Shown: positions 1 through 64,000 of the stretch, in pieces
Position numbering within the stretch: the first letter of the stretch is position 1
How the letters are laid out: each line of letters begins with the position of its first letter
From: a candidate division FCPU426 bacterium
GTDB lineage: Bacteria > Oederibacteriota > PGYV01 > Palsa-1178
Assembly: GCA_963840035.1 (NCBI GenBank)
Contig: CAWIXE010000002.1
Coordinates: forward strand, 640,001-704,000
Direction: 5' to 3'
Length of the DNA stretch: 64,000 nucleotides
Translations under genes and position numbers: made by a program
Notes under the pieces: model-generated
The model's database searches: none
What the model saw: the letters and a program-made list of their open reading frames with translations, nothing else
What the model was told of the DNA's origin: nothing

Positions 1-1497
1 CCTCGGAGGCAGGTCAATCATTCCCGGCTGGTCAGGTTCATTTAGAACTTCTATATCAGGCGGCGGCACGTGTGCCGGAGGCGCGGCCTGAGGTATAATA
101 ACCGGCGGAACAACCGGAACCCGCACTGAGGGTGTAGGCGGAGCCTGCTGTACGGCGGGCTTTACCGGCTCGTCAGGAAGTCCTGCCATCTTTCTTTTCA
201 TTTTTTCCTTCATTTGTTTCATGTACTCGTTCTGGTCAATGGCTTTCGCAGGCTGGTGCGTCGCGGGTTGTCCCGGGGTAAATGACGGAACTGCAGGCTG
301 GTTTACCTGCGCCTGCGGAACCGGCGCGGGAGGGACGTTTATTTTTTTATCGGCCATTTTTTCCTTGAGGTTTTTCATGTAATCTTTTTCATCCCTTTTT
401 TCCATCTGAGGGGGAGGGGAAGCCGGTTTTGACATGCCTTCGGGTTTTTCCTCTATGTACATGTTGAATAATTCCTGAACCTCGGCTAAAGGCATGGATT
501 TCATGTCGGCAATCCTCTGCATGGCGTCTTCGACCATGTTGCCGTGTTCGTGTATCCTGATGTGCTTTGTGAATTCGGCGACTGCTTTGTCTATATTGCC
601 GCGGTTCTGGTAAAGCTGCCCGAGCATATAGTGCGAATTGGCGTAAGTAGGGTCAAGCGCCACGGCTTTTTTATACATTTTTACCGCGATATCAGGCTGG
701 TCCTTTTTGTCGTAGATTAAGCCGATGGTATTGTAAGTTTTGGCGCTTTTCGGGTTTAAAATGAGCGCCTTTTCAAATGCCTTAATGGCATTGTCATATT
801 CCTCGCGGTGCTGGTAAGTATATCCGAGATTGGTGTACGCGCTTAAATAATTCGGGTCAATCAGCAGCGCCTGGTTGAAAGCTTCGATGGCTTTATCCTG
901 CATGTGCCTTTCAAGGTATGCCACGCCGAGGTCGTGGTAGTTTTTCGCCTTGTTGACGTTTTGTTTTGCCGATTCCTGCAGTTTTGTTATGGCGTCATCC
1001 ATGGACTCGCCTGTGCCTTTTATGAATGAGTCAATGCCGAGGTGGTAAAGCCTCTCGGTAAAAACAGGGTCGAGTTCGCCCGCTTTTTTGAACATCTGCA
1101 GAGCCTCTTCAAACTTGGCGGAGTCATAATACACGTTGCCAAGGTTGTTGTAGAGCACCGCGGCGCCCGGGTTCTGCTCAATGCCTTTCTGATATACAAA
1201 AATCGCGTCGCTGTATTTGGACTGGCGGGCGAATAAAAGGCCCAGGTTGTTAAAGGCCTCAAGATGATGGGGGTTTATATTGACGAGTTTTTTAAGGATG
1301 TCATACGCAAGGCCGAATTCCTTCATGTCAGAGTATACAAACCCGAGGTTAAACAGTGCTTCTTCGTCTTTAGGGAAGAGTTTCAGGGCGTTTTCAAATT
1401 CCTTTATGGCTTTTTCATGGTCGTTTTTATCAGCGTATTCAAGCCCTTTTTTTATGTGTTCCGCCTTTTTTTCCTCGTCAGACTTAAATAATCCCAT
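1..1497 (-). CDS. Tetratricopeptide-repeat protein with Pro-rich C-terminal region (3' end outside window)
   Basis: Read manually on the minus strand from ATG at 1497 (MGLFKSDEEKKAEHIKKGLEY...). Many TPR motifs (ALFNLGFVY, AFNNLGLLF, LYNNLGNVY, AYTNLGYTY, TYNTIGLIY). Open to the window edge, so it is missing from the ORF track. AGGAG SD upstream. Confidence 0.9.
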   Translation of the reverse strand, partial: MGLFKSDEEKKAEHIKKGLEYADKNDHEKAIKEFENALKLFPKDEEALFNLGFVYSDMKEFGLAYDILKKLVNINPHHLEAFNNLGLLFARQSKYSDAIFVYQKGIEQNPGAAVLYNNLGNVYYDSAKFEEALQMFKKAGELDPVFTERLYHLGIDSFIKGTGESMDDAITKLQESAKQNVNKAKNYHDLGVAYLERHMQDKAIEAFNQALLIDPNYLSAYTNLGYTYQHREEYDNAIKAFEKALILNPKSAKTYNTIGLIYDKKDQPDIAVKMYKKAVALDPTYANSHYMLGQLYQNRGNIDKAVAEFTKHIRIHEHGNMVEDAMQRIADMKSMPLAEVQELFNMYIEEKPEGMSKPASPPPQMEKRDEKDYMKNLKEKMADKKINVPPAPVPQAQVNQPAVPSFTPGQPATHQPAKAIDQNEYMKQMKEKMKRKMAGLPDEPVKPAVQQAPPTPSVRVPVVPPVIIPQAAPPAHVPPPDIEVLNEPDQPGMIDLPPR

Positions 1498-1534
1498 GTG
1501 TGATGAGTTCTCCTATAAGATATGTGGTATTAAA

Positions 1535-1563
1535 ATTATATAAACATTACAGGTAAAAGTCAA
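1535..1563 (-). promoter_or_regulatory. Sigma70-type promoter of the TPR gene
   Basis: Minus strand reads TTGACT-17 nt-TATAAT. Confidence 0.7.
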
Positions 1564-1582
1564 TACACATAAAAACGGGCAA

Positions 1583-1611
1583 AAAAAAGCCCCCGGTTAA
1601 GGGGGCTTTTT
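1583..1611. terminator. Intrinsic terminator after the first OM barrel gene
   Basis: aaaaaagccccc-ggttaa-gggggcttttt GC hairpin with A/T tracts. Confidence 0.85.
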
Positions 1612-1624
1612 ATAGATAACTTGA

Positions 1625-2509
1625 TTAGTAGTTCATGGTTACGTTTACGCCTATGTTAAATCCCGAGAATTCAAATTTTGTTGGGTCTGAACCGTTGAAC
1701 TTTACTACGTCGCCTTTTGAAACCCCGGTGCCGTTTTTGTCAGCTTTCATTTCTGAAACATCAGCCATCCTGTAGCCAAAAGACAGGCCTGCGGATAAAG
1801 CTTCCATTATCTCGTAATTGATCCTGGCGCCTATATCAAGCACAAATGTCCCGCCTGTTGACGGATATTCTTCTTTGCTGGTGCCGGTTGATTCCGTAAA
1901 CTTCGCCCTTGCCAGCCCGTAACCGGCGTAAAGGTCGCCGATTAATGAAACCGGTACGGAAGGTATCTTGTATTCATAATTACCGCCAACCATGAGGGGT
2001 ATCAGGGAAGCGTCAATGGTAGTTTCGTTCGAACCCGATGTTATTTTTCCCTGGAAACAGCCAATGTATTCAAGCCTTGGGCCGAGCGCAACGGGTATGC
2101 CTTTAAATAGGAAGAAGTCAGCGTCCACGCCTATGACATATGCGGTTGTAAGTTTTGTAACCGAAGTCCCGGGAGTTCCGGCAATCGTGTCGAGTGTTTT
2201 ATTTAATGCAGCCATTGAGATAAAAGACATGTCAACCCACATGTCCACAACGCCCATGTAAGTGGCGGAAGCCGCAACTTCGGGGAGGTTGGGTTCGGGT
2301 TTGCCTTCTTCAGCCGTGTCAACAGGAAGATCGGCTGATTTGGTTTCCTCGGTTTTGATCATCTCGTCGCTTAGTTTTTCCTTTTCCACGACTGCTTTGG
2401 CGTCTTTGACGTCCTTTTCAATCGACAGAGTTTCTTCGGCAAAGCAGGGGATTGCTGTTACAAAGAGAAAAAATGATAAGAGCGCTAATAATGCTGTAGT
2501 TTTTTTCAT
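1625..2509 (-). CDS. Outer-membrane beta-barrel protein, paralog 1, with acidic N-terminal extension
   Basis: Signal peptide, alternating beta-strand pattern, aromatic C-terminus (FSGFNIGVNVTMNY), motifs shared with four paralogs. Confidence 0.75.
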   Translation of the reverse strand: MKKTTALLALLSFFLFVTAIPCFAEETLSIEKDVKDAKAVVEKEKLSDEMIKTEETKSADLPVDTAEEGKPEPNLPEVAASATYMGVVDMWVDMSFISMAALNKTLDTIAGTPGTSVTKLTTAYVIGVDADFFLFKGIPVALGPRLEYIGCFQGKITSGSNETTIDASLIPLMVGGNYEYKIPSVPVSLIGDLYAGYGLARAKFTESTGTSKEEYPSTGGTFVLDIGARINYEIMEALSAGLSFGYRMADVSEMKADKNGTGVSKGDVVKFNGSDPTKFEFSGFNIGVNVTMNY

Positions 2510-2682
2510 GACCCACCTCGTTTTTGGTTTGTTTCCTTATAACTATATTATAACAAATGTATATACGGGTTTCAAGGTAAACAATATTTTAAATTTTCGA
2601 TTTTCAATTTTCAATTACAAACAGACAAAACAAATCTTGTATTGTTTTTTTATGCATTTAATTGAAAATATAAAATTAAAAA

Positions 2683-3438
2683 TTAAAACCGTAAATTTAT
2701 ACCAACGCCTGCGTTAATACCGGAATAATCAACAGTCCTTGTGCCGCCGAGTCCGTCTGAGATGATGGAGCCTTTCGGGACAAAGACGGTGTTTCCGACT
2801 TTTATCTCATCAACCGCTTTCAGGTTATCATATTTCGCGTATCTGTAACCCAGGTTCACACTTAAGGTAAACATATCGGCGAGGTAAAATTCAACAGCGG
2901 AAACAGCTTCGCCCATGATGCCGCCGCCCTGGTAGACGCTGCTGTAGCTGGTAATGGAAGAAGTATCAGTCAGCGGTTCTGAAGTGTTGATGCTTTTAGT
3001 CGCGAATGCCACTCCATACCCGCCGTACGCGCCCACTGTGAAAGAGAGGAATGTAAGCGGGACTTTGATGTGAAAATTCGCGCCGAGCATAACAGGGACA
3101 AGCACGGCCGCGTAGGTTTCTTTTGTGTTGTTGAGCATATCTGCGATAGTGATGGAGGTTGGAAGAACTACCTGCGCTCCTGTCTTTGGGCCTATAGAAA
3201 TATTGTTGTTTACGCCAAAATCAAAACACACATTGGCGTATACGGAATTGCCAAAAGTGGTAAAGCTGGCGTCCTTGCCGCCGTTTATGGCTGATTCCTT
3301 CATGGTGGTCAGACCGTTCTTTAGGTCGTCCATTGAAGCGTAAGAATAACCCGCATCAAGGCCGAAGCGGAACACAGCGGACACGGAAGCGGACAGGCAA
3401 AGGGTTAAGACTAATACAAGTAATGCTGATTTTTTCAT
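2683..3438 (-). CDS. Outer-membrane beta-barrel protein, paralog 2
   Basis: Start moved to MKKSALL (AGGAGG SD). C-terminus VDYSGINAGVGINLRF. Confidence 0.75.
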   Translation of the reverse strand: MKKSALLVLVLTLCLSASVSAVFRFGLDAGYSYASMDDLKNGLTTMKESAINGGKDASFTTFGNSVYANVCFDFGVNNNISIGPKTGAQVVLPTSITIADMLNNTKETYAAVLVPVMLGANFHIKVPLTFLSFTVGAYGGYGVAFATKSINTSEPLTDTSSITSYSSVYQGGGIMGEAVSAVEFYLADMFTLSVNLGYRYAKYDNLKAVDEIKVGNTVFVPKGSIISDGLGGTRTVDYSGINAGVGINLRF

Positions 3439-3545
3439 GTAATCCTCCTTGGATATTTGAGTAATTATATAACCATAAAAATATATTTTCAAGTTGTAAA
3501 TTAGACGGACGGGAAATGGGAAAGGTTACGCAAAGCGGAAGAAAT

Positions 3546-3575
3546 AAAAAAGGGAGCCTTCGCAGGCTCCCTTTT
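3546..3575. terminator. Intrinsic terminator
   Basis: aaaaaagggagcct-tcgc-aggctccctttt. Confidence 0.85.
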
Positions 3576-3590
3576 GTTTTCTGTTATGAA

Positions 3591-4298
3591 TTAAAACTTA
3601 AATGACACTCCGGCTTTAAAGTTCAGGCCGCTGTAATCGACCGGTAAGGCGGTGTCTGTAAGATAATTTTTCAGTTCGTCGCCTTTTTTTATGCTGTAAT
3701 AATCCGAGTCTGCCGTGGCCTTTAAAGACGTTATATTTGCAATCTTATAGCCAATGGTTACTTTGATTGTCATTAAGGATAACGGAGAAATCTCTATGCC
3801 GCCAAGAATGTCATAAACAGGGGCGCCTCCGGAAAAACCGGCTGTCGATGTATTGCCGGCGATCTTATTGTCAAGGTTGTGGAATGAAAAACCGTATCCG
3901 CCGAAGCCCTCAATAATAATTCCAACAGGAAAATCTTTTAAACGGATATCAATTGAGGCGCCAATTTGAGCGGGAATCAGTATGCTGTCCGTGCGCATAT
4001 AATCGCTGCCGCCTGTTATGGAACCCTGAGTGCATTTTACGAGGCCCACCCTCGGCCCTATCTGAAGAAACCATAAAGCCTGATACATCAGGTCGATGTT
4101 GGCATCAAGAGCGCTGGTAATCTTTGTGACTTTTGTGGTTGGAAACAAAACGTGGATATCGTCCATGGATTTGTTTACTTTTTCCATTGACGGCATTGCG
4201 TAACCGATGCCTAATCCTAAATTCCAGCTTGCTGATTCAGCGAAAGAAAAAGATGAAAATAAAGCAACGGCAATGACTGCTGATAAAAATTTTTTCAT
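3591..4298 (-). CDS. Outer-membrane beta-barrel protein, paralog 3
   Basis: Signal peptide, AGGAGG SD, C-terminus VDYSGLNFKAGVSFKF. Confidence 0.75.
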   Translation of the reverse strand: MKKFLSAVIAVALFSSFSFAESASWNLGLGIGYAMPSMEKVNKSMDDIHVLFPTTKVTKITSALDANIDLMYQALWFLQIGPRVGLVKCTQGSITGGSDYMRTDSILIPAQIGASIDIRLKDFPVGIIIEGFGGYGFSFHNLDNKIAGNTSTAGFSGGAPVYDILGGIEISPLSLMTIKVTIGYKIANITSLKATADSDYYSIKKGDELKNYLTDTALPVDYSGLNFKAGVSFKF

Positions 4299-4388
4299 AT
4301 AATCCTCCTGGGTTTTGATGCGGTTATAATAACAATTTCAGACAGGTTAGTCAATAGGAAGGCGCGTGGTTTTGTAAAGAACCCGGTT

Positions 4389-5189
4389 TTAGAATCCTAC
4401 TGTTATGCCGGCGCCGAAGTTATATCCGGAATAATCTATGAAGACGTCTTTTCCGGCAAAATCCTTCAGCGCGTAGTCTTTTGGCAGGTCTATGCCAAGG
4501 CCCGCGCTTAAGTAAGAACCCGGCGTTTTTACGGTGGGGATGCGCGCGAGCTTATAACCCGCGCTTATGAAAAATGTGGTAAGCGGCGCCACTGAAAAAT
4601 CAAGGGATAAAAAACCGTCCGCGACAAAATTCCCGCCCTGATACGGGACTGTGATTGAAACCGGGTCAGAGCCTGTTACTTCGACCTTATATGTTTCCGC
4701 CACGAGTGCTATGCCATAACCCGCGTAACCGCCGAGCGTTATCGCGACATCAATACCTGGAACCGTCATTTTTGAAGTAAACCCCGCCATTAAAGGGATC
4801 AGCAGAGAGTCGAGCGTGTAGGTATATTTACCCGAGCCGCTGAAAATATAAGGCGATGTAAAGAATGGAAGGTCCACGGTGAGCGTGCCCTCGGTCGTGG
4901 TGCTTCCGGGGAAGCAGTATAGTAATCCAACCCTGGGGCCTACATATAATATATCAAGCAGTCCCACACTGATGTCAAGGTTGGCATATAAGCCGTCCTT
5001 AAAATACTTCTTTGTGTTGGTAGAGCCGATGTTGTCATTTTCTATTGTTAATGTCATAGAATTAATATAATCATTGGTCTCCTGCATGGTGACAAGGGCA
5101 TAACCGCCGTTAACACCCACATTAATAAGGGCAAAGGACTGGACCGCGAATAAAGCGCAAAAAACCGCTGAAGCAAGGATTTTTTTCAT
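4389..5189 (-). CDS. Outer-membrane beta-barrel protein, paralog 4
   Basis: Signal peptide, AGGAGG SD, C-terminus IDYSGYNFGAGITVGF. Confidence 0.75.
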   Translation of the reverse strand: MKKILASAVFCALFAVQSFALINVGVNGGYALVTMQETNDYINSMTLTIENDNIGSTNTKKYFKDGLYANLDISVGLLDILYVGPRVGLLYCFPGSTTTEGTLTVDLPFFTSPYIFSGSGKYTYTLDSLLIPLMAGFTSKMTVPGIDVAITLGGYAGYGIALVAETYKVEVTGSDPVSITVPYQGGNFVADGFLSLDFSVAPLTTFFISAGYKLARIPTVKTPGSYLSAGLGIDLPKDYALKDFAGKDVFIDYSGYNFGAGITVGF

Positions 5190-5336
5190 ATATACCTCCT
5201 GATATTTTTATGTTTATATGATATCAGCCAGTCAGTGTTAAGTCAAGTTTTGCATCCTTTTTAACGTTCAACCGTTATGTTATAGCATATGTTTAACGTG
5301 TTACAGACTAAAATACCGGATTCAGGAGATGAGCGG

Positions 5337-7898
5337 ATGAAAAGGTTCTTTGTTTTTCTGGCGTTATTGGCGCCTTCATATATATACCCGGCTACAGCCG
5401 CGATTACCGTGAATTATAATACGGAAATAAACGCGTTTACCCCGTCAAAACTGCTTGGAAATAATTCCGGGGTATGGCTTGCTCCCGCGGGATACAATAC
5501 CAACGCCGCTAAGATAAAGGCTGCGGGGTCTTCATTTATCAGGTTCCCGGGCGGAAGCCTTTCAAATGAATATCACTGGAACGGCGCCGGCTGGTTTGAC
5601 GCGCAGAAAATATGGCACTCTAACCCGTCGGCTTATTCAAAAGGTTTTATAGTTGAGCCCGAACACAGGGGGTCGTCATCAATCGGATACGGCAAGCCTG
5701 CGAAGTTAACTGACGGCTTGATTACAGCCTCCTCACAATGGCAGTCTGACACCATAACCGCGGCTTCAGCCACTACGAACGCTTATGTAATTATCAGGCT
5801 CGGCGCGCCGCAATACATAGACCAGGTAAAAATTTACTGGGGCGACACATACGCGGCTGAATACGCGATACAATACTGGTCAAGCACTGATTTTGCCTGG
5901 GCGCCGCATCAGGGAAATACAAATTATTGGCAGACGCTTGTGACGGTTACCGGAAATACGGGAGGTACCGATATCAGGACAATTCCCGCCACGTTTGGAC
6001 AAAACTTCAGGATACTTATGAAAAAAAGTTCCGGTACCGGATACAAGATGAACGAGGCCGAACTTTACAGCGGCGGGTATAAAAAGACAACCAACACAGC
6101 CACTACAGCCCAGACAGAAACTTACGCGTCGCCGACAGATAAGGCAAACGCGCCGATGGGGTGGACCCCGGATTATGATTTTCTGGCGTTCGTCAGTTTT
6201 TTAAGCAGTATTGGCCCGGACGCGCAGGGAATATGCAGCGTTAACTTCGGCACCGGTACTTATGAGGAAGCGGCGGCTTGGGTCCGGTACGCGAAGGATA
6301 ACGGATACCTAAGCAGGATTAAGTACTGGGAAGTCGGCAATGAGACAGAAGGCGTATGGGAGGCGGGCGGGCCGGTGGACGCGGAATACTATACCGAGCG
6401 TTTTATTCTTTTCTCTGACGCCATGAAAGCTGTTGATCCGGACATAAAAATATGCGGCCCGGTGCTTGCCTCATTACAGAATAATTCGGAGCTCTATGAC
6501 GGCATGTCATTTATGGATAAATTCCTTCAGGTACTGCAGTCGCACGGAAAACTGGCTTCGGTGGACGCGCTGGCGTTTCACATGTACCCCGACTGGCAGA
6601 ATACTGTGGAGGCGACTTCGCTTAGCACCCCGAATAACTGGGCGGCAGGGAGCAATTATAAGGCGTTCATAGACAATCTTCTTGTGAAATATTACGGTGA
6701 CGCCGCGGCAAAGGAATTAATAATGTCCGAGTATAACTGCGGCGCCGCGACAAAACTCACCATGGATTTCATGAACTCGCTGTGGACCGCGAACTGGCTC
6801 GGCGAATACGCGAAGTCTTTCGGCAACAGGGCATTTGCCAATCAGTGGGATATCATGAATAATAACGCTTCAACCGGGAATTACGACAACGGCTTTCTCG
6901 AGATAGGCCAGCAGACGGGCGCGTACAAATACCAGCCGCGATCGAGTTACTGGGGGATGTACATGATAAATAATTACCTGGCATGCGCCGATGAGTTTGG
7001 CAACACGCTTGTGGCCGCCTCGTCAAATCAGGGCCTGCTTCCGGTGTACGCGGCAAAACGCAATGACGGGAAACTCAGCCTTATGGTGATAAACAAGAGC
7101 AAGACAAACGCGTATACCTCGTCTATAAACATCAGCGGTTACGCGCCTGACCCGGCAGCGGAGCTTTATACATTCGCGGCAAACGCGTCGGCGCCGTACT
7201 ATGTTCAGAATTATGTCTGGCATGATGACGCCGCAAAATCATATGCCGACCCTGACCTTGCTCCGGTTAAAAACACATATGCCGGCGCGTCAGGCAGTTT
7301 CTCGTTTGACTTCCCGGCATATTCGATTTCTGTTTTCAATTTTGTCCCGTTTGGTTCCACGCCGACATTTACCCCGTCAATATCGCCGACACAATCACAG
7401 ACGAACACGTCAAGCGCCACGCCGACTTTTACCATCACAAAGACTGTGACTGTTACAAAGACCATTACAAATACGAGGACTGTCACTGATACGCATACCA
7501 TAACAAAAACAAGGACAGTCACTCCGACGTATACATTTACCCCGAGCATCACACTTACTTTTACGGCAACGGCGACAAAGACCCCGGGAGAACCAATACC
7601 GGGCGGGGCCGCACAACAGACTTATAAAAAAACATACGTTTATCCGTCGCCGTTTGATTCGTCGAAAGGCCACACCGGCATATGGTTTTTAAACCTCACA
7701 AAGCATTCAATAATAAAGATATATGACATGTCCGGGAAAATGGTGTACAGCAGGGAAGCTGATACGCCGCAGGGGGCGTATTTTCTGCGCTTTGAAGCGC
7801 AGCGGCGAAGGGATGTTTTTGCGCCGGGAGTGTATGTTTATGTTGTTAATAATAGAGGAAACCAGACTGCGACTGGAAAATTCGCGGTAATAAGGTAA
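5337..7898 (+). CDS. Secreted clan GH-A glycoside hydrolase (GH44/GH51/GH79-like) with inserted F5/8-type C (discoidin) domain, Thr-rich linker and C-terminal sorting-like domain
   Basis: Start MKRFFV after AGGAG. Motifs IRFPGGS, YWEVGNE (acid/base) and LIMSEYN (nucleophile). Discoidin-like insert (LTDG...WQS...IDQVKIYW...AEYAIQ). C-terminus VYPSPF...IKIYDMSGKMV...GVYVY...KFAVIR. Confidence 0.8.
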   Translation: MKRFFVFLALLAPSYIYPATAAITVNYNTEINAFTPSKLLGNNSGVWLAPAGYNTNAAKIKAAGSSFIRFPGGSLSNEYHWNGAGWFDAQKIWHSNPSAYSKGFIVEPEHRGSSSIGYGKPAKLTDGLITASSQWQSDTITAASATTNAYVIIRLGAPQYIDQVKIYWGDTYAAEYAIQYWSSTDFAWAPHQGNTNYWQTLVTVTGNTGGTDIRTIPATFGQNFRILMKKSSGTGYKMNEAELYSGGYKKTTNTATTAQTETYASPTDKANAPMGWTPDYDFLAFVSFLSSIGPDAQGICSVNFGTGTYEEAAAWVRYAKDNGYLSRIKYWEVGNETEGVWEAGGPVDAEYYTERFILFSDAMKAVDPDIKICGPVLASLQNNSELYDGMSFMDKFLQVLQSHGKLASVDALAFHMYPDWQNTVEATSLSTPNNWAAGSNYKAFIDNLLVKYYGDAAAKELIMSEYNCGAATKLTMDFMNSLWTANWLGEYAKSFGNRAFANQWDIMNNNASTGNYDNGFLEIGQQTGAYKYQPRSSYWGMYMINNYLACADEFGNTLVAASSNQGLLPVYAAKRNDGKLSLMVINKSKTNAYTSSINISGYAPDPAAELYTFAANASAPYYVQNYVWHDDAAKSYADPDLAPVKNTYAGASGSFSFDFPAYSISVFNFVPFGSTPTFTPSISPTQSQTNTSSATPTFTITKTVTVTKTITNTRTVTDTHTITKTRTVTPTYTFTPSITLTFTATATKTPGEPIPGGAAQQTYKKTYVYPSPFDSSKGHTGIWFLNLTKHSIIKIYDMSGKMVYSREADTPQGAYFLRFEAQRRRDVFAPGVYVYVVNNRGNQTATGKFAVIR

Positions 7899-7910
7899 TT
7901 TAATTGACTA

Positions 7911-7939
7911 TTGACTATAAAATAATAAAATGATATAAA
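7911..7939 (+). promoter_or_regulatory. Sigma70-type promoter of tRNA-Gln
   Basis: TTGACT-17 nt-TATAAA with a TG extension, about 10 nt before the tRNA. Confidence 0.6.
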
Positions 7940-7948
7940 TTTATACGT

Positions 7949-8024
7949 TGCCGGGTCGTCTAATTGGCAGGACACCTGACTCTGACTCAGGCGGTTGTAG
8001 GTTCGAGTCCTACCCCGGCAGCCA
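7949..8024 (+). tRNA. tRNA-Gln (anticodon CTG)
   Basis: Acceptor stem TGCCGGG/CCCGGCA, anticodon arm CCTGA-CTCTGAC-TCAGG, T-loop GTTCGAGTC, encoded CCA, 76 nt. Confidence 0.97.
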
Positions 8025-8069
8025 AAATGAAAAAAGCGCGCTTAAAGCGCGCTTTTTTCATTTTGGCTG
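8019..8069 (+). terminator. Long hairpin/terminator overlapping the tRNA 3' end
   Basis: Perfect 23-bp inverted repeat cagccaaaatgaaaaaagcgcgc / gcgcgcttttttcattttggctg. Confidence 0.75.
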
Positions 8070-8364
8070 AGATAGGTGAGAGGAGAGAGTAGATAGGAGA
8101 TAAGCAGCCCGTTTTAAAACCCGGATCAAAAACCGGGTAAGCATCCGGTCACCTTTCTCCTATCTCCTCTCTCGTGAACTTAGGGCTGGATTTTGTATTT
8201 GTTTTACTGCAACTTGCTTTTGTCTTTTCCGGCTGCTATACTTTTATCATAAGAGTGTGCAGCAAACCGTCGGCTTAAAGCCGGCATCATACCCGATATT
8301 TTAACTCAAATTGAAAACTGACAAAAAAATTATTTTATGTATTATTTCTGCACGGGGGTGCTGT

Positions 8365-8547
8365 ATGCTAAAGCAGGAAAGGTGTTCGGAGGCTAATGCG
8401 GGAAAGAGCGAGTTCAAGTGCTGCTGCGGAAGGGTAAAAAAGTACGACCCATCAAGCGAGGATAAGACAATATACTGCCCTCACTGCAAGCAGTTTCATG
8501 AAAAGGACGACGCGAATTGCTGGACTCACATGAGGGAGGAGCAATAG
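8365..8547 (+). CDS. Small Cys-rich (zinc-ribbon-like) hypothetical protein
   Basis: 60 aa from ATG 8365 after GGGGGTG. CCCG...CPHC pattern. Confidence 0.45.
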   Translation: MLKQERCSEANAGKSEFKCCCGRVKKYDPSSEDKTIYCPHCKQFHEKDDANCWTHMREEQ

Positions 8548-8634
8548 CCGCGGGCGCAAGTTGTCGTGTATTTTTATGCGAGAGCGTGTTAGAATTGGCA
8601 CATACAACTTGATAAAAAATCCGGGAGAAGAAAA

Positions 8635-9240
8635 ATGATAAAGGATATGCTGATTTTTTCGTTTTTGCCCATGCTTTTATTATCGGTACCATCATACGCG
8701 GCTGGAAAAGATAAAATCGCGACCGCCACTTTCGCGGGCGGGTGTTTTTGGTGCGTCCAGCCTGTTTTTGAATATATGAAAGGCGTCAAATCAACTGTGG
8801 CAGGGTACGCAAACGGCAAAGACAAAGACCCCACCTATGAGGATTATACTGAGAAAGGATATGTGGAGGCTGTGCAGGTGACATATGACCCTGCGGTTGT
8901 GACATACGAAGCGCTCCTTGAGAATTTCTGGATGCAGATAAACCCCACTGACGAAGGCGGCCAGTTCGTCGACCGCGGGGCGCAGTACAGGCCGGCGATA
9001 TTCTGGCGCGATGACGAACAGAAAAAAGCGGCGCTTGCTTATAAGGAAAAGATGTCAAAATCGGGAAAGTATGACGCGCCCATTAAAGTTGAAATATCGG
9101 CTTTTGTGAATTTTTATCCCGCCGAGGAATACCACCAGGATTATCATAAGAAGAACGCTTTCCGTTATAATATTTACAGGATGGGCACGGGCCGGGACGC
9201 TTATATTAAAAAAATATGGGGCGATATTAAAAAGAAATAA
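8635..9240 (+). CDS. msrA: Peptide-methionine (S)-S-oxide reductase, probably exported
   Basis: ATFAGGCFWC active site, GGQFVDRGAQYR and FYPAEEYHQDY motifs, N-terminal signal-like segment. Confidence 0.95.
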   Translation: MIKDMLIFSFLPMLLLSVPSYAAGKDKIATATFAGGCFWCVQPVFEYMKGVKSTVAGYANGKDKDPTYEDYTEKGYVEAVQVTYDPAVVTYEALLENFWMQINPTDEGGQFVDRGAQYRPAIFWRDDEQKKAALAYKEKMSKSGKYDAPIKVEISAFVNFYPAEEYHQDYHKKNAFRYNIYRMGTGRDAYIKKIWGDIKKK

Positions 9241-9299
9241 TTACTAATTACAAATGACCAATTACTAATGTGCGGAAAAACATTTAATTAGGTGGCTGG

Positions 9300-9749
9300 A
9301 TGCTATTGAGCGTGTTATCGGTTTTTTTTACCGCAATGCTTGAGTTGTGGGCGGCAATACCTCTCGGGTTTGTTCTGAAACTGGATCCGTGGATAAATGC
9401 TATTGCTACAATCGCCGGCGCAACAGCAGGTGTCGCAGTTGTTGTATTTGCGGGTGAAGGCCTGCGGGCGTGGATAATAAAGATGCGGAATGGTAATAAA
9501 GAATCGCAGCCAAAGGCAACCGCGGATAAAAAACCTTCAGCGATAGAAAATATCTGGAGGAAATATGGGATCATAGGACTGGGGCTTCTTGCCCCGTGGA
9601 TTACCGGCGCGCCGCTGGGCGCTGCCCTGGGTATGTCGCTTGGCGCGGACCCAAAAAAACTCCTTATCTGGATTACTGCAGGCAGCGTAATATGTACAAT
9701 AATACTTACAGCCATGGGCGCGGCCGGAGTCAGTTTAATCAAAAAATAA
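9300..9749 (+). CDS. Small multi-drug export family membrane protein
   Basis: LELWAAIPLG and KYGIIGLGLLAPWITGAPLG motifs, about 4 TM segments. Confidence 0.8.
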   Translation: MLLSVLSVFFTAMLELWAAIPLGFVLKLDPWINAIATIAGATAGVAVVVFAGEGLRAWIIKMRNGNKESQPKATADKKPSAIENIWRKYGIIGLGLLAPWITGAPLGAALGMSLGADPKKLLIWITAGSVICTIILTAMGAAGVSLIKK

Positions 9750-9829
9750 TTTACAATTATACCGGTGTTTTGTTATAATATTTATACGAAGAGGGATCGG
9801 CAAACAAAAAAATATCCGGAGGAATTACT

Positions 9830-10264
9830 ATGTCATTCATGAGATTTCTTGTTGTTGGATTCTTAAGCGGCCTGCTTTTCGCTTTTATGGACAGCGTTGT
9901 AAACCAGAATAACCTTGCGCACGCGATGTTTGAGTATTATAAAACCATTGCCAGGGCAGGGATGAATATTAATATTATCATCGGTGTTTTCATACTTTAT
10001 GGCTTTGCCCTTACATGGATATTTGAGGTTCTTTATAAATCGCTGCCGGGCAAATCGGGGTTTTCAAAAGGTACAAGTTTCGGCCTCCTGATTTGGTTCT
10101 TTAAGGTATTTATGTACGCTATGACACAGTGGATGATCATACCGGTGCCTGTTAATACACTCGGATATATACTCTCGGCCGGACTCGCTGAAATGCTGCT
10201 GCTTGGATGGTTCTACGGGCTTTTAATTAACCCGGAAGAGCATGTTTCTAAGAGCGTGCTTTAA
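9830..10264 (+). CDS. Hypothetical 4-TM membrane protein
   Basis: GGAGG SD, four hydrophobic helices. Confidence 0.7.
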   Translation: MSFMRFLVVGFLSGLLFAFMDSVVNQNNLAHAMFEYYKTIARAGMNINIIIGVFILYGFALTWIFEVLYKSLPGKSGFSKGTSFGLLIWFFKVFMYAMTQWMIIPVPVNTLGYILSAGLAEMLLLGWFYGLLINPEEHVSKSVL

Positions 10265-10443
10265 ATGCGAATTACTAATTACCAATAAATGTGTGCTATC
10301 GCACGATTATTATATTAAATCGCAAAGCGATACCTAAATTAGTAATTGGTAATTCGTAATTAGTAATTTTGCATGCATGTAGTGTGGTTTGACTTACCTG
10401 TCTTCCTTTGTTATAATTTATTCACTAAAACAAAGGAGTTCAA

Positions 10444-13227
10444 ATGAAGAAAGCACCAATAATAATACCCGTTCTCATAATTCTTTTTGTGATGTTTAAC
10501 GGGTGTTCTTCAAAGGCCCCTTCGGCGCCCGGACCCGGGCCGGTTCCGCAAGACACAAAAACAATAACTCCGACACACAGCGTTTCACCCACATTTACAA
10601 TATCTCTTACCAATTCACCCACAAAGACAAATTCACCGTACTTTTCACCCACGGAAACCTGGACTGTAAGCCCGACTAAAACTCAAACCATGACATTCAG
10701 CCAGACATTTACTAAGACACAGGTGGTGCCGTCATTTACAAGGACCGCGACACCGACCCGCAGCGCCACTAATTCGCGGACCATGACCGTGACGCGCACT
10801 TCGACGGCAACGCAGACAAATACGCCGGCACCGGCGGTGCCGGTGATACCGATAATGATACAGGCGAACGTGCAGTCATGGAACGATTATACGAACTTTT
10901 ACGCGCAGGTTATGTTATATGACACCGTCAACTATGGATATGTAACAGCCACAAGCGTCGAGCTGAGTAATATTACCCATCCGCAATCTGTAAACCTGCC
11001 ATACGACGCCCCCAACACCAGATATTTTTACAACGAGTATCCGGTTACCTTCAATTATACTCCGGGGGATACTTACAGGGTGGAAGTACTTTATAACGGG
11101 TCGGTTTATTCCACGGAAGCGCAGGCTCCCGGTAATTTTTCATTTAATGAATATAACTTATCATCCGGATTGCAGTGCAACTGGCAGTTTGACGGCAGTT
11201 ATGACAATGTGAGGCTGTGGGATCAGACGTTGGGTACCGAGATTACGGATGCGGCATGGCAGGAACCTTCTAACACGGTGGACAGCGGGTTCACGGTGCC
11301 GGCGTCAAAATTTATTGTCGGCAATGATTATCAGATATTTATAGGCCTGAGCAGGGGCGTATACGGAGCTTTTACAAATACAGACGCGTATAGTTCCATT
11401 TTCCTTGGGACGGAAATCTACAGAAATTTTAACATGATAGGCCTGCCGACTTTTACAATGACGGTAACATGCACGCCATCAGAAACGGATACGCCGGTGA
11501 ACACAGAAACCGCGTCGCCTACCGAAACATTAACCGAAATCCCGTCAGTTACTTTTACAACAACAGAAACGGAAACACCGGTGGCCGGAACTGACACGCA
11601 GACACCTGATTATACGGCGACTGATACTCCAACCATTACACCCACGGGCACCCCGTCAATACTTCTTGATGAGGCCCTTGACGCGCCAGGGTATAATTTC
11701 ACCACCGGCGGCACAGCGCCGTTTTTCACGGAAACGGGAGTGTCATTTGCCGGCGGATCGGCGGCCCAGAGCGGCGCGGTGGATAATGGGCAGTGGAGCT
11801 GGGTAAGACTGGATTTTTCAGGGCCGGTTGTTGTCGGCTGGAGATGGAAAATGGAAGGGACCGCAGGAGTTGACATGATAAAGCTTAATAAAGACGGCGG
11901 ATACCCGATGGGTTTTGTGCTGGACCAGGTTAATCCATGGTGGGACGGGGATGAAATCGTATGCGGCAGCGGAGCGCATTATCTTCAGTGGGAATACATG
12001 CCCGGCTTTGGCGCGACCCCCGGGGTAAACAAAGCGTGGCTGGACAATGTATATGTTTATACACTCACGCCTTCAAAGACAGCTACGCCGACACTTACAG
12101 CAACGCCGACAAAGACAATTACTACAACAAATACGCCATACCACTCCGCCACAAATACTGCAACCGCAACGCCATCACCGACACTTACGCATACACCTTC
12201 ATGGAAAAGCGCGGGCGCGTGCATAACAGGCGGCACGGCAAACTATAACTGTATCGCCGCTGACGGCAGTGATGTTTATGAAGGTTATGAAAATGGCTCA
12301 AGCGCGCTTTATGTAAAAAAATACAACGGGACAGGTTGGGACACGCTTGGTTCGTCTGTGGGCAGCGGAACTCCCGGAATGCGGTGGATAGCGGCGCACT
12401 CAGGCTCAGTCTACGCTGTTTATAAAAAAGCAAGCGGTTTTATATCGCTGAATAAATATGATTCTTCCTGGTCTGAAGTGGGGGTTTCGGCGGTTACGGG
12501 CAATGTTCCTGCAATATGGATAGAACCTGTTACTGACAATGTTTATGTGGCATTCCAGGACGCTACGGGCCCTAATCCTATAATTGTAATGGTTTATGAC
12601 GGTAATACATTTACCCAGGTAGGAAGTTCTTTTGGCAGCGCGTGGGTTTCAGGCAGCATTTATCCTGTCTGCATAAGCGGATATAATAAGGCGGGAACTG
12701 TCAATTTATATTCTGTGTTTACGGATCCTTTAAGTTCATATACTGCGCATATGTGGCAATGGAACGGAACTGCATGGATTGACAGGGCGTTGGTATATCC
12801 TACAAATAACGGACAAAAGGCTGAAACTTTTGCCGTGGATACGGATCAGGCGACAGGCGATCTTTATGTGGTTTTCCAGGATTCCGGATGGAGACATGAG
12901 GTGATGGCTTATAAGTTCAGGGCAGCGGTACAATATTTTGACGTTGTCGGGACAAACGGCACCATTGACAACTGGTCATCAGGTTATAATACTGATATAA
13001 AAGTAATTGACGGGACAAAAATATACGCGCTTTATCATGACTATAGTACCGGTTACGCTGATGTGGCAGTCTTTAACGGAACATCATGGTCCAGCCCGGT
13101 GGGATTCAGAGGACTCTCGGGAGCCTCTGCGGATACGCTTTCAATGGATCTAGTTAACGGCGCCCCGTTTGTTTCTTACAAGGGCGGTTCATGTACTTCT
13201 GACATTACCGTAAAAAAGTACGAATAA
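10444..13227 (+). CDS. Large surface lipoprotein with three Thr-rich linkers and a C-terminal beta-propeller-like region
   Basis: Lipobox FNGC, T-x-T-x tracts, repeated (Y/W)xGxxW motifs near the C-terminus, AAGGAG SD. Confidence 0.75.
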   Translation: MKKAPIIIPVLIILFVMFNGCSSKAPSAPGPGPVPQDTKTITPTHSVSPTFTISLTNSPTKTNSPYFSPTETWTVSPTKTQTMTFSQTFTKTQVVPSFTRTATPTRSATNSRTMTVTRTSTATQTNTPAPAVPVIPIMIQANVQSWNDYTNFYAQVMLYDTVNYGYVTATSVELSNITHPQSVNLPYDAPNTRYFYNEYPVTFNYTPGDTYRVEVLYNGSVYSTEAQAPGNFSFNEYNLSSGLQCNWQFDGSYDNVRLWDQTLGTEITDAAWQEPSNTVDSGFTVPASKFIVGNDYQIFIGLSRGVYGAFTNTDAYSSIFLGTEIYRNFNMIGLPTFTMTVTCTPSETDTPVNTETASPTETLTEIPSVTFTTTETETPVAGTDTQTPDYTATDTPTITPTGTPSILLDEALDAPGYNFTTGGTAPFFTETGVSFAGGSAAQSGAVDNGQWSWVRLDFSGPVVVGWRWKMEGTAGVDMIKLNKDGGYPMGFVLDQVNPWWDGDEIVCGSGAHYLQWEYMPGFGATPGVNKAWLDNVYVYTLTPSKTATPTLTATPTKTITTTNTPYHSATNTATATPSPTLTHTPSWKSAGACITGGTANYNCIAADGSDVYEGYENGSSALYVKKYNGTGWDTLGSSVGSGTPGMRWIAAHSGSVYAVYKKASGFISLNKYDSSWSEVGVSAVTGNVPAIWIEPVTDNVYVAFQDATGPNPIIVMVYDGNTFTQVGSSFGSAWVSGSIYPVCISGYNKAGTVNLYSVFTDPLSSYTAHMWQWNGTAWIDRALVYPTNNGQKAETFAVDTDQATGDLYVVFQDSGWRHEVMAYKFRAAVQYFDVVGTNGTIDNWSSGYNTDIKVIDGTKIYALYHDYSTGYADVAVFNGTSWSSPVGFRGLSGASADTLSMDLVNGAPFVSYKGGSCTSDITVKKYE

Positions 13228-13240
13228 TAGTTGTTTAAAC

Positions 13241-13269
13241 AAAAGGCCGGGATAAATACCCGGCCTTTT
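13241..13269 (+). terminator. Intrinsic terminator
   Basis: aaaaggccggg-ataaata-cccggcctttt. Confidence 0.85.
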
Positions 13270-13355
13270 ATATTTACATACAAAAGGAATTATCTTATAA
13301 TAAATAAATCATTGCGGACAGCGCGGGAGCGCTGTCCCTACAAAACGGAGAGAAC

Positions 13356-14198
13356 ATGGCTGCAAAAATAATTGACGGAAAAGCTTATGCTGAAAAAGTA
13401 AAAGGGGAGTTAAGGGAAAAAGTCTCAAAGCTCACTGAGAAACCGGGGCTTGCTGTAATACTTGTCGGGGAGGATTCCGCTTCAAAAGTATATGTCGGCG
13501 GCAAGGAAAAGGACGCGCAGGAAGTGGGCTTTCACTCGGAGATATACAGGCTTGCGGAAAATACACAGCAGGATGAGGTTTTAAAGCTTGTAGATAAGCT
13601 TAACAACGACCCGAAGATACACGGCATACTGGTACAGCTTCCGGTGCCGAAACATCTGAATGAAACGCTCATAACCAATTCCATAAAGCCTGAAAAGGAC
13701 GTGGACGGATTTACGTATAACAGCGCGGGAAGGCTTTTGACAGGCAGCCCGTGCCTGGCCGCGTGCACGCCGAAAGGCTGTATAGGGCTTATTAAAACGA
13801 CAGGCATTGATATAAAGGGCAAGAACGCTGTTGTTATAGGCCGCAGTAATATAGTGGGTAAGCCTATGGCGATACTGCTCTTAGCCGAACACGCGACAGT
13901 CACCATATGCCACTCGCGCACTGTTGATCTTCCTTCATTTACAAGGCAGGCGGACATACTTGTGGCGGCGATAGGCAAGGCGAAATTTGTAAAGGCTGAC
14001 ATGGTAAAGCAGGGCGCGGTTGTAATAGACGTGGGAATGAACCGCGATGAGAACGGGAAATTATGCGGGGACGTGGATTTTGAAAGCGTAAAAGAAAAGG
14101 CGGCTTTTATTACACCGGTACCCGGCGGAGTCGGGCCGGTTACAAGGGCGATTTTAATGCAGAATACGCTTGAGGCTTTTGAACTGCAGAAAAAATAG
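13356..14198 (+). CDS. folD: Bifunctional methylene-THF dehydrogenase/cyclohydrolase
   Basis: HGILVQLP, EKDVDG, IGRSNIVGKP and TPVPGGVGP motifs. Confidence 0.97.
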   Translation: MAAKIIDGKAYAEKVKGELREKVSKLTEKPGLAVILVGEDSASKVYVGGKEKDAQEVGFHSEIYRLAENTQQDEVLKLVDKLNNDPKIHGILVQLPVPKHLNETLITNSIKPEKDVDGFTYNSAGRLLTGSPCLAACTPKGCIGLIKTTGIDIKGKNAVVIGRSNIVGKPMAILLLAEHATVTICHSRTVDLPSFTRQADILVAAIGKAKFVKADMVKQGAVVIDVGMNRDENGKLCGDVDFESVKEKAAFITPVPGGVGPVTRAILMQNTLEAFELQKK

Positions 14199-14210
14199 TG
14201 ATACAAAAAT

Positions 14211-14340
14211 AGTGATACGTGGAAAGTGGTATGTGGTATGTGAAGTACGTACCACGTACCACGTACCACGTACCACGTACCACGTACCACGTACCACGTA
14301 CCACGTACCACGTACCACGTACCACGTACCACGTACCACA
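14211..14340. repeat. Heptamer tandem repeat (TACCACG)x12 + TACCACA, preceded by inverted degenerate copies
   Basis: Perfect array at 14250-14340. Upstream agtgata cgtggaa agtggta tgtggta are reverse-complement variants. Confidence 0.95.
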
Positions 14341-14365
14341 TTACACGTTTTAGGAGGTACTTTTA

Positions 14366-14851
14366 ATGAAACGTAAAGTCGTTTACCCTGGGACATTTGA
14401 CCCAATAACCAAAGGGCACTTGGACATTATTATCCGCGCGTCAAAGATGTTCGATGAAGTGACTGTTGCTGTGGCAAAAGGGGTTCACAAAAAGCCTTTC
14501 TTTTCACAGGAAGACAGGGTTGACATGGTAAAGAACGTGGTTAAAGGGATGAAAGGTATCAAGGTTGACACTTATGACGGCCTGATGGTTGATTATATGA
14601 AAAAAACTAAGAAACGCATCGTCATAAGGGGGCTCAGGGCTATTTCTGATTTTGAATATGAATTCCAGCTGGCTTTGCTCAATAAAAAGATGATGGGTGA
14701 CGATATTGAGCTCATTTATCTCATGCCTGATGAAAAATACCTTTATATTTCCTCATCAGCCGTAAAAGAAATAGCGGGACATGGCGGAAATGTCAGCGAG
14801 TTTGTCCCCAAATATGTCGCGCGTAAAATAAAGGAAAAATCAATAAAATAA
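14366..14851 (+). CDS. coaD: Phosphopantetheine adenylyltransferase
   Basis: YPGTFDPITKGHLDII, RGLRAISDFEYE and ISSSAVKE motifs. Confidence 0.97.
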   Translation: MKRKVVYPGTFDPITKGHLDIIIRASKMFDEVTVAVAKGVHKKPFFSQEDRVDMVKNVVKGMKGIKVDTYDGLMVDYMKKTKKRIVIRGLRAISDFEYEFQLALLNKKMMGDDIELIYLMPDEKYLYISSSAVKEIAGHGGNVSEFVPKYVARKIKEKSIK

Positions 14852-14921
14852 AGGGGTTTATCCGATTTTTTGTAATATTGCCCTAAAAAATCCTTTTAAA
14901 ATATGGCATTTCAAAAAATAC

Positions 14922-14950
14922 TTGACTTTCCCGGTTTTTTCCTGTAATAT
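14922..14950 (+). promoter_or_regulatory. Sigma70-type promoter of the HU gene
   Basis: TTGACT-17 nt-TAATAT. Confidence 0.55.
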
Positions 14951-14983
14951 ATAAGAAAAATGAGGAAGGAGGGATTATCGCCA

Positions 14984-15283
14984 ATGACAAAAATTGAAAT
15001 GGTAGACAAAATCGGTGAGAACGTTGCTCTTCCGAAAAAGGACATTGAAAAAGTACTTGATCAGTTTGTGAAAATCTCCCAGGATGCTTTAAAAGGCGGC
15101 ATGAAAGTGTCGTTAACCGGCCTCGGATCATTTTCAGTTAAGGAAAGAAGGGGAAGAATCGCGCGTAATCCGAAAACAGGGGAAAAGGTAGACGTTCCGG
15201 CAAAAAAAGTTGTTAAGTTTAAACCGGGAAAAGACCTTATTCAGATTCTCCACGACTCAATGACAGGAACAAGCAACGCTTAA
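14984..15283 (+). CDS. hup: HU family DNA-binding protein
   Basis: MTKIEMV...GLGSFSVKERRGRIARNPKTGE...KFKPGK. Start set at ATG after AAGGAGG. Confidence 0.93.
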   Translation: MTKIEMVDKIGENVALPKKDIEKVLDQFVKISQDALKGGMKVSLTGLGSFSVKERRGRIARNPKTGEKVDVPAKKVVKFKPGKDLIQILHDSMTGTSNA

Positions 15284-15440
15284 AGCTATCCGTCATACAG
15301 TCATAAGATTTTAAATAAATAAAGGGAAAAAATTAGCGTATTCACCTGCCTTTTTTATGCTATTTTGAATGGCAAAACGTTAATTTCAAATCATTAATAA
15401 GGGACACACAAAAATATTATTTTTAAGGAAGGTGTTTGTC

Positions 15441-16541
15441 ATGGCAGATAAGGCTCCAAAAAAGAAAACAGCTAAAAAAACAACGGGCTCAGAGGACAAG
15501 GTAAAAAAGGTTAAGGCAGTAAAAAAGCCCGTGAAGGAAAGTGCTGTTTCTCCGGTTGTTAAAAAGACTGAAGTTAAAAAGACACCGGCTGTAAAAGCTG
15601 AAAAACCCGCTAAAAAGGCGCCTGCCGTAAAAAAGATAAAAAGCTTAACTGACCATAAAATGACCGATGAGACTGAAGAAACGGAAATCGAAGCGTCCAA
15701 GTATTACCAGCCTGAGGTGGAAGAGGAAGCCGCGGAAGAAAAGCCTGCCCCGGGACAGAAAGTGGCTGAAAGGCATGAAACAACCATAGAGCAAAAATAC
15801 GGCGATAATAAGATAGTAATGATGGCCCGCGACCCGCACTGGTGTTATGTTTACTGGGACCTGTCAACCGGCCTTATGGCGGATAAAGCAAAAAACATTA
15901 ATGAAGCATATGACCTTATAATCAGGGTTTACGACGTCACATCCATTGATTTTAACGGCAATAATTCACATAAATTCGTAGACATACAGGTTAACGGCGA
16001 GGCCGGAAACTGGTATGTCAATGTCTGGGAAGCAGGCAGGACATATCTGGCGGATATAGGTTATAAGACGAAATCAGGGAAATTCATCCTGCTTGCCAGG
16101 TCAAAACCCGTGCTTACGCCGCAGGACAAAGTATCCAGCGTAACCGATGAAGAGTGGATGGTAGTGGACGAGGATTTTGAGGAATTATTCAGGATGTCTG
16201 CCGGAGGCGGCAGGGTGGGCGGAGGATCGGAAGGCTTCAGGTCGCCGCTGGAAGAGAACCTTTCATCAAATACCGTTTCAAGTTTTTCAAGTTATGCCGG
16301 AGGCGATAAGAAAAGGAAGTTTTTCCTTGTTGCCGATACTGAAGTCATCATTTACGGCGCCACTGAAGCAGACGCTTCGCTTACTGTAAAAGGCGAAAAG
16401 ACCCCTTTAAAACCGGACGGTACTTTTTCGCTTCGTTTTCACCTGCCTAACGGAAAAATGGAACTGCCTGTAGAAGCGGTATCAGCTGACGGCGTAGACA
16501 AATTTACCATTAAAATAAGCGTTGAGAGGAAAACGGAATAA
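15441..16541 (+). CDS. DUF4912 domain-containing protein with Lys-rich N-terminus
   Basis: YGDNKIVMMARDPHWCYVYWDL motif and C-terminal LVADTEVIIYGATE...DGTF; adjacent to the GH57 gene. Confidence 0.85.
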   Translation: MADKAPKKKTAKKTTGSEDKVKKVKAVKKPVKESAVSPVVKKTEVKKTPAVKAEKPAKKAPAVKKIKSLTDHKMTDETEETEIEASKYYQPEVEEEAAEEKPAPGQKVAERHETTIEQKYGDNKIVMMARDPHWCYVYWDLSTGLMADKAKNINEAYDLIIRVYDVTSIDFNGNNSHKFVDIQVNGEAGNWYVNVWEAGRTYLADIGYKTKSGKFILLARSKPVLTPQDKVSSVTDEEWMVVDEDFEELFRMSAGGGRVGGGSEGFRSPLEENLSSNTVSSFSSYAGGDKKRKFFLVADTEVIIYGATEADASLTVKGEKTPLKPDGTFSLRFHLPNGKMELPVEAVSADGVDKFTIKISVERKTE

Positions 16542-16548
16542 AACCCAT

Positions 16549-18147
16549 ATGAAACAACCCGACGGATATCTCGCATTAGTGCTCCACGCGCACCTGCCTT
16601 TTGTGCGCCACCCGGAATACAATGACCCGATGGAAGAATACTGGCTTTATGAAGCCATCACTGAAACATATATACCCCTGCTCAACGTTTACAATAAACT
16701 CATAGAAGACGGCGTGGATTTCAGAATTACCATGTCTCTTACGCCTCCGCTTATTTCCATGCTTAAAGATCCTCTCTTACAGGATCGTTATGTCAGACAC
16801 ATTAATAAAATGATTGAATTAGCGGAAAAGGAAGTTGAAAGGACAAAGTTCGAACCGCACTATAACCGTACGGCAGTAATGTACAGGGAAAAATTCTATA
16901 AATGCAGACACGTCTTCATAGATAAATACCACAAAGACCTTGTGGAAGGTTTTAAGCAGGTCCAGGAACAGGGGAAGCTTGAGATAATCACCTGCGGCGC
17001 GACGCACGGTTTCTTTCCGTTATCCACGGACAGGAACGCAGTAAACGCGCAGGTAAAAATCGCTGTGGACCATTACGTCCAGACCATCGGCAGGAAACCG
17101 CGCGGGATGTGGCTCCCGGAATGCGGATATAATCCGGGCGATGATGAAGTGCTCAAAAAATACGGCATCCGCTACTTCCTTGTTGATACCCACGGTATAT
17201 TATACGGAACTCCGAAGCCCAAATACGGCGTATTCGCGCCGGTGTACTGCAAGTCAGGAGTGGCGGCATTCGGAAGGGACCTTGATTCTTCCAAGCAGGT
17301 CTGGAGCGCGAAGGAAGGGTATCCCGGGGATTTTGATTACAGGGAATTTTACAGGGACATCGGATACGACCTTGATTACGATTATATAAAACCATACATT
17401 CATGAGTCAGGCATCAGGATGAATACGGGCGTGAAGTATTATAAGATCAGCGGGCCTAAAGTGGACCTTTCACAGAAAGCGCCGTATGACCCGTGGGCAG
17501 CCACTGAAAAAGCAGCCTCACACGCCGGCAATTTCATGTTCAACAGGGAAAAACAGGTTGAGCACTTAAAAGCGCATATGAAAAGGGAGCCGATTATAGT
17601 GGCGCCATATGACGCCGAACTTTTCGGACACTGGTGGTACGAAGGCCCGCAGTTCATTGACTTCCTCATGAGAAAGATGTTCTACGACCAGAATACCGTT
17701 AAAACCATAACTCCTTCAGAGTACCTGGAAAAGTTCCCGAAAAACCAGGTGGTGACGCCATCATATTCCAGCTGGGGCTATAAAGGCTATGCCGAGTACT
17801 GGCTTAACAACACCAATGACTGGGTTTACAAGCACCTGCATAAGACATACGACAGGATGAAGGAACTTTGCAATGTATACATGTACAAGCCGCGCACTGC
17901 CGATGAGGAGCGCGCCTTGAAACAGGCTGCAAGGGAAATACTGCTCGCGCAGTCATCAGACTGGGCGTTTATCATGAAGACCGACACGATGGTCGAGTAC
18001 GCGGTAAAACGCACCCTTCAGCATATTTTCAGGTTTACAAAAATATATGAGATGCTAAAGTCCAACAACCTTGACATGACATACATAGGCGAGATGGAGT
18101 GGAAAGACAACCTCTTCCAGGATATTGACTGGACCGCGTACGCGTAA
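16549..18147 (+). CDS. GH57 family 1,4-alpha-glucan branching enzyme (DUF1957)
   Basis: LVLHAHLPFVRH, GMWLPECGY, PYDAELFGHWWYEGP and LAQSSDW motifs. Confidence 0.93.
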   Translation: MKQPDGYLALVLHAHLPFVRHPEYNDPMEEYWLYEAITETYIPLLNVYNKLIEDGVDFRITMSLTPPLISMLKDPLLQDRYVRHINKMIELAEKEVERTKFEPHYNRTAVMYREKFYKCRHVFIDKYHKDLVEGFKQVQEQGKLEIITCGATHGFFPLSTDRNAVNAQVKIAVDHYVQTIGRKPRGMWLPECGYNPGDDEVLKKYGIRYFLVDTHGILYGTPKPKYGVFAPVYCKSGVAAFGRDLDSSKQVWSAKEGYPGDFDYREFYRDIGYDLDYDYIKPYIHESGIRMNTGVKYYKISGPKVDLSQKAPYDPWAATEKAASHAGNFMFNREKQVEHLKAHMKREPIIVAPYDAELFGHWWYEGPQFIDFLMRKMFYDQNTVKTITPSEYLEKFPKNQVVTPSYSSWGYKGYAEYWLNNTNDWVYKHLHKTYDRMKELCNVYMYKPRTADEERALKQAAREILLAQSSDWAFIMKTDTMVEYAVKRTLQHIFRFTKIYEMLKSNNLDMTYIGEMEWKDNLFQDIDWTAYA

Positions 18148-18153
18148 GACTTT

Positions 18154-18238
18154 AATCACAAATCCCAAATCACATATCCCAAAGAAAACAAAAAAACGGC
18201 TGTTAACAGGCCGTTTTTTTTATTTGGGATTTGTGATT
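18154..18238. terminator. Terminator hairpin embedded in inverted AATC(A/C)CA heptamer arrays
   Basis: aatcaca aatccca aatcaca tatccca ... aaaaaaacggc-tgttaacag-gccgttttttt ... tttggga tttgtga. Confidence 0.8.
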
Positions 18239-18261
18239 AGCAGAAACGATACTGACTATAC

Positions 18262-18462
18262 TTGTGTGTAAATTGATTTGTTCTTTTATCCCTCTCCCCT
18301 TTGGCTATTTATAGTCCCCCCTTGCGGGGGAGAAGAGGGTAGGGTGAGGGGAATAAGGCAATTAGTTTCACCTCACCCCAGCCCCTCTCCTAAGAGGAGA
18401 GGGGGAAGCCGTAACAAGCAAAGCTCACTTTAAACTAATGGTGAAAATGAATTTACACACAA
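18262..18462. mobile_element. MITE-like element with terminal inverted repeats enclosing CCCTC-type palindromic repeats
   Basis: Perfect 13-bp inverted repeat ttgtgtgtaaatt / aatttacacacaa. Internal ccctctcccc...gggagaagagggtagggtgagggg and cctcaccccagcccctctcc...ggagaggg. No ORF. Confidence 0.55.
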
Positions 18463-18527
18463 TTACATACAATAACGATAGAAACAACTAACTTTATCCG
18501 GGCGAGAATCTGTGATATAATTAATCC

Positions 18528-19292
18528 ATGAAAAAAATTATGTTTACATTCTTTATAGCTTTATTACTGGTTTCGCCGGGTTTCGGGCTCAATGAAAAGG
18601 ATTATAAGTATACCGGGTGGGTAAATGACTACGCGGGCATGCTTGACGCGGTGACAATCGATAAGCTTAATATGCTGATTAATGAAGTTAAGGATAAGAC
18701 CGGCGCGGAGATAGCGGTGGTAACAATTAAAACCCTTGAAGGCGATTCGCTGGAGGATTTTACCAACAGGCTCTTTAACAGCTGGGGCGTGGGCGTTAAA
18801 GGCAAGGATAACGGGGTAATGCTGCTGGTGGCTTCGCAGGAGAGGAAGATCAGGATTGAGGTCGGTTACGGGCTGGAAGGCGCGATCAATGACGGTTATG
18901 CGGGAAGCGTTATACGCGATGAGATAGCGCCGAGATTCAGGATGGAAGCTTACGCTGACGGCGTTTTAGCGGGAGTATATACACTAGCGAAAAAAATAGC
19001 GGCAGAATATAATATCGAAATTACCAGTGATCAGCCGGTACAGAGTGCAAATGCATACCAGAACTCCGACAAAAGGGATTTGCGCAAGGCTTCCCCGTTT
19101 GAGATACTGATATTTCTTATTTTTATGATATTTATGTTAATAGTTTTTATTAAGAATCCGTGGCTGTTTTTTTTAATAATGATGGGCGGACGCGGCGGCG
19201 GAGGTTGGGGCGGCGGTGGCGGTTTTGGAGGCGGTGGCGGCGGATTCGGCGGAGGTTCCAGCGGCGGCGGCGGAGCAAGCGGAGGGTGGTAG
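18528..19292 (+). CDS. TPM domain (YgcG-like) membrane protein with Gly-rich tail
   Basis: VNDYAGML, WGVGVKGKDNGVMLLV and RIEVGYGLEG motifs; GGGSSGGGGASGGW terminus. Confidence 0.92.
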   Translation: MKKIMFTFFIALLLVSPGFGLNEKDYKYTGWVNDYAGMLDAVTIDKLNMLINEVKDKTGAEIAVVTIKTLEGDSLEDFTNRLFNSWGVGVKGKDNGVMLLVASQERKIRIEVGYGLEGAINDGYAGSVIRDEIAPRFRMEAYADGVLAGVYTLAKKIAAEYNIEITSDQPVQSANAYQNSDKRDLRKASPFEILIFLIFMIFMLIVFIKNPWLFFLIMMGGRGGGGWGGGGGFGGGGGGFGGGSSGGGGASGGW

Positions 19293-19412
19293 GCGTAAAC
19301 TTAAAAATTAAAATTTAAAACTGAAAGTGAAATAAATGATCTAAACCGGACTGATAATGTATTTAGTTTTCAGCTTTTAGTTGTGAGTTTTAAGTTAAAA
19401 ATGGAGGGATAT

Positions 19413-20114
19413 ATGGATAAAAAAGTGATGAACTTTGTAGAGGCTATAAAGAAGGCGCTTGGCAACAACCTGAAGTCGTTTGTGATATATGGTTCGGCCG
19501 CGGCAGGGGAGCATTACGCGCATTCGGATTATAACACACTGATGGTGGTTGAATCACTGGACACGGTTGTACTTAAATCCGTGTCAGGGGCCGTGAAAAA
19601 GTGGGTTTCCATGGGGCAGCCTGTACCGCTTATGTTTACCATGAAAAGTATCATGTCGTCATCGGATGTCTTTCCGATGGAATTCTTTGACATAAAAGAA
19701 AATTGCGTTGTGCTCTCCGGTGAGGATGTATTTAAGAAAGTTAAGGTCAATCCTAAGAACCTGCGCCTTGAAGTGGAGCGCGAGCTTAAGTCGAAGTTTA
19801 TAAGGCTCTGCCAGTCTTACGCCGCCGGTAGCGGCCGCCCCAGGGATGTCAGGCTTCTGCTTGTGAGGTCGGTTTCAAGTTTTGCAGCCATTTTAAAGGG
19901 CGTAATCAGGCTCTATAAAAAGAAACCGCCTGTAAAAAAAGCGGATATAATAAACGCTGCCCCGACGGCGCTGAAATTGAACAAGGGGCTATTTTTAAAA
20001 GTGCTCGCCATGAAAGACGGGAGCGTTAAGGTTTCTGACCATGAAACAATGGAGATTTTTAAAGAATACCTTAAGGAAATTGAACGGCTAGCTTTAATTA
20101 TAGATAAAAAATGA
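19413..20114 (+). CDS. Nucleotidyltransferase-fold protein (LemA/TPM-associated)
   Basis: YGSAAAGE...SDYNTL and SDVFPMEF motifs. Start MDKK after GGAGG. Confidence 0.8.
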   Translation: MDKKVMNFVEAIKKALGNNLKSFVIYGSAAAGEHYAHSDYNTLMVVESLDTVVLKSVSGAVKKWVSMGQPVPLMFTMKSIMSSSDVFPMEFFDIKENCVVLSGEDVFKKVKVNPKNLRLEVERELKSKFIRLCQSYAAGSGRPRDVRLLLVRSVSSFAAILKGVIRLYKKKPPVKKADIINAAPTALKLNKGLFLKVLAMKDGSVKVSDHETMEIFKEYLKEIERLALIIDKK

Positions 20115-20145
20115 CCGTGCAAACGGCATAAAACAGGAGGTCTTT

Positions 20146-20712
20146 ATGAAAGACGGCACAAAAGTACTTTTGTTTTTAGGCGCGCTTGTGGTAATCGTAA
20201 TAGCTATATTCGCGTCGACCTACAATTCGCTTGTGAGCTATGACGAAGGCATCAAGGCGGCATGGGCGCAGGTTGAGAACGTGCTACAGCGCAGGTCTGA
20301 TTTGATACCTAACCTTGTAAATACCGTAAAGGGATACGCAAAGCATGAGAAGGAAATATTTGAAAATGTGGCTAACGCCAGGGCCGCGCTGCTTGGAGCC
20401 AAAACAATTGATGACAAGGCAAAAGCAGCGGGCGCGCTTGATTCGGCTATCGGCAGGCTTCTGGCCATAGCGGAAAATTATCCGCAGTTAAAGGCAAACG
20501 AGAATTTCCGCGCTCTTCAGGATGAACTCGCGGGCACGGAAAACAGGATAGCTGTCGAGCGCAAGCGCTACAACGACATAGTTCAGGCATATAATACGAC
20601 AGTGAGGAAGTTCCCTGCGAACCTTATCGCGGGTATGTTCGGGTTCAAGCAAAAGGAAGTTTATTTCAAGGCTGAAGAAAAGGCGAAACAGGTCCCGGAG
20701 GTAAAGTTCTGA
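20146..20712 (+). CDS. lemA: LemA family protein
   Basis: QRRSDLIPNLVNTVKGYA, ENYPQLKANENF and ENRIAVERKRYN motifs. Confidence 0.95.
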   Translation: MKDGTKVLLFLGALVVIVIAIFASTYNSLVSYDEGIKAAWAQVENVLQRRSDLIPNLVNTVKGYAKHEKEIFENVANARAALLGAKTIDDKAKAAGALDSAIGRLLAIAENYPQLKANENFRALQDELAGTENRIAVERKRYNDIVQAYNTTVRKFPANLIAGMFGFKQKEVYFKAEEKAKQVPEVKF

Positions 20713-21197
20713 TGTATTACCGCTGTTTTGAGACAAAATTCGGGACAGCGGCCCTTTTATCAGAAGGCAGGGGAATCACGGCTTTTTACCTTCCTGATAA
20801 AAGGGAGATTATGATGAAGCGCGTGCGCAGGGATTTTCCGGGAGCCACTTTGAGGGCTGACGCGGATATCCGCAGGGCTGAAGCGCTGTTAAAAAGATAT
20901 TTTACCGGACAGAAAGTAAGCTTTAAAAATGTAAGAATTGACCTGCGGACTTTAAATGATTTTACAAAAGCCGTCCTTAAGAAGACGCTGAGTATTCCGT
21001 TCGGCAGGGTGAAGTCATATAAATGGGCGGGTAATGGCAAGTCAAGGCCGGCTGGAAGGGCGCTCGGGTCAAACCCGGTGCCTGTAATAATCCCGTGTCA
21101 CAGGGTAATAAAGGCGGATGGCACGCTTGGAGGTTTTTCCGGCGGGTTATCGTGGAAGAAATGTCTCTTAAATCTGGAAGGTGTTGTAGTCATATAA
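20712..21197 (+). CDS. ogt: Methylated-DNA--protein-cysteine methyltransferase
   Basis: NPVPVIIPCHRVI active site, LGGFSGG, LLNLEG. Confidence 0.9.
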   Translation: MYYRCFETKFGTAALLSEGRGITAFYLPDKREIMMKRVRRDFPGATLRADADIRRAEALLKRYFTGQKVSFKNVRIDLRTLNDFTKAVLKKTLSIPFGRVKSYKWAGNGKSRPAGRALGSNPVPVIIPCHRVIKADGTLGGFSGGLSWKKCLLNLEGVVVI

Positions 21198-21219
21198 ACA
21201 ATAAATTCAGGAGGACTTT

Positions 21220-21639
21220 ATGGCAAAGAAAGCGGTTCAATTCAAGGCTGTTTGCGTTAATTGCGGCGTATTCATACCGGATAATTCAGGCGCTGTAAAA
21301 TCCGGCAAAAATTACTGCTCAAACTGCGCTTCTATCGAGGAAACAGCGGTATTATGCAAGCCCCGCGAGGCCGGATTTAAAACGCCTACTGGCATACTTA
21401 AGGCCGTTTGTTATGTGCTTTCACTTTTGCCTGTCGTGGGTTTCATCCTGGGAGCTGTCTTTTACCCGCAGGAAGATCCGGCAGTTAAAAAATTCGGCAG
21501 GGATTGTTTTATAATGATGGCGATAGGATTCTTTATAGGCATTGTATTCTTCTTCTTAATGATGGCGGCCGGAGTTGCCCTGGGCGGGGCGTTTGGCGGG
21601 GCCATGGATAAATTCAACTTTGGCGAGGGGTATTTTTAA
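21220..21639 (+). CDS. Hypothetical membrane protein with N-terminal CxxC...CxxC zinc ribbon
   Basis: CVNC...CSNC followed by two TM segments. AGGAGG SD. Confidence 0.7.
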   Translation: MAKKAVQFKAVCVNCGVFIPDNSGAVKSGKNYCSNCASIEETAVLCKPREAGFKTPTGILKAVCYVLSLLPVVGFILGAVFYPQEDPAVKKFGRDCFIMMAIGFFIGIVFFFLMMAAGVALGGAFGGAMDKFNFGEGYF

Positions 21640-21768
21640 AGGATGCGGGTGAGTAGTAGGTGGTGGGTAGTGGGTGGAGTAACAACGAGATAAAAGATAG
21701 GAGACAGGAAGTGTGGTGTTAATTAGAAATCAGGAATAAGAAATTAGAAATCCATTAGCGGAGACTTC

Positions 21769-22431
21769 ATGGAATTAAAAACTGAAGGCATGGTGTTAAA
21801 AAGGTTTAAACAGGGCGAGTCGGATGATGTGACCATAATATATACGCGCGAGCTGGGCAAGGTCATGGTAAACTCGAAATCCACAAGGAAGATGGAAAGC
21901 CGCCTGCGGACTGCCCTTGAACTTTTTTCGCTTAATAAATACCACCTCGTAAAATCAAAAAAAGACTCGAAATATTTCAGGTTAATCCAGGCAGAGCCGG
22001 TTAAGATGTTTGAATCCATAAGGATGTCCCTGCGCAAGATCGGGTTTGCGTACCTCGTTGTGGAATTGCTGCACAAGTTTACTGAGCTTGAGGATCCGCA
22101 TTCCGATATGTTCGATATCGCAAAGGGCATAATGGAACTCGTGGAGAGCGGGAAATATTCGAACGTGGAAAATATTGAAAGTTATTTCAAGCTCAGGGTC
22201 CTTAAGATGGCGGGGTTTGACATAAATGTGGATGATAATTACCTCAAGGAAAACCATGTAACAAAGGAAATGAAGAACCTGCTGGCTGCCATATCGGCTG
22301 CCGCTGAGCCTGAAAAACTTGACGTGGAATACGACGTGATACGCGAGATAAACATGCTTATAGACGCGTACATGATTTACATACTCGGCGAGGACATATT
22401 CAGCGCAAGATTTTTAAAAGGCTTAAAATGA
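21769..22431 (+). CDS. recO: DNA repair protein RecO
   Basis: KTEGMVLK...GESD...IYTRELGKV...SRLRTALELF N-terminal OB fold. Lacks the C-terminal Zn motif. Confidence 0.85.
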   Translation: MELKTEGMVLKRFKQGESDDVTIIYTRELGKVMVNSKSTRKMESRLRTALELFSLNKYHLVKSKKDSKYFRLIQAEPVKMFESIRMSLRKIGFAYLVVELLHKFTELEDPHSDMFDIAKGIMELVESGKYSNVENIESYFKLRVLKMAGFDINVDDNYLKENHVTKEMKNLLAAISAAAEPEKLDVEYDVIREINMLIDAYMIYILGEDIFSARFLKGLK

Positions 22432-22889
22432 AAAAACGCGTTTTTGCGGCCGTTATACTCCTGGCGGCGCTGCTGCTTTTTACATCCTGCGCGTCAATGA
22501 AGACGGCGGGCCGCAATGACAGAAGCACGATTACCCGTACCGCAAAAAACATGCTGGATACAAAATATGAATTCGGAAAACAGGACCCGGGAAGCGGATT
22601 TGACTGCTCGGGGCTTGCCCAGTATTCCTACAAACAGGCGGGAATAAATATCCCCAGGACCGTGCGCGCGCAATATGACAAAGCGCGTAAAATATCCAAA
22701 AGCGAGGCAAAAGAAGCGGACCTGCTTTTTTTCTCGACAAAAGGCCCGGGCGCGACACATGTCGGAATATACCTCGGGAACGGAAAATTCATACATTCAC
22801 CTTCAGAGGGGAAACGGGTGCAGATAGTGGAGCTTGAAAATCCTTACTGGAAGGCCAATTTCTACGGGGCGGGGACTTACTTTCAGTAG
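22428..22889 (+). CDS. NlpC/P60 (C40) lipoprotein peptidase
   Basis: Lipobox FTSC; GFDCSGL, HVGIY and FIHS motifs. Confidence 0.92.
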   Translation: MKKRVFAAVILLAALLLFTSCASMKTAGRNDRSTITRTAKNMLDTKYEFGKQDPGSGFDCSGLAQYSYKQAGINIPRTVRAQYDKARKISKSEAKEADLLFFSTKGPGATHVGIYLGNGKFIHSPSEGKRVQIVELENPYWKANFYGAGTYFQ

Positions 22890-22981
22890 AGAGTTTAACA
22901 GACAAGAGACTGGAGACAGGAAAAAGGGTTTTTGATTTGTTTCAAAATCAGGAATCAGAAATTAAAAACAAGAGGAATATA

Positions 22982-23500
22982 ATGAGAAAAATTAAAGTGT
23001 TCACTGTTATTATGGCGGTTTTGGTTTTACCCGGGTTTATACATGCCGAACTTATAAACAAGTATACCATTGCCGAGCTGACTCCTTCGCCTGTGGTTTC
23101 AAAACTGAAAAAGGCAAAGAAGCAGACAAAACGGCAGATAATAATTAATTCCGCTAAGTCATTGATCGGGCAGGATTACTGGCCTGGAGGGCAGGATTCG
23201 GAATACGGATATGACTGTTCGGGGCTTACGCAGTACAGTTATAACTGCGCGGGTGTCACCATACCGCGTGTCTCCAGGGATCAGTTCAGGAATTCGTCGC
23301 GCCTGCAGGAAGATGAAATGAAACCCGGAGACCTGATATTTTTTAACACGCAGGGAAACGGCGTAAATCATGTGGGTATTTACCTCGGCGACGGCGAGTT
23401 TGTCCACGCGCCGGGTATAGGAAGGCAGATAAAGATAGACACGATAAACAAGCCTTACTGGAGAATGAGATTTTTCGCGGGGGGAAGGTACGTGAAATAA
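22982..23500 (+). CDS. NlpC/P60 (C40) secreted peptidase
   Basis: Start MRKIK after AGAGGA. GYDCSGL, HVGIY and FVHA motifs. Confidence 0.9.
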   Translation: MRKIKVFTVIMAVLVLPGFIHAELINKYTIAELTPSPVVSKLKKAKKQTKRQIIINSAKSLIGQDYWPGGQDSEYGYDCSGLTQYSYNCAGVTIPRVSRDQFRNSSRLQEDEMKPGDLIFFNTQGNGVNHVGIYLGDGEFVHAPGIGRQIKIDTINKPYWRMRFFAGGRYVK

Positions 23501-23574
23501 CAATTTTCAATTAGAAGCCGGACCTTGTTATTAATTGAAAATTTAAAATAGAAAATTTAAAATTAGGGGTTTAT

Positions 23575-24807
23575 ATGGATTACAACGAACGCGTAAAAAG
23601 AAACAGCTCGATTTTAAAGCTCGTAGTTGCCGTTGTATTCGGCATTGTCATTATATCAACCCTTTTACAGCCAAAAAAAATACCGCAAGCCGCCCAGGAG
23701 TACTTCAGGCAGGTATCGTTTAATACCATTGGCGGCAGGTATGCCGACTCGGCATGGGATATGACCGCGGCCGTCGACGGGGGATACGCGGTTGTAGGCG
23801 ATACGCGGTCGTTCGGGGACGGCGGCACGGATATTTACCTTGTTAAGGTTGATGACAAAGGCATCATGCAGTGGTCTAAGACATTCGGGGGCGGAAAAGA
23901 CGACCACGGCATGTCTGTTATCACAAACGATAAAGGCAATTATGTCATCGCGGGTTTGACCAATTCATTTGGCGAGCCGGGTTCTGATATGTATTTCATG
24001 GAGGTCGGGCAAAACGGGGAGAAGATATGGGAAAATACCGTCGGTGATAATATATTTAACGCGGCGTATACTATAAAAGAAACGGCAGGCGGATACATAG
24101 CCGCCGGATATATGAGCCAGGAAGAGCACACCCTGGCCTCGCTTGTGAAGCTTGACTCAAAAGGTAATGTGATATGGAAAAAGAGTTTTGGCGGGGATGG
24201 CTGGAACATATTTTACTCGGTATTGTCCCTGAAAAATTCCGGATACCTTGCCTGCGGGTATTCAACGCTTACAAATGAGGCGAAATCAAGCGTGTATGTT
24301 GTTAAGACCGACAGGCAGGGAAAATTATTATGGGAAAGAACTTATGGAGGGAAAAGGGAAAACCGCGCATATGCGGCGGTTGAGACGGATGACGGCGGTT
24401 TTCTTATTGGAGGAAAGACAACTTCTTTCATATCAAAAGGCATCGGCTGGGATATATACCTTATTAAGATAGCCGCTTCAGGCGAAAAGCAGTGGGAACG
24501 TTTCATTACCGCGGCCGACCTTGATGTCGGCAAACCGCTGATAAAAGACGGAGCGGGTTTCGCGGTTGTTGGCACAAAAAAATGCTACGGCATATGCGAC
24601 GCAAATGTGGTTTTTGCTAAAGTGGACGCTTCGGGCAATACGTCGGACTTCAGGGTGTTTTCCGGCATCAGGGATGACTACGCAAATACCATATTGAAAT
24701 CCAAAGATGGCGGATATGTTATCTGCGGATCGACACTCTCAGGCGGCAACGGAATGAGTGATATGATGATTATGAAAATCGGGCCGGATGGTGAAAAGAT
24801 CTGGTAA
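23575..24807 (+). CDS. Membrane-anchored beta-propeller-like repeat protein
   Basis: N-terminal TM and repeated W.(K/R)T(F/Y)GG...DGGY.I.G.T.S...D.YL.K.D..G units. Confidence 0.8.
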   Translation: MDYNERVKRNSSILKLVVAVVFGIVIISTLLQPKKIPQAAQEYFRQVSFNTIGGRYADSAWDMTAAVDGGYAVVGDTRSFGDGGTDIYLVKVDDKGIMQWSKTFGGGKDDHGMSVITNDKGNYVIAGLTNSFGEPGSDMYFMEVGQNGEKIWENTVGDNIFNAAYTIKETAGGYIAAGYMSQEEHTLASLVKLDSKGNVIWKKSFGGDGWNIFYSVLSLKNSGYLACGYSTLTNEAKSSVYVVKTDRQGKLLWERTYGGKRENRAYAAVETDDGGFLIGGKTTSFISKGIGWDIYLIKIAASGEKQWERFITAADLDVGKPLIKDGAGFAVVGTKKCYGICDANVVFAKVDASGNTSDFRVFSGIRDDYANTILKSKDGGYVICGSTLSGGNGMSDMMIMKIGPDGEKIW

Positions 24808-24914
24808 AGCCGACCAAGGGTCGGTATTTACAGTTGGTTGTACAATTGAAATTAAAAAAGTGGAAAAAACCGCATATTTGGTATAATGTTTTTAACCTAA
24901 AACAGAGGCGCCAA

Positions 24915-25130
24915 ATGAGCGAAAACTGTCCGAGCATGTATAATTGCCCTTTGTATCCGCTTTTTAAAAGTGAATCAACCTTAAAAGTTTTTAAACTGAG
25001 GTATTGCATGGGAAAATTCAACAACTGCGAGCGGCGGATAAGGGCCTTTGCCGAGGAAATCATAGAAGTGCCAAATAATCTGCTTCCAAACGGGGAACTG
25101 CTCGGAGAGTCAAAAAGAACAGAACCGTAA
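24915..25130 (+). CDS. Small Cys-rich hypothetical protein
   Basis: 71 aa, MSENCPSMYNCPLY...YC...C...VPNNLLPNG. GAGG SD; TGGTATAAT upstream. Confidence 0.7.
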   Translation: MSENCPSMYNCPLYPLFKSESTLKVFKLRYCMGKFNNCERRIRAFAEEIIEVPNNLLPNGELLGESKRTEP

Positions 25131-25167
25131 TTTCCAAAAACCATCCTAAATCATTAAAAAAATGTGA

Positions 25168-25205
25168 TTTTGTGAATTGACACAAAAGCGTTTTCGTGGT
25201 ATTTT
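25168..25205 (+). promoter_or_regulatory. Sigma70-type promoter of the glycan operon with overlapping operator-like palindromes
   Basis: TTGACA (25177-82)-17 nt-TATTTT with a TG extension. LacI-like CAAAAGCGTTTTCG in the spacer. ttttgtg-N6-cacaaaa over the -35. Confidence 0.55.
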
Positions 25206-25233
25206 ATTTCTACCAAAATATATGGAGGAATTA

Positions 25234-28200
25234 ATGCGATTAAAACACATTATTTTTCTGGCTCTCCTTATTACTTTCCCTTTATTCCTATATTCAGCGG
25301 AAACTGCGCCCGCGCAGATTGACCCGGACAAGTTTTACCTGTTAAACGGTTTTGATGATGAAACAAACTGGACCACATCAGACTGGGCAAACAACGCGCT
25401 TTCCACAATAACCCTTTCCAATGATTTTATAACGCAGGGAAAGAAGTCCATGGAAGTAAGTTTAAACGCCGTAAAAGCGGGACAGGGCGCCATCGTGCAG
25501 GTATTGGACCCGGGTGACATGTCGGATATTAACGAGATAAGCGTGGACATTTATAACTCCTCAATGTTGAAAATGGACGTAAGGCTTATGGTAAAGACGG
25601 GCGAGGCATGGCAGTATCATGAATCAAAACCCATAGACATAAAACCGGGATGGAATAAGAATGTTGTTTTTGACCTTGCGGCGGCGGAATATACCGCTGA
25701 AGGGGCAAATACATTTAATAAGAAGATATCAAACCGTAATTTTGTTCGCAGGCTCGGTTTTCTTTTTTATCCGGGTAAACCGGTAGACGGAGCCATCTAT
25801 TTTGACAACCTCAGGATTAAAGGAGGCCAGTCCATAGCCGCGCTGTTGCCGCAGGAGGCGCCGGCTAACTTAAAAACAGTGCTTATAGATGATTTTGAAA
25901 AAGGCACCCTGAAATGGTCGGCTGCCGCAGGCTGGTCATGCGCCGCGGGAGTGGACAAGATAAAAATGCCGGATGGCAATCAGGTCCTCAAGGCGCGCTT
26001 TAATATGTCATCACCCGGCATGAATGCCGCGTTTATTACGGAAGGCTCATTTGATTTATCCGGGGTGAACGATTTCATTATGGATGTTTTTAACCCGAAT
26101 GACACTATTATGAACTGCGGGTTCGCGCTTGCTACCGGCGACAAATGGGCATGGCAGGAAGCCCCGATATTCAAGCTTAAGAAAGGCTGGAACAGGGATG
26201 TAAAGGTAAGCTTTATAAAAAAATACTGGAAAAATGAGTCAAGCGGATGGAAAAGCAATGTTACGCCGGGCGATATAAAATCCGTAAAGAGGATTAATAT
26301 GCTGCTGTACCCGCCTGATATGGGCGAAGGGTATGCGCTGATAGATAATATAAGGATGACGACAACAGAGCCTGAGAAACTGGAAACTTTGAAACCCGTG
26401 GATATCGGGCCTGTGGCATTCTCCGTATGGAACAGTTTTGAAAAAGGCGTTAACTGGTCGCCTGCGGCGGACGCCGGCGGGGCCATCGCGGTCAATCCCG
26501 CTTTTGAATTCGGCGGGCAGAGGATAAACGGAATGGAGCTTGTATATTCCACCAGGAATGAAGTTGATAAAGCGGTATATTCCTACCGTTCGTCCATTAA
26601 TTTCGCCAACAGTGTTGGCATGAAATTTGACATATATAACCCGAACGCATACGGGGTAAAAATATCGGTGGCCTTTAAGACTGGTGACCAGGAATCATGG
26701 AATGAGACAAAACAGATAGGCATAGCTCCGGGATGGAACAGGGGCATATTGATAGATTTTGTATCGCCTTCATTTAAGTCGGCGGACTCCAACTGGAATT
26801 ATACGGATCCGTTCTATACAAGGAACGACATAAGGGAGATAGATTTCCAGATATATCCGGACGCCAAGGTCCAGGGCAAACTCTATGTCAGCGAAATAAA
26901 GCTTGCGCGGAGGAATTTTCTCGGGGATATAGGAGAATGGCTGGGCTTTACTTTTGTGAATAATTCAAAGGTGAAGGTTGAATCCATAAATTATTCTCTA
27001 TGGGACAACGGATCCTCAGAAGGCGGTTTTGAATCGGACGCTGCGCTTAATTACTGGACTGACGCGGGTATGTCGGACTGGGGCGTGTCAAGGGTGTCCA
27101 TTTCCGACAAGTTCCCGTCGCAGGGTAAAAAATCGCTGCGCATGGAGTATAAGGACGCGAATATCAAGGTCGGACTTGCGTACAAAAGCGTGACTGCTTT
27201 CAGCGTTTCAGACAAGGATTATTTCACGTTTGACGTGTATAACCCAGGAAAACTCATGAAATGCTCCATGGTATTTGATGACGGAAACACCGGCGGCTGG
27301 TACGAGACCAAACAATACGTCATATACCCGGGATGGAACAGGAACATAAAGGTTGACCTTAATTCCAATGACTGGAAACATGACTCTACAAACCTTCAGA
27401 ACTGCGATATATTACGCATTAAAAACGCGGTAAAGAATATCTTCATCATATTTTACGGCGGTATTGAAGGGTCCATATACCTGGATAACGTCAGGTGGGG
27501 CAAGAAATCCGGCCTGTCGTTGACACAGGCGGATGTCACACAGGATATTAACCTTGAACTTTCACCTTTGGATAATATCGACGCCAAGCTGACTCTGCGC
27601 GCCGCATATCACGCAGGAGGGGCGAATGAACTTGCCCTGGCTTCCGGGCATATTAACCTGCGCGGTTTTGGAAACGAACTCTCGGTATTCTCCGGGGAAC
27701 CCGCAAAGATTATTGACGACGTATTCGGGATAGTGGATCCGGGCGCGGTCGGGCCAAATAACATGGGTGTTTCCCTCGCGGGTACCGTATTCCCGATTAA
27801 CACTTCATATATCCTCAGCGGTTTAAGCCTCGATGCTTCAGAACCCTGGAAACTTTCGACAAGCTATCTTATGACCGCTAGGATAAAGACCTACCTGTTT
27901 GAGAAAAATTTCATTGGCGCTCTCTACGTGAATAACAGGCGCGGGTATTCCGAGGGCGCGGATATATTTTCTGGGAATTTTGAACAGTCAAGCCATGTAT
28001 ACGGCGGTGACGCTTCGCTTGCCATACCGGGGTTCGGGCTCTTTGACCTTAACCTTAAAGGGGAAGTGCTTTTCGCAAGTTATGACACTTTAAAACCCGT
28101 ATACCTGATTGATTCCGTGCCTCCGAAATATGTTTTTGAGGATCTCACCACATCGGCCGACAGGAAACTTATCTACGGCCAGGCTGACCTGCACGCGGGT

Positions 28201-28944
28201 TACCTGACACTTTACGCAAACTTAAGGATGATAGACAGGATGTTTTCCGCGACTTACTGTAACCAGGATTATAAGCCCGGTGATAACGCCATGTCTGTGA
28301 AGGCCACGTACATTATGGATGATGTTCCGCCATTTTCAATATTAAAATCCTTATCGCCCGAATCCGAAGCTTTTGTAAGAGGCACCCAGCTTATGGTCGA
28401 ATACAACAGGAACCATCAGTTAGGGGGGCTTACTTATCAAAAAGACTCATTAACTATAGATCTGAAAAACGACGAGGCGCTGGCAATGTCTAATTACCAC
28501 ATCTGGTACAGTTACGCCACCGAAGGCAATCCTTATCAGATACCGACGAGTTCGTTTACAGCCACCACAAAGCTGCTTATAGCAAACCTGGTTACGACGC
28601 GTGTTCTTTTAAGGTACCAGGCTTTAAGGGGTACTTTTTACAATGGCACAGGTGACCCTGCGCTGAGCGCGTCATTTAGTGAGGAAAACTACCCGCAATA
28701 TACCGGATTCCTTGAAGCCGGAATAAAGCTGTTTAAAGACTACAAACTCACGGCAAGCTGCAAGCTTCAGAATGCGCGGGGCATATGGTACACGAATGCT
28801 TACGCGGAAGCCGAAGCCAACTTAGTTGGAGCGGTAAACGCCATATTGAGTTACGGCGAGAAGCCGTTTACAGGCTACTGGTCGGATGATAATTCCAGGG
28901 ATACAAAAGATGTATACATGCTGAGCCTGAAGGCTTACTTCTAA
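25234..28944 (+). CDS. Large exported protein: four tandem CBM-like beta-sandwich repeats fused to a probable outer-membrane beta-barrel
   Basis: Start MRLK after GGAGG. Four repeats with F(E/D)...W, D(I/V)(Y/F)N, W.E....(I/L)..GWN and D(N/E)(I/L/V)(R/K). C-terminal ~480 aa has amphipathic strands and ends YMLSLKAYF. Confidence 0.7.
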   Translation: MRLKHIIFLALLITFPLFLYSAETAPAQIDPDKFYLLNGFDDETNWTTSDWANNALSTITLSNDFITQGKKSMEVSLNAVKAGQGAIVQVLDPGDMSDINEISVDIYNSSMLKMDVRLMVKTGEAWQYHESKPIDIKPGWNKNVVFDLAAAEYTAEGANTFNKKISNRNFVRRLGFLFYPGKPVDGAIYFDNLRIKGGQSIAALLPQEAPANLKTVLIDDFEKGTLKWSAAAGWSCAAGVDKIKMPDGNQVLKARFNMSSPGMNAAFITEGSFDLSGVNDFIMDVFNPNDTIMNCGFALATGDKWAWQEAPIFKLKKGWNRDVKVSFIKKYWKNESSGWKSNVTPGDIKSVKRINMLLYPPDMGEGYALIDNIRMTTTEPEKLETLKPVDIGPVAFSVWNSFEKGVNWSPAADAGGAIAVNPAFEFGGQRINGMELVYSTRNEVDKAVYSYRSSINFANSVGMKFDIYNPNAYGVKISVAFKTGDQESWNETKQIGIAPGWNRGILIDFVSPSFKSADSNWNYTDPFYTRNDIREIDFQIYPDAKVQGKLYVSEIKLARRNFLGDIGEWLGFTFVNNSKVKVESINYSLWDNGSSEGGFESDAALNYWTDAGMSDWGVSRVSISDKFPSQGKKSLRMEYKDANIKVGLAYKSVTAFSVSDKDYFTFDVYNPGKLMKCSMVFDDGNTGGWYETKQYVIYPGWNRNIKVDLNSNDWKHDSTNLQNCDILRIKNAVKNIFIIFYGGIEGSIYLDNVRWGKKSGLSLTQADVTQDINLELSPLDNIDAKLTLRAAYHAGGANELALASGHINLRGFGNELSVFSGEPAKIIDDVFGIVDPGAVGPNNMGVSLAGTVFPINTSYILSGLSLDASEPWKLSTSYLMTARIKTYLFEKNFIGALYVNNRRGYSEGADIFSGNFEQSSHVYGGDASLAIPGFGLFDLNLKGEVLFASYDTLKPVYLIDSVPPKYVFEDLTTSADRKLIYGQADLHAGYLTLYANLRMIDRMFSATYCNQDYKPGDNAMSVKATYIMDDVPPFSILKSLSPESEAFVRGTQLMVEYNRNHQLGGLTYQKDSLTIDLKNDEALAMSNYHIWYSYATEGNPYQIPTSSFTATTKLLIANLVTTRVLLRYQALRGTFYNGTGDPALSASFSEENYPQYTGFLEAGIKLFKDYKLTASCKLQNARGIWYTNAYAEAEANLVGAVNAILSYGEKPFTGYWSDDNSRDTKDVYMLSLKAYF

Positions 28945-28964
28945 TGATAAGACGCGGAGGGAAA

Positions 28965-31388
28965 ATGAAAAGAATCATAACATGCGCAGCCATAATGTTG
29001 ATGGCCGCTTCAGGTATTTCCGGATATGCCATCAGCGGTTTGTCCATTACTGACAAGGAAGGCGTGCCTGTAAGGCTTACCGGCATTAACGCGCCATACC
29101 TGCCGATGCTTGATGAGCCGGAAATAAAGGCCGGACTTGACCTTATCAAACGTTCAGGGGTTAAAGTCGTCAGGGTTTTTGCCTCATTCTGCGGAAACAA
29201 GTCATATTCAATTCAGACAGGCCTGGGCAAGTATAATGACATGGCCCTTGAAACGCTGGATTTTACCCTTGCTGAAATCGGTGTCCGAGGCATGAAAGCG
29301 ATAGTGGTGCTTAGTGACTCCAATAAAACCTACGGCGGCAAGGAAGTGTATGCCCAGTGGGTGGGAGGTTCCAACGAAGACGTCTTTTTTAAAGACAAGA
29401 TTTGCCGGGAGTATTTCAAGCAGTTCATAACCATGATTTTGGACAGAAAAAACACGCTGACAGGCATTAAATATAAAAAAGACCCGAATATATTCGCGTG
29501 GGACCTTTGTAATGACGCTGAGAATAAAAGCGATGAGACAGGCGCGGCTATTTATAAGTGGGCCGGGGAAATGTCGGGATTCATAAAGGCCGATGATAAA
29601 ATGCATCCTGTGATAATGGGCGTTAAAAAGATTGTTATTTCCGATGATGAGATAAACGCTTATGACCTTTTCCTCGTTCCGGGGCTCGATGCGGCGTATA
29701 TTACGCTGAAGGCCGACGCGAAGATACCGCCTAACACGGCGCTTAATTATATTAAAAGGTATACTGCGGCTTTCTACGCGCAGGTGAACAAGCCCGTATT
29801 CCTGAACTTCAGCGACATTACAGGCGGAGCTTCGGCGACCATGTTATCCGACGCGGCAAGGTCTTTCTTTGAATCAAACGGGTCGCTGATAATATACAAC
29901 TACGCAGGGCTCCTGGCCTATAAGAAATATCCCGGCGCGCTTGACCTGGAAAATGATGCCGTTACAGGGGAGCTTCTTAAGGCCGCTGAAATATCCGATG
30001 AATTCAGGAAAGATGTGCCTGCCATTGCGATAAAATCGGTAAAAGTTTCCGCTGAACCGTACTCGGCAAAAATAACTTTTGATCTTTCCGAAAAGACAGA
30101 CGCGGAAGTGTTATACGGGGAATCAATGCCTTTAAAAACCAGGGCAAAAAAGGCGGCGGCGGAAGAGCTCAGCCAGTCGGTGCGAATCGACGGGCTGAAG
30201 GCCAACACCAAATACTTTTATATTGTAAAAGCGGGATCGTCCGCAAAAGCCGGCGTGACAAAAGTAAACAGTTTTATGACGTCCATACCTGAAAGAATAC
30301 CGGCTGTGCCTTTTAAAAGGAGTAAAAATTTTATCACCGTAAAAGGCACGCAGTTTTTTGACGGGGATAAACCGTATAAATATGTCGGGACCAATTGTTA
30401 CTATTTGAGATATACCAAGGACAAGTCCGTTGTTGACTACGTAATGAGGGAAGCTTCGCGCATGGGGTTTAAGGTAATAAGGGTGGGCTCAAACGGGGAA
30501 GCGGTCGATGAAAAAGAGGCGAGCGCGGGGGACCCGCTGAGGTACTTAAGGATAGGGCCGGACAAGTTCAATGAAAAGGCTTACAAAGGACTGGATTATG
30601 TAATAGATTCCGCTAGAAGAAATAACATGAGGGTCATACTGCATTTCTCGGATAATTGGGAATACTACGGCGGATTAAAAGTCTACGCTAAATGGGCGGG
30701 GCTGGAAGACAAGAACGCCGTATTCACAAATGAATTGTGCAGGAAGTACTTCAAGCAGACTATTGACGCACTTGTTAAAAGGAAAAATACATATTCGAAA
30801 ATTGATTATAAAGATGACCCGACAATTTTCGCCTATGACCTTTCAAATGAGCCGCGCGATGAAAACGACCCGACCGGCAAGGAACTTAACGGATGGATTG
30901 CCGAGATGTCAGCGTACGTTAAGTCTTTGGATAAGAAGCATCTTGTCACGACCGGCAGCGAAGGATTCTTCCTGAAAGAAGACGGCACTCATTATGGCGG
31001 CGCTGATTTTATAACCGAACACCAGATACCCACGATTGACTTCTGCACATACCACGTATATCCTTCGTATGAGCATAATAACTACTCGCTTAAAACAACA
31101 AAATGGATGATAGACCGTTGGGTAAAAACGGCGCATGAAACCATAGGAAAGCCTGTTGTTATGGAAGAATACGGTATCCCAAGCAAGAACCCTGATTTCC
31201 CGAAAGCCACCTGGATAAGGGAAATGACAAATCAGTTCTTTAATGACGGAGGGGACGGAGTAAACTACTGGTTCCTGATAGACCCGTCGTATTCAGGCGG
31301 TGATGGTTTTGAAGTCACCCCGGATGACACGGAATATGTAAATGAATTCATCAAAGTAGCCAACACTATCAATAAAGACGGTTATTAA
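28965..31388 (+). CDS. Tandem GH5 endo-beta-mannanase-like protein (degenerate GH5 + Fn3-like + intact GH5)
   Basis: Second domain has GTNCYY, NWEYYGG, YDLSNEPR, TYHVYP and KPVVMEEYG. First domain has WDLCND and KPVFLNF. Middle segment VRIDGLKANTKYFY. Confidence 0.85.
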   Translation: MKRIITCAAIMLMAASGISGYAISGLSITDKEGVPVRLTGINAPYLPMLDEPEIKAGLDLIKRSGVKVVRVFASFCGNKSYSIQTGLGKYNDMALETLDFTLAEIGVRGMKAIVVLSDSNKTYGGKEVYAQWVGGSNEDVFFKDKICREYFKQFITMILDRKNTLTGIKYKKDPNIFAWDLCNDAENKSDETGAAIYKWAGEMSGFIKADDKMHPVIMGVKKIVISDDEINAYDLFLVPGLDAAYITLKADAKIPPNTALNYIKRYTAAFYAQVNKPVFLNFSDITGGASATMLSDAARSFFESNGSLIIYNYAGLLAYKKYPGALDLENDAVTGELLKAAEISDEFRKDVPAIAIKSVKVSAEPYSAKITFDLSEKTDAEVLYGESMPLKTRAKKAAAEELSQSVRIDGLKANTKYFYIVKAGSSAKAGVTKVNSFMTSIPERIPAVPFKRSKNFITVKGTQFFDGDKPYKYVGTNCYYLRYTKDKSVVDYVMREASRMGFKVIRVGSNGEAVDEKEASAGDPLRYLRIGPDKFNEKAYKGLDYVIDSARRNNMRVILHFSDNWEYYGGLKVYAKWAGLEDKNAVFTNELCRKYFKQTIDALVKRKNTYSKIDYKDDPTIFAYDLSNEPRDENDPTGKELNGWIAEMSAYVKSLDKKHLVTTGSEGFFLKEDGTHYGGADFITEHQIPTIDFCTYHVYPSYEHNNYSLKTTKWMIDRWVKTAHETIGKPVVMEEYGIPSKNPDFPKATWIREMTNQFFNDGGDGVNYWFLIDPSYSGGDGFEVTPDDTEYVNEFIKVANTINKDGY

Positions 31389-31426
31389 ACTGTAATTTTC
31401 AGAATTTTGATCCTGCGGAGGTTAAT

Positions 31427-32071
31427 ATGAAAAAGACAATTGCGGTCATTTTACTTGCAACGGCAATTATTTTATGTTCGTGCGGTAAGGTTAAGGAATA
31501 TCCGACATCAACGCTCATGTTGTCGGCGGGCGGCACCGATAATTCCACGTATCCTTTTGAGGACGCTGGAGGGCTCGCGGGATTCAGCATCATTGATGTA
31601 CCAACTAACCGGCGTTTTTTATCCATGTCTTTTTCAACTGAGCAGGCATACAAGGGATCCGGTTCGGTAAAAATAGCATGCAACTTTAACGCAGGCAACT
31701 CTGGTGGCGTTATATCCAGAAGCGGGACAAATATGCCCATGGCGGGAAAGACTATAACAGCCTATGTATGGGTCCCATACGGGATGTTTCCGCTGTCTCT
31801 GGTGTACGGCACGTCCATATTTGTCCAAATCGCAAATTTTAACTGGTATGACAGCGGCTGGAAAAATTTGACCCCGGCATCGGCAATAGTCCCGGGTATG
31901 TGGAACAAAATTTCGGCGAAGGTGGATGACATGATATTCAACGGCAAGAATTTCGCGGGCAATGGCGATAATGCCAATACAGCCATAATATGGGGAATAA
32001 AGGTCGGACAGGGCGGATCTTCCCCGAATTACACGGGAGACATTTACATAGATTCAATAACGGTTGAATGA
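31427..32071 (+). CDS. Lipoprotein with a single CBM-like domain
   Basis: Lipobox LCSC. YPFED...QAYKGSGSVKI...WYDSGW...GMWN...IYIDSI resembles the repeats of 25234-28944. Confidence 0.7.
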   Translation: MKKTIAVILLATAIILCSCGKVKEYPTSTLMLSAGGTDNSTYPFEDAGGLAGFSIIDVPTNRRFLSMSFSTEQAYKGSGSVKIACNFNAGNSGGVISRSGTNMPMAGKTITAYVWVPYGMFPLSLVYGTSIFVQIANFNWYDSGWKNLTPASAIVPGMWNKISAKVDDMIFNGKNFAGNGDNANTAIIWGIKVGQGGSSPNYTGDIYIDSITVE

Positions 32072-32673
32072 TACAGATGGAGATTATTACTGTAGTTGAC
32101 CCGATTATGGGTGAGAATTGTTATCTGCTGATAGAAAGCGGCGAAGCTGTAATAATTGACCCCGGTCTGGCGTACGAAAGCATCAAATTGAAAATTGAAA
32201 ATCTTAAATTGAAAATTAAATATATTTTATTAACCCACGGCCACTACGACCACATCTTTTCACTCCAATATTTCAGGGATATAAAGACCTATGCCCATGA
32301 AAAAGAACGCGCTATGCTTGAAAATCCGGACATAAACCTCTCGTCGCGAGTGGGCGAACAGTTTTCATTTAAGGACATAACTTACTTTGGCGGGGAAACA
32401 TATCAAATGGACGGCTTTGAATTCATGCATTCCCCCGGACATACAGAAGGCGGGGTCCTCATAAAAAAAGGAAATGACATATTCACGGGAGACACGCTGT
32501 TCTTTGATTCCATTGGCCGTTCTGATACACCTTCAGGCGACCCTGAGGCTATGAAGAGGACATTAAAGATATTTGATAAGATTGACAGAAAATGCGTCAT
32601 GCACCCCGGACACGGGGAGAGTTTCGTGCTTGAAGATGCTTTTAAAACAAATTATTTTCTCAGGAAAAGATGA
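32068..32673 (+). CDS. MBL-fold metallo-hydrolase (glyoxalase II-like)
   Basis: LTHGHYDH, SPGHT, FTGDTLF and PGHG motifs. Confidence 0.92.
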   Translation: MIQMEIITVVDPIMGENCYLLIESGEAVIIDPGLAYESIKLKIENLKLKIKYILLTHGHYDHIFSLQYFRDIKTYAHEKERAMLENPDINLSSRVGEQFSFKDITYFGGETYQMDGFEFMHSPGHTEGGVLIKKGNDIFTGDTLFFDSIGRSDTPSGDPEAMKRTLKIFDKIDRKCVMHPGHGESFVLEDAFKTNYFLRKR

Positions 32674-32944
32674 TGAAGCATCCTGTTGTAAACATAACCA
32701 GGAGAAAACAGGGCGTTGTTCCAAAAAATTTCTGCAAAGACCGGCTGATGCGCTTAAAGATAGGAAAAAAAATTACCAATATCGCAAAGGGAAATTCACC
32801 GTCAAACCGCTAAAAAAAATTTCCTATGATTGTGTAGTATTTTGTCAACTTATCAGAAATCTGTTTTTAAAACAAACACACATAAAAGTCTATATAAATA
32901 TGGGCTAATATTGATAGGTATATACAAATGGCAGACGTTTTGTA

Positions 32945-32973
32945 TTGACAAAATATGACGCTTGTACTATAAT
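32945..32973 (+). promoter_or_regulatory. Perfect consensus sigma70 promoter
   Basis: TTGACA-17 nt-TATAAT. Confidence 0.85.
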
Positions 32974-32995
32974 TGATAAAAGGTTGAATTTTATC

Positions 32996-33304
32996 ATGGA
33001 GCGTGCGGCTGTGAATAAAGAGGATTTTCTTGAAGTAATATCCACATGGAATTCCATATATCTTTCAAACCACCTTGCCTATGAGATACAAAAAAAGGAA
33101 AGCTTTGAGCCTGAATGGAAAAAGAGAATGCTCAGGGTTATTTCCGTTCTTTATGTAACTGATGAGATAAAAGACACGCCCGTGGAAAGCATGGTAAATA
33201 AAGCCATACGTTACGCTAAAAATTCTGATTCATCCAAAATTCAGGAAGTTCATGAGCTGTTGTATACCGTAGAGAAGTTTATTAACGAAGACACAGACAA
33301 CTAA
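32996..33304 (+). CDS. Hypothetical helical protein
   Basis: ORF directly downstream of the consensus promoter; start MERAAV. Confidence 0.6.
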   Translation: MERAAVNKEDFLEVISTWNSIYLSNHLAYEIQKKESFEPEWKKRMLRVISVLYVTDEIKDTPVESMVNKAIRYAKNSDSSKIQEVHELLYTVEKFINEDTDN

Positions 33305-33375
33305 TCACAAGTCCCAAATCACAAATCCCAAATAACGGCACTTCTTTGGGATATGTGATTTGGGATTTGAGATTT
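33303..33375. repeat. Inverted pair of AATC(A/C)CA heptamer arrays
   Basis: aatcaca agtccca aatcaca aatccca ... tttggga tatgtga tttggga tttgaga. Confidence 0.85.
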
Positions 33376-33440
33376 TGTGGTTGATTTTACCCCTATAAAT
33401 GTTAAAATCCCTTAGGTAATTATATCATCCGGAGGTAATT

Positions 33441-34340
33441 ATGTCTGTCGTTATAGTAGGGTCAATGGCTTTTGACACCATAGAAACACCCTTTGATAAA
33501 AGGGAAAAAGTGCTGGGCGGCGCGTGCGTTTACGCGTCTATCGCGGCATCATATTTTGACAGGCCTTACATAGTCGGGGTTGTAGGCGATGATTTTACCG
33601 ATGCCCAATTCAAGCTCCTTCACGATAAAAAGATCGATACGCTCGGCGTAAAAAAGGAAAAAGGAAAATCTTTTTTCTGGGCCGGCAGGTATAATGCCGA
33701 CATGAAAACCAGGGAAACAATCACCACGGAACTCAATGTGTTTGAGCATTTTAACCCTGAGATACCTGAAAAATACAGCGCCATGCCGTACTTGTTCCTG
33801 GCGAATATTGACCCAGCGCTGCAGCTCAAGGTTTTGAATTCAATGAAAAAGCTGAAATTTTCAATGTGCGACACCATGAACCTCTGGATTTCCATAAAGA
33901 AACCTGAATTGACGGAAGTGTTTAAAAGGGTCAACTGCGTTGTTTTAAATGATGAAGAGATAGCCCAGTATACCGGAAAAACAGACATAGTATCAGGGGC
34001 GAAGGACATAATGAAACTCGGGCCCCAATATATTATTATTAAAAAAGGGGAGCATGGAGCTGTTTTGATCGGGAAGAACCTTTATTTTAACCTGCCGGCT
34101 TACCCTGTGGCAAAAGCGTCTGACCCTACCGGGGCCGGGGATACTTTTGGCGGGGCGTTCATCGGATACCTCGCGGGCCGCAATGACACAGGCGTGTCCG
34201 CCATGAAAAAAGCCATTGCATACGGAAATACGGCAGCCTCATTTACAGTGGAAGACTTCGGGGTTGACCGCATTAACGGCGTCTCCAGGAAAGAAATTGA
34301 CGCGAGGATGAATCAACTGAAGAAAATGGTTACATTCTAA
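33441..34340 (+). CDS. PfkB family carbohydrate kinase
   Basis: VGSMAFD...LGGA, IIKKGEHGA and DPTGAGDTFGG motifs. Confidence 0.92.
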   Translation: MSVVIVGSMAFDTIETPFDKREKVLGGACVYASIAASYFDRPYIVGVVGDDFTDAQFKLLHDKKIDTLGVKKEKGKSFFWAGRYNADMKTRETITTELNVFEHFNPEIPEKYSAMPYLFLANIDPALQLKVLNSMKKLKFSMCDTMNLWISIKKPELTEVFKRVNCVVLNDEEIAQYTGKTDIVSGAKDIMKLGPQYIIIKKGEHGAVLIGKNLYFNLPAYPVAKASDPTGAGDTFGGAFIGYLAGRNDTGVSAMKKAIAYGNTAASFTVEDFGVDRINGVSRKEIDARMNQLKKMVTF

Positions 34341-34435
34341 CTTAAAACTGGAAGCTGAAAACTGAAAGTGAATTCGAAAAATGCTTCAACTTTAAGTTTT
34401 CAGTTTTAAATTTTAAGTTAATGATAGGGGTTTAT

Positions 34436-35656
34436 ATGGGCGGTATTGAGAATCTCGAAGGCGATCTTCTCAGAGTGCTCCAGAATATGGAAGGAGAAAA
34501 GCTTAAAAACCTTCCGCCGTATGTCTTTGGTACCGTTAAAAAAGAACTTGCCTCGCTGCGCAAGGCGGGTAAGGACATAATTGATTTTTCCATGGGAAAC
34601 CCTGACGGGGCCACGCCCAGGCATATTGTCGATAAGCTCATTGAGGCTGTACAGAACCCGAAAAACCACAGGTATTCCGCGTCAAGGGGCATTTATAAGC
34701 TGAACCTTGCCGTTGCTGATTTTTATAAAAGGCGTTTTAGCGTGGAACTTGACCCTAATACCGAATGCATTACCACAATCGGATCAAAAGAAGGAATCTC
34801 GCACCTGATGTACGCGGTAATAAACAGGGGCGACAATGTGATAGTTCCGACGCCGTGCTATCCGATACATTCCATAGCGGTTACTTTGGCCGGCGGAAAT
34901 GTAATATCGGTCCCTATGGTAAAAGGCAGGGACTTTTTTGACGATATGGTAAAGGTAGTGGAAAATACATGGCCGAAGCCGAAGTTTCTGCTGCTGAATT
35001 ATCCGCATAACCCGACGGCGGAAGTGGTGGAACTTTCGTTCTTTGAAAAAGTGGTGGATTTCGCGAAGAAGAATAACCTGATAGTGCTTCACGACAACGC
35101 CTATTCGGAATTATATTTTGACGGCTTTGTGCCGCCGAGCTTCCTTCAGGCACCCGGGGCAAAGGATGTGGGCGCTGAATTTTATACGCTTTCGAAGACC
35201 TATAACATGCCCGGATGGCGGGTGGGTTTCCTTGTTGGAAATAAATACATAGTTAAAGCCCTTGAGAAAATAAAAAGTTACCTCGATTACGGAATGTTCC
35301 AGCCCATACAGATCGCGGCAATCCACGCGCTCAACTCGCGTGATGACAGTGTCGACGACATAAGGGCGGTTTACAAGGCCAGGCGCGACGTGCTCGTTGA
35401 CGGGCTTTTAAAGCTCGGGTGGGAAGTCGATAAGCCAAAAGCGACCATGTTCGTATGGGCTAAAATACCCGCGCAGTTTGCGTCCCTTTCCGCGGTTGAT
35501 TTTTCCATGAAGCTGATGAGGGAAGCGGAAACAGCGGTCTCGCCCGGAACGGGTTTTGGGCCCGGAGGTGAAGGATTTGTCCGCTTCGCGCTTATTGAGA
35601 ACGAACAGAGGACGCATCAGGCTTTAAGGAATATAAAGGCTATGATGGGTAAGTAG
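34436..35656 (+). CDS. alaC: Class I/II aminotransferase, AlaC-like
   Basis: LPPYVF, DFSMGNPDGATP, IGSKEG, SKTYNMPGWRVG, KSYLDYG and VRFALIENEQR motifs. Confidence 0.8.
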   Translation: MGGIENLEGDLLRVLQNMEGEKLKNLPPYVFGTVKKELASLRKAGKDIIDFSMGNPDGATPRHIVDKLIEAVQNPKNHRYSASRGIYKLNLAVADFYKRRFSVELDPNTECITTIGSKEGISHLMYAVINRGDNVIVPTPCYPIHSIAVTLAGGNVISVPMVKGRDFFDDMVKVVENTWPKPKFLLLNYPHNPTAEVVELSFFEKVVDFAKKNNLIVLHDNAYSELYFDGFVPPSFLQAPGAKDVGAEFYTLSKTYNMPGWRVGFLVGNKYIVKALEKIKSYLDYGMFQPIQIAAIHALNSRDDSVDDIRAVYKARRDVLVDGLLKLGWEVDKPKATMFVWAKIPAQFASLSAVDFSMKLMREAETAVSPGTGFGPGGEGFVRFALIENEQRTHQALRNIKAMMGK

Positions 35657-35726
35657 AAATACAATTGACAATGGACAATTGTCAATTGACTATAAAAAAG
35701 ATCAAAAAAATCGTCGGAGGTTTTAA

Positions 35727-36911
35727 ATGATCGCGGACAGGATGAAAAAAGTTTCAGCTTCAATCACGCTTGCCATTGACGCAAAGGCAAAGCAGATGAT
35801 AGCGGACGGCGTTGACTTAGTCGGGTTTGGAGCCGGAGAACCGGATTTTAATACGCCTGAGAATATCAAACAGGCCGGGATAAAGGCCATAACCGAGAAT
35901 AAGACACGCTATACACCTTCATCAGGGCTTCCGGACTTAAGGAACCTTATAGCCGCAAAACTAAAAAAGGACAACGGGCTTGATTATAAGATGGGGAACA
36001 TTATAGTTTCCTGCGGAGCCAAACATTCGCTTTTTAATATTTTCATGGCCGGCTTAAATCCCGGCGATGAAGTGATTATTTTTGCCCCTTACTGGGTATC
36101 CTATTACGAGATGGCCAACATGGCACAGGCAGTACCGGTGCTTGTGAACCTTGATGAGTCCAGGAACTTTGAGATTGATTTTGACCTGCTGAAATCAAAG
36201 ATAACGAAGAAGACAAAAGCGATGATCGTAAATTCGCCTTCAAATCCTACGGGGTGCGTGCTTTCCGCGGATTCGCTGAAAAAACTCGCTGAGATAGCGC
36301 TGGAAAACAATATCCTGATTATTTCGGATGAGATTTATGAAAAGAACCTTTACAACGGCAAGAAACACATTTCAATCGCTTCCTTATCGCCGGAAGTAAA
36401 GTCGAAAACAGTCGTGGTAAACGGCCTTTCAAAGTCGCATGCCATGACAGGCTGGCGCATAGGCTACATAGCCGCGGATGACATGGAACTGGTAAAAGCC
36501 ATGGACAACCTCCAGTCGCATTCGACATCAAACCCGGCCACAATTTCACAGATGGCCGCCATCGAGGCGTGTAAGACCGATGAGTCAGTGGTGCAGGCCA
36601 TGGTTAATGAGTTTGACAAACGCAGGAAGCATATAATTGAGAGGGTGCGCGCGATCAAAGGTTTGACCTGCGTGGAACCGGACGGCGCTTTTTATGTTTT
36701 CCCGAACTTCAAACAGCTCCTTGGAAAGGAAATTAAAGGCAAAAAGATTGAAGGCTCCATGTCGCTGGCCGATATACTTTTAACTGAGGCAAAAGTCGCG
36801 GTTGTGCCGGGAATAGCTTTCGGAAGCGACGTGCACTTCAGGATGTCATACGCGACATCCATGCAGAATATAGACAAAGGGCTCGACAGGATAGCTGAGA
36901 TTTTAAAGTAG
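35727..36911 (+). CDS. aspC: Aspartate aminotransferase (class I/II)
   Basis: FGAGEPDF, NSPSNPTG, SDEIY, SKSHAMTGWRIG and RMSYATS motifs. Confidence 0.85.
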   Translation: MIADRMKKVSASITLAIDAKAKQMIADGVDLVGFGAGEPDFNTPENIKQAGIKAITENKTRYTPSSGLPDLRNLIAAKLKKDNGLDYKMGNIIVSCGAKHSLFNIFMAGLNPGDEVIIFAPYWVSYYEMANMAQAVPVLVNLDESRNFEIDFDLLKSKITKKTKAMIVNSPSNPTGCVLSADSLKKLAEIALENNILIISDEIYEKNLYNGKKHISIASLSPEVKSKTVVVNGLSKSHAMTGWRIGYIAADDMELVKAMDNLQSHSTSNPATISQMAAIEACKTDESVVQAMVNEFDKRRKHIIERVRAIKGLTCVEPDGAFYVFPNFKQLLGKEIKGKKIEGSMSLADILLTEAKVAVVPGIAFGSDVHFRMSYATSMQNIDKGLDRIAEILK

Positions 36912-36991
36912 GATAAAAGCTCAGAGCCCAAAGCTCAGGTGAAATCTACTTGGGATATGGGCTCTGGGATATTACACTTTCAAGGAGTTAT

Positions 36992-37702
36992 ATGGCTGAC
37001 CAGATCTGGTTAAAGGATGTAAAGTGCCCGGCGTGTGACCTTGCGTTTAAGACCGCCAGGGTAAAACCGTCGGCGCTTAAGGTGAAAATGGGCGAGGCTG
37101 ATTTTCATAAGATTTATGAAAATATTAACCCGCTCCTGTACGCTGTCACGTCATGCCCGGGCTGCAATTATTCCGCCAGGAATGACGAGTTTGACGACAG
37201 GACGCTGGAGTACCACCCGCAGATAATAAAGATAGCCATGGCCATAAAGGATTCCGGCAAGAACGTGAAATTTCCGGAGACAAAGGACAGCGATTTGGAA
37301 ACATCGGCAAAGAAGCACCTCCTGGCCATAACTTTTGCCAAACTTTTTAAGCCGGAGGACCCGCTTACCATAGCGGGGTTATATATGCACCTTGCGTGGA
37401 TGCACAGGGAAGCTGGCAACGCGGAAAAAGACAGGGAATACTTAAAACCGGCTCTTGAATATTACATAAAAACTTTTGAAAAGGGCAGCCACATTCCTGA
37501 AAAGATCGGCGAGCCGGGCATAATTTACCTTATAGGCGAGCTAAACAGGGTTCTCGGAAATAATACCGAAGCGGTTACCTGGTTTTCCCGCGTGGTAAAG
37601 CACGATCAGATTCATAATTTCCCGAGCATTGAAAACCTGGCAAGAGACGCGTGGGAGAAGGTCACGGAAGAGAAGCGCAGGGCGAAAGAGCAGGAAAAAT
37701 AG
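36992..37702 (+). CDS. DUF2225 domain protein (Zn ribbons + TPR-like)
   Basis: CPAC...INPLLYAV..CPGCNYSA, LAWMHRE and YLIGEL motifs. Start after AAGGAG. Confidence 0.85.
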   Translation: MADQIWLKDVKCPACDLAFKTARVKPSALKVKMGEADFHKIYENINPLLYAVTSCPGCNYSARNDEFDDRTLEYHPQIIKIAMAIKDSGKNVKFPETKDSDLETSAKKHLLAITFAKLFKPEDPLTIAGLYMHLAWMHREAGNAEKDREYLKPALEYYIKTFEKGSHIPEKIGEPGIIYLIGELNRVLGNNTEAVTWFSRVVKHDQIHNFPSIENLARDAWEKVTEEKRRAKEQEK

Positions 37703-37766
37703 CCCAAAGCCCAGAGCTCAAGTCCCAAGTGACGCAGACTTGGGCTATGGGCTCTGAGCTTTGGCT
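37701..37766. repeat. Inverted pair of AGC(C/T)CA(A/G) heptamer arrays
   Basis: agcccaa agcccag agctcaa gtcccaa ... ttggg ctatggg ctctgag ctttgg. Same family at 36918-36970. Confidence 0.8.
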
Positions 37767-37782
37767 CACTAAAAGGAGGTTT

Positions 37783-38988
37783 ATGATGAAGATCGCAATC
37801 GTTACAGACACGTACAGGCCGAGGGTAAACGGTGTTGTCGCATCAATAGATACATTTGCCAATGAGTACAGAAAACTCGGGCATGAGGTTATGATAGTTG
37901 CCCCGGAATATCCAAAGGCGCAGAAAGATTTTAAGGACGCCGGAAATGAGCAGTATGTAATCAGGATACACGCGAAACCGATATTTTTTGACCCTGAAGA
38001 CAGCCTTGCTTTTCCCGGGTCGATGGAGGGGCGCAAGACTATTAATGAAAAGATTATCCAGCATAAATTTGACATAATCCACACACAGACCCCGTTCACG
38101 CTGGGTATTGAAGCCGTAAAATGGGCAAAACAGATGGGCTGCCCGATTGTGCAGACGTACCATACGATGTTTGAGTCATACATCGGGCATTATGTAAAGT
38201 TCCTCCCGAAGGCTTTTGGATTCTGGTTCTCAAAGGCTTTTTCAAAATGGTACAGCGACAAGATGGATCTGAACATCACGCCGTCAACGCAGATGATGGA
38301 CCTGCTGCTTACTTATAAAGTAAAGACGCCGGTTGAAGTAAACCCGACAGGCATTAAGATTGACAAATTTAAGGTATTTGACGGTGACGATTTCAGAAAG
38401 AAAAATAATATCCCGAAAGACACCATTTTGTTCCTCTTTATGGGCAGGATCGGCCATGAAAAGAACATCCCGTTCCTTTTTGATGTTTTGAAAAAGGTAC
38501 AGGCGAAAATGCCCGGCAGGGCAATAAAGCTCATGGTTGCCGGAAAAGGCCCGGCCGAGGAAGAAGTAAAAGCGGCGGCAAAGGAAAAAGGCGTTGAAAA
38601 TGACGTGCTGTGGTTCGGATATTTTGACCCTCAGGACTGGGTAAACTGTTACGCTGCTGCAGACCTGTTTACATTCGCTTCAGTGACTGAAACACAGGGG
38701 CTCGTGGTAACGGAAGCTATGGCGGTTGGAACACCTGTTGTTGCCGTCGGCGAAATGGGCGTGGCTGAAGTGATGAAAGGCGACAAGGGCGGAGTGCTTG
38801 TGGATTTAAATGTGGACCACTTTGTGGACGCTGTGGTTAAAATGCTCACGGACAGCAAGTATTACGAATCAAAAAAGAAAGAAGCTTTTGAATACGCTAA
38901 GGAATGGTCGGCTGAGGCAAAGGCGAAGAGCCTTCTGGCGAAATTTGAAAGGGTAATAGCTGAAAAAAAGGCAAAACTTAAAAAATAG
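37783..38988 (+). CDS. GT4 family glycosyltransferase (diacylglycerol glucosyltransferase-like)
   Basis: TDTYRPRVNGV, HTQTPF, GRIGHEKN and ETQGLVVTEAMA motifs. Confidence 0.9.
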   Translation: MMKIAIVTDTYRPRVNGVVASIDTFANEYRKLGHEVMIVAPEYPKAQKDFKDAGNEQYVIRIHAKPIFFDPEDSLAFPGSMEGRKTINEKIIQHKFDIIHTQTPFTLGIEAVKWAKQMGCPIVQTYHTMFESYIGHYVKFLPKAFGFWFSKAFSKWYSDKMDLNITPSTQMMDLLLTYKVKTPVEVNPTGIKIDKFKVFDGDDFRKKNNIPKDTILFLFMGRIGHEKNIPFLFDVLKKVQAKMPGRAIKLMVAGKGPAEEEVKAAAKEKGVENDVLWFGYFDPQDWVNCYAAADLFTFASVTETQGLVVTEAMAVGTPVVAVGEMGVAEVMKGDKGGVLVDLNVDHFVDAVVKMLTDSKYYESKKKEAFEYAKEWSAEAKAKSLLAKFERVIAEKKAKLKK

Positions 38989-38995
38989 GAGATAC

Positions 38996-39385
38996 ATGAA
39001 AACTTTAAAGGCTGTATTTGTTTTATTATCAGTTATTATTATATCCGGATGCGCTTCAGTGCCGTTCGCGGGTAAAAAAGTAAGGTATGTGGAAGTGCAC
39101 TCACGCAGCTGCTATGTCTGCCAGCGCATGGAAAAAGTTATTGATGAGCTTGATTCAAAGTACGGCAGCCAGGTCGAAATAGACTCTTACAGCGATTCAT
39201 CCGATGAGGGCGGCGAATATGTGGAAAAGTACAAGATAACAAAATTTCCGGCCAATATTATGCTCGACGCAACCGGCGCGGTATTTTTCAGGTATGACGG
39301 GCTTCTGGACGTCAAGGCGCTGGAAACGCAGTTTTTTAAAAAAGGCGTAACGCCGCCGCCTGACGCCGGTACTGCGGTTAAATAA
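38996..39385 (+). CDS. Thioredoxin-family lipoprotein
   Basis: Lipobox ISGC, CYVC redox motif, cis-Pro region KFP. Confidence 0.8.
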   Translation: MKTLKAVFVLLSVIIISGCASVPFAGKKVRYVEVHSRSCYVCQRMEKVIDELDSKYGSQVEIDSYSDSSDEGGEYVEKYKITKFPANIMLDATGAVFFRYDGLLDVKALETQFFKKGVTPPPDAGTAVK

Positions 39386-39542
39386 AGCAATTACTAATTA
39401 CAAATTACTAATAAAGGAGCGCGGTGCGCTTTTTATTATAGTAATGCATGGCAAAGGATTCGGAGTACTTGTTTCTATTAGTAATTAGTAATTGGTAATT
39501 GGTAATTAGTCATTAAATTTGTATTTGAGGGTTTGGTGGATC

Positions 39543-39842
39543 TTGGACACGCAGGACTTTCTCGATAACATAAAAAGCTGGCTCGACTTTTACAGGGACG
39601 TCCGGATACCCGACCTGGAATATCCGCCTGCCGTTACCCCCGATGATATAAAGTGGGAAGACGGCATGATGAAAGTCGCTTCGGCATTTGGCGTCTGTGA
39701 TTCGCTGGCTGGCACTCCGGCCGAGAAAAAAATGCAGCAGGCAGTGGAAATGGCAAAGTCAAAAGAACGTTCCAAACTAAAGGATATATATGATATTATA
39801 ACGCAGGTTGAAAAATACCTCGGGGAAAGCATAAACAGGTAA
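39543..39842 (+). CDS. Hypothetical protein (start uncertain)
   Basis: Fills the gap before the gltB promoter. TTG start after GGTGG is assumed. Confidence 0.6.
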   Translation: MDTQDFLDNIKSWLDFYRDVRIPDLEYPPAVTPDDIKWEDGMMKVASAFGVCDSLAGTPAEKKMQQAVEMAKSKERSKLKDIYDIITQVEKYLGESINR

Positions 39843-39881
39843 GATTTCATCTGTTATAGGCTGTTTTACAGCAATTTATTA

Positions 39882-40066
39882 TTGACTTTCCTGTTATAAT
39901 TTTGTATATTTGTAATAGCAACAGACGGCAATGATGCCTTCCTTAAACCGCTTAGAGGCGGACAATCTCAAAGACCCGAGCTGCTATAGGTATGTCCATA
40001 GCACGGGAAAATACTTGAAACTATGGTAGTATTATACTGTCCGGATAACTAACATACTAAACGTCT
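39882..40066 (+). promoter_or_regulatory. gltB promoter and structured 5' leader
   Basis: TTGACT-17 nt-TATATT, then about 160 nt of leader with several stems including GGC-AATGAT-GCC. Confidence 0.55.
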
Positions 40067-40079
40067 AAGGAGAAAGTAA

Positions 40080-43000
40080 ATGGAAAAAAACGGAGAATAT
40101 ACGCCAAAACAGCAGGGGTTATATGACCCTTCTTTTGAGAAAGATTCCTGCGGGGTGGGTTTTATCGCCAGCATAAAAGGCGAAAAGACAAACCAGCTTG
40201 TCCTTGACGGCATGCAGATTTTAGAGCGCATGACGCACAGGGGCGCGACAGGAGCCGACCCTAAGACCGGCGATGGCGCCGGAATCTTAATACAGATTCC
40301 CCATGATTTTTTTGTGAAAGTCCTTAAGTCCACACAGATAAAACTCCCGGAAGAGGGTTTTTACGGCACGGGGCTTGTATTCCTGCCGCCTGATGATGAG
40401 GAACGCAAGGCGGTTAAAAAGGAAGTTAAAAAAGCGGCTGAAGAAAAGGGCGCGGAACTGCTCGGATGGAGGGAAGTGCCTGTAGATAACAGCGTAATCG
40501 GGCCTGTTGCCAGGGAAAGCGAGCCGGTATTTGAACAGGTATTTATAAAGCGCCCGGCTGGCATGGCTGACAGGGAAGAATTCGAAAGGCTGCTTTATAT
40601 AATCAGAAAGATGGCGGAGAATTCCGTGCGTGGAGCCGATTTAAGGCAAAAATCTCGTTTTTATTTTACCAACCTTTCCAGCAGGGTGCTTATTTACAAA
40701 GGCCTTATGATGCCTGCGGAGATGGCAAACTTTTTTACAGACTTAAAGGACAGCGACGTCAAAAGCGCCATATGCCTGGTTCATTCCCGCTACTCCACTA
40801 ACACTTTCCCGACATGGGATTTAGCCCAGCCTTTCAGAATGCTCGCGCACAACGGCGAGATAAATACCCTGCGCGGAAATTTAAACTGGATGAAAGCCAG
40901 GGAAGGGCTGTTTAACAGCGCGGCTTTTAAGACGGACACATATCATTTAAAACCGGTAATAAGGGACGAGAAGCAGAGCGACTCCGCGTCCATAGACAAC
41001 GCTTTTGAAATGCTCAACAAGGCCGGCCGCACCATGCCGCACGCCATGATGATGCTTGTGCCTGAAGCATGGGAACACAATAAACTCCTCCCGAATTCCA
41101 TAAGGAGTTTCTACAAATACCACGCTTGCTTCATGGAGCCGTGGGACGGCCCTGCCGCGCTTGCGTTTACGGACGGCGTCAGGATCGGCGCCGTGCTCGA
41201 CAGGAACGGACTCCGGCCGGCGAGATACCTGATTACAAACGACGGCTACGTGATAATGTCCTCGGAAGTGGGCGTCCTTGACGTCTCGCCATCGAACATA
41301 AACAGGTCAGGAAGGCTCGAGCCGGGGAAGATATTTTACATAGATACGGCCAAGAACAGGATTATAAATGACTCGGAGGTCAAGGACGAGCTTGCCAGGC
41401 GCGCCCCATACAGGCAGTGGCGCAAGGAACAGCTTATATATCTTGAGGACCTTCCTGTACCGGATATAAAAGTAGCTGCCGCGGAAGGCCTGCTTGACCA
41501 GCTTAAAGTGTTCGGTTACACAAGGGAAGACATGAAGGATATTTTAAAACCCATGGCAGGGGAAGCAAAGGACCCGATCGGGTCAATGGGAAACGATACG
41601 CCGCACTCGGTTCTGTCTGTAAGGCCGAAGCTGCTTTATACCTATTTTAAGCAGCTCTTCGCACAGGTTACAAACCCGCCCATAGACTCGGAGAGGGAAG
41701 AAATAGTCATGAGCCTGCGCAGTTTTATCGGGCCGCAAAAGAACATATTTGAGGAAACAGCCCAGCACACGCATAAGCTGCAGGTGCGGGAACCCATCCT
41801 TTCAAATGAAGAGCTTGAAAAGATCAAGCATATAGCCGTTAACGGCTTCAGGACAAAGACAATATCCCTGCTGTTAATGCCCGGTGACACTGCGGATTTC
41901 ACGCGCGCGGTTGACAGGGTATGCGAAGAGGCTGTTAATGCCATCACAGAGGGCTATTCCTATATTATCTTAAGCGACAGGGGCGTAAGCGACGAATATA
42001 CGGCCATACCGGCCCTTCTGGCCTCAGGAGCGGTGCATCAGGAGCTCGTAAAGAGGTCTTTAAGGACAAATGTGGGGCTGATTCTTGAATCAGGCGAGCC
42101 AAGGGAAGTGCACCACTTCTGCGTGCTGCTCGGTTTCGGCTTGGATGTCATTAATCCGTACCTTGCCTACGAAGCCATTAAATACATGGCGGACAAGGGC
42201 GAGATTGAGTGCGGGTATGATAAGGGAGTTTATAATTACAGGAAGACCTGTCATAAAGGCATACGCAAGGTCATGGCTAAGATGGGCATATCGACCATAC
42301 AGAGTTACAGGGGCGCGCAGATATTTGAGGCGCTTGGAATTCATGAAGAGGTCATAGACAGGTGTTTTACCGGGGCTGTATCCAGGATAGGCGGCGTGGG
42401 TTTTGAGGAAATCGCGAAAGAAGTAATGATGACGCATAAGGAATCATTCCATAAGACCGGAGCCCCGGATAATATCCTGCCGTCCGGCGGGATATACCAG
42501 TGGAAAAAGGACGGCGAAGTCCATTTGTGGAATCCGGATTCCATAGCGGCGCTGCAGGACGCGGTCAGGAATAACGACAAAAAAAGGTTCAAGGATTTTA
42601 CCTCCATGATAAATGACCAGTCAAAACAGCCGGTGACATTAAGGTCGCTTTTAAAGTTTAAAAAACAGCAGCCGATTGACATAAGCCAGGTGGAACCGGT
42701 TGAGGCAATAGTAAAACGGTTTGTGGTCGGAGCCATGAGTTTCGGTTCTATAAGCGGCGCCGCACATGAGGCCATGGCAATTGCCATGAACAGGCTCGGC
42801 GGCAAGTCCAATACAGGGGAAGGCGGCGAGGATCCCGCGAGGTTTACCCCGTTTGCCAACGGAGATTCCGCGCGCAGCGCGATAAAGCAGGTGGCTTCAG
42901 GCAGGTTCGGTGTCAATATTAATTACCTGACCAATGCCGATGAAATTCAGATAAAGATCGCGCAGGGCGCGAAACCGGGCGAAGGCGGGCAGCTTCCCGG

Positions 43001-44609
43001 TCATAAAGTCAGCGAAATAATTGCCAGGACAAGGTATACAACGCCCGGCGTTACTTTGATATCGCCCCCGCCGCATCATGATATTTATTCCATTGAAGAC
43101 TTAAAGCAGCTTATATTTGACTTAAAGAACGCGAATCCGCGCGCGAGAATAAGCGTAAAACTTGTCTCCGAAGCCGGAGTAGGCACGGTCGCGGCCGGCG
43201 TGGCAAAAGCGCACGCTGACATGATACTGATTTCCGGCGGAGACGGAGGCACAGGAGCGTCCCCGAGGACTTCGGTCATGCACGCGGGTCTGCCGTGGGA
43301 ACTCGGCATTTCAGAGACGCACCAGACCCTGGTTATGAATGATTTAAGGGGCCGTGTGAGGCTTCAGACAGACGGACAGATGAGAACGGGCAAGGATCTC
43401 GCGGTTGCCGCGTGCCTTGGCGCGGAGGAATACGGTTTCGGCACAATCGCGCTTATATCGCTCGGGTGCGTTATGCTGCGCCACTGTCATTTGAATAATT
43501 GTTCGCTTGGAGTTGCCACACAGGATGACCTGCTGCAGAAGCGCTTTGCCGGCAAGCCGGAATATGTTGTTAACTTTATGAGGTTTGTCGCGGAGGATTT
43601 TAGGGAACAGATGGCAAGCCTTGGTATTAAGACGGTAAATGAAATGGTAGGCAGGGTCGACCTGCTTGAAGTGGATAAAGCCATACTGCCTTGGAAAGCC
43701 GCTAAAATAGATTTTTCGCGCATACTTTACAGGCCTGAGATGCACGAAACAACGCCGCGTTATTGCGTATCGGCTCAGGACCATGAGATAGTAAAAGTCC
43801 TCGACAGGGAACTCATAGCGGATTGCGCCGCGGCACTTGATAATAAGGAAATCGTAAAGCTGGAAAAGGCAATAAAAAACACCGACCGTTCCTGCGGCGC
43901 CATGCTCTCGGGAGAGGTTTGTAAAAGGTACGGCGAGCATTACCTGCCGGAAGACACCATAACAGTCAAATTTAAAGGCACTGCGGGGCAGAGTTTCGGC
44001 GCCTTCCTTGCAAAGGGAATTAATTTTGAGCTTGAAGGCATTGCCAATGACTATGTGGGCAAAGGAATATCAGGCGGAAGGATATCAATATACCCGTTCA
44101 AACGGGCCATGTATAACCCCACGGATAACGTGATTATCGGCAACACCGCGTTTTACGGAGCCATCGCGGGCGAGGCTTATATTAAAGGTTCGGCCGGCGA
44201 ACGTTTCTGCATAAGGAATTCGGGTTTATATACCGTTGTCGAAGGCACAGGCGACCACGGCTGTGAATACATGACAGGCGGCAGGGTTGTGGTCATAGGA
44301 AATACAGGCAGGAATTTCGCGGCAGGCATGTCGGGCGGCATTGCTTATGTGTATGATGAAGCCGGTGTTTTTCCGGATAAATGCAACACTGACATGGTGG
44401 AGCTAACAACTCCGGACGATGAGGATGCGGCTATGATTAGGAAGCTGCTTGAAAATCACGTAAAATATACTTCGAGCGCGAGGGCGGCTGAAATGCTTGA
44501 TAACTTCGCGTACAGCATAAAAAGGTTTGTTAAAGTGCTCCCGCTTGAGTACAAACAGATACTTGAGCTGGCCAGGAAACAGAAAAATTTAGAAACGACG
44601 GAGGCATAA
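40080..44609 (+). CDS. gltB: Glutamate synthase large subunit
   Basis: EKDSCGVG (Cys1), HSRYSTNT, AHNGEIN, QGAKPGEGGQLPG and GCEYMTGG motifs. Confidence 0.98.
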   Translation: MEKNGEYTPKQQGLYDPSFEKDSCGVGFIASIKGEKTNQLVLDGMQILERMTHRGATGADPKTGDGAGILIQIPHDFFVKVLKSTQIKLPEEGFYGTGLVFLPPDDEERKAVKKEVKKAAEEKGAELLGWREVPVDNSVIGPVARESEPVFEQVFIKRPAGMADREEFERLLYIIRKMAENSVRGADLRQKSRFYFTNLSSRVLIYKGLMMPAEMANFFTDLKDSDVKSAICLVHSRYSTNTFPTWDLAQPFRMLAHNGEINTLRGNLNWMKAREGLFNSAAFKTDTYHLKPVIRDEKQSDSASIDNAFEMLNKAGRTMPHAMMMLVPEAWEHNKLLPNSIRSFYKYHACFMEPWDGPAALAFTDGVRIGAVLDRNGLRPARYLITNDGYVIMSSEVGVLDVSPSNINRSGRLEPGKIFYIDTAKNRIINDSEVKDELARRAPYRQWRKEQLIYLEDLPVPDIKVAAAEGLLDQLKVFGYTREDMKDILKPMAGEAKDPIGSMGNDTPHSVLSVRPKLLYTYFKQLFAQVTNPPIDSEREEIVMSLRSFIGPQKNIFEETAQHTHKLQVREPILSNEELEKIKHIAVNGFRTKTISLLLMPGDTADFTRAVDRVCEEAVNAITEGYSYIILSDRGVSDEYTAIPALLASGAVHQELVKRSLRTNVGLILESGEPREVHHFCVLLGFGLDVINPYLAYEAIKYMADKGEIECGYDKGVYNYRKTCHKGIRKVMAKMGISTIQSYRGAQIFEALGIHEEVIDRCFTGAVSRIGGVGFEEIAKEVMMTHKESFHKTGAPDNILPSGGIYQWKKDGEVHLWNPDSIAALQDAVRNNDKKRFKDFTSMINDQSKQPVTLRSLLKFKKQQPIDISQVEPVEAIVKRFVVGAMSFGSISGAAHEAMAIAMNRLGGKSNTGEGGEDPARFTPFANGDSARSAIKQVASGRFGVNINYLTNADEIQIKIAQGAKPGEGGQLPGHKVSEIIARTRYTTPGVTLISPPPHHDIYSIEDLKQLIFDLKNANPRARISVKLVSEAGVGTVAAGVAKAHADMILISGGDGGTGASPRTSVMHAGLPWELGISETHQTLVMNDLRGRVRLQTDGQMRTGKDLAVAACLGAEEYGFGTIALISLGCVMLRHCHLNNCSLGVATQDDLLQKRFAGKPEYVVNFMRFVAEDFREQMASLGIKTVNEMVGRVDLLEVDKAILPWKAAKIDFSRILYRPEMHETTPRYCVSAQDHEIVKVLDRELIADCAAALDNKEIVKLEKAIKNTDRSCGAMLSGEVCKRYGEHYLPEDTITVKFKGTAGQSFGAFLAKGINFELEGIANDYVGKGISGGRISIYPFKRAMYNPTDNVIIGNTAFYGAIAGEAYIKGSAGERFCIRNSGLYTVVEGTGDHGCEYMTGGRVVVIGNTGRNFAAGMSGGIAYVYDEAGVFPDKCNTDMVELTTPDDEDAAMIRKLLENHVKYTSSARAAEMLDNFAYSIKRFVKVLPLEYKQILELARKQKNLETTEA

Positions 44610-44610
44610 C

Positions 44611-46032
44611 ATGGGACATCCGCATGGGTTTTTAAAGTCAAAAAGGGAAGTCATGTCATACAGGCCGGTATGCGAGAGGGTCAAGGATTTCGCGCCGGTA
44701 GCAGTGCCAAAAAGCGAGGATGTGACGCGCGACCAGGCGTCACGTTGCATGGATTGCGGGACCGATTTCTGCAATTGGGGATGCCCCATCGGGAATTATA
44801 TACCGGAGTGGAACGACCATGTGTACAGGAACAGGTGGGAAGGCGCATACAGGCTTTTATCAGCCACAAATGTGCTTCCTGAAGTCACCGGCAGGGTGTG
44901 CCCGGCGCTTTGCGAAGCAGCCTGCGTTCTCGGAATCAATGACCAGCCTGTTACCATAAGGGAAAACGAGCTTGCCATTATTGAAAAGGCCTTTAAGGAA
45001 GGATATGTAAAACCGGAACCGCAGATAATAAGGACCGGCAAAAGGGTTGCTGTCATAGGTTCGGGGCCGGCGGGATTATCCGCGGCGGCATTTCTTAACC
45101 TCGCGGGGCATAATGTGACCGTATTTGAAAAAGAAGACCGGCTCGGCGGTTTCATGCGCTATGGAATACCTGATTTTAAACTTGAAAAAAATATACTCGA
45201 CCGCAGGATAAAAGTCTGGGAAGAGGACGGCATCCGTTTTAAGACGGGAATAAATGTCGGCGTGAATTACAGCGTTGACGAAATCAGGAAAAATTTTGAC
45301 GCCGTATGCGTGGCTGCCGGATGCAGGGTACCGAGAGATATGAAGACGACGGGCAGGGAATTAAAAGGAATATACCAGGCAGTGGATTATTTGACACAGT
45401 CAAACAGAAGGGTCGCGGGCGATAAGGTTGAAGGGGAGCTAATTGACGCCGCGGGCAGGAATGTGCTTGTAATAGGCGGCGGCGACACCGGCGCTGACTG
45501 CGTGGGCACCGCCAACAGGCAGGGCGCGAAATGCGTCATGCAGGTGGAGATACTTCCCGAGCCGCCAAAAGACAGGCCCTCTGACCAGCCATGGCCGAGG
45601 TATCCTTTTGTTTTTAAAACAACATCCAGCCACGAAGAGGGCGCTGACCGCAAATGGTCGGTTACCACAAAAGAATTCACGGGCAGCGGCGGAGCGGTTA
45701 AAAAAGTAAAATGCGCCAGGGTTGAATGGGATAAATCATCAGGCAGGCCTGTAATGAAGGAAATAGCGGGCGGTGAGTTTGAGATAGACGCGGACATGGT
45801 CATACTGTCTATGGGCTTTACAAATCCGGTTAAGGAAGGGCTGCTTGAAAGCCTTGGCGCCACCCTTGATGAACGCGGCAACGTAAAGTCTGACCTGAAA
45901 ACAGGTGCGACATCTGTAGATGGTGTATTTGCGGCAGGCGACGTATCGCGCGGGCCGTCGCTTATTGTATGGGCAATAGCCGAAGGAAGAAAAGCCGCGG
46001 ATGGCATTGATCTTTACCTTAAAAACAAATAA
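44611..46032 (+). CDS. gltD: Glutamate synthase small subunit
   Basis: QASRCMDCG..FC..GCP, GGGDTGADC and SLIVWAIAEGR motifs; directly after gltB. Confidence 0.96.
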   Translation: MGHPHGFLKSKREVMSYRPVCERVKDFAPVAVPKSEDVTRDQASRCMDCGTDFCNWGCPIGNYIPEWNDHVYRNRWEGAYRLLSATNVLPEVTGRVCPALCEAACVLGINDQPVTIRENELAIIEKAFKEGYVKPEPQIIRTGKRVAVIGSGPAGLSAAAFLNLAGHNVTVFEKEDRLGGFMRYGIPDFKLEKNILDRRIKVWEEDGIRFKTGINVGVNYSVDEIRKNFDAVCVAAGCRVPRDMKTTGRELKGIYQAVDYLTQSNRRVAGDKVEGELIDAAGRNVLVIGGGDTGADCVGTANRQGAKCVMQVEILPEPPKDRPSDQPWPRYPFVFKTTSSHEEGADRKWSVTTKEFTGSGGAVKKVKCARVEWDKSSGRPVMKEIAGGEFEIDADMVILSMGFTNPVKEGLLESLGATLDERGNVKSDLKTGATSVDGVFAAGDVSRGPSLIVWAIAEGRKAADGIDLYLKNK

Positions 46033-46063
46033 CAGCTATGGCTACAGAAGTGTTATCATTTTA

Positions 46064-46104
46064 ATAAACGCGTTTTTTATCTTATTTCAATAACGCGTTT
46101 TTTT
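46064..46104 (+). terminator. Probable terminator after gltD
   Basis: aaacgcgtt...aacgcgttttttt. Confidence 0.5.
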
Positions 46105-46173
46105 AAATATTGAAAAACACCATTTCTTGATATATACTCATTTTGACACAATAATACATACAAGGAGCGTTAA

Positions 46174-47007
46174 ATGGCAAAATTAGGTAACAGCCTGCAG
46201 ACCAAATTAACAGTCAGCTTCGTTGCCCTCATACTTATTATTTCGGGGATGTCCTTCTTTTATACCTATGAGGAGACGAAAACCGCGCTTAAGGAAACCC
46301 TCGGCGGGCAGTTGAAATCGGTGGCTTCGGTTATCGCCACTCAGATAGACGGCGATGCCATGATTAAGCTAAAACCGGGGGATGAAAAAACAAAAGATTT
46401 TTTTAAAATGCGCGACCAGCTTCTTGCCATGCAAAAATCCGATCAGGACATTAAATACATATATACATATGTGCAGGGCAAGGGCAAATCCGTAAAATTT
46501 ATAATCGACGCCACATACGGACAGCCGGGGGCGGAAGAGCCTGCGTCAATAGGCGATAATTATGACGAAACCACGCCGGAAATGCTCGCCGGCTTAAAGT
46601 ATCCGGCTGCTGAAAAAACTTTCAGTACTGACAAGTGGGGCTCATTTATGTCAGGCTACGCGCCGGTTAAGGATTCAAAAGGAAAAAATGTCGGGGCTGT
46701 CGGGGTCGATATGTTGAGCGCGAAGGTATTACAAAAGCAGGACTTTATCGGCGGGACCATCTACTTTGTAATCGGTATCGCCGTTATAATAGCCGGTTTA
46801 ATTATACTGCTGTTTTCAGCCACGATTATACGAGATATAAACAAGCTTAATAAACTTGCTGAAAATGTCAGCACCGGACAGATAGACCAGGATGTGGACG
46901 TAAAAAGGAAGGATGAGATCGGGGAGCTTGCGGATTCCTTCCAGCGTATGATAGTAAGCCTGCGTATAATGAAGATGTATCCGGATGAAAAAAAGGATAA
47001 AAAATGA
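46174..47007 (+). CDS. Membrane sensor with Cache-like periplasmic domain and HAMP but no output domain
   Basis: TM-periplasmic (YIYT...DKWGSFMSGYAPVKD...VGVD)-TM-HAMP (KDEIGELADSFQRM), then stop. Confidence 0.85.
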   Translation: MAKLGNSLQTKLTVSFVALILIISGMSFFYTYEETKTALKETLGGQLKSVASVIATQIDGDAMIKLKPGDEKTKDFFKMRDQLLAMQKSDQDIKYIYTYVQGKGKSVKFIIDATYGQPGAEEPASIGDNYDETTPEMLAGLKYPAAEKTFSTDKWGSFMSGYAPVKDSKGKNVGAVGVDMLSAKVLQKQDFIGGTIYFVIGIAVIIAGLIILLFSATIIRDINKLNKLAENVSTGQIDQDVDVKRKDEIGELADSFQRMIVSLRIMKMYPDEKKDKK

Positions 47008-47264
47008 CCGTAACAGCCGAACAGGTAATACAGGTAGCTTCAAGGTATCTCGGCCCTGAAGCAAAGAGGTTTTTGGAACGCCAGGCAGGCCACCTGGAAA
47101 ACGGCGCCACGCTTGAAAATCTGCGTCCGGAAGACGTGGAAAAGCTGGCGTGGTGGGTGAATGTATCGGCCAAGCTAATCATGGACAAGGAAAAAGCGAA
47201 AGAACTATCGATTAAGATATCAAGCATCGGGGCTGACACAAATTCCGCTCAGAGGGCACAATAA
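47004..47264 (+). CDS. Small hypothetical protein translationally coupled to the HAMP sensor
   Basis: ATGA overlap; YLGPEAKRFLERQ motif. Confidence 0.75.
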   Translation: MTVTAEQVIQVASRYLGPEAKRFLERQAGHLENGATLENLRPEDVEKLAWWVNVSAKLIMDKEKAKELSIKISSIGADTNSAQRAQ

Positions 47265-47441
47265 GTCACAAAAGTATTTAAATCCTATCAAAACAGTGTA
47301 AAAAACCAATATCGTCATCAATTCCATTGACAAAAATAAAATCGTATATATAATTTATAAGGTTGTTTTTTATCTGTATTTTTTCAAATAGCCTGTCGGC
47401 GGGCTCACACCTATGGCTATTTATATTATCGGGAGGTTTTG

Positions 47442-48302
47442 ATGTATAAAATTGTTGAAAAAAGGGCGTTATCAAAGGACATCAAGCTTATCGGAGTGGA
47501 AGCCCCGCACGTCACGTTCAACGCGAAAGCCGGTAATTTTATTGTCGTCATACCGGATGAAAAAGGCGAAAGGATACCGCTGACGATTTATGACTGGAAC
47601 AGGGAAAAAGGCATCCTTTATATGGTCTTCCAGGAAATCGGACTTTCCACCACAAAGCTAGGCATGCTTAAGGAAGGCGACTATATATTCGCTGTTGCCG
47701 GCCCTTTTGGAAAGCATTTCCACTCTGAAAAATACGGGAATACCGTTGTAGTCGGAGGCGGCGTCGGAGTTCCGGCGATTTTTCCGATAGCAAGGCAGCT
47801 GCTGGCGGACGGAAATAAAGTGACATCCATAATAGGTTACAGGACAAAAGACCTGATAGTCCTGGAAGAAGAGATGAAAACAGTGTCGGACTCGCTTGTA
47901 GTCGCTACAAACGACGGTTCCCACGGGCAGAAAGGTTTTGTGACAGACATGCTCCAGGCTATAATTGATAAAGGGGATAAAATAGACCTCGTAGTCGCGG
48001 TCGGGCCCGTGGTCATGATGAAGGCCGTGTCGGAGCTAACCATGAAGTACAATATCAAAACGGTCGTCAGTTTAAACGCCATGATGATTGACGCCACCGG
48101 CATGTGCGGCGGCTGCAGGGTGTCTGTAGGCGGGGAGACAAAGTTCGCCTGCGTTGACGGCCCTGATTTTGACGGGCATAAAGTTGATTTTAACCAGCTG
48201 ACCAGCAGGCTGGGCGCATATAAGGATCATGAAAAAACATCTATGGACCATAACTGCAACATGAATCCCGGCATCAAGGAGGCTATCGATGGAAGAAAAT
48301 AA
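47442..48302 (+). CDS. nfnA: NfnA-like FAD/NAD-binding 2Fe-2S subunit (electron-bifurcating transhydrogenase)
   Basis: GERIPLTI, VGPVVMMK and MIDATGMCGGCRV...FACVDGPDFD motifs. Confidence 0.88.
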   Translation: MYKIVEKRALSKDIKLIGVEAPHVTFNAKAGNFIVVIPDEKGERIPLTIYDWNREKGILYMVFQEIGLSTTKLGMLKEGDYIFAVAGPFGKHFHSEKYGNTVVVGGGVGVPAIFPIARQLLADGNKVTSIIGYRTKDLIVLEEEMKTVSDSLVVATNDGSHGQKGFVTDMLQAIIDKGDKIDLVVAVGPVVMMKAVSELTMKYNIKTVVSLNAMMIDATGMCGGCRVSVGGETKFACVDGPDFDGHKVDFNQLTSRLGAYKDHEKTSMDHNCNMNPGIKEAIDGRK

Positions 48303-49716
48303 GATACCTAAGGCAAAAAGGCCGAAAGTGCCGGTAAGGCAGCAGGACCCGGCAGTCAGGGTAAAGAATTTTAATGAAGTTCCTTTCGGGTATAACGAAG
48401 CTGAGGCTGTACAGGAAGCTGAAAGGTGTCTGCAGTGCAAGAACCCCACATGCATCGAAGGATGCCCGGTAAATATCAATATTAAGGAATTTATAAGGCA
48501 GGTATCGGTCAGGGATTTCAAGGGCGCGATAGCGACCATTAAAAATGACAGCAGTCTTCCGGCAGTCTGCGGAAGGGTATGCCCGCAGGAAGAACAGTGC
48601 GAGTTAAAGTGCGTCATGTTAAAGACCAAGAACCCGATAAACATAGGGTACGTAGAACGCTTCGCGGCAGACTGGGAAGCTGAGAACCTTAAACCTGAAA
48701 GGCCTGACATAAAGAAAATATGGGGTAAAGACGGCAAACCTGTAAAGGTGGCTGTCGCAGGAGCGGGCCCCGCAGGGCTTACAATAGCCGGAGACCTCGC
48801 GAAAATGGGATATGAGGTTGTTGTATTTGAGGCAATGCATATTGCCGGCGGCGTATTGATATATGGAATTCCTGAATTCAGGCTGCCAAAAGCAATAGTG
48901 CAGAGGGAAGTAGACTACCTTAAAACACTCGGAGTTGACATACAGTTAAATACCGTAATCGGAAAGTCATACACGCTTGATGACCTTAAGAACATGGGCT
49001 TTAAGGCCATATTCATCGGCGTCGGAGCAGGGACGCCGATGTTCCTCGGAATACCAGGGGAAAATTTAAAGGGCGTTTACTCCGCAAATGAGTACTTAAC
49101 CAGGATAAACGCGATGAAGGGCTACCTTTTCCCTGAATATGATACTCCTGTTAAGATCGGCAAAAAAATCGCCGTGGTAGGTGCCGGAAATGTGGCCATG
49201 GACGCGGCACGCTGGAGCAGGAGGCTGCCGGGCGTGGAGGAAGTGCACATAGTTTACAGGCGTTCTGACGCGGAGATGCCGGCCAGGAAAGAAGAGATAG
49301 AAAGGGCTCATGAAGAAGGGATTATCTTTAACCTGCTGACAAACCCGGTTGAGGTAATAGGTGATGAGAATGGCTGGGTCAATGGAATGAAGTGCATAAA
49401 AATGGAGTTGGGCGAGCCGGACGCTTCAGGCAGGCGCAAGCCGGTACCGGTCCCGAATTCCGATTTTATAATTGACGTGGATACGGTTATACCGGCGCTT
49501 GGCACAAAGGCTAACAGGCTTTTAACCGCGGATGTAGCCGGCTTGAAACTGACCAAATGGGGCAACATAGAAGCTGACCCAGAAACAGGCGCGACATCCA
49601 TACCGGGCATATTTGCCGGCGGGGACATCACAACCGGTTCGGCAACTGTCATTGCGGCCATGGGCGCGGGCAGAAAAGCCGCGAAAGCAATGGACGATTA
49701 CTTAAAGAGCCTGTAA
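48289..49716 (+). CDS. nfnB: NfnB / GltD-like NADPH-dependent flavoprotein
   Basis: EAERCLQCKNPTC..GCP, GRVCPQEEQC, YGIPEFRLPK and ATVIAAMGAG motifs; overlaps nfnA. Confidence 0.85.
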   Translation: MEENKIPKAKRPKVPVRQQDPAVRVKNFNEVPFGYNEAEAVQEAERCLQCKNPTCIEGCPVNINIKEFIRQVSVRDFKGAIATIKNDSSLPAVCGRVCPQEEQCELKCVMLKTKNPINIGYVERFAADWEAENLKPERPDIKKIWGKDGKPVKVAVAGAGPAGLTIAGDLAKMGYEVVVFEAMHIAGGVLIYGIPEFRLPKAIVQREVDYLKTLGVDIQLNTVIGKSYTLDDLKNMGFKAIFIGVGAGTPMFLGIPGENLKGVYSANEYLTRINAMKGYLFPEYDTPVKIGKKIAVVGAGNVAMDAARWSRRLPGVEEVHIVYRRSDAEMPARKEEIERAHEEGIIFNLLTNPVEVIGDENGWVNGMKCIKMELGEPDASGRRKPVPVPNSDFIIDVDTVIPALGTKANRLLTADVAGLKLTKWGNIEADPETGATSIPGIFAGGDITTGSATVIAAMGAGRKAAKAMDDYLKSL

Positions 49717-49754
49717 AAGGCAGAATTACCATATTGTTTCATTGATTGTAAATC

Positions 49755-49783
49755 TTGACGTTATATTATTGTTGGTATATAAT
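49755..49783 (+). promoter_or_regulatory. Sigma70-type promoter of the GAF-ANTAR gene
   Basis: TTGACG-17 nt-TATAAT. Confidence 0.7.
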
Positions 49784-49864
49784 TATGCGTTGTGAAATTA
49801 AGAACAAAGCTTTTTCGGTCGGCCGATAAAGCACACAGTAAGATCATATGTGAGAGGTGTCTCT

Positions 49865-50647
49865 ATGGCTGTCAGGAAGAAAGTTAAAAAACCGAAGAAG
49901 AACGGCTCTTCAAAGGAAAAAAATGAGATATTAAAGCTGAAGGAAACCATCAGGGAAAAGGAAAAGGAAATTGAGACCTTAACCGAGATAAGCAAGTCCA
50001 TAGTATCCGGCAGGTATCTTGAGGAAATCCTGAACATTGTAGTATCCCTGACGGCTGAAATGATGGATTCCAAGATTTGTTCCATCATGATACTTGAAAA
50101 AAATCAGCAGGAGCTTAAGATAATCGCCACGCAGAGCTTAAGCGAGGATTACAGGCATAAGTCGAATATCCCTGTGGGGCAGTCGATCTCCGGCAAGGTA
50201 GTCCTTGAAAAACGGCCCATTACTGTTTTGAACGTCACGAAGGAAGAGAATTACATGTTCAAGGAGATAGCGAAAAAAGAAGGGCTTAAATCAATGCTCG
50301 CGGTGCCCATGATGCTCCGCGGAAAAGTCCTTGGTGTTATAAATATATATACAACCGAAGAGCACGTTTTTACGGAGAGCGAAATACGCATCCTGCAGTC
50401 CGTGGCAAACCAGGCCGCCATCGGCATAGAAAACGTAAAACTGGTAGAAGAAACATCGGTGGCAAAGGAAGCGCTGGAAACGCGCAAGCTCATAGACAGG
50501 GCAAAAGGCATACTGATGAATAAGCTGAAGATGACGGAAGACGCAGCATATAAGTCCATACACAAGAAGTCAATGGACTCAAGGAAATCAATGAAGGAAG
50601 TCGCGGAAGCCATAATACTCGCGATGGAAATGGAAAAGAAAGCATAA
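49865..50647 (+). CDS. GAF and ANTAR domain RNA-binding regulator
   Basis: GAF (SMLAVPMM...GVINIY...FTESE...VANQAAIGIEN) followed by ANTAR (LETRKLIDRAKGILM...EDAAY..I.K.SMD...M.EVAE.I). Confidence 0.93.
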   Translation: MAVRKKVKKPKKNGSSKEKNEILKLKETIREKEKEIETLTEISKSIVSGRYLEEILNIVVSLTAEMMDSKICSIMILEKNQQELKIIATQSLSEDYRHKSNIPVGQSISGKVVLEKRPITVLNVTKEENYMFKEIAKKEGLKSMLAVPMMLRGKVLGVINIYTTEEHVFTESEIRILQSVANQAAIGIENVKLVEETSVAKEALETRKLIDRAKGILMNKLKMTEDAAYKSIHKKSMDSRKSMKEVAEAIILAMEMEKKA

Positions 50648-50725
50648 GGAAAGTAGCGCGCAAATTTACGTCGGCAGGCCGCGGTCACAGCGCTGTGATT
50701 CCGGCCTGTAATAACAATTTCTGCT

Positions 50726-50779
50726 TGAACACACTGATGTGTTCAGACTAATGTGTACTTTGAGGCACAATGACGTGCC
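50726..50779 (+). promoter_or_regulatory. Twin-hairpin ANTAR target RNA upstream of gdhA
   Basis: TGAACAC-ACTGAT-GTGTTCA and GGCAC-AATGAC-GTGCC. Both hexaloops have A1/G4 and a C-G closing pair, with an 18-nt linker. Confidence 0.85.
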
Positions 50780-50835
50780 GGCGGCAGGATTGTCATTAAA
50801 TAACATAACAGCGCATACGAAGCAGGAGGGAATAG

Positions 50836-52176
<1,341 letters not shown>

Positions 52177-52191
52177 GCCTTAAAGCAAAGC

Positions 52192-52225
52192 AAAAAGGGC
52201 GGGCCAAATGGCCCGCCCTTTTTTT
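52192..52225 (+). terminator. Intrinsic terminator of gdhA
   Basis: aaaaagggcgggcca-aa-tggcccgccctttttt. Confidence 0.9.
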
Positions 52226-52242
52226 ATGTCCAACATGTTCTG

Positions 52243-52421
52243 GTAGCCGCAACCTTCGAGATGCCATTGTGAGCTTTGCGAACAAACATTAAATCAGAAA
52301 AACCTCTAATCTTGTCGTGTTCATCACGACTTGTTGCGAAAGGCAGGTTGTTAATGTATAACTCGGACGTGATTGACATGGTAATATTGTCATCCCTGCG
52401 CAGCCTGAAGGCTGCGGCTAC
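52243..52421. repeat. GTAG-type REP pair (REPIN-like)
   Basis: GTAGCCGCAACCTT... at the left end and inverted ...CGCAGCCTGAAGGCTGCGGCTAC at the right end. Confidence 0.6.
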
Positions 52422-52520
52422 CGGCGTTAAAAAGCAAAACCCGCCTGCGCGGGGAGGAGCCGCAGACGGGTTTGTGCGTCCTATATTGGTAATTAGTCAT
52501 TAGTAATCAGTAATTTATTT

Positions 52521-52862
52521 TTAACCGATCGCCATTTTTCCTTTTTCGCCGGTCCTTATCCTGTAGCATTCTTCCATGGGCATGACAAATATCTTCCCAT
52601 CACCGGTCTCGCCGGTCTTAGCGCCTTTCATAATGGCTTTGACCGTGGCGTCAAGGTAATTATCATTTACTGCGATTTCAAGGCGGATCTTGCGGAGCAG
52701 GTTTCCGGTTTCCTTTACGCCCCTGTATACTTCCGTGATGCCTTTCTGCCTGCCGTGTCCGAGCACCTCGTTAACGGTTATCAGGTTTACATCTGCCTTA
52801 TAGAGCTCCTGTTTTACTTCCTCAAGCATGTGAGGCTGGATTATCGCGATTACGAGTTTCAT
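52521..52862 (-). CDS. glnK: P-II nitrogen regulator
   Basis: GHGRQKG, YRG, TGETGDGKIF and RIRTGE motifs; downstream of amt. Confidence 0.95.
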   Translation of the reverse strand: MKLVIAIIQPHMLEEVKQELYKADVNLITVNEVLGHGRQKGITEVYRGVKETGNLLRKIRLEIAVNDNYLDATVKAIMKGAKTGETGDGKIFVMPMEECYRIRTGEKGKMAIG

Positions 52863-52956
52863 AACACACCTCCTGTTTATTAACGGATCATCTTCCTATA
52901 AATCATCCCCACCCTGGCCCTCCCCTTTGAAAAGGGGAGGGAGAAGGCAGGTGGGA

Positions 52957-54273
52957 CTATTCAATCAAAGTATACGCGCTTTCATGGTGCTGGGTTAAGT
53001 CAAGTCCTATGGCTTCTTCTTTGGCTTTTACCCTGACGCCCATTACCAGGTCGATTACTTTAAGCAGAACGAAAGTCATTACCAGCGTCCAGACTATTGT
53101 TATTCCGACCGCGATAGCCTGTATCAGAAGCTGTTTCGGGTTGCCGTAAAAGAGCCCGTTAAATCCTGCGGAGTTGACCGATACCGTGGCAAAGAGCCCT
53201 GTTGCCAGCGCGCCTACTATGCCGCCGATGCCGTGCACTCCAAAAGCGTCCAGGGAGTCGTCATATCCGAGTTTTGTCTTAACTATGGCTACCATGAAGT
53301 AGCAAACAAGGCTCACAAGTATGCCTATGGCAAGCGCGCCTGTTACATCCACGAAACCTGCGGCCGGCGTTATTGCGACCAATCCGGCTACGGCGCCTGT
53401 GATAGTACCGAGCATTGTCGGCTTACCATTGAGCATCCAGTCAAGTCCGGCCCAAGTTAAGGCTGCCATCGCGGCTGCTGTGTTCGTAACCACAAAGGCG
53501 TTTGCGGCAAGGCCGTTCGCTGCCAGGGCGCTTCCCGCGTTAAATCCGAACCATCCGAACCATAGCAGCCCTGCTCCAAGAACGGAAAGCGGAAGGTTGT
53601 GCGGCGTAGTAGGTTTTTCATAGCCAAGTCTCTTGCCGAGATAAAGCGCGGTGACAAGCGCAGCAACACCTGCGTTAATGTGCACTACAGTGCCTCCGGC
53701 AAAATCAAGGGCGCCCATGTTTCTTAAAAATCCTCCGATACCCCATACCCAGTGGCAGAGAGGGTCATATACAAATGTAGCCCACGCCAGGATGAATACC
53801 AAAAATGCGGAGAATTTCATCCTTTCCGCGAACGCGCCTATGATAAGCGCGGGCGTGATTATCGCGAACATGGCCTGAAATATCATGAAAGCCTGGTGCG
53901 GTATTGTAGCCGAGTAATCGGGGTTTGCTTCAAGCCCGACTCCTTTTAAGCCGAACCATTCAAAGCCTCCCCAGAACCCGGTGCCCGGGTGAAAAGAAAG
54001 GGAGTAACCGATCAATACCCACTGTACGGACAGGGCCGCAAGCGCGATCATTGCCTGCATTAAGACCGAAAGCATATTCTTTTTCCTTACCAAGCCTCCG
54101 TAGAAAAAAGCAAGTCCCGGAGTCATGAGCATTACAAGAGCCGCGGAAATCAGGACCCATGCCGTGTCTCCCGCGTTTATAACAGGGGCAGGAGCCGCGG
54201 CGGCCGCGGTCTCGGCGAACGCAAGGCCGGCTGCCGTAAGAGCGAGCATTACAATCATCAATAAGCGTTTCAT
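52957..54273 (-). CDS. amtB: Ammonium transporter
   Basis: MTPGLAFFYGG, DFAGGTVVH, WFGWFGFN and DAFGVHG motifs (twin His intact). Confidence 0.97.
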   Translation of the reverse strand: MKRLLMIVMLALTAAGLAFAETAAAAAPAPVINAGDTAWVLISAALVMLMTPGLAFFYGGLVRKKNMLSVLMQAMIALAALSVQWVLIGYSLSFHPGTGFWGGFEWFGLKGVGLEANPDYSATIPHQAFMIFQAMFAIITPALIIGAFAERMKFSAFLVFILAWATFVYDPLCHWVWGIGGFLRNMGALDFAGGTVVHINAGVAALVTALYLGKRLGYEKPTTPHNLPLSVLGAGLLWFGWFGFNAGSALAANGLAANAFVVTNTAAAMAALTWAGLDWMLNGKPTMLGTITGAVAGLVAITPAAGFVDVTGALAIGILVSLVCYFMVAIVKTKLGYDDSLDAFGVHGIGGIVGALATGLFATVSVNSAGFNGLFYGNPKQLLIQAIAVGITIVWTLVMTFVLLKVIDLVMGVRVKAKEEAIGLDLTQHHESAYTLIE

Positions 54274-54296
54274 GTTAATGTACCTCCTTTTTTTAT

Positions 54297-54998
54297 TTAA
54301 AGACTGAAGTTATATGTCAGGGATAAAGAACCCGTTACAGCGTTTTCGTACTGGTCATCCAGTGCAGCCTGGAAGAAGACTGAAGGGGATACAACAAATC
54401 CCGCTATGGTGTAGCTGCCTGCCAGGGTTACGCCGAGCACGGTAAAAGACGGCTCGTAGAGCCACTGTCCGTAATTGTAACCGGCGGTTAAAGCGCCTGA
54501 TAAACCAAAATCTCCGAATGTAAGCGAGTGCGATACTCCGCCTTCCAGATACCCGCCCTTGCCCTGAACAGCGTCATAATAGAATGTCAGGTAAGGCAGT
54601 GATGGAACTGAACTGCTGATCCCGGCGATAATTTCCACCGAGTTGTTGTAAGCGGGGGAAAGATAGGGGAACGTATATGCCGTATAACCCGCTTTTACCG
54701 AAAGAAAATCCGCGTAAGGCACCGCCTGCGTGTAAGTTACTGTATAGTCTGATTCGTTGTACTGCATGTCTCCGCCAAACGCGTGGTACGAACCCCAGTA
54801 ACCGAAACTAAACCCGCCTGCTGTAAGTGATAAACCCGGCTGAATGGCAAAGCCATCGGATAAAACCTGGCCGCGCCATAAATACTTCGTTACTCCTGCC
54901 GTATAAACGCTGCCGCTTAAAGCTGCCGCGCTTAAAGCTGAAAAACCAGACATTGCCATTACTGCCGTCAGAACTACTGCGAGAACTTTCCTTTTCAT
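54297..54998 (-). CDS. TorF-like putative porin upstream of amtB
   Basis: Start MKRKV after AGGAGG. KYLWRGQ...AIQP...YWGS...ESDY motif and beta-barrel-type C-terminus. Confidence 0.75.
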   Translation of the reverse strand: MKRKVLAVVLTAVMAMSGFSALSAAALSGSVYTAGVTKYLWRGQVLSDGFAIQPGLSLTAGGFSFGYWGSYHAFGGDMQYNESDYTVTYTQAVPYADFLSVKAGYTAYTFPYLSPAYNNSVEIIAGISSSVPSLPYLTFYYDAVQGKGGYLEGGVSHSLTFGDFGLSGALTAGYNYGQWLYEPSFTVLGVTLAGSYTIAGFVVSPSVFFQAALDDQYENAVTGSLSLTYNFSL

Positions 54999-55021
54999 GG
55001 TAAAACCTCCTGTAGGCGTTG

Positions 55022-55078
55022 TCAGTAAGCCGCGAGATAGTCTTTCATGAATGCCAGGAGCCTGAGTATTGTTTCCAT
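55022..55078 (-). CDS. Putative 18-aa leader/small protein METILRLLAFMKDYLAAY
   Basis: GGAGGTG SD with good spacing, between the sigma54 promoter and the porin gene. Below the ORF-track cut-off. Confidence 0.5.
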   Translation of the reverse strand: METILRLLAFMKDYLAAY

Positions 55079-55122
55079 TTGGACCACCTCCGCTTACTGT
55101 ATTTGAGTCATACACATATATA

Positions 55123-55138
55123 AGCACGACCCGTGCCA
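55123..55138 (-). promoter_or_regulatory. Sigma54 (-24/-12) promoter of porin-amtB-glnK
   Basis: Minus strand TGGCAC-GGGTC-GTGCT. Confidence 0.8.
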
Positions 55139-55162
55139 CAAATCAAAAATAGCTTAAAATGG

Positions 55163-55239
55163 TGGTTATATTATAGTCACGTCAAGAATCAATGGTCAAA
55201 AAACATACAATATAACAATTAGTGGTTAAATATCATGCA
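55163..55239. promoter_or_regulatory. Three 17-bp enhancer-like boxes at 30-bp spacing
   Basis: TGGTTATATTATAGTCA (55163), TGGTCAAAAAACATACA (55193), TGGTTAAATATCATGCA (55223). Confidence 0.65.
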
Positions 55240-55421
55240 ACAATAGGCGGGTTTATTCAAAGCGTGAGTAAAGATGTGATATATAAATATAGGTGATATT
55301 AGTCTATTTATAGTGGAAGCAGGATGCGACTAAAACATTTGTAATAGTGTATTATATTTACAGGCAGATTAATAAGTGTATTGGATGCCAGGATTAATCA
55401 ATTAGTATAAAGGAGGGGAAA

Positions 55422-55589
55422 ATGAGCACTTCAAATTACGCAGCAGGAGGAATAGGGTTAGGAAGTTTAATTGCGGTACTGTTGATATGGCAGGTCCATC
55501 ATTCCATATTGTGGTGTATTTTAGGCGCGTTTTTAAGCTGGTTTTATGTGATTTTTTACGTTTTAAGGTATTATCTGCACCTTTTTTAA
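55422..55589 (+). CDS. Small membrane protein (55 aa)
   Basis: AAGGAGG SD. MSTSNYAAGGIGLGSLIAVLLIWQVHHSILWCILGAFLSWFYVIFYVLRYYLHLF. Below the ORF-track cut-off. Confidence 0.7.
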   Translation: MSTSNYAAGGIGLGSLIAVLLIWQVHHSILWCILGAFLSWFYVIFYVLRYYLHLF

Positions 55590-55614
55590 AATCTGAAACT
55601 TTTTTGGAGGTTTT

Positions 55615-56388
55615 ATGCGTAAATTTTTATTTCTGACAGTTCTGGCTGTATTTTTATCCGTACCCGCTTTTGCCGCTTTACAAATCAGCGTAAGCGGAGG
55701 GTATTCCTATTCAAATCTTGATAATCTGAAGAGTTATTGGGAAAAAGCCAAAGTGGATGCTGAGGCGTACACGACAACGTCTAACGCAGACTGGAAAGGT
55801 TACAGCAACGGAGTGTTTGGCAATCTTGATGTAAATATTAATATTGACAAATCAATACTGGTTGGGGCGAGAACAGGTATTCAGTACATATTTCCATCCA
55901 CTTACTCAGGGTTTCGCGTTATTAATATACCGCCGCTTACATGGGTATATACAGAAACATCCATAGAGAATTATCTTATTCCGGTTATGGCGGGCGTAAA
56001 TCTGTACATGCCGATGGGAACTGATTCGGCCATAGCAATTAACGCGGCCGCATACGCGGGTTGGGGGCTTGCTTATTGCGCCCAGAAGACAAAGTATAAC
56101 AACTCTGAGGCGCTGCTCGCCCTTTATGGCGGCAATGGGTTTGTGGCGGATTTGACAGCGTCGGTTGAAGTAAAAATACTGGCTTTTCTAAGCGCAAGCT
56201 TAAACGGCGGGTACAGATTCGCGAAAATGACGGATTTTAAGAATGTAAAAAGCGTCAGCGCGAATGTCCCGGGTTACGGTATGTATAACATACCCACAAA
56301 TGATCCGTTTAACGACGGAAACGGCAAACCGGTTGATGTTGATTTCTCCGGAATAAATATCGGAGCGGGTTTGAATTTAAGGTTTTAA
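55615..56388 (+). CDS. Outer-membrane beta-barrel protein, paralog 5
   Basis: Same family as 1625-5189 (LIPVMAG, YAGWGLA, GYRFA, VDFSGINIGAGLNLRF). Confidence 0.75.
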   Translation: MRKFLFLTVLAVFLSVPAFAALQISVSGGYSYSNLDNLKSYWEKAKVDAEAYTTTSNADWKGYSNGVFGNLDVNINIDKSILVGARTGIQYIFPSTYSGFRVINIPPLTWVYTETSIENYLIPVMAGVNLYMPMGTDSAIAINAAAYAGWGLAYCAQKTKYNNSEALLALYGGNGFVADLTASVEVKILAFLSASLNGGYRFAKMTDFKNVKSVSANVPGYGMYNIPTNDPFNDGNGKPVDVDFSGINIGAGLNLRF

Positions 56389-56407
56389 CAAATAGCATAA
56401 GAAATAT

Positions 56408-56460
56408 AAATGGCAGGCATTGTATTAAGCGCCGATGCGCTTTTTAATGCCTGCCATTTT
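56408..56460. terminator. Bidirectional terminator between convergent genes
   Basis: aaatggcaggcatt ... aatgcctgccatttt. Confidence 0.75.
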
Positions 56461-56499
56461 GTTTTATTGGATTTAATCAAATTCTAACTGAGGATATTA

Positions 56500-56841
56500 T
56501 CAGCCTATGGCTACATGGCCTTTTTCACCGGTCCTTATCCTTGTGCATGACTCAAGCGGCAGCACGAAGATCTTGCCGTCGCCGGTTTCGCCCGTATGTG
56601 CGCCTTTCATTATGGCTGCGATTGTGGCGTCCAGGAAGTTGTCGTTTACGGCAATTTCAAGGCGTATCTTGCGCAGCAGGTTTCCGGTCTCTTTTACGCC
56701 CCTGTAAACTTCTGTAATGCCTTTCTGTCTGCCGTGGCCCAATACTTCGTTTACTGTTATGAGGTTAACATCGGCTTTGTAAAGTTCCTGTTTAACGTCC
56801 TCCAGCATGTGCGGCTGGATAATGGCGATTACGAGTTTCAT
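56500..56841 (-). CDS. glnK: P-II nitrogen regulator, second copy
   Basis: Nearly identical to 52521-52862. Start MKLVIAI after AAGGAGG. Confidence 0.95.
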   Translation of the reverse strand: MKLVIAIIQPHMLEDVKQELYKADVNLITVNEVLGHGRQKGITEVYRGVKETGNLLRKIRLEIAVNDNFLDATIAAIMKGAHTGETGDGKIFVLPLESCTRIRTGEKGHVAIG

Positions 56842-56861
56842 AAGAGCCTCCTTAGAGTTTA

Positions 56862-56945
56862 TGTGTGGTGCTTTGGATAGTGGTGCGTGGTAAGTGGTAT
56901 GTGCCACGTACTGCACACCACACGTACCACGCATCACGTACCACT
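56862..56945. repeat. Inverted degenerate TACCACG-family heptamer arrays
   Basis: agtggtg cgtggta agtggta ... gtaccac gcatcac gtaccac. Confidence 0.75.
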
Positions 56946-58238
56946 TTAATCTATCAGCGTATAAGCCCTTTCATTATGTTCGCTGACATCAAGCCCCAGC
57001 ACTTCTTTTCTATCCTCAACCCTGACGCCGATTGTTATTGAAACGAGTTTGTATATTATAAACGTGGCGGCGACTGTGTATGCGACAGAGGCAAAAGCCC
57101 CCAGGGACTGTATCATGAACTGCTTCGCGTTTCCGAAGAATAGGCCGTCAGCGCCGGCGGGGTTGATCAGTTTTGATGCAAACAGTCCTGTCATAAGCGT
57201 GCCTAAAAGCCCGCCTATGCCATGGACGCCGAACGCGTCGAGGGTATCGTCGTAATTTATTTTAGGTTTCAATATGCTCACAGCCAGATAACATACGATA
57301 GAAGTTGTTATGCCTATTATAACGGCCGGAAGAGGGCCGATAAATCCTGAGGCTGGTGTTACTGTCGCAAGGCCGGCAATAGCGCCTGTGGCTGTTCCGA
57401 GCATTGTGGGTTTTCCCATTGTGATCCATTCAATGCATGCCCAGGTGAGCGCGGCTGCGGCAGCTGCCGTATTTGTGGATAGAAAGGCGCTGATGGCAAC
57501 GTTGTTTGCGGAAAATGCGCTTCCGGCGTTAAAGCCGAACCATCCAAACCATAATAATCCGGCGCCAAGCACGGTAAAAGGGAGGTTGTGTGGAGTGGGT
57601 ACTGCAGTATGGTTCCTGCGTTTCCCAATGACAAGGGCCGTTACCAGCGCGGCGAAACCGGCGCTGATATGCACTACAATACCGCCCGCGAAATCCAATA
57701 CTCCCATGGTCTGAAGCCAGCCGCCGCCCCATACCCAGTGGCACAGCGGATTATAGACAAGCGTTGCCCACAGCAGCGAAAAGAGTATATATGCGGAGAA
57801 TTTCATCCTCTCCGCAAAGGCGCCTATGATGAGGGCGGGAGTAATAACCGCGAACATCATCTGGTATATCATGAAAAGTTGATGGGGAATGTTCGGGGCA
57901 AAAGGAGCCGGTTCCATGCCGACATTGGCCATGCCGAGGTATTTAAAACCGCCGATAAAGCCGTTTCCCGGCGCAAATGAAAGGGAATACCCGAACAGAA
58001 TCCACTGAATGCTTATCAATGCCATGGCAATAAAGCACTGCATAAGTATTCCGAGGATGTTTTTCTTCCTGACAAGGCCGCCATAAAAAAAGGCGAGTCC
58101 CGGTGTCATGAGAAGTACAAGCGCCGAAGAAACAAGCATCCATGCGATGTCACCCTTGTCGTAAACAGGAGCGTCGCCGGCCAGCGCAAATGAAGATAAT
58201 GCAAAAACGGAAAAAATAAGGTAAAAAATTCGTTTCAT
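56946..58238 (-). CDS. amtB: Ammonium transporter, second copy
   Basis: Start MKRIFY after GGAGG. DFAGGIVVH and DAFGVHG motifs. Confidence 0.96.
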   Translation of the reverse strand: MKRIFYLIFSVFALSSFALAGDAPVYDKGDIAWMLVSSALVLLMTPGLAFFYGGLVRKKNILGILMQCFIAMALISIQWILFGYSLSFAPGNGFIGGFKYLGMANVGMEPAPFAPNIPHQLFMIYQMMFAVITPALIIGAFAERMKFSAYILFSLLWATLVYNPLCHWVWGGGWLQTMGVLDFAGGIVVHISAGFAALVTALVIGKRRNHTAVPTPHNLPFTVLGAGLLWFGWFGFNAGSAFSANNVAISAFLSTNTAAAAAALTWACIEWITMGKPTMLGTATGAIAGLATVTPASGFIGPLPAVIIGITTSIVCYLAVSILKPKINYDDTLDAFGVHGIGGLLGTLMTGLFASKLINPAGADGLFFGNAKQFMIQSLGAFASVAYTVAATFIIYKLVSITIGVRVEDRKEVLGLDVSEHNERAYTLID

Positions 58239-58321
58239 TGATGTTCCTCCCCGTGTATTATCCCTTCTACGAATAATCAACGCGGAACCTCAAATGTCCT
58301 TCTCTCCAACGCAAAATTAGT

Positions 58322-58704
58322 GGGCCCGCCGCGTCGGCGCGGCGGGCCCGGTGTCAGCGTCGAAGTAGAAGGGATTTTTAGATGGCGCTAAAGCGCCATC
58401 TAAAAATCCCTTCTTGCTTTTGTAGGGGCCGCCCTATGTGGCGGCCCGCTGGCAGTAAGAACTTGTCCTTCGTTTTGGGCGATTCGTGAATCGCCCCTAC
58501 AAAACCAAACGGGACCAAAAGAAACCTCTAAAAATCCCTTCTTGCTTTTGTAGGGGCCGCCCTATGTGGCGGCCCGCTGGTAGTAAGAACTTGTCCTTCG
58601 TTTTGGGCGATTCGTGAATCGCCCCTACAAAACCAAACGGGACCAAAAGAAACCTCTAAAAATCCCTTCTTGCTTTTGTAGGGGCCGCCCTATGTGGCGG
58701 CCCG
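58322..58704. repeat. BIME-like REP array: 128-bp unit x about 2.4 plus flanking palindromes
   Basis: GTAGGGGCCGCCCTATGTGGCGGCCCG at 58422, 58550 and 58678, with inverted GGGCGATTCGTGAATCGCCCCTAC partners. 23-bp perfect inverted repeat at 58367-58414. Confidence 0.9.
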
Positions 58705-58751
58705 ATGCTGATGATTTGTTTATGGTTTAAAAGAACAGTTCTAAAGATTTA

Positions 58752-58782
58752 TACCCGGGGCGTGTTCATCACGCCCCGGGTA
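58752..58782. terminator. Hairpin after GS-III
   Basis: tacccggggcgtg-ttcat-cacgccccgggta. Confidence 0.65.
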
Positions 58783-58798
58783 AGTTTTGATTTGTTAT

Positions 58799-60910
58799 TT
58801 AAAGCTTAAAAAGCATATCCGCGTAAGTCGGAACGGGCCATGCTGACGCCGGCATAATCTTCTCAGCCGCATCAACGTCTTTCCTTATGTCTTTAAGAGC
58901 CACAAAAACTGAATCCCTGTACATCTCGGCTTTCTTGACTGTTTCGCTGGTGTCCTGAGCCTTAACAGTGGCTTCCTCAAGCTTTGCTGTCTTTGATACT
59001 ATTGACTCAAGAAGCGTAGTGACGCTTTTCAGAAGAGCGGTCTGCGATGATGTTGAAACGCCGGTATCCTTAACAGCGCCTATTGTCTTGGCTAATTTGC
59101 CGGTAAAACCAATGACAGCCGGGATATAGAGCGTGTTGAGCATCTTTAAGGCTGTCATTGCCTCAATGTTGATGCATTTTGCGTACTGTTCTATATAGAT
59201 CTCGTACCTTGAGTGCAGTTCTTCGTTTGAGAGCACATTGTATTTTGCGAAAATATCCTTTGCTTTCTGTGTAGTGAATGCCTTATGGGCGTCCACTGTG
59301 TTCTTTACGTTCGGCAGTCCGCGTTTTTCGGCTTCTTTTACCCATTCTTCCGAGTAGTTGTTGCCGTTGAATATTATCCTGCCGTGGTCTTTCAGGGTCT
59401 CTTTTAAGATTGTCTTAATCTCGCTGTTTACATCTTTTGATTTTTCAAGCCTGGTTGCGAATTCATCAAGCGTCTCAGCCACTACCGTGTTAAGTATGAT
59501 GTTGGGGCTGGCTACTGAAGCTGAGGAACCGACCATCCTGAATTCGAACTTGTTTCCTGTAAAGGCGAAAGGAGATGTCCTGTTTCTGTCTGAGTTGTCG
59601 ACAGGGAACTGCGGGAGCGTATCCACGCCGATTTCGATAGGAGCGTTCTTATAGCCGTCAATCTTCCTGCCTTCCGCGACGGCCTTTATGGTTTCTGTAA
59701 TCTGATCTCCAAGGAACATGGAGATAATTGCCGGCGGGGCTTCGTTTGCGCCGAGCCTGTGGTCGTTACCCGGTGTTGCCGCGGCGCCTCTTAGCATATC
59801 AGCGTGTTTATCGACTGATTTGATAAGGGCTGAGAGAAATATAATGAACTGAGCGTTGTCGTGCGGATTGTCGCCCGGTTCCAGCAGGTTCATACCGTCA
59901 TCAGTGGAAAGCGACCAATTATTGTGTTTTCCTGAGCCGTTTACTCCCGCATATGGCTTTTCGTGGAGCAGGCATACAAGTCCGTGCCTTAAAGCCACTT
60001 TCTGCATGGTTTCCATGGCGAGCTGGTTATGGTCTACCGCAAGGTTCAGCGTCGCGTATACAGGCGCCATTTCAAACTGCGCCGGGGCAACTTCGTTATG
60101 CCTTGTCTTGGAGGAAATTCCCATCTTCCAGAGCTCGAGGTCTAGGTCTGTCATGAATGTTGAAACTTTATCCTTGAGCGCGCCAAAGTACTGGTCCTCA
60201 AGTTCCTGGCCTTTAGGCGACGGCGCGCCAAAAAGGGTGCGGCCCGTTAACATCAGGTCAAGTCTCTGCAGGAAGTATGTTTTATCTATCAGAAAGTATT
60301 CCTGCTCAGGCCCGAGAGTTGCAATAACCCTTTTTGTGTTTTTGTTTCCCATGGCCCGTAATACCCTTAAAGCCTGTTTTGATACGGCTTCAATTGAGCG
60401 AAGAACAGGAATCTTTTTATCAAGCGCTTCGCCTGTATATGAGTAGAAAGCCGTAGGTATGCAAAGTGTTACATCGCCATCTGAATCTTCCTTTAAGAAT
60501 GCCGGTGATGTGGGGTCCCATGCCGTATATCCGCGCGCTTCAAATGTGGCGCGTAATCCGCCGGAGGGGAATGAGGAAGCGTCAGGTTCGCCTTTAATTA
60601 GCTGGTTGCCTGAGAATTCCATTATGACGCTGCCGTCATCAGTGGGTGATATGAATGAGTCGTGTTTTTCAGCCGTTGTGTTTGTCAAAGGCTGAAACCA
60701 GTGGGTGTAATGCGACGCGCCGCGGGAAATGGCCCAGTCCTTCATGGCGTTCGCGATTACATTCGCGATTTCTTTTGTCAGGGGTTTGCCAGCTTCGATT
60801 GATTTTTTAAATTCCCTGAAAATGGTCTTTGGCAGGACTTCTTTCATTAACTTGTCATTAAAAACATTTGAACCAAATACTTCCGCAACATTTAACAACT
60901 TTTTTTCCAT
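58799..60910 (-). CDS. glnA: Glutamine synthetase type III
   Basis: 703 aa. [45 protein letters not shown] and [17 protein letters not shown] motifs. Confidence 0.96.
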
Positions 60911-60956
60911 GTTATATCTCCTTCGCCGACGATTTTAATACCTTTGGTATCATATA

Positions 60957-60972
60957 AGCAATATGCGTGCCG
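60957..60972 (-). promoter_or_regulatory. Sigma54 (-24/-12) promoter of GS-III
   Basis: Minus strand CGGCAC-GCATA-TTGCT. Confidence 0.85.
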
Positions 60973-61021
60973 TTTAAATTGATAATAATATAAGGGGTTT
61001 ATCAGCTTGTCACAAATTATT

Positions 61022-61141
61022 TGGTCAAGAATCATACAATAATTTCTCTTGAGTGGTTAAATATTAACCAAAAATTCTGATATTATGCTTGATTTATAAG
61101 GCGGGATATAGTAAATTGACCATGTGATTAGGTATTAACCA
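61022..61141. promoter_or_regulatory. 17-bp enhancer-like boxes shared with the amtB promoter
   Basis: TGGTCAAGAATCATACA (61022), TGGTTAAATATTAACCA (61054), TGATTAGGTATTAACCA (61125). Confidence 0.7.
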
Positions 61142-61169
61142 TTAAATGAGCAATAAAGGGAGTTTTCCT

Positions 61170-63254
61170 ATGTCAAAAAAACAGGAACCTATGAGCCAGC
61201 AGGATGGCGATTTTGAAAAGAAGATAATCAAATTAAAGCTGGTTCATTATATATCGGTTGAAATGAACAAGCCGCATTCCACAAAAGACCTCCTGACGCT
61301 TATACTTGAGCGCTGTCTTGAGTTAACCGGCGCTAAAACCGGAAGCGTAATGCTCATAGATGAAAAGGACCAGGTTCTGGATATAGTGGCTTTTAAAAAC
61401 CTTCCCATAAAGGCCGCGGAGAGTCCCAGGCTTAAACTCGGCGAGGGCGTTACGGGCTGGGTGGCGCAGACAGGAAATCCCAAACTGATAAATAACACCA
61501 GGCAGGACCCGATATATGTAAAAGTAAGGGAAGATCTTTTATCCGAACTTGCTGTCCCGATAAAAACTGAGAACAGGGTCATAGGCGTTATCAGCGTCGA
61601 CTCAAATAAGCAAAACGCGTTTACCGAGGATGACCTGGAGCTTTTAATAATGGTGGCTGAACTCGCGGCGCAGATTATTACCAAGGACCTTATACAGGAA
61701 CGTTTAAGCTCCAAAATACTTTCACAGGAGATATTAATAGATACTTTCCATATAATAGAACAGGAAGAATCCTTGAATGAGGTTTTCAACAAGGTTATGG
61801 AAGTGTTAAAGGGTAAAATGGGAATCCTGCGCGGCATGCTTGTGCTTTTTGACAAGGAAAATCCTGATTCGCTGAAAATTTACAGCGGTTATAAAATCAG
61901 CGAGGACGCCATAAAGAACGGCGTTTATAAGATTGGTGAAGGTATCATTGGAAACACGGTGTTAAAAGGGCAGACAATAGCCGTGGAAGATGTTACAAAG
62001 GACCCGAATTATTTAAACAAGCTGAAGATTCACAGGCAGGAAAAGAACTCGATTGTAGCCGCGCCAATCAAGGCGGGGCCGCGCGTGCTCGGCGTCCTTG
62101 AAATAGAAAAGGTTTTTGACGAGAAGGAGCACTTTCAGGATGGCGTTGATACCATCACTCTGCTTGCGTCCCTTATCGCGTACAGGGTAAGGAGCTTCCA
62201 GCGCCAGCAGGATGAAACGCAGAAACTTATAAGCGAAAATATCGAGCTGCGTAAAGAATTAAAAAAGGAATACAGCTTTAAAAATATTATCGGCAAGAAT
62301 GAGCAGGTAAGGAAAATACTGGAGCAGGTAAAAACGGTATCCAATACAACCGCGCCGGTGCTTATTACAGGGGAAACCGGGACAGGCAAGGAACTAATAG
62401 CTAAAATTACTCATTTTTTAAGCGACAGGCGCGAGAATAAGTTCATAAGCGTGAACTGCGCCGCAATCCCCGAGAATCTGCTGGAATCAGAACTCTTTGG
62501 CTATGAAAAAGGGGCGTTTACAGGGGCGGCCGGAAATAAAAAAGGAAAGTTTGAGCTGGCTGATAAAGGAACCCTGTTCCTTGATGAGATAGCTGAAATG
62601 CCGCTGCAGCTCCAGTCAAAGATACTGCGCGCGCTGCAGGAAAAAGAAATAGAGCCGCTGGGCAGCGAGAAAACGACAAAAGTGGACATACGCATAATAG
62701 CGGCCACGAATAAGGATTTAAAAAAGCTCGTGGATGACGGGAAGTTCAGGGCGGACCTGTTCTTCAGGCTAAATGTCATAAGCGTGCACATGCCGCCGCT
62801 GCGCGAGCGCAATGACGACATGCCCCTGCTTGTGGATTTTTTCATAAAAAGGTATAATGAACTGTATAATAAACAGGTGGCGGGCATAGATAAAAGCGTC
62901 GATGAAATATTTAAGAACTACCAGTGGCCCGGCAACATCAGGGAACTGGAAAATGTCATTGAACGGGCTGTTATTATGGCAAAAGGGAGCCTGATAGACA
63001 TATCGCTTATTCCTGACGCCATAAATCCCGCAAAGAACAAAGATGAAGGGTTCAATATCAGGAATTACATAAAGATAGAGGCAAAGAAAAAAGCCGATGG
63101 AAGCATATACAAGGAAGTAATAGGCGCGCTTGAAAAGTCGCTGATAGAGGAGCTGCTTGTTGAAACAGGAAACAACAAACTGCAGACAGCCGTAAAGCTC
63201 GGGATAAACAGAAATACGTTAAAGTCGAAAATGAAGGAATATGGGATAAATTAA
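61170..63254 (+). CDS. NifA-like sigma54-dependent activator (GAF-GAF-AAA+-HTH)
   Basis: Two GAF domains, GETGTGKE, intact GAFTGA, LFLDEI, WPGNIRELEN and Fis-type HTH (LGINRNTL). Confidence 0.93.
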   Translation: MSKKQEPMSQQDGDFEKKIIKLKLVHYISVEMNKPHSTKDLLTLILERCLELTGAKTGSVMLIDEKDQVLDIVAFKNLPIKAAESPRLKLGEGVTGWVAQTGNPKLINNTRQDPIYVKVREDLLSELAVPIKTENRVIGVISVDSNKQNAFTEDDLELLIMVAELAAQIITKDLIQERLSSKILSQEILIDTFHIIEQEESLNEVFNKVMEVLKGKMGILRGMLVLFDKENPDSLKIYSGYKISEDAIKNGVYKIGEGIIGNTVLKGQTIAVEDVTKDPNYLNKLKIHRQEKNSIVAAPIKAGPRVLGVLEIEKVFDEKEHFQDGVDTITLLASLIAYRVRSFQRQQDETQKLISENIELRKELKKEYSFKNIIGKNEQVRKILEQVKTVSNTTAPVLITGETGTGKELIAKITHFLSDRRENKFISVNCAAIPENLLESELFGYEKGAFTGAAGNKKGKFELADKGTLFLDEIAEMPLQLQSKILRALQEKEIEPLGSEKTTKVDIRIIAATNKDLKKLVDDGKFRADLFFRLNVISVHMPPLRERNDDMPLLVDFFIKRYNELYNKQVAGIDKSVDEIFKNYQWPGNIRELENVIERAVIMAKGSLIDISLIPDAINPAKNKDEGFNIRNYIKIEAKKKADGSIYKEVIGALEKSLIEELLVETGNNKLQTAVKLGINRNTLKSKMKEYGIN

Positions 63255-63478
63255 GGCAATCACAAAGCCCAAATCACAAATCCCAAAGATTTTCGTAGAG
63301 CCGCTGCTTGCTGCGGCTCAGGGCTGGAAATTAGTAGTCGCAGGCCTGCGTGTTATCGGCCTGCGCCTAGTTTAGTAATGGATATACGCAAACGTAAGAA
63401 CGTTCAAACCACTTTTACAATGCGAAGGCGCTAGCGGATATAAAAAATAATTTTAAAACAACTTGTTTGGAGGGAAGA

Positions 63479-64000
63479 ATGAACAGAAAAAATATTGTGG
63501 TTTGTATTCTTGTCCTTATGTCATTATTCATATTTACGGCCGCGACTAAGGCGAAGGCGGCGAAGACACCGAAGCCTACCGTCGCAAGCCTTACAAAACA
63601 GCTTAAAGCCGCTAATGATACAATAGCCGAGATTGAAGCCAAGAACACGTCTATAACGGCCAGGGTAACAGCGCTTGAAACCGATATTAAGAAGATGAAA
63701 AAGGATTCGGATACAAAATTTTTAATAACTGCCGGATCCGGCGCGGGTGCGGTTGTAATATGTCTCATAATAATAGCCGGGATGATAGGGGCAAAGCAGG
63801 GTTCCGGTAAAAAGAAAAAGTCTTCGGCAGTTCCTACGGTTGAAGAACACTTTAATGATATTGAATATCACGTAATGGATGACTGGCACAATATTTTTTA
63901 CCACCCGGAGAGGATAAATGTGGCTTTATACGACGATATGAAGAACCATTTCCCCGGGCTTTATAATGATATAGAAAAATGGAAAGCGGACATACAGAAA
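63479..64000 (+). CDS. Hypothetical membrane protein with coiled coil (3' end outside window)
   Basis: Read manually: MNRKNIVVCILVLMSLFIFTAA... signal peptide, coiled coil and TM. GGAGG SD; open to the window edge. Confidence 0.75.
   Translation, partial: MNRKNIVVCILVLMSLFIFTAATKAKAAKTPKPTVASLTKQLKAANDTIAEIEAKNTSITARVTALETDIKKMKKDSDTKFLITAGSGAGAVVICLIIIAGMIGAKQGSGKKKKSSAVPTVEEHFNDIEYHVMDDWHNIFYHPERINVALYDDMKNHFPGLYNDIEKWKADIQK

Follow-up and report, generated by a model that had tools for sequence, protein, structure and literature searches.

Paired heptamer arms with five anchors and their possible link to pentameric PF05635 proteins in a candidate division FCPU426 bacterium

In the present study, a 64,000-nt stretch of a candidate division FCPU426 genome (the window) was analysed together with the whole genome and its relatives. 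Arrays of 7-base units, here called arms, lie between or inside the protein and tRNA genes of the window, most of them as inverted pairs around a loop (Table 1); no rRNA gene is present in the window, unlike the setting of a 23S rRNA intervening sequence. All of the tracts listed in a preliminary description were present at the coordinates given there, and an arm inside a gene (32186-32216) had been overlooked.

Table 1. Arms, arm pairs and hybrids in the window
Feature	Position	Strand	Remarks
Head-to-head pair, ATTTTCA family	2586-2688		Left arm 2586-2616, five ATT anchors; other arm begins at stop of gene 2683-3438 (-)
ATTGACT remnant, two units	7903-7918	+	Directly past stop of gene 5289-7898
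Pair, GAGACAG/AGATAGG family	8069-8173		44 nt past tRNA-Gln (7949-8024); GC hairpin in loop
Single AATTACT arm	9239-9269	+	Five AAT anchors; overlaps msrA stop codon
Pair, AATTACT family	10263-10368		Five anchors in right arm 10337-10368
Pair, GTGGTAT family	14212-14346		Between folD and coaD; five GTG anchors in left arm; about 13 perfect units in right arm
Pair, AATCCCA/AATCACA family	18154-18238		Past GH57 gene; terminator-like hairpin in loop
Pair, AAAACTG/AAACTTA family	19297-19397		Spans stop codon to ribosome-binding site
Hybrid	21649-21751		GTGGGTA left arm, weak GAGACAG arm, ATTTCTA-family right arm (21721-21751, five anchors, upstream of recO)
Hybrid	22897-22969		GAGACAG left and ATTTCTG-family right arm; between two NlpC/P60 genes
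Pair, ATTTTCA family	23504-23563		Truncated left arm; right arm 23533-23563, five anchors
Single ATTTTCA-family arm	32186-32216	-	Within metallo-beta-lactamase-fold gene 32068-32673; segment length equal to 7/7 orthologues
Pair, AATCCCA family	33303-33375		From stop codon to just before promoter-like stretch common to relatives
Pair, AAAACTG family	34339-34419		Orthologous gap near zero in 4/5 relatives
Collapsed ATTGACA-family pair	35661-35691		Short hairpin
Pair, AGCCCAA family	36918-36972		
Pair, AGCCCAA family	37701-37766		Begins within TAG stop
Pair, AATTACT family	39389-39515		Six anchors in right arm
Single AATTACT arm	52485-52514	-	Past P-II gene stop, convergent gap
Pair, GTGGTAT family	56862-56945		Past stop of second ammonium transporter gene (-)
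Single AATCCCA arm	63258-63287	+	Past sigma-54 activator gene

An excess at lag 7, confined to intergenic DNA, was borne out. In the 43 gaps of the window, five-base identity at lag 7 was 30.5 per 1000 compared with 2.0 in dinucleotide shuffles (z 42), and the same test gave z values of 0.3, -0.6 and 0.1 at lags 5, 6 and 8. Genome-wide, intergenic lag-7 identity reached 9.6 times the shuffled level, compared with 1.2, 1.7 and 1.1 times at lags 5, 6 and 8, and no lag-7 peak was observed in coding DNA. Intergenic arrays of period 7 numbered 833, compared with 6, 76, 25 and 41 for periods 5, 6, 8 and 9; 7-base runs occur at about 640 genome sites, with about 990 arms in total, and a period-7 tract lies at 587 of 2995 gene ends (approximately one fifth). 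The inverted pairing claimed earlier also exceeded chance, as an inverted partner was present in the same gap for 483 of the 833 arrays, compared with 158 of 2495 control gaps.

The preliminary description spoke of two to five degenerate units; the repeated units were confirmed, but their number is not free. The typical arm consists of four 7-mers plus 3 nt, the start of a fifth unit (31 nt). In-register ATT runs at period 7 comprised 289 of three, 125 of four, 393 of five, 11 of six and none longer, and no five-anchor ATT run was found at periods 5 or 8. GTG runs at period 7 numbered, from three upward, 26, 28, 34, 2, 0 and 1. Five anchors were present in 100 of the 114 arms of the largest family, and arm profiles outside the anchors fall to background. 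Moreover, 30 of the 31 arms of a period-9 family have four units plus a partial fifth, indicating that the anchor count remains constant while period and length change. The spike at five depends on the triplet chosen, with AAA, GAG, AGT and CCA runs declining steadily from three, and a period-6 family has 4-6 units per arm. In several relatives, five- and six-anchor matches numbered 90/0 (G030), 108/4 (G006), 49/4 (G010) and 24/1 (G029); in some others long runs are present (165/133 in G012, 31/18 in G008 and 23/18 in G023, with the TTA control pattern). The five-anchor rule and the protein link described below were not found in print; paired heptamer arrays themselves have been published for Xanthomonas and Geobacter.

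The 132 consensus 7-mers group into about 16 families, four of which have the ATT anchor in common and one of which is nearly the reverse complement of another, so that the earlier phrase "many unrelated 7-mers" was an overstatement. Within pairs, 589 arms are head-to-head and 5 back-to-back, and 184 of 199 pairs are family-matched; at variable positions, the two arms of one element agree almost independently (0.736 versus 0.706 for shuffled partners), and the pairing stops short of the upstream gene. Two tracts previously read as single arms (21653-21753 and 22900-22968) are hybrids of a left arm of one family and a right arm of another, and no arm-to-arm RNA stem was obtained on folding them. 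Among 178 loops, 24 have a relative, a few such pairs being one element counted from both sides, and one loop subfamily occurs in both orientations. A profile search to E 1 revealed no gene debris in the loops. Identical 31-mers were observed at 11 sites with unrelated loops; selection towards consensus could partly account for this identity.

The pairs lie close against stop codons, ribosome-binding sites, promoters and tRNAs. In gaps of up to 500 nt, the first arm begins no more than 15 nt from the stop in 61-82% of cases, the ribosome-binding site begins 3-26 nt past the right arm, and one arm strand lies near stop codons and the other near starts. Sixteen complete pairs lie between divergent genes; in divergent gaps, about 14 of 33 arms carry a -35-like word, judged by eye, pointing away. 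Presence and absence in relatives, a comparison proposed earlier, proved patchy: the same junctions have no arm or an arm of another word. Tight junctions carrying arms show a net gain in length, and single arms inside coding DNA, distant from any partner, substitute equal-length segments of the orthologues.

A search for co-occurring gene families had also been proposed, and one such family, PF05635, was found tied to the arms. Eight PF05635 profile matches are present in the genome, seven of them above the curated cut-off, and TIGR02436 matched in all five of those tested. Three of the seven genes lie within inverted 7-mer arms, one within longer inverted repeats and three with upstream arrays. 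Inverted 7-mer arms were found around 54 of 78 homologues from other phyla, compared with 9 when flanks were swapped, with arm lengths peaking at 23-26 and 30-32 nt and a long tail. For other genes lying between arms, the number was close to that expected by chance (12 versus 7). Across 30 relatives, PF05635 and array counts were correlated (rho 0.71, kin being not independent); one relative, G009, had nine five-anchor matches yet no PF05635 hit. For AATTACT, AATCCCA/AGCCCAA, ATTGACA, GTGGGTA and AAAAGTC, which comprise several hundred arms, no matching PF05635 gene was found in the genome when flanks were read. A Xanthomonas PF05635 protein has been described as a toroidal homopentamer (PMC4990558), and the solved homologues 2GSC and 2RLD list five chains each. 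The related Avd, a distant homologue (NCBIfam E 1.7e-4, under the cut-off), forms a pentamer between whose protomers the bases of bound RNA are flipped (10.1101/2023.10.23.563531). A structure model of four copies scored 0.74 compared with 0.00 for the best control, a score that likeness to 2GSC may explain; contacts agreed at 93% and pLDDT was at least 85. Among solved homo-pairs, 21 of 30 attain the pass mark for this score, compared with 0 of 23 single chains. The model supports self-association of four copies of the PF05635 protein, though the pass may reflect that likeness.

The kinship with published heptamer repeats was rightly noted before, though no photosynthetic reaction-centre hit was found in this genome. 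The STRR sequences of cyanobacteria are intergenic heptamer runs. Hallmarks of the Xanthomonas and Geobacter paired arrays are all present here, namely period-7 intergenic enrichment, about four units, convergent inverted pairs and stop/start strand placement. As here, the GGGAATC arrays found in Xanthomonas and the GGGGA(C/T)T arrays found in Nostoc (PMC4692102) are intergenic and mostly of four units; Xanthomonas has convergent inverted pairs, 70-75 in each genome, with one strand near stops and the other near starts. However, that single G-rich family was read as G-quadruplex DNA, whereas the approximately 16 families here are mostly AT-rich and quadruplex-incapable, and a four-helix-bundle protein is not mentioned in the searched passages. 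PMC2700814 describes hepta- and octanucleotide sites in Geobacter metallireducens in several classes, with four or five tandem units, opposite-strand pairs at variable distance and some sites inside genes, as here; those sites number tens of copies compared with about 990 arms, and were assigned to global regulators, with IHF/HU suggested. The TAACTGA repeats of Beggiatoaceae, Cyanobacteria and Bacteroidetes (PMC4679880) are likewise gene-adjoining intergenic heptamer runs of 2-6 units but, unlike the present arms, have been described as direct repeats of a single word, for which S1, Csp or Csr were named as possible binding proteins; the mobile element, in the author's view, might be a protein that binds the repeat. 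ORF-bearing 23S rRNA intervening sequences (PMC4990558) also place a PF05635 gene between complementary ends with heptamers beside the ORF; however, they lie inside rRNA and are cut by RNase III, whereas here the cassettes are found at mRNA junctions, and for every gene there are more than 100 arms without one. REPIN-RAYT systems (PMC3337134) likewise show families of inverted doublets around unrelated loops, singles in decay and a gene of matching family with the repeat on its flanks. The REP, however, is a short palindrome and its RAYT partner an HUH transposase, whereas the present arms are periodic, form hybrids and have a partner without known catalytic activity.

Several identities were considered and fitted poorly. 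The arms do form inverted same-family doublets with a variable spacer, yet no cognate RAYT is flanked by them (0 of 8 Y1 genes within 400 nt) and they are not the short palindromes of REPINs. Nor do they resemble MITEs in target-site duplications, of which 220 elements showed no excess over shuffled flanks, or in homologous interiors, only 24 of 178 loops having a relative. A diversity-generating retroelement was rejected because the query used gave no PF00078 reverse transcriptase match and the Avd model fell far below cut-off, and a DNA uptake sequence because different words, rather than one conserved word, occupy orthologous sites. TRAP is a ring bound by triplet repeats with variable spacers, one short motif per subunit, and is an 11-mer. 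TRAP and Avd rings resemble the present proposal in the one motif per subunit, although the TRAP fold is unrelated, and Avd recognises a stem-loop and acts together with a reverse transcriptase, an enzyme for which the search of this genome gave no match.

Herein, we propose, with a probability of about one half, that the arms are binding sites of pentameric PF05635/TIGR02436 proteins and are copied at the DNA level. Each subunit would hold one anchor on a single strand. An arm-gene-arm cassette may carry a family into a lineage, after which arms would be copied, without target duplication, onto tolerant DNA, adding length at tight junctions and replacing equal lengths in protein loops. The loops between arms might then drift or gather terminators and REP hairpins, arms would decay to singles, and recombination between sites would yield hybrids. 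Copying at the DNA level is suggested by the pairs between divergent genes, the loop subfamily in both orientations, the identical 31-mers with unrelated loops and the equal-length arms in coding DNA; ring-assisted annealing or template switching on single-stranded DNA would be its likely route, and RNA hairpins would be a by-product possibly used by the host. The further idea that the pentamer is both reader and writer, gripping five single-stranded anchors and pasting its own site over tolerant DNA without a transposase or reverse transcriptase, is speculative and on balance rather unlikely. If true, it would describe a selfish protein-plus-site system that spreads by overwriting and diversifies into many specificities, and would also cover the heptamer repeats seen in cyanobacteria, Xanthomonas, Geobacter and Bacteroidota. 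No mechanism has accompanied the reports of heptamer repeats from many bacteria, and no function is known for the "23S rRNA intervening-sequence protein", a widespread pentamer; in this genome the two are linked by a quantitative rule of five anchors, irrespective of the word and at both period 7 and period 9, from which the stoichiometry and specificity of binding can be predicted. The five-anchor arms offer an explanation, open to testing, for a type of bacterial repeat that has long lacked one, and a ring family of many natural sequence specificities could serve as a tool.

Of the common generating mechanism or structural role suggested earlier, the common grammar and a protein-lattice role gain from the five-anchor arms and the four-helix-bundle link, whereas a mainly RNA role does not. 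That role, in which long stems past stop codons would be retained to be cut by RNase III, to protect 3' ends or to terminate transcription, in the manner of 23S rRNA intervening sequences, appears unlikely. The predicted hairpins are strong (median -34 kcal/mol over 89 nt), with folding z of -3.1 to -9.1 in 13 of 16 window elements, including one hybrid whose fold is not arm-to-arm; solo sense arms exceed antisense arms (262 versus 126), G-U exceed A-C mismatches in arm pairs (122 versus 87, p 0.018), an RNase III gene is present, and heptamers lie at the RNase III cut of the Coxiella intervening sequence (PMC4990558). Together with the closeness to stops and ribosome-binding sites, these observations speak weakly for it, but the arms of one element are nearly independent, hybrids and singles are unable to pair, pairs occur between divergent genes, arm-free gaps also show a sense-strand folding bias (217 versus 132), and pairing needs neither periodic sequence nor a limit of five. 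A similarly improbable reading takes each pair for a REPIN- or MITE-like non-autonomous transposon that a transposase moves as a unit, with the four-helix-bundle gene as a passenger. The doublet families with unrelated loops and decaying singles (PMC3337134), the family matching, the length gain and the related loops, some in both orientations, agree with such movement. Neither target duplications nor inverted flank words exceeded shuffled flanks in the 220 elements, no conserved terminal bases were found beyond the anchors, and single arms in coding DNA, far from partners, leave length unchanged. Furthermore, the Y1/RAYT-like genes, the transposase class covered by the search, lack nearby arms, and several sit amid their own GTAG-type hairpins, the type found at REPIN ends.

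Slippage-born simple repeats with a 7-base bias, with partners from local template switching and no reader, would account for the perfect long expansions (14247-14346; G000:C2:1613198-1613845), of which the right arm of the 14212-14346 pair is likely a slippage product, and for units homogenised within an arm at one fixed coding site; many bacteria contain heptamer repeats in excess (Mrazek 2007, cited in PMC4692102). As a general account this is quite improbable, because falling lengths would be expected instead of a spike at five followed by a 36-fold drop to six, the same count is kept at period 9, partners are family-matched yet nearly independent in detail with pairing that does not reach the upstream gene, and the arms around PF05635 genes are left unexplained. 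Equally doubtful are sites of a different factor, for instance a filament formed on duplex DNA in 7-bp steps or a receptor for DNA uptake, accumulating under an uptake-sequence-like drive. Neisserial uptake sequences likewise form inverted pairs in terminators at permissive core-genome positions (PMC2397512), arm frequency rises with codon score from 6.5% to 24.7% of gene ends, and global-regulator sites were proposed for the Geobacter pairs (PMC2700814); however, an uptake sequence is one short conserved word, whereas about 16 families coexist here and change between relatives, and PF05635 is the sole gene family found tied to the arms.

With about one fifth of gene ends carrying a tract and arms rewriting protein loops, regulation and proteins may both be shaped by this system. 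At one coding site, three words occupy three genomes, and those of G002 and G006 are rare in their own genomes (one pattern match each), which fits drift of old arms better than pasting from an abundant family.

The inverted heptamer arrays are real and genome-wide in the genome under study (G000), and they represent a multi-family form of a repeat class that is known but unexplained. Each heptamer tract named for the window in the preliminary description was found to be present. Within the window, lag-7 identity reached a z of 42, with harmonics at 14, 21 and 28; in intergenic DNA genome-wide it was 9.6 times the dinucleotide-shuffled level, and nothing similar was observed at lags 5, 6 or 8. 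The inverted pairing described earlier was also borne out, as 483 of 833 arrays had an inverted partner within the same gap, compared with 158 of 2495 controls. These 833 intergenic period-7 arrays are spread over 591 gaps, and a profile scan revealed 1137 arms (about four 7-mer units plus the start of a fifth), 991 of them strong, at ~640 sites. In earlier reports, GGGAATC arrays that occur in pairs and mostly have four units show the same placement (PMC4692102), several paired classes have four or five units (PMC2700814, whose supplementary alignments may bear on unit counts), a repeat-binding protein has been proposed as a possible mobile element (PMC4679880), and an rRNA intervening sequence carries heptamers beside its ORF (PMC4990558). 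In a further report, the pentamer of Avd, a related protein, binds RNA whose bases are inserted between the protomers (10.1101/2023.10.23.563531). REPINs (PMC3337134) and uptake sequences (PMC2397512) offer analogies for the arms. A literature search, largely without subscription papers, identified neither a link between dispersed heptamer arms and PF05635, the four-helix-bundle family of the "23S rRNA intervening-sequence protein", nor a five-anchor rule. What is new is that the rule extends across periods and fits a pentamer, and this makes the open question on heptamer repeats directly testable.

Arm length has its maximum at 31-32 nt and collapses beyond 36 nt, and the family profiles consist of a conserved triplet, the anchor, repeated five times with four more variable tetramers in between. 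When maximal anchor runs were counted without any profile, runs of three, four, five and six ATT anchors at period 7 numbered 289, 125, 393 and 11, with nothing beyond six, and no ATT runs of five were found at periods 5 and 8. GTG runs from three upward numbered 26, 28, 34, 2, 0 and 1, and those of AAA, GAG, AGT and CCA fell steadily from three; thus, the spike at five depends on picking the triplet that closes the arm. In a period-9 family, 30 of 31 arms have four units and a partial fifth, and the arms lie after stops, paired head-to-head; the unit count of a period-6 family is looser. Both families have a common paired-arm layout (see table). The TRAP ring reads triplets, with one motif per subunit. 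Because the anchors number five at either period (7 or 9) and break off sharply thereafter, we read the arms as likely pentamer sites, in which each subunit of a ring would hold one anchor motif.

Co-occurring gene families, a check suggested in the preliminary description, led to PF05635, with seven genes above the cut-off in G000. Three of them, at C2:519706, C1:780744 and C1:786301, are bracketed by inverted 7-mer arms at the stop/start junctions, two of these matching gene-less pairs in words and geometry; among the rest, one has longer inverted repeats and three have arrays upstream only. By-eye reading indicated the same layout, with other words, for most copies in relatives. Among 78 homologues from many phyla, a period-7 run was observed on at least one side in 62 and an inverted partner in 54, compared with 9 in the swapped-flank control; the flanking arms elsewhere show peaks at four and at five anchors, with a long tail. 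The number of PF05635 genes is correlated with that of five-anchor matches (rho 0.71 in 30 relatives, which as kin are not independent), with 0-9 matches in the 8 genomes without a PF05635 hit and 11-424 in the 12 with at least five genes, including G000. Five chains are listed for solved PF05635 homologues. A four-copy model scored 0.74 compared with 0.00 for the control, and the pass mark was reached in 21 of 30 homo-pairs but in none of 23 monomers; this predicted model supports head-to-tail self-association, possibly owing to likeness to 2GSC. Cargo other than PF05635 was rejected, with 12 bracketed gene sets compared with 7 expected and ordinary genes as the candidates. The upstream-only genes form a distinct clade, their arrays preceding a promoter-like stretch and two of the three lying just 3' of tRNA genes; they are possibly autoregulated or integrated at tRNAs. 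In addition, the PF05635 genes of G008 (locus L063) and G010 (locus L061) have period-9 runs on their flanks, and weak PF05635-like matches occur near folD in G022 and G023.

Coordinates of the features (C1-C3, contigs of G000)
Feature	Position
Loop with hairpin/-10-like/hairpin layout	window 10290-10337
Loop, same layout	window 39412-39477
Loop, same layout	C1:689104
Loop, same layout	C1:775829
Loop, same layout	C3:38665
PF05635 gene, upstream-array clade	C2:73387
PF05635 gene, upstream-array clade	C2:1127107
PF05635 gene, upstream-array clade	C3:492535
Longer weak PF05635-like gene below cut-off, without arms, ~5 kb before the window	C2:634173-634799
Period-9/period-6 paired-arm layout, example	C1:699284-699379
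Period-9/period-6 paired-arm layout, example	C2:973620-973712
One arm expanded as a perfect 14-base (two-word) repeat, ~650 nt	C2:1613198-1613845
Coding arm compared in seven orthologues	window 32186-32216
Site with different words in three genomes	C2:496571
GAGACAG family arm at tRNA 3' end	window 8069
GC-rich REP-like hairpin 5' of folD	window ~13311-13345
Y1 gene with the same hairpin just 3'	C2:1380708
Dispersed repeat, ~230 bp	window 18245-18480
Nitrogen-assimilation cluster	window 40080-63254

Placement follows gene boundaries, as drawn by a purpose-made codon-model caller (2995 genes; part of the 89 "coding" arm matches are miscalls). In co-directional gaps of up to 500 nt, the first arm starts within 15 nt of the stop in 61-82% of cases, against a uniform expectation of 7-50%, and right arms end a few bases 5' of the ribosome-binding site; in convergent gaps, 93% of arrays lie within 15 nt of a gene end. 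Stops are dispensable: sixteen complete pairs were observed between divergent genes, and a tRNA begins 5-14 nt beyond the end of seven arms. Arms adjoin the nearest functional boundary, which would fit survival at tolerated positions only. Of 46 tRNA genes, 6 are followed by the GAGACAG family 22-45 nt past their 3' end, one of them in the window. Genome-wide, gene ends with an arm rise from 6.5% to 24.7% across codon-score quintiles, and the longest arm-free stretches reach 62 kb.

For 12 window junctions that carry an element, 9 of 70 orthologous junctions in seven same-family genomes had a marked array in the first 260 nt, always with different or just loosely related words. Of 20 relatives, 12 have a folD-coaD gap of at most 20 nt, and in four the gap contains other words. 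Such short or arm-free gaps indicate that intergenic elements add length. Arms within genes need not do so. Among 35 strong coding arms, 12 picked as mid-gene were compared with orthologues: the one in the window fills an equal-length segment in 7/7, five of the other 11 equal the length of some orthologues (5/5, 3/6, 2/4, 2/5 and 1/6), a clear gain in length (+14 and +18 residues) was seen in two and a slight one in another two, and the remaining two fall within indel-rich loops. At C2:496571, each of three genomes has its own word, with register and span shared, and in a fourth genome the stretch is plain sequence of equal length. The words of G002 and G006 there are rare in their own genomes; as a result, drift from a single old arm and fresh pasting are equally likely at this site. 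A metagenome scan for a close relative of G000 found none (best identity, 77%), and the sole DNA run containing a minor share of G000 yielded short scattered contigs with no informative allele.

Several origins and roles were weighed. We rejected the copying of gene-specific sequence by in-place fold-back, because pairing drops to background upstream of the stop. Head-to-head orientation prevails (589 arms versus 5) and 184 of 199 pairs are family-matched; at variable positions, agreement between the arms of a single element is barely above that of shuffled partners (0.736 compared with 0.706; 50 pairs, largest family). Most loops are unrelated to one another, with a relative for 24 of 178, two 31-mers are each identical at 11 sites with unrelated loops, and no target duplications were found around elements. 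A role in RNA, possible as a host use, would be consistent with strong predicted stems and the RNase III of G000; however, the G-U bias is small and arm-free gaps show the same direction, a control after which the sense-strand folding bias was discounted. Strand polarity was also rejected as RNA evidence, since a head-to-head pair looks identical from either strand. Y1/RAYT-like transposase genes occupy eight loci in G000, several amid their own GTAG-type hairpin repeats, and were rejected as partners, all eight being unlinked and without arms.

Herein, we give a probability of about 0.5 to the reading of the arms as PF05635 pentamer sites, brought into the genome by arm-gene-arm cassettes and copied at the DNA level onto tolerant sequence; binding and copying are what we infer. 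Several results count against this reading: five arm families have no matching PF05635 gene in G000, no debris of four-helix-bundle genes was found in element loops, the arms around homologues elsewhere peak at four as well as five anchors, and some relatives have long runs. The profile query for reverse transcriptase (PF00078) and the query for PF13366 found neither in G000.

In some loops, an AT-rich -10-like word is placed between two small hairpins; one such subfamily occurs in both orientations, and these loops may be two-way promoters. GTAG-type hairpins are also frequent in loops of heptamer elements. The REP-like hairpin beside folD recurs many times in G006. The ~230-bp repeat, with G/C-run hairpins, follows an AATCCCA element and recurs in G000 in over 30 copies, complete or partial; it probably belongs to a REP- or MITE-like family of its own. 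G000 itself is 3.46 Mb and 98% complete, with no photosynthetic reaction-centre gene found, and the window corresponds to C2:640001-704000. Gene content of the window, named from Pfam matches, is ordinary and includes folD, coaD, HU, recO and gltBD; its nitrogen-assimilation cluster comprises glutamate synthase, glutamate dehydrogenase, a GAF-ANTAR regulator, P-II, two ammonium transporters, glutamine synthetase III and a GAF sigma-54 activator.

Follow-up and report, generated by a model that had tools for sequence, protein, structure and literature searches.

How does a bacterium in whose genome no NtrB or NtrC above cut-off and no GlnD was found adjust glutamine synthesis and ammonium uptake to its nitrogen supply? 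The question is raised by a 64,000-nucleotide stretch of DNA (the window) from a candidate division FCPU426 bacterium, in which the gene of a sigma54 activator stands divergent from that of a type III glutamine synthetase (GS-III). The host genome is 98% complete and has its nearest named homologues in Ca. Goldbacteria. It encodes six further sigma54 enhancer-binding proteins (bEBPs), five of them of receiver type, none of which reaches the NtrC cut-off (best 428.7 against 558.6 bits), and the four neighbouring kinase-like genes that were scanned gave one match to NtrB, at 113 against a cut-off of 240. Family matches to GlnD and to the nitrogenase proteins NifD/K were not found in the genome, and NifH is represented by weak partial matches only. 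An earlier note on this DNA had proposed a nitrogen circuit independent of NtrBC and had made this reading depend on rpoN; the gene is present, NtrC or NtrB above cut-off did not turn up among the other bEBPs and the neighbouring kinase-like genes, and the motif described below tracks nitrogen genes, all of which support the proposal. We consider it very probable that the two-GAF activator binds paired boxes of the form TGRTYAA-W3-TTRAYCA and, under nitrogen shortage, activates the sigma54 promoters in front of GS-III and of porin-amtB-glnK, the role that NtrC plays in enteric bacteria. Nitrogen-dependent expression is what we infer from the target genes, and this uncultured lineage likely runs a hierarchy of GS, amtB and nifA from one protein.

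Promoters and boxes of the locus

The GS-III gene (58799..60910, minus strand), beside which the genome yielded no other GS, is preceded by a sigma54 -24/-12 promoter at 60957..60972 on the same strand (GGCACGCATATTGC, GG-N10-GC; score 22.2 with the relatives' matrix). The second promoter of this kind (GGCACGGGTCGTGC, GG-N10-GC; 55123..55138, minus strand; score 15.4), which has counterparts in relatives, precedes genes for a putative outer-membrane porin (54297..54998), for amtB-2 (52957..54273, by a Pfam-type domain match) and for glnK-2 (52521..52862, a PII protein), all on the minus strand. The porin is an Atlas lead only, as the first match was a Gcw_chp cluster (0.96, 68% of members) and Pfam and NCBIfam searches gave no match. 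Between GS-III and this promoter lie, again on the minus strand, glnK-1 (PII, 56500..56841) plus amtB-1, a gene for an ammonium transporter (56946..58238), for which no -24/-12 site of its own was found and which is probably reached by read-through out of GS-III.

Upstream of GS-III, the predicted proximal enhancer box (61022..61038) stands 51 bp from the GG and 32 bp from the predicted distal box (61054..61070), a perfect palindrome, TGGTTAAATATTAACCA, with the top single-box score of the genome (21.3). At the porin-amtB-glnK promoter, a middle box (55193..55209, score 11.4) and a distal box (55223..55239, score 12.3) are joined by a proximal third one (55163..55179, score 12.5) in a triple array of 30-bp steps with offsets of 26, 56 and 86, an arrangement that recurs in 6 of 24 amt-operon promoters. 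A further box, TGATTAGGTATTAACCA (61125..61141, matrix score 10.8), precedes the activator gene. Most of this had been read correctly by the earlier note: both promoters, the four paired 17-mers with their sequences and their spacings of 32 and 30 bp, and the additional copies at 55163 and 61125 are as it described them, and its distance of about 50-55 bp agrees with measured GG offsets of 51 and 56 bp. Its consensus, TGGTYAA-N3-TYAWCCA, needs correcting in the right half, which is TTRAYCA. The frame of the activator gene is open from an ATG at 61146 too, but the real start is probably 61170, where a ribosome-binding site (AAAGGGAG) precedes a gene of 694 codons (61170..63254, plus strand).

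The activator and its proposed signal

The protein carries, as the first reading of the sequence had it, a pair of GAF domains followed by a sigma54 AAA+ domain (PF00158, 244 bits) and an HTH_8 domain, and the Pfam scan gave no match to a receiver (REC) domain. GAFTGA, Walker A/B and R-finger motifs are all intact on sequence inspection, the fold matches those of NtrC1, FleQ and PspF, and an AlphaFold model reaches a pLDDT of 83.9. Taken with the genomic rpoN and the -24/-12 promoters with upstream sites, these AAA+ features mark the protein as a sigma54 enhancer-binding protein. Orthologues with 62-85% identity are found in 18 of the 23 other genomes of the order, and the recognition helix G[IL/V][NH]RNT, which resembles that of NtrC, is kept family-wide.

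In the mechanism that we propose, two dimers (three at some promoters) would occupy a single face of the helix at boxes spaced by 30-32 bp and would assemble the ATPase ring by which the sigma54 complex is opened via looping, while the GAF pair would read its signal without phosphorylation. The nearest solved relatives of GAF1 include the GAFs of PtsP (E 1.6e-7), although the ligand of GAF1 is a guess since this similarity is modest and a phosphodiesterase GAF scores slightly higher (E 1.1e-9); those of GAF2 are the GAFs of Nlh1 (Aquifex) and NifA. GAF domains of EI-Ntr are described as binding glutamine (PMC4848567). With moderate confidence, we hold that the signal is most likely a small molecule, which might be glutamine, inhibiting by way of the PtsP-like GAF1, and/or 2-oxoglutarate, acting through the NifA-like GAF2. 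It is also conceivable, with a lower yet appreciable probability that concerns the sensing step only, that the same regulon is served by an activator governed mainly by the co-regulated GlnK, which would bind its GAFs and convey 2-oxoglutarate via PII. Two GlnK genes belong to the predicted regulon, GAF2 is of the NifA/Nlh1 kind, and such control has been suggested for some NifA/AnfA proteins, that of AnfA by PII via its GAF being among the proposals in PMC12093980. Furthermore, since no GlnD was found and both GlnK proteins lack Tyr51 (replaced by Glu in GlnK-1), PII here could report only 2-oxoglutarate and nucleotides, which fits such a reporter. The same lack of GlnD would leave PII unable to relay glutamine, and this gives room for direct ligand binding by the PtsP-like GAF1.

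Conservation of the paired box and its likely reader

As single boxes occur at chance level in the window (8 consensus matches with at most 3 mismatches against 8.2 expected), the case for the box is carried by pairing, by position beside -24/-12 sites and by conservation. A divergent GS stands beside the activator in all 17 loci of the order with an upstream region (16 of type III, one of type I); the box pair adjoins the activator, the proximal box is kept and the sigma54 promoter is found in every one of them. The two boxes of the GS locus are spaced by 32 bp in 12 loci, 31 bp in four and 41 bp in one, and their offsets of 42-43, 51-54 or 64 bp, seen in 16 of the 17, are steps of one helical turn. 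The earlier note had called for a matrix scan of the genome: trained on 16 relatives with the own genome excluded, the matrix places the GS-III and porin-amtB-glnK promoters first and second among nine composite matches in 3.46 Mb. Of the 24 genomes, 14 contain a strict form of the pattern, against 0 for the reversed control, and its matches outside the training loci all lie upstream of GS, amt or porin-amt. Among 23 amt promoters that took no part in training, 19 score at least 15, each above its 60 shuffles and 18 of them with the exact 30-bp spacing, and the remaining four carry a single strong box each. The median score of these promoters is 28.8, against 9.0 for 12 dnaK sigma54 promoters, three of which also reach at least 15 because a related palindrome is located there. 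We rejected the dnaK promoter as a member of the regulon; its palindrome is a different one, and G016 retains it despite lacking the activator. A metagenome scan with the half-site pattern returned 118 loci, of which only the top-scoring one (L159) is a true activator/GS-III locus; as chance matches dominate, nothing was gained on other phyla, and a search for related loci in genome contigs gave a single locus.

Could the boxes be real and yet serve a different regulator, either a receiver-type bEBP (of which there are five) or a factor outside the bEBPs, with the two-GAF gene as simply a conserved neighbour or target? The six other bEBPs provide candidates, and the related 17-bp palindrome at dnaK, of the same geometry, demonstrates the use of similar sites by other activators. 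However, in G016 and G019 the activator is absent and rpoN is kept, and GS-III has neither a -24/-12 site nor a box, yet the dnaK palindrome remains in G016. A box also lies on the activator's own promoter, and the activator helix is NtrC-like (NtrC also reads 17-bp TG...CA sites), whereas the helices of the other bEBPs differ. We judge another reader improbable. The link that we draw between protein and box is one of synteny and of co-loss in two incomplete genomes (84% and 89%), kin genomes not being independent; G011 and G017 were left out as losses because their GS-III lies at contig ends, and G001, which had no GS, amt or activator match, was left out as well. Finally, the view that takes the 17-mers for bending tracts rich in AT, for IHF-like tracts or for remnants of promoter duplication, with no specific reader, could appeal to the AT-rich intergenic DNA and to the chance level of loose single matches, but it is extremely improbable and already contradicted by the conservation, matrix and amt-promoter results, since G2, T4 and A6 are invariant in 32 of 32 training sites, spacing and helical phasing are constant over nine families, and the box recurs at unrelated promoters (amt, nifA-like, APC-type permease) and is absent from shuffles.

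Probable autoregulation and a proposed nifA-like target

The activator gene has a predicted sigma70-type promoter, TTGATT-N17-TAAATT (61089..61117, plus strand; 8 of 12 positions match), and five relatives carry TTGACW-N16-TATAAT at the equivalent position. The box starts 7 bp past the sigma70-like -10 hexamer in six of the seven loci of its family, which lends support to the autoregulation that had been suggested as possible. The box at 61125..61141, on the predicted start site, is likely an autorepression site, where an extra dimer would repress the activator's own gene. Over the whole set, the box overlaps the sigma70-like promoter of the activator in 16 of 17 loci, a count that comes without a shuffle control and is partly geometric.

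In relatives, genes for NifA-like proteins with a single GAF also have boxes at their -24/-12 promoters (3 of 3 examined); at nifH, two of three have none. It is tempting to read the former as an NtrC-like cascade, in which the two-GAF activator of nif-bearing relatives would drive a second, NifA-like activator.

A conserved RNA element 3' of GS-III

On the minus strand at 58322..58375 lies an element made of an invariant seed, CCCTTCTACTTCGAC, and a GC-rich hairpin whose loop reads CCGA(C). It occurs in 11 of 24 genomes of the order, each time immediately 3' of GS-III, and 9 of its 11 stem pairs are altered on both sides (0 of 500 shuffles); no Rfam family matched it at gathering score. Its sequence complements the GS leader in 7 of 10 genomes; the pairing of seed and leader falls short of significance here and in G004 (z about -1), as well as in G015. 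We regard it as a candidate for a small RNA from the 3'UTR or for a cis element within the amtB leader, and possibly a feedback RNA not described before. A riboswitch was considered for the GS 5' leader, which is conserved in relatives, and discarded; this leader has no Rfam match and no consensus fold, and is the complement of the 3' element. GlnZ of E. coli, described as a small RNA from the glnA 3'UTR, is likewise an RNA element located 3' in a GS transcript driven by sigma54; here, in contrast, Rfam gave no match, the seed complements the GS leader itself, and the element is known by structure and complementarity.

Comparison with known systems

Among named families, the NifA model TIGR01817 is the best NCBIfam match of the activator, at 475 bits below a cut-off of 529; FhlA/HyfR gives 341 bits of 830 required, the GAF region not being alignable, and ntrC gives 333 against 559. 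An Atlas search returned generic bEBP clusters. NifA has a single GAF and, as consensus site, TGT-N10-ACA. The activator shares with it a GAF2 akin to the NifA and Aquifex Nlh1 GAFs but differs by an extra N-terminal GAF and by its recognition helix, no nif genes were found in this genome, and there are no TGT-N10-ACA sites. The NifA-like paralogues of relatives group apart from it in a tree where a weakly supported branch has all the two-GAF proteins, that of Leptospira included, to one side (51/35; 54% of bootstrap trees); an AAA-only tree gave them no resolved placement, and the own-genome bEBP own_1112k was excluded from both.

The likeness to NtrB/NtrC is one of layout. E. coli glnAp2 has two 17-bp sites of TG...CA type, which we take to be NtrC sites, 32 bp apart and upstream of -24/-12; the helices are comparable (GRNTL/NRNTL), and the NtrC targets GS and amtB-glnK recur here as predicted targets, as does nifA in relatives. 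NtrC also represses its own gene at a sigma70 promoter. The activator differs in having no receiver domain, kinase or GlnD, and the sites differ in sequence, and with the Goldbacteria matrix the region of E. coli scores no more than -1.0. DVU1949 of Desulfovibrionales is described as a one-component bEBP predicted to control amt-glnK, GS genes and itself (PMC4641369), although its motif (e.g. GTTTCAGAAATGGAAG, 16 bp) and its NifA-like helix, LTPRQMGYRI, are other ones.

The nearest counterpart is EbpA of Leptospira. EbpA and RpoN are reported to be needed for amtB transcription and for growth under nitrogen limitation (Hu et al. 2017, as summarised in the review PMC12655853 and in PMC5243855), and the review gives L. 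interrogans one two-GAF bEBP, from which the Leptospira homologue in our set, P0284, would be LIC_10132 (EbpA). It aligns collinearly with the activator at 42% identity over 691 aa (GAF1, 41%), against partial identities of 32-38% for FhlA/HyfR/NifA, and both GAFs align to it but neither to FhlA/HyfR. Both are one-component GAF-GAF-AAA+-HTH sigma54 activators without REC, with the identical helix LGINRNTL and amtB as a sigma54 target, here by motif prediction only. As EbpA shares this architecture and is an activator of amtB, the circuit belongs to a known type, and the regulatory principle itself is not new. Different here are the gene's position divergent from GS, the defined paired 17-bp motif, the likely autorepression and, in relatives, the nifA-like target; the accessible parts of PMC12655853 and PMC5243855 state no EbpA enhancer consensus and no signal for it, and a search of mainly freely readable literature found no paper on nitrogen regulation in Goldbacteria. 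What the present analysis adds is the order-wide motif, the box on the activator's start site, the boxes at nifA-like promoters of relatives and the covarying RNA element. One may speculate, though we think it rather unlikely in full, that EbpA-type two-GAF activators are a cross-phylum one-protein stand-in (Goldbacteria, Spirochaetota, Aureabacteria) for GlnD-PII-NtrB-NtrC, which would sense glutamine by an EI-Ntr-like GAF, read TGRTYAA-W3-TTRAYCA (also as the Leptospira EbpA enhancer), head a nifA cascade and be damped by an undescribed GS 3' RNA pairing with GS/amtB leaders. The locus supplies a family so far tested only in Leptospira EbpA with a well-supported predicted motif and regulon, and from the identical recognition helix follows a prediction about EbpA that can be put to a direct test.

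Results

Re-reading of the window sequence placed the two -24/-12 elements and the six 17-mers all at the coordinates claimed by the earlier note, and a domain scan of the open reading frame 61146/61170-63254 (plus strand) bore out the activator architecture it described: a GAF pair followed by a sigma54 AAA+ domain and a Fis-type HTH, no receiver domain among the domain hits and, in the protein sequence, intact GAFTGA and ATPase motifs. Opposite the activator lies a divergent type III glutamine synthetase gene (GS-III; promoter 60957-72, minus strand), then amtB-glnK; the second promoter (55123-38, minus strand) is followed by a probable Gcw_chp-like porin, assigned from an Atlas lead, and by amtB and glnK. 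Loose matches to a single box, the 17-bp palindromic candidate enhancer site, are not enriched in the window over shuffles (8 vs 8.2), which leaves the arrangement of the boxes and their conservation to carry the argument. The neighbourhood also holds an outer-membrane beta-barrel-like gene (55615-56388; weak TDE1717 match), divergent from the porin promoter and between the two nitrogen operons, and, between GS-III and amtB-1 (~58380-58710), three tandem copies of a REP-like palindromic unit of ~128 bp, of which relatives have shorter versions.

Orthologues of the activator occur in 18 of the 23 other genomes of the order; a search for its GAF-GAF part in 75 further genomes of the phylum gave no match at E 1e-40. 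All 17 activator loci with an upstream region have a divergent GS (16 type III, one type I), a conserved -24/-12 site and a box pair. The paired boxes are 32 bp apart in 12 of these loci, 31 bp in four and 41 bp in one, and their offsets of 42-43 bp (6 loci), 51-54 bp (9), 64 bp (1) and 214 bp (1) step by about one helical turn (Rayleigh p 7e-6 over 16 loci, the 214-bp case omitted and the kin not being independent). Where a type I GS faces the activator in place of GS-III (L043/L226, G010:C10), promoter and box pair are the same, which shows that the element follows function, not gene.

The genome scan that the earlier note had called for used a box matrix trained on 32 sites from 16 relatives, the window's own genome excluded, and gave nine composite hits in that genome; the two promoters rank first and second (50.9 and 39.1), and the third hit is dnaK (38.2), carrying another palindrome. 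The strict box pattern matched 14 of 24 genomes, its reversed control 0. Among 23 distinct -24/-12 promoters of relatives, from 30 of 35 matching amt loci, 19 have a pair scoring at least 15, every one above all 60 shuffles; among the matches listed, spacing is exactly 30 bp in 18 of those 19, and the remaining four promoters have one strong box each. Median scores are 28.8 for amt and 9.0 for twelve dnaK sigma54 promoters, three of which reached 15. A triple array at 26/56/86 bp is found, again among the matches listed, in 6/24 amt-operon promoters, the window's own counted. Symmetrised over 79 sites, the consensus reads TGRTYAA-W3-TTRAYCA.

Two relatives with incomplete genomes, G016 and G019 (89% and 84%), keep rpoN and have neither an activator nor an amt match; promoter and box are both missing from the 450 bp searched at their GS-III genes, where the top scores are 1.6 and 7.1 for a -24/-12 site and 0.1 and 3.0 for a box. 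The dnaK enhancer is still present in G016, a genome without an activator match, and the box and the dnaK motif are therefore separate. This second conserved sigma54 enhancer, TGTTTCA-N3-TGAAACA (own copy G000:C1:1042440-1042556, L039/L190), often occurs as a pair spaced by 30-33 bp and lies 34-85 bp above a -24/-12 site ahead of dnaK; its pattern occurs in 12/24 genomes of the order, and a sigma54 site with dnaK in 12 of the 17 loci checked. The possible autoregulation raised earlier finds a counterpart at the activator's own sigma70-like promoter, where a box begins 7 bp after the -10 hexamer in six of seven loci of the family, a position which suggests that the activator represses its own gene.

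The window's own genome (3.46 Mb, 98% complete) encodes seven sigma54 enhancer-binding proteins (bEBPs), one GS and three PII genes, as well as rpoN, on whose presence the earlier note had staked its reading. That note's view of an NtrBC-independent circuit is supported: the highest-scoring of the six other bEBPs reaches 428.7 bits against an NtrC cut-off of 558.6, and among four neighbouring kinase-like genes scanned for NtrB one matched the model, at 113 against a cut-off of 240. Neither NifD/K nor GlnD gave a family match, and the GlnKs have Glu at the position of Tyr51, the uridylylated residue of enteric GlnK. Among named homologues, the nearest carry the label Ca. Goldbacteria/Goldiibacteriota, and Aureabacteria and Spirochaetes come next.

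The third PII gene (G000:C1:555947-556264, L042) lies inside a chemotaxis-like operon, its CheR/CheW/CheY/MCP-like ORFs judged by reading. The genome's strongest -24/-12 site (23.3; G000:C1:641166) has no box pair and precedes a small, presumably gatC-like gene. A GAF-ANTAR protein (49850-50647) directly precedes gdhA, whose leader (50648-50835) has small hairpins that could be an ANTAR target; the own-genome scan gave gdhA neither a -24/-12 site nor a box pair.

Three relatives have a single-GAF NifA-like paralogue with a -24/-12 site and a strong box before the gene. NtrC stands above nifA in the enteric nitrogen cascade, and by analogy the activator would hold that place at these nifA-like promoters. 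The nifH promoters of G023 and G007 have the -24/-12 site and no box; nifH of G018 has weaker boxes, and the NifA-like paralogue was not found there at E 1e-100. Full nifH-PII-PII-nifDKENB clusters with -24/-12 promoters occur in G023, G007 and G018 (L313, L314 and L315), and a further pair of nitrogenase-like genes in G005 and G007. In G007 the nifA-like gene is followed by a 632-aa permease-like gene (L316:506-2404), of APC type as judged by reading, with a -24/-12 site and a strong box at 127 bp.

Covariation and conservation mark an RNA element after GS-III (58322-58375, minus, the sense strand), in which an invariant seed precedes a GC-rich hairpin; it occurs in 11/24 genomes of the order, always downstream of GS-III and without an Rfam family match. 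Both partners vary in nine of the 11 stem pairs (0/500 shuffles reach that), and slid controls drop to about half paired. The seed is complementary to the genome's own GS leader (~60911-60940 in the window) in 7/10 genomes (z -3.5 to -6.0), the pairing being absent in the own genome, G004 and G015 and from GS leaders of genomes without the element (0/7). The window's copy has a hairpin loop region, CGCCGACG, that is exactly complementary to CGTCGGCG, immediately ahead of the GS ribosome site, and its seed has a match, GTAGAAGGGAT, ahead of the amtB-1 ribosome site. The candidate roles of the element are those of a feedback small RNA or of a cis-acting element. Five relatives have an amtB leader hairpin whose GTCGG loop is complementary to the element's GCCGAC, and the loop of a hairpin after glnK-2 (~52436-52475, minus), TCCTCCCCG, is complementary to CGGGGAGGA, the ribosome site of amtB-1.

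Discussion

The feature is well supported as a real, EbpA-type one-component nitrogen regulon. As to its signal, the nearest solved relatives of GAF1 are one phosphodiesterase GAF and two PtsP/EI-Ntr GAFs, and those of GAF2 are Nlh1 and NifA; EI-Ntr GAFs bind glutamine (PMC4848567). Because there is no GlnD match, we tentatively favour direct sensing of a small molecule by the activator over GlnK binding.

In L. interrogans, as related in a review (PMC12655853), EbpA has two GAF domains and binds upstream of amtB, and EbpA and RpoN are both required for amtB transcription and for growth under nitrogen limitation. Over 691 aa the window's activator shares 42% identity with the Leptospira cluster of two-GAF bEBPs, L. 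interrogans proteins included, and it has the same LGINRNTL helix, whereas FhlA, HyfR and NifA reach 32-38% over partial length only and the GAF regions of FhlA/HyfR do not align to it at all. All 24 two-GAF proteins fall on one side of a branch whose support is just 51/35, so that the activator and the Leptospira EbpA-type protein are likely to be orthologues. DVU1949 (PMC4641369) is a one-component analogue with a motif that differs from the boxes described here, and at E. coli glnA two sites of 17 bp lie 32 bp apart, unlike the window boxes in sequence. The motif and the wiring are better defined here than we found described for EbpA-type regulons.
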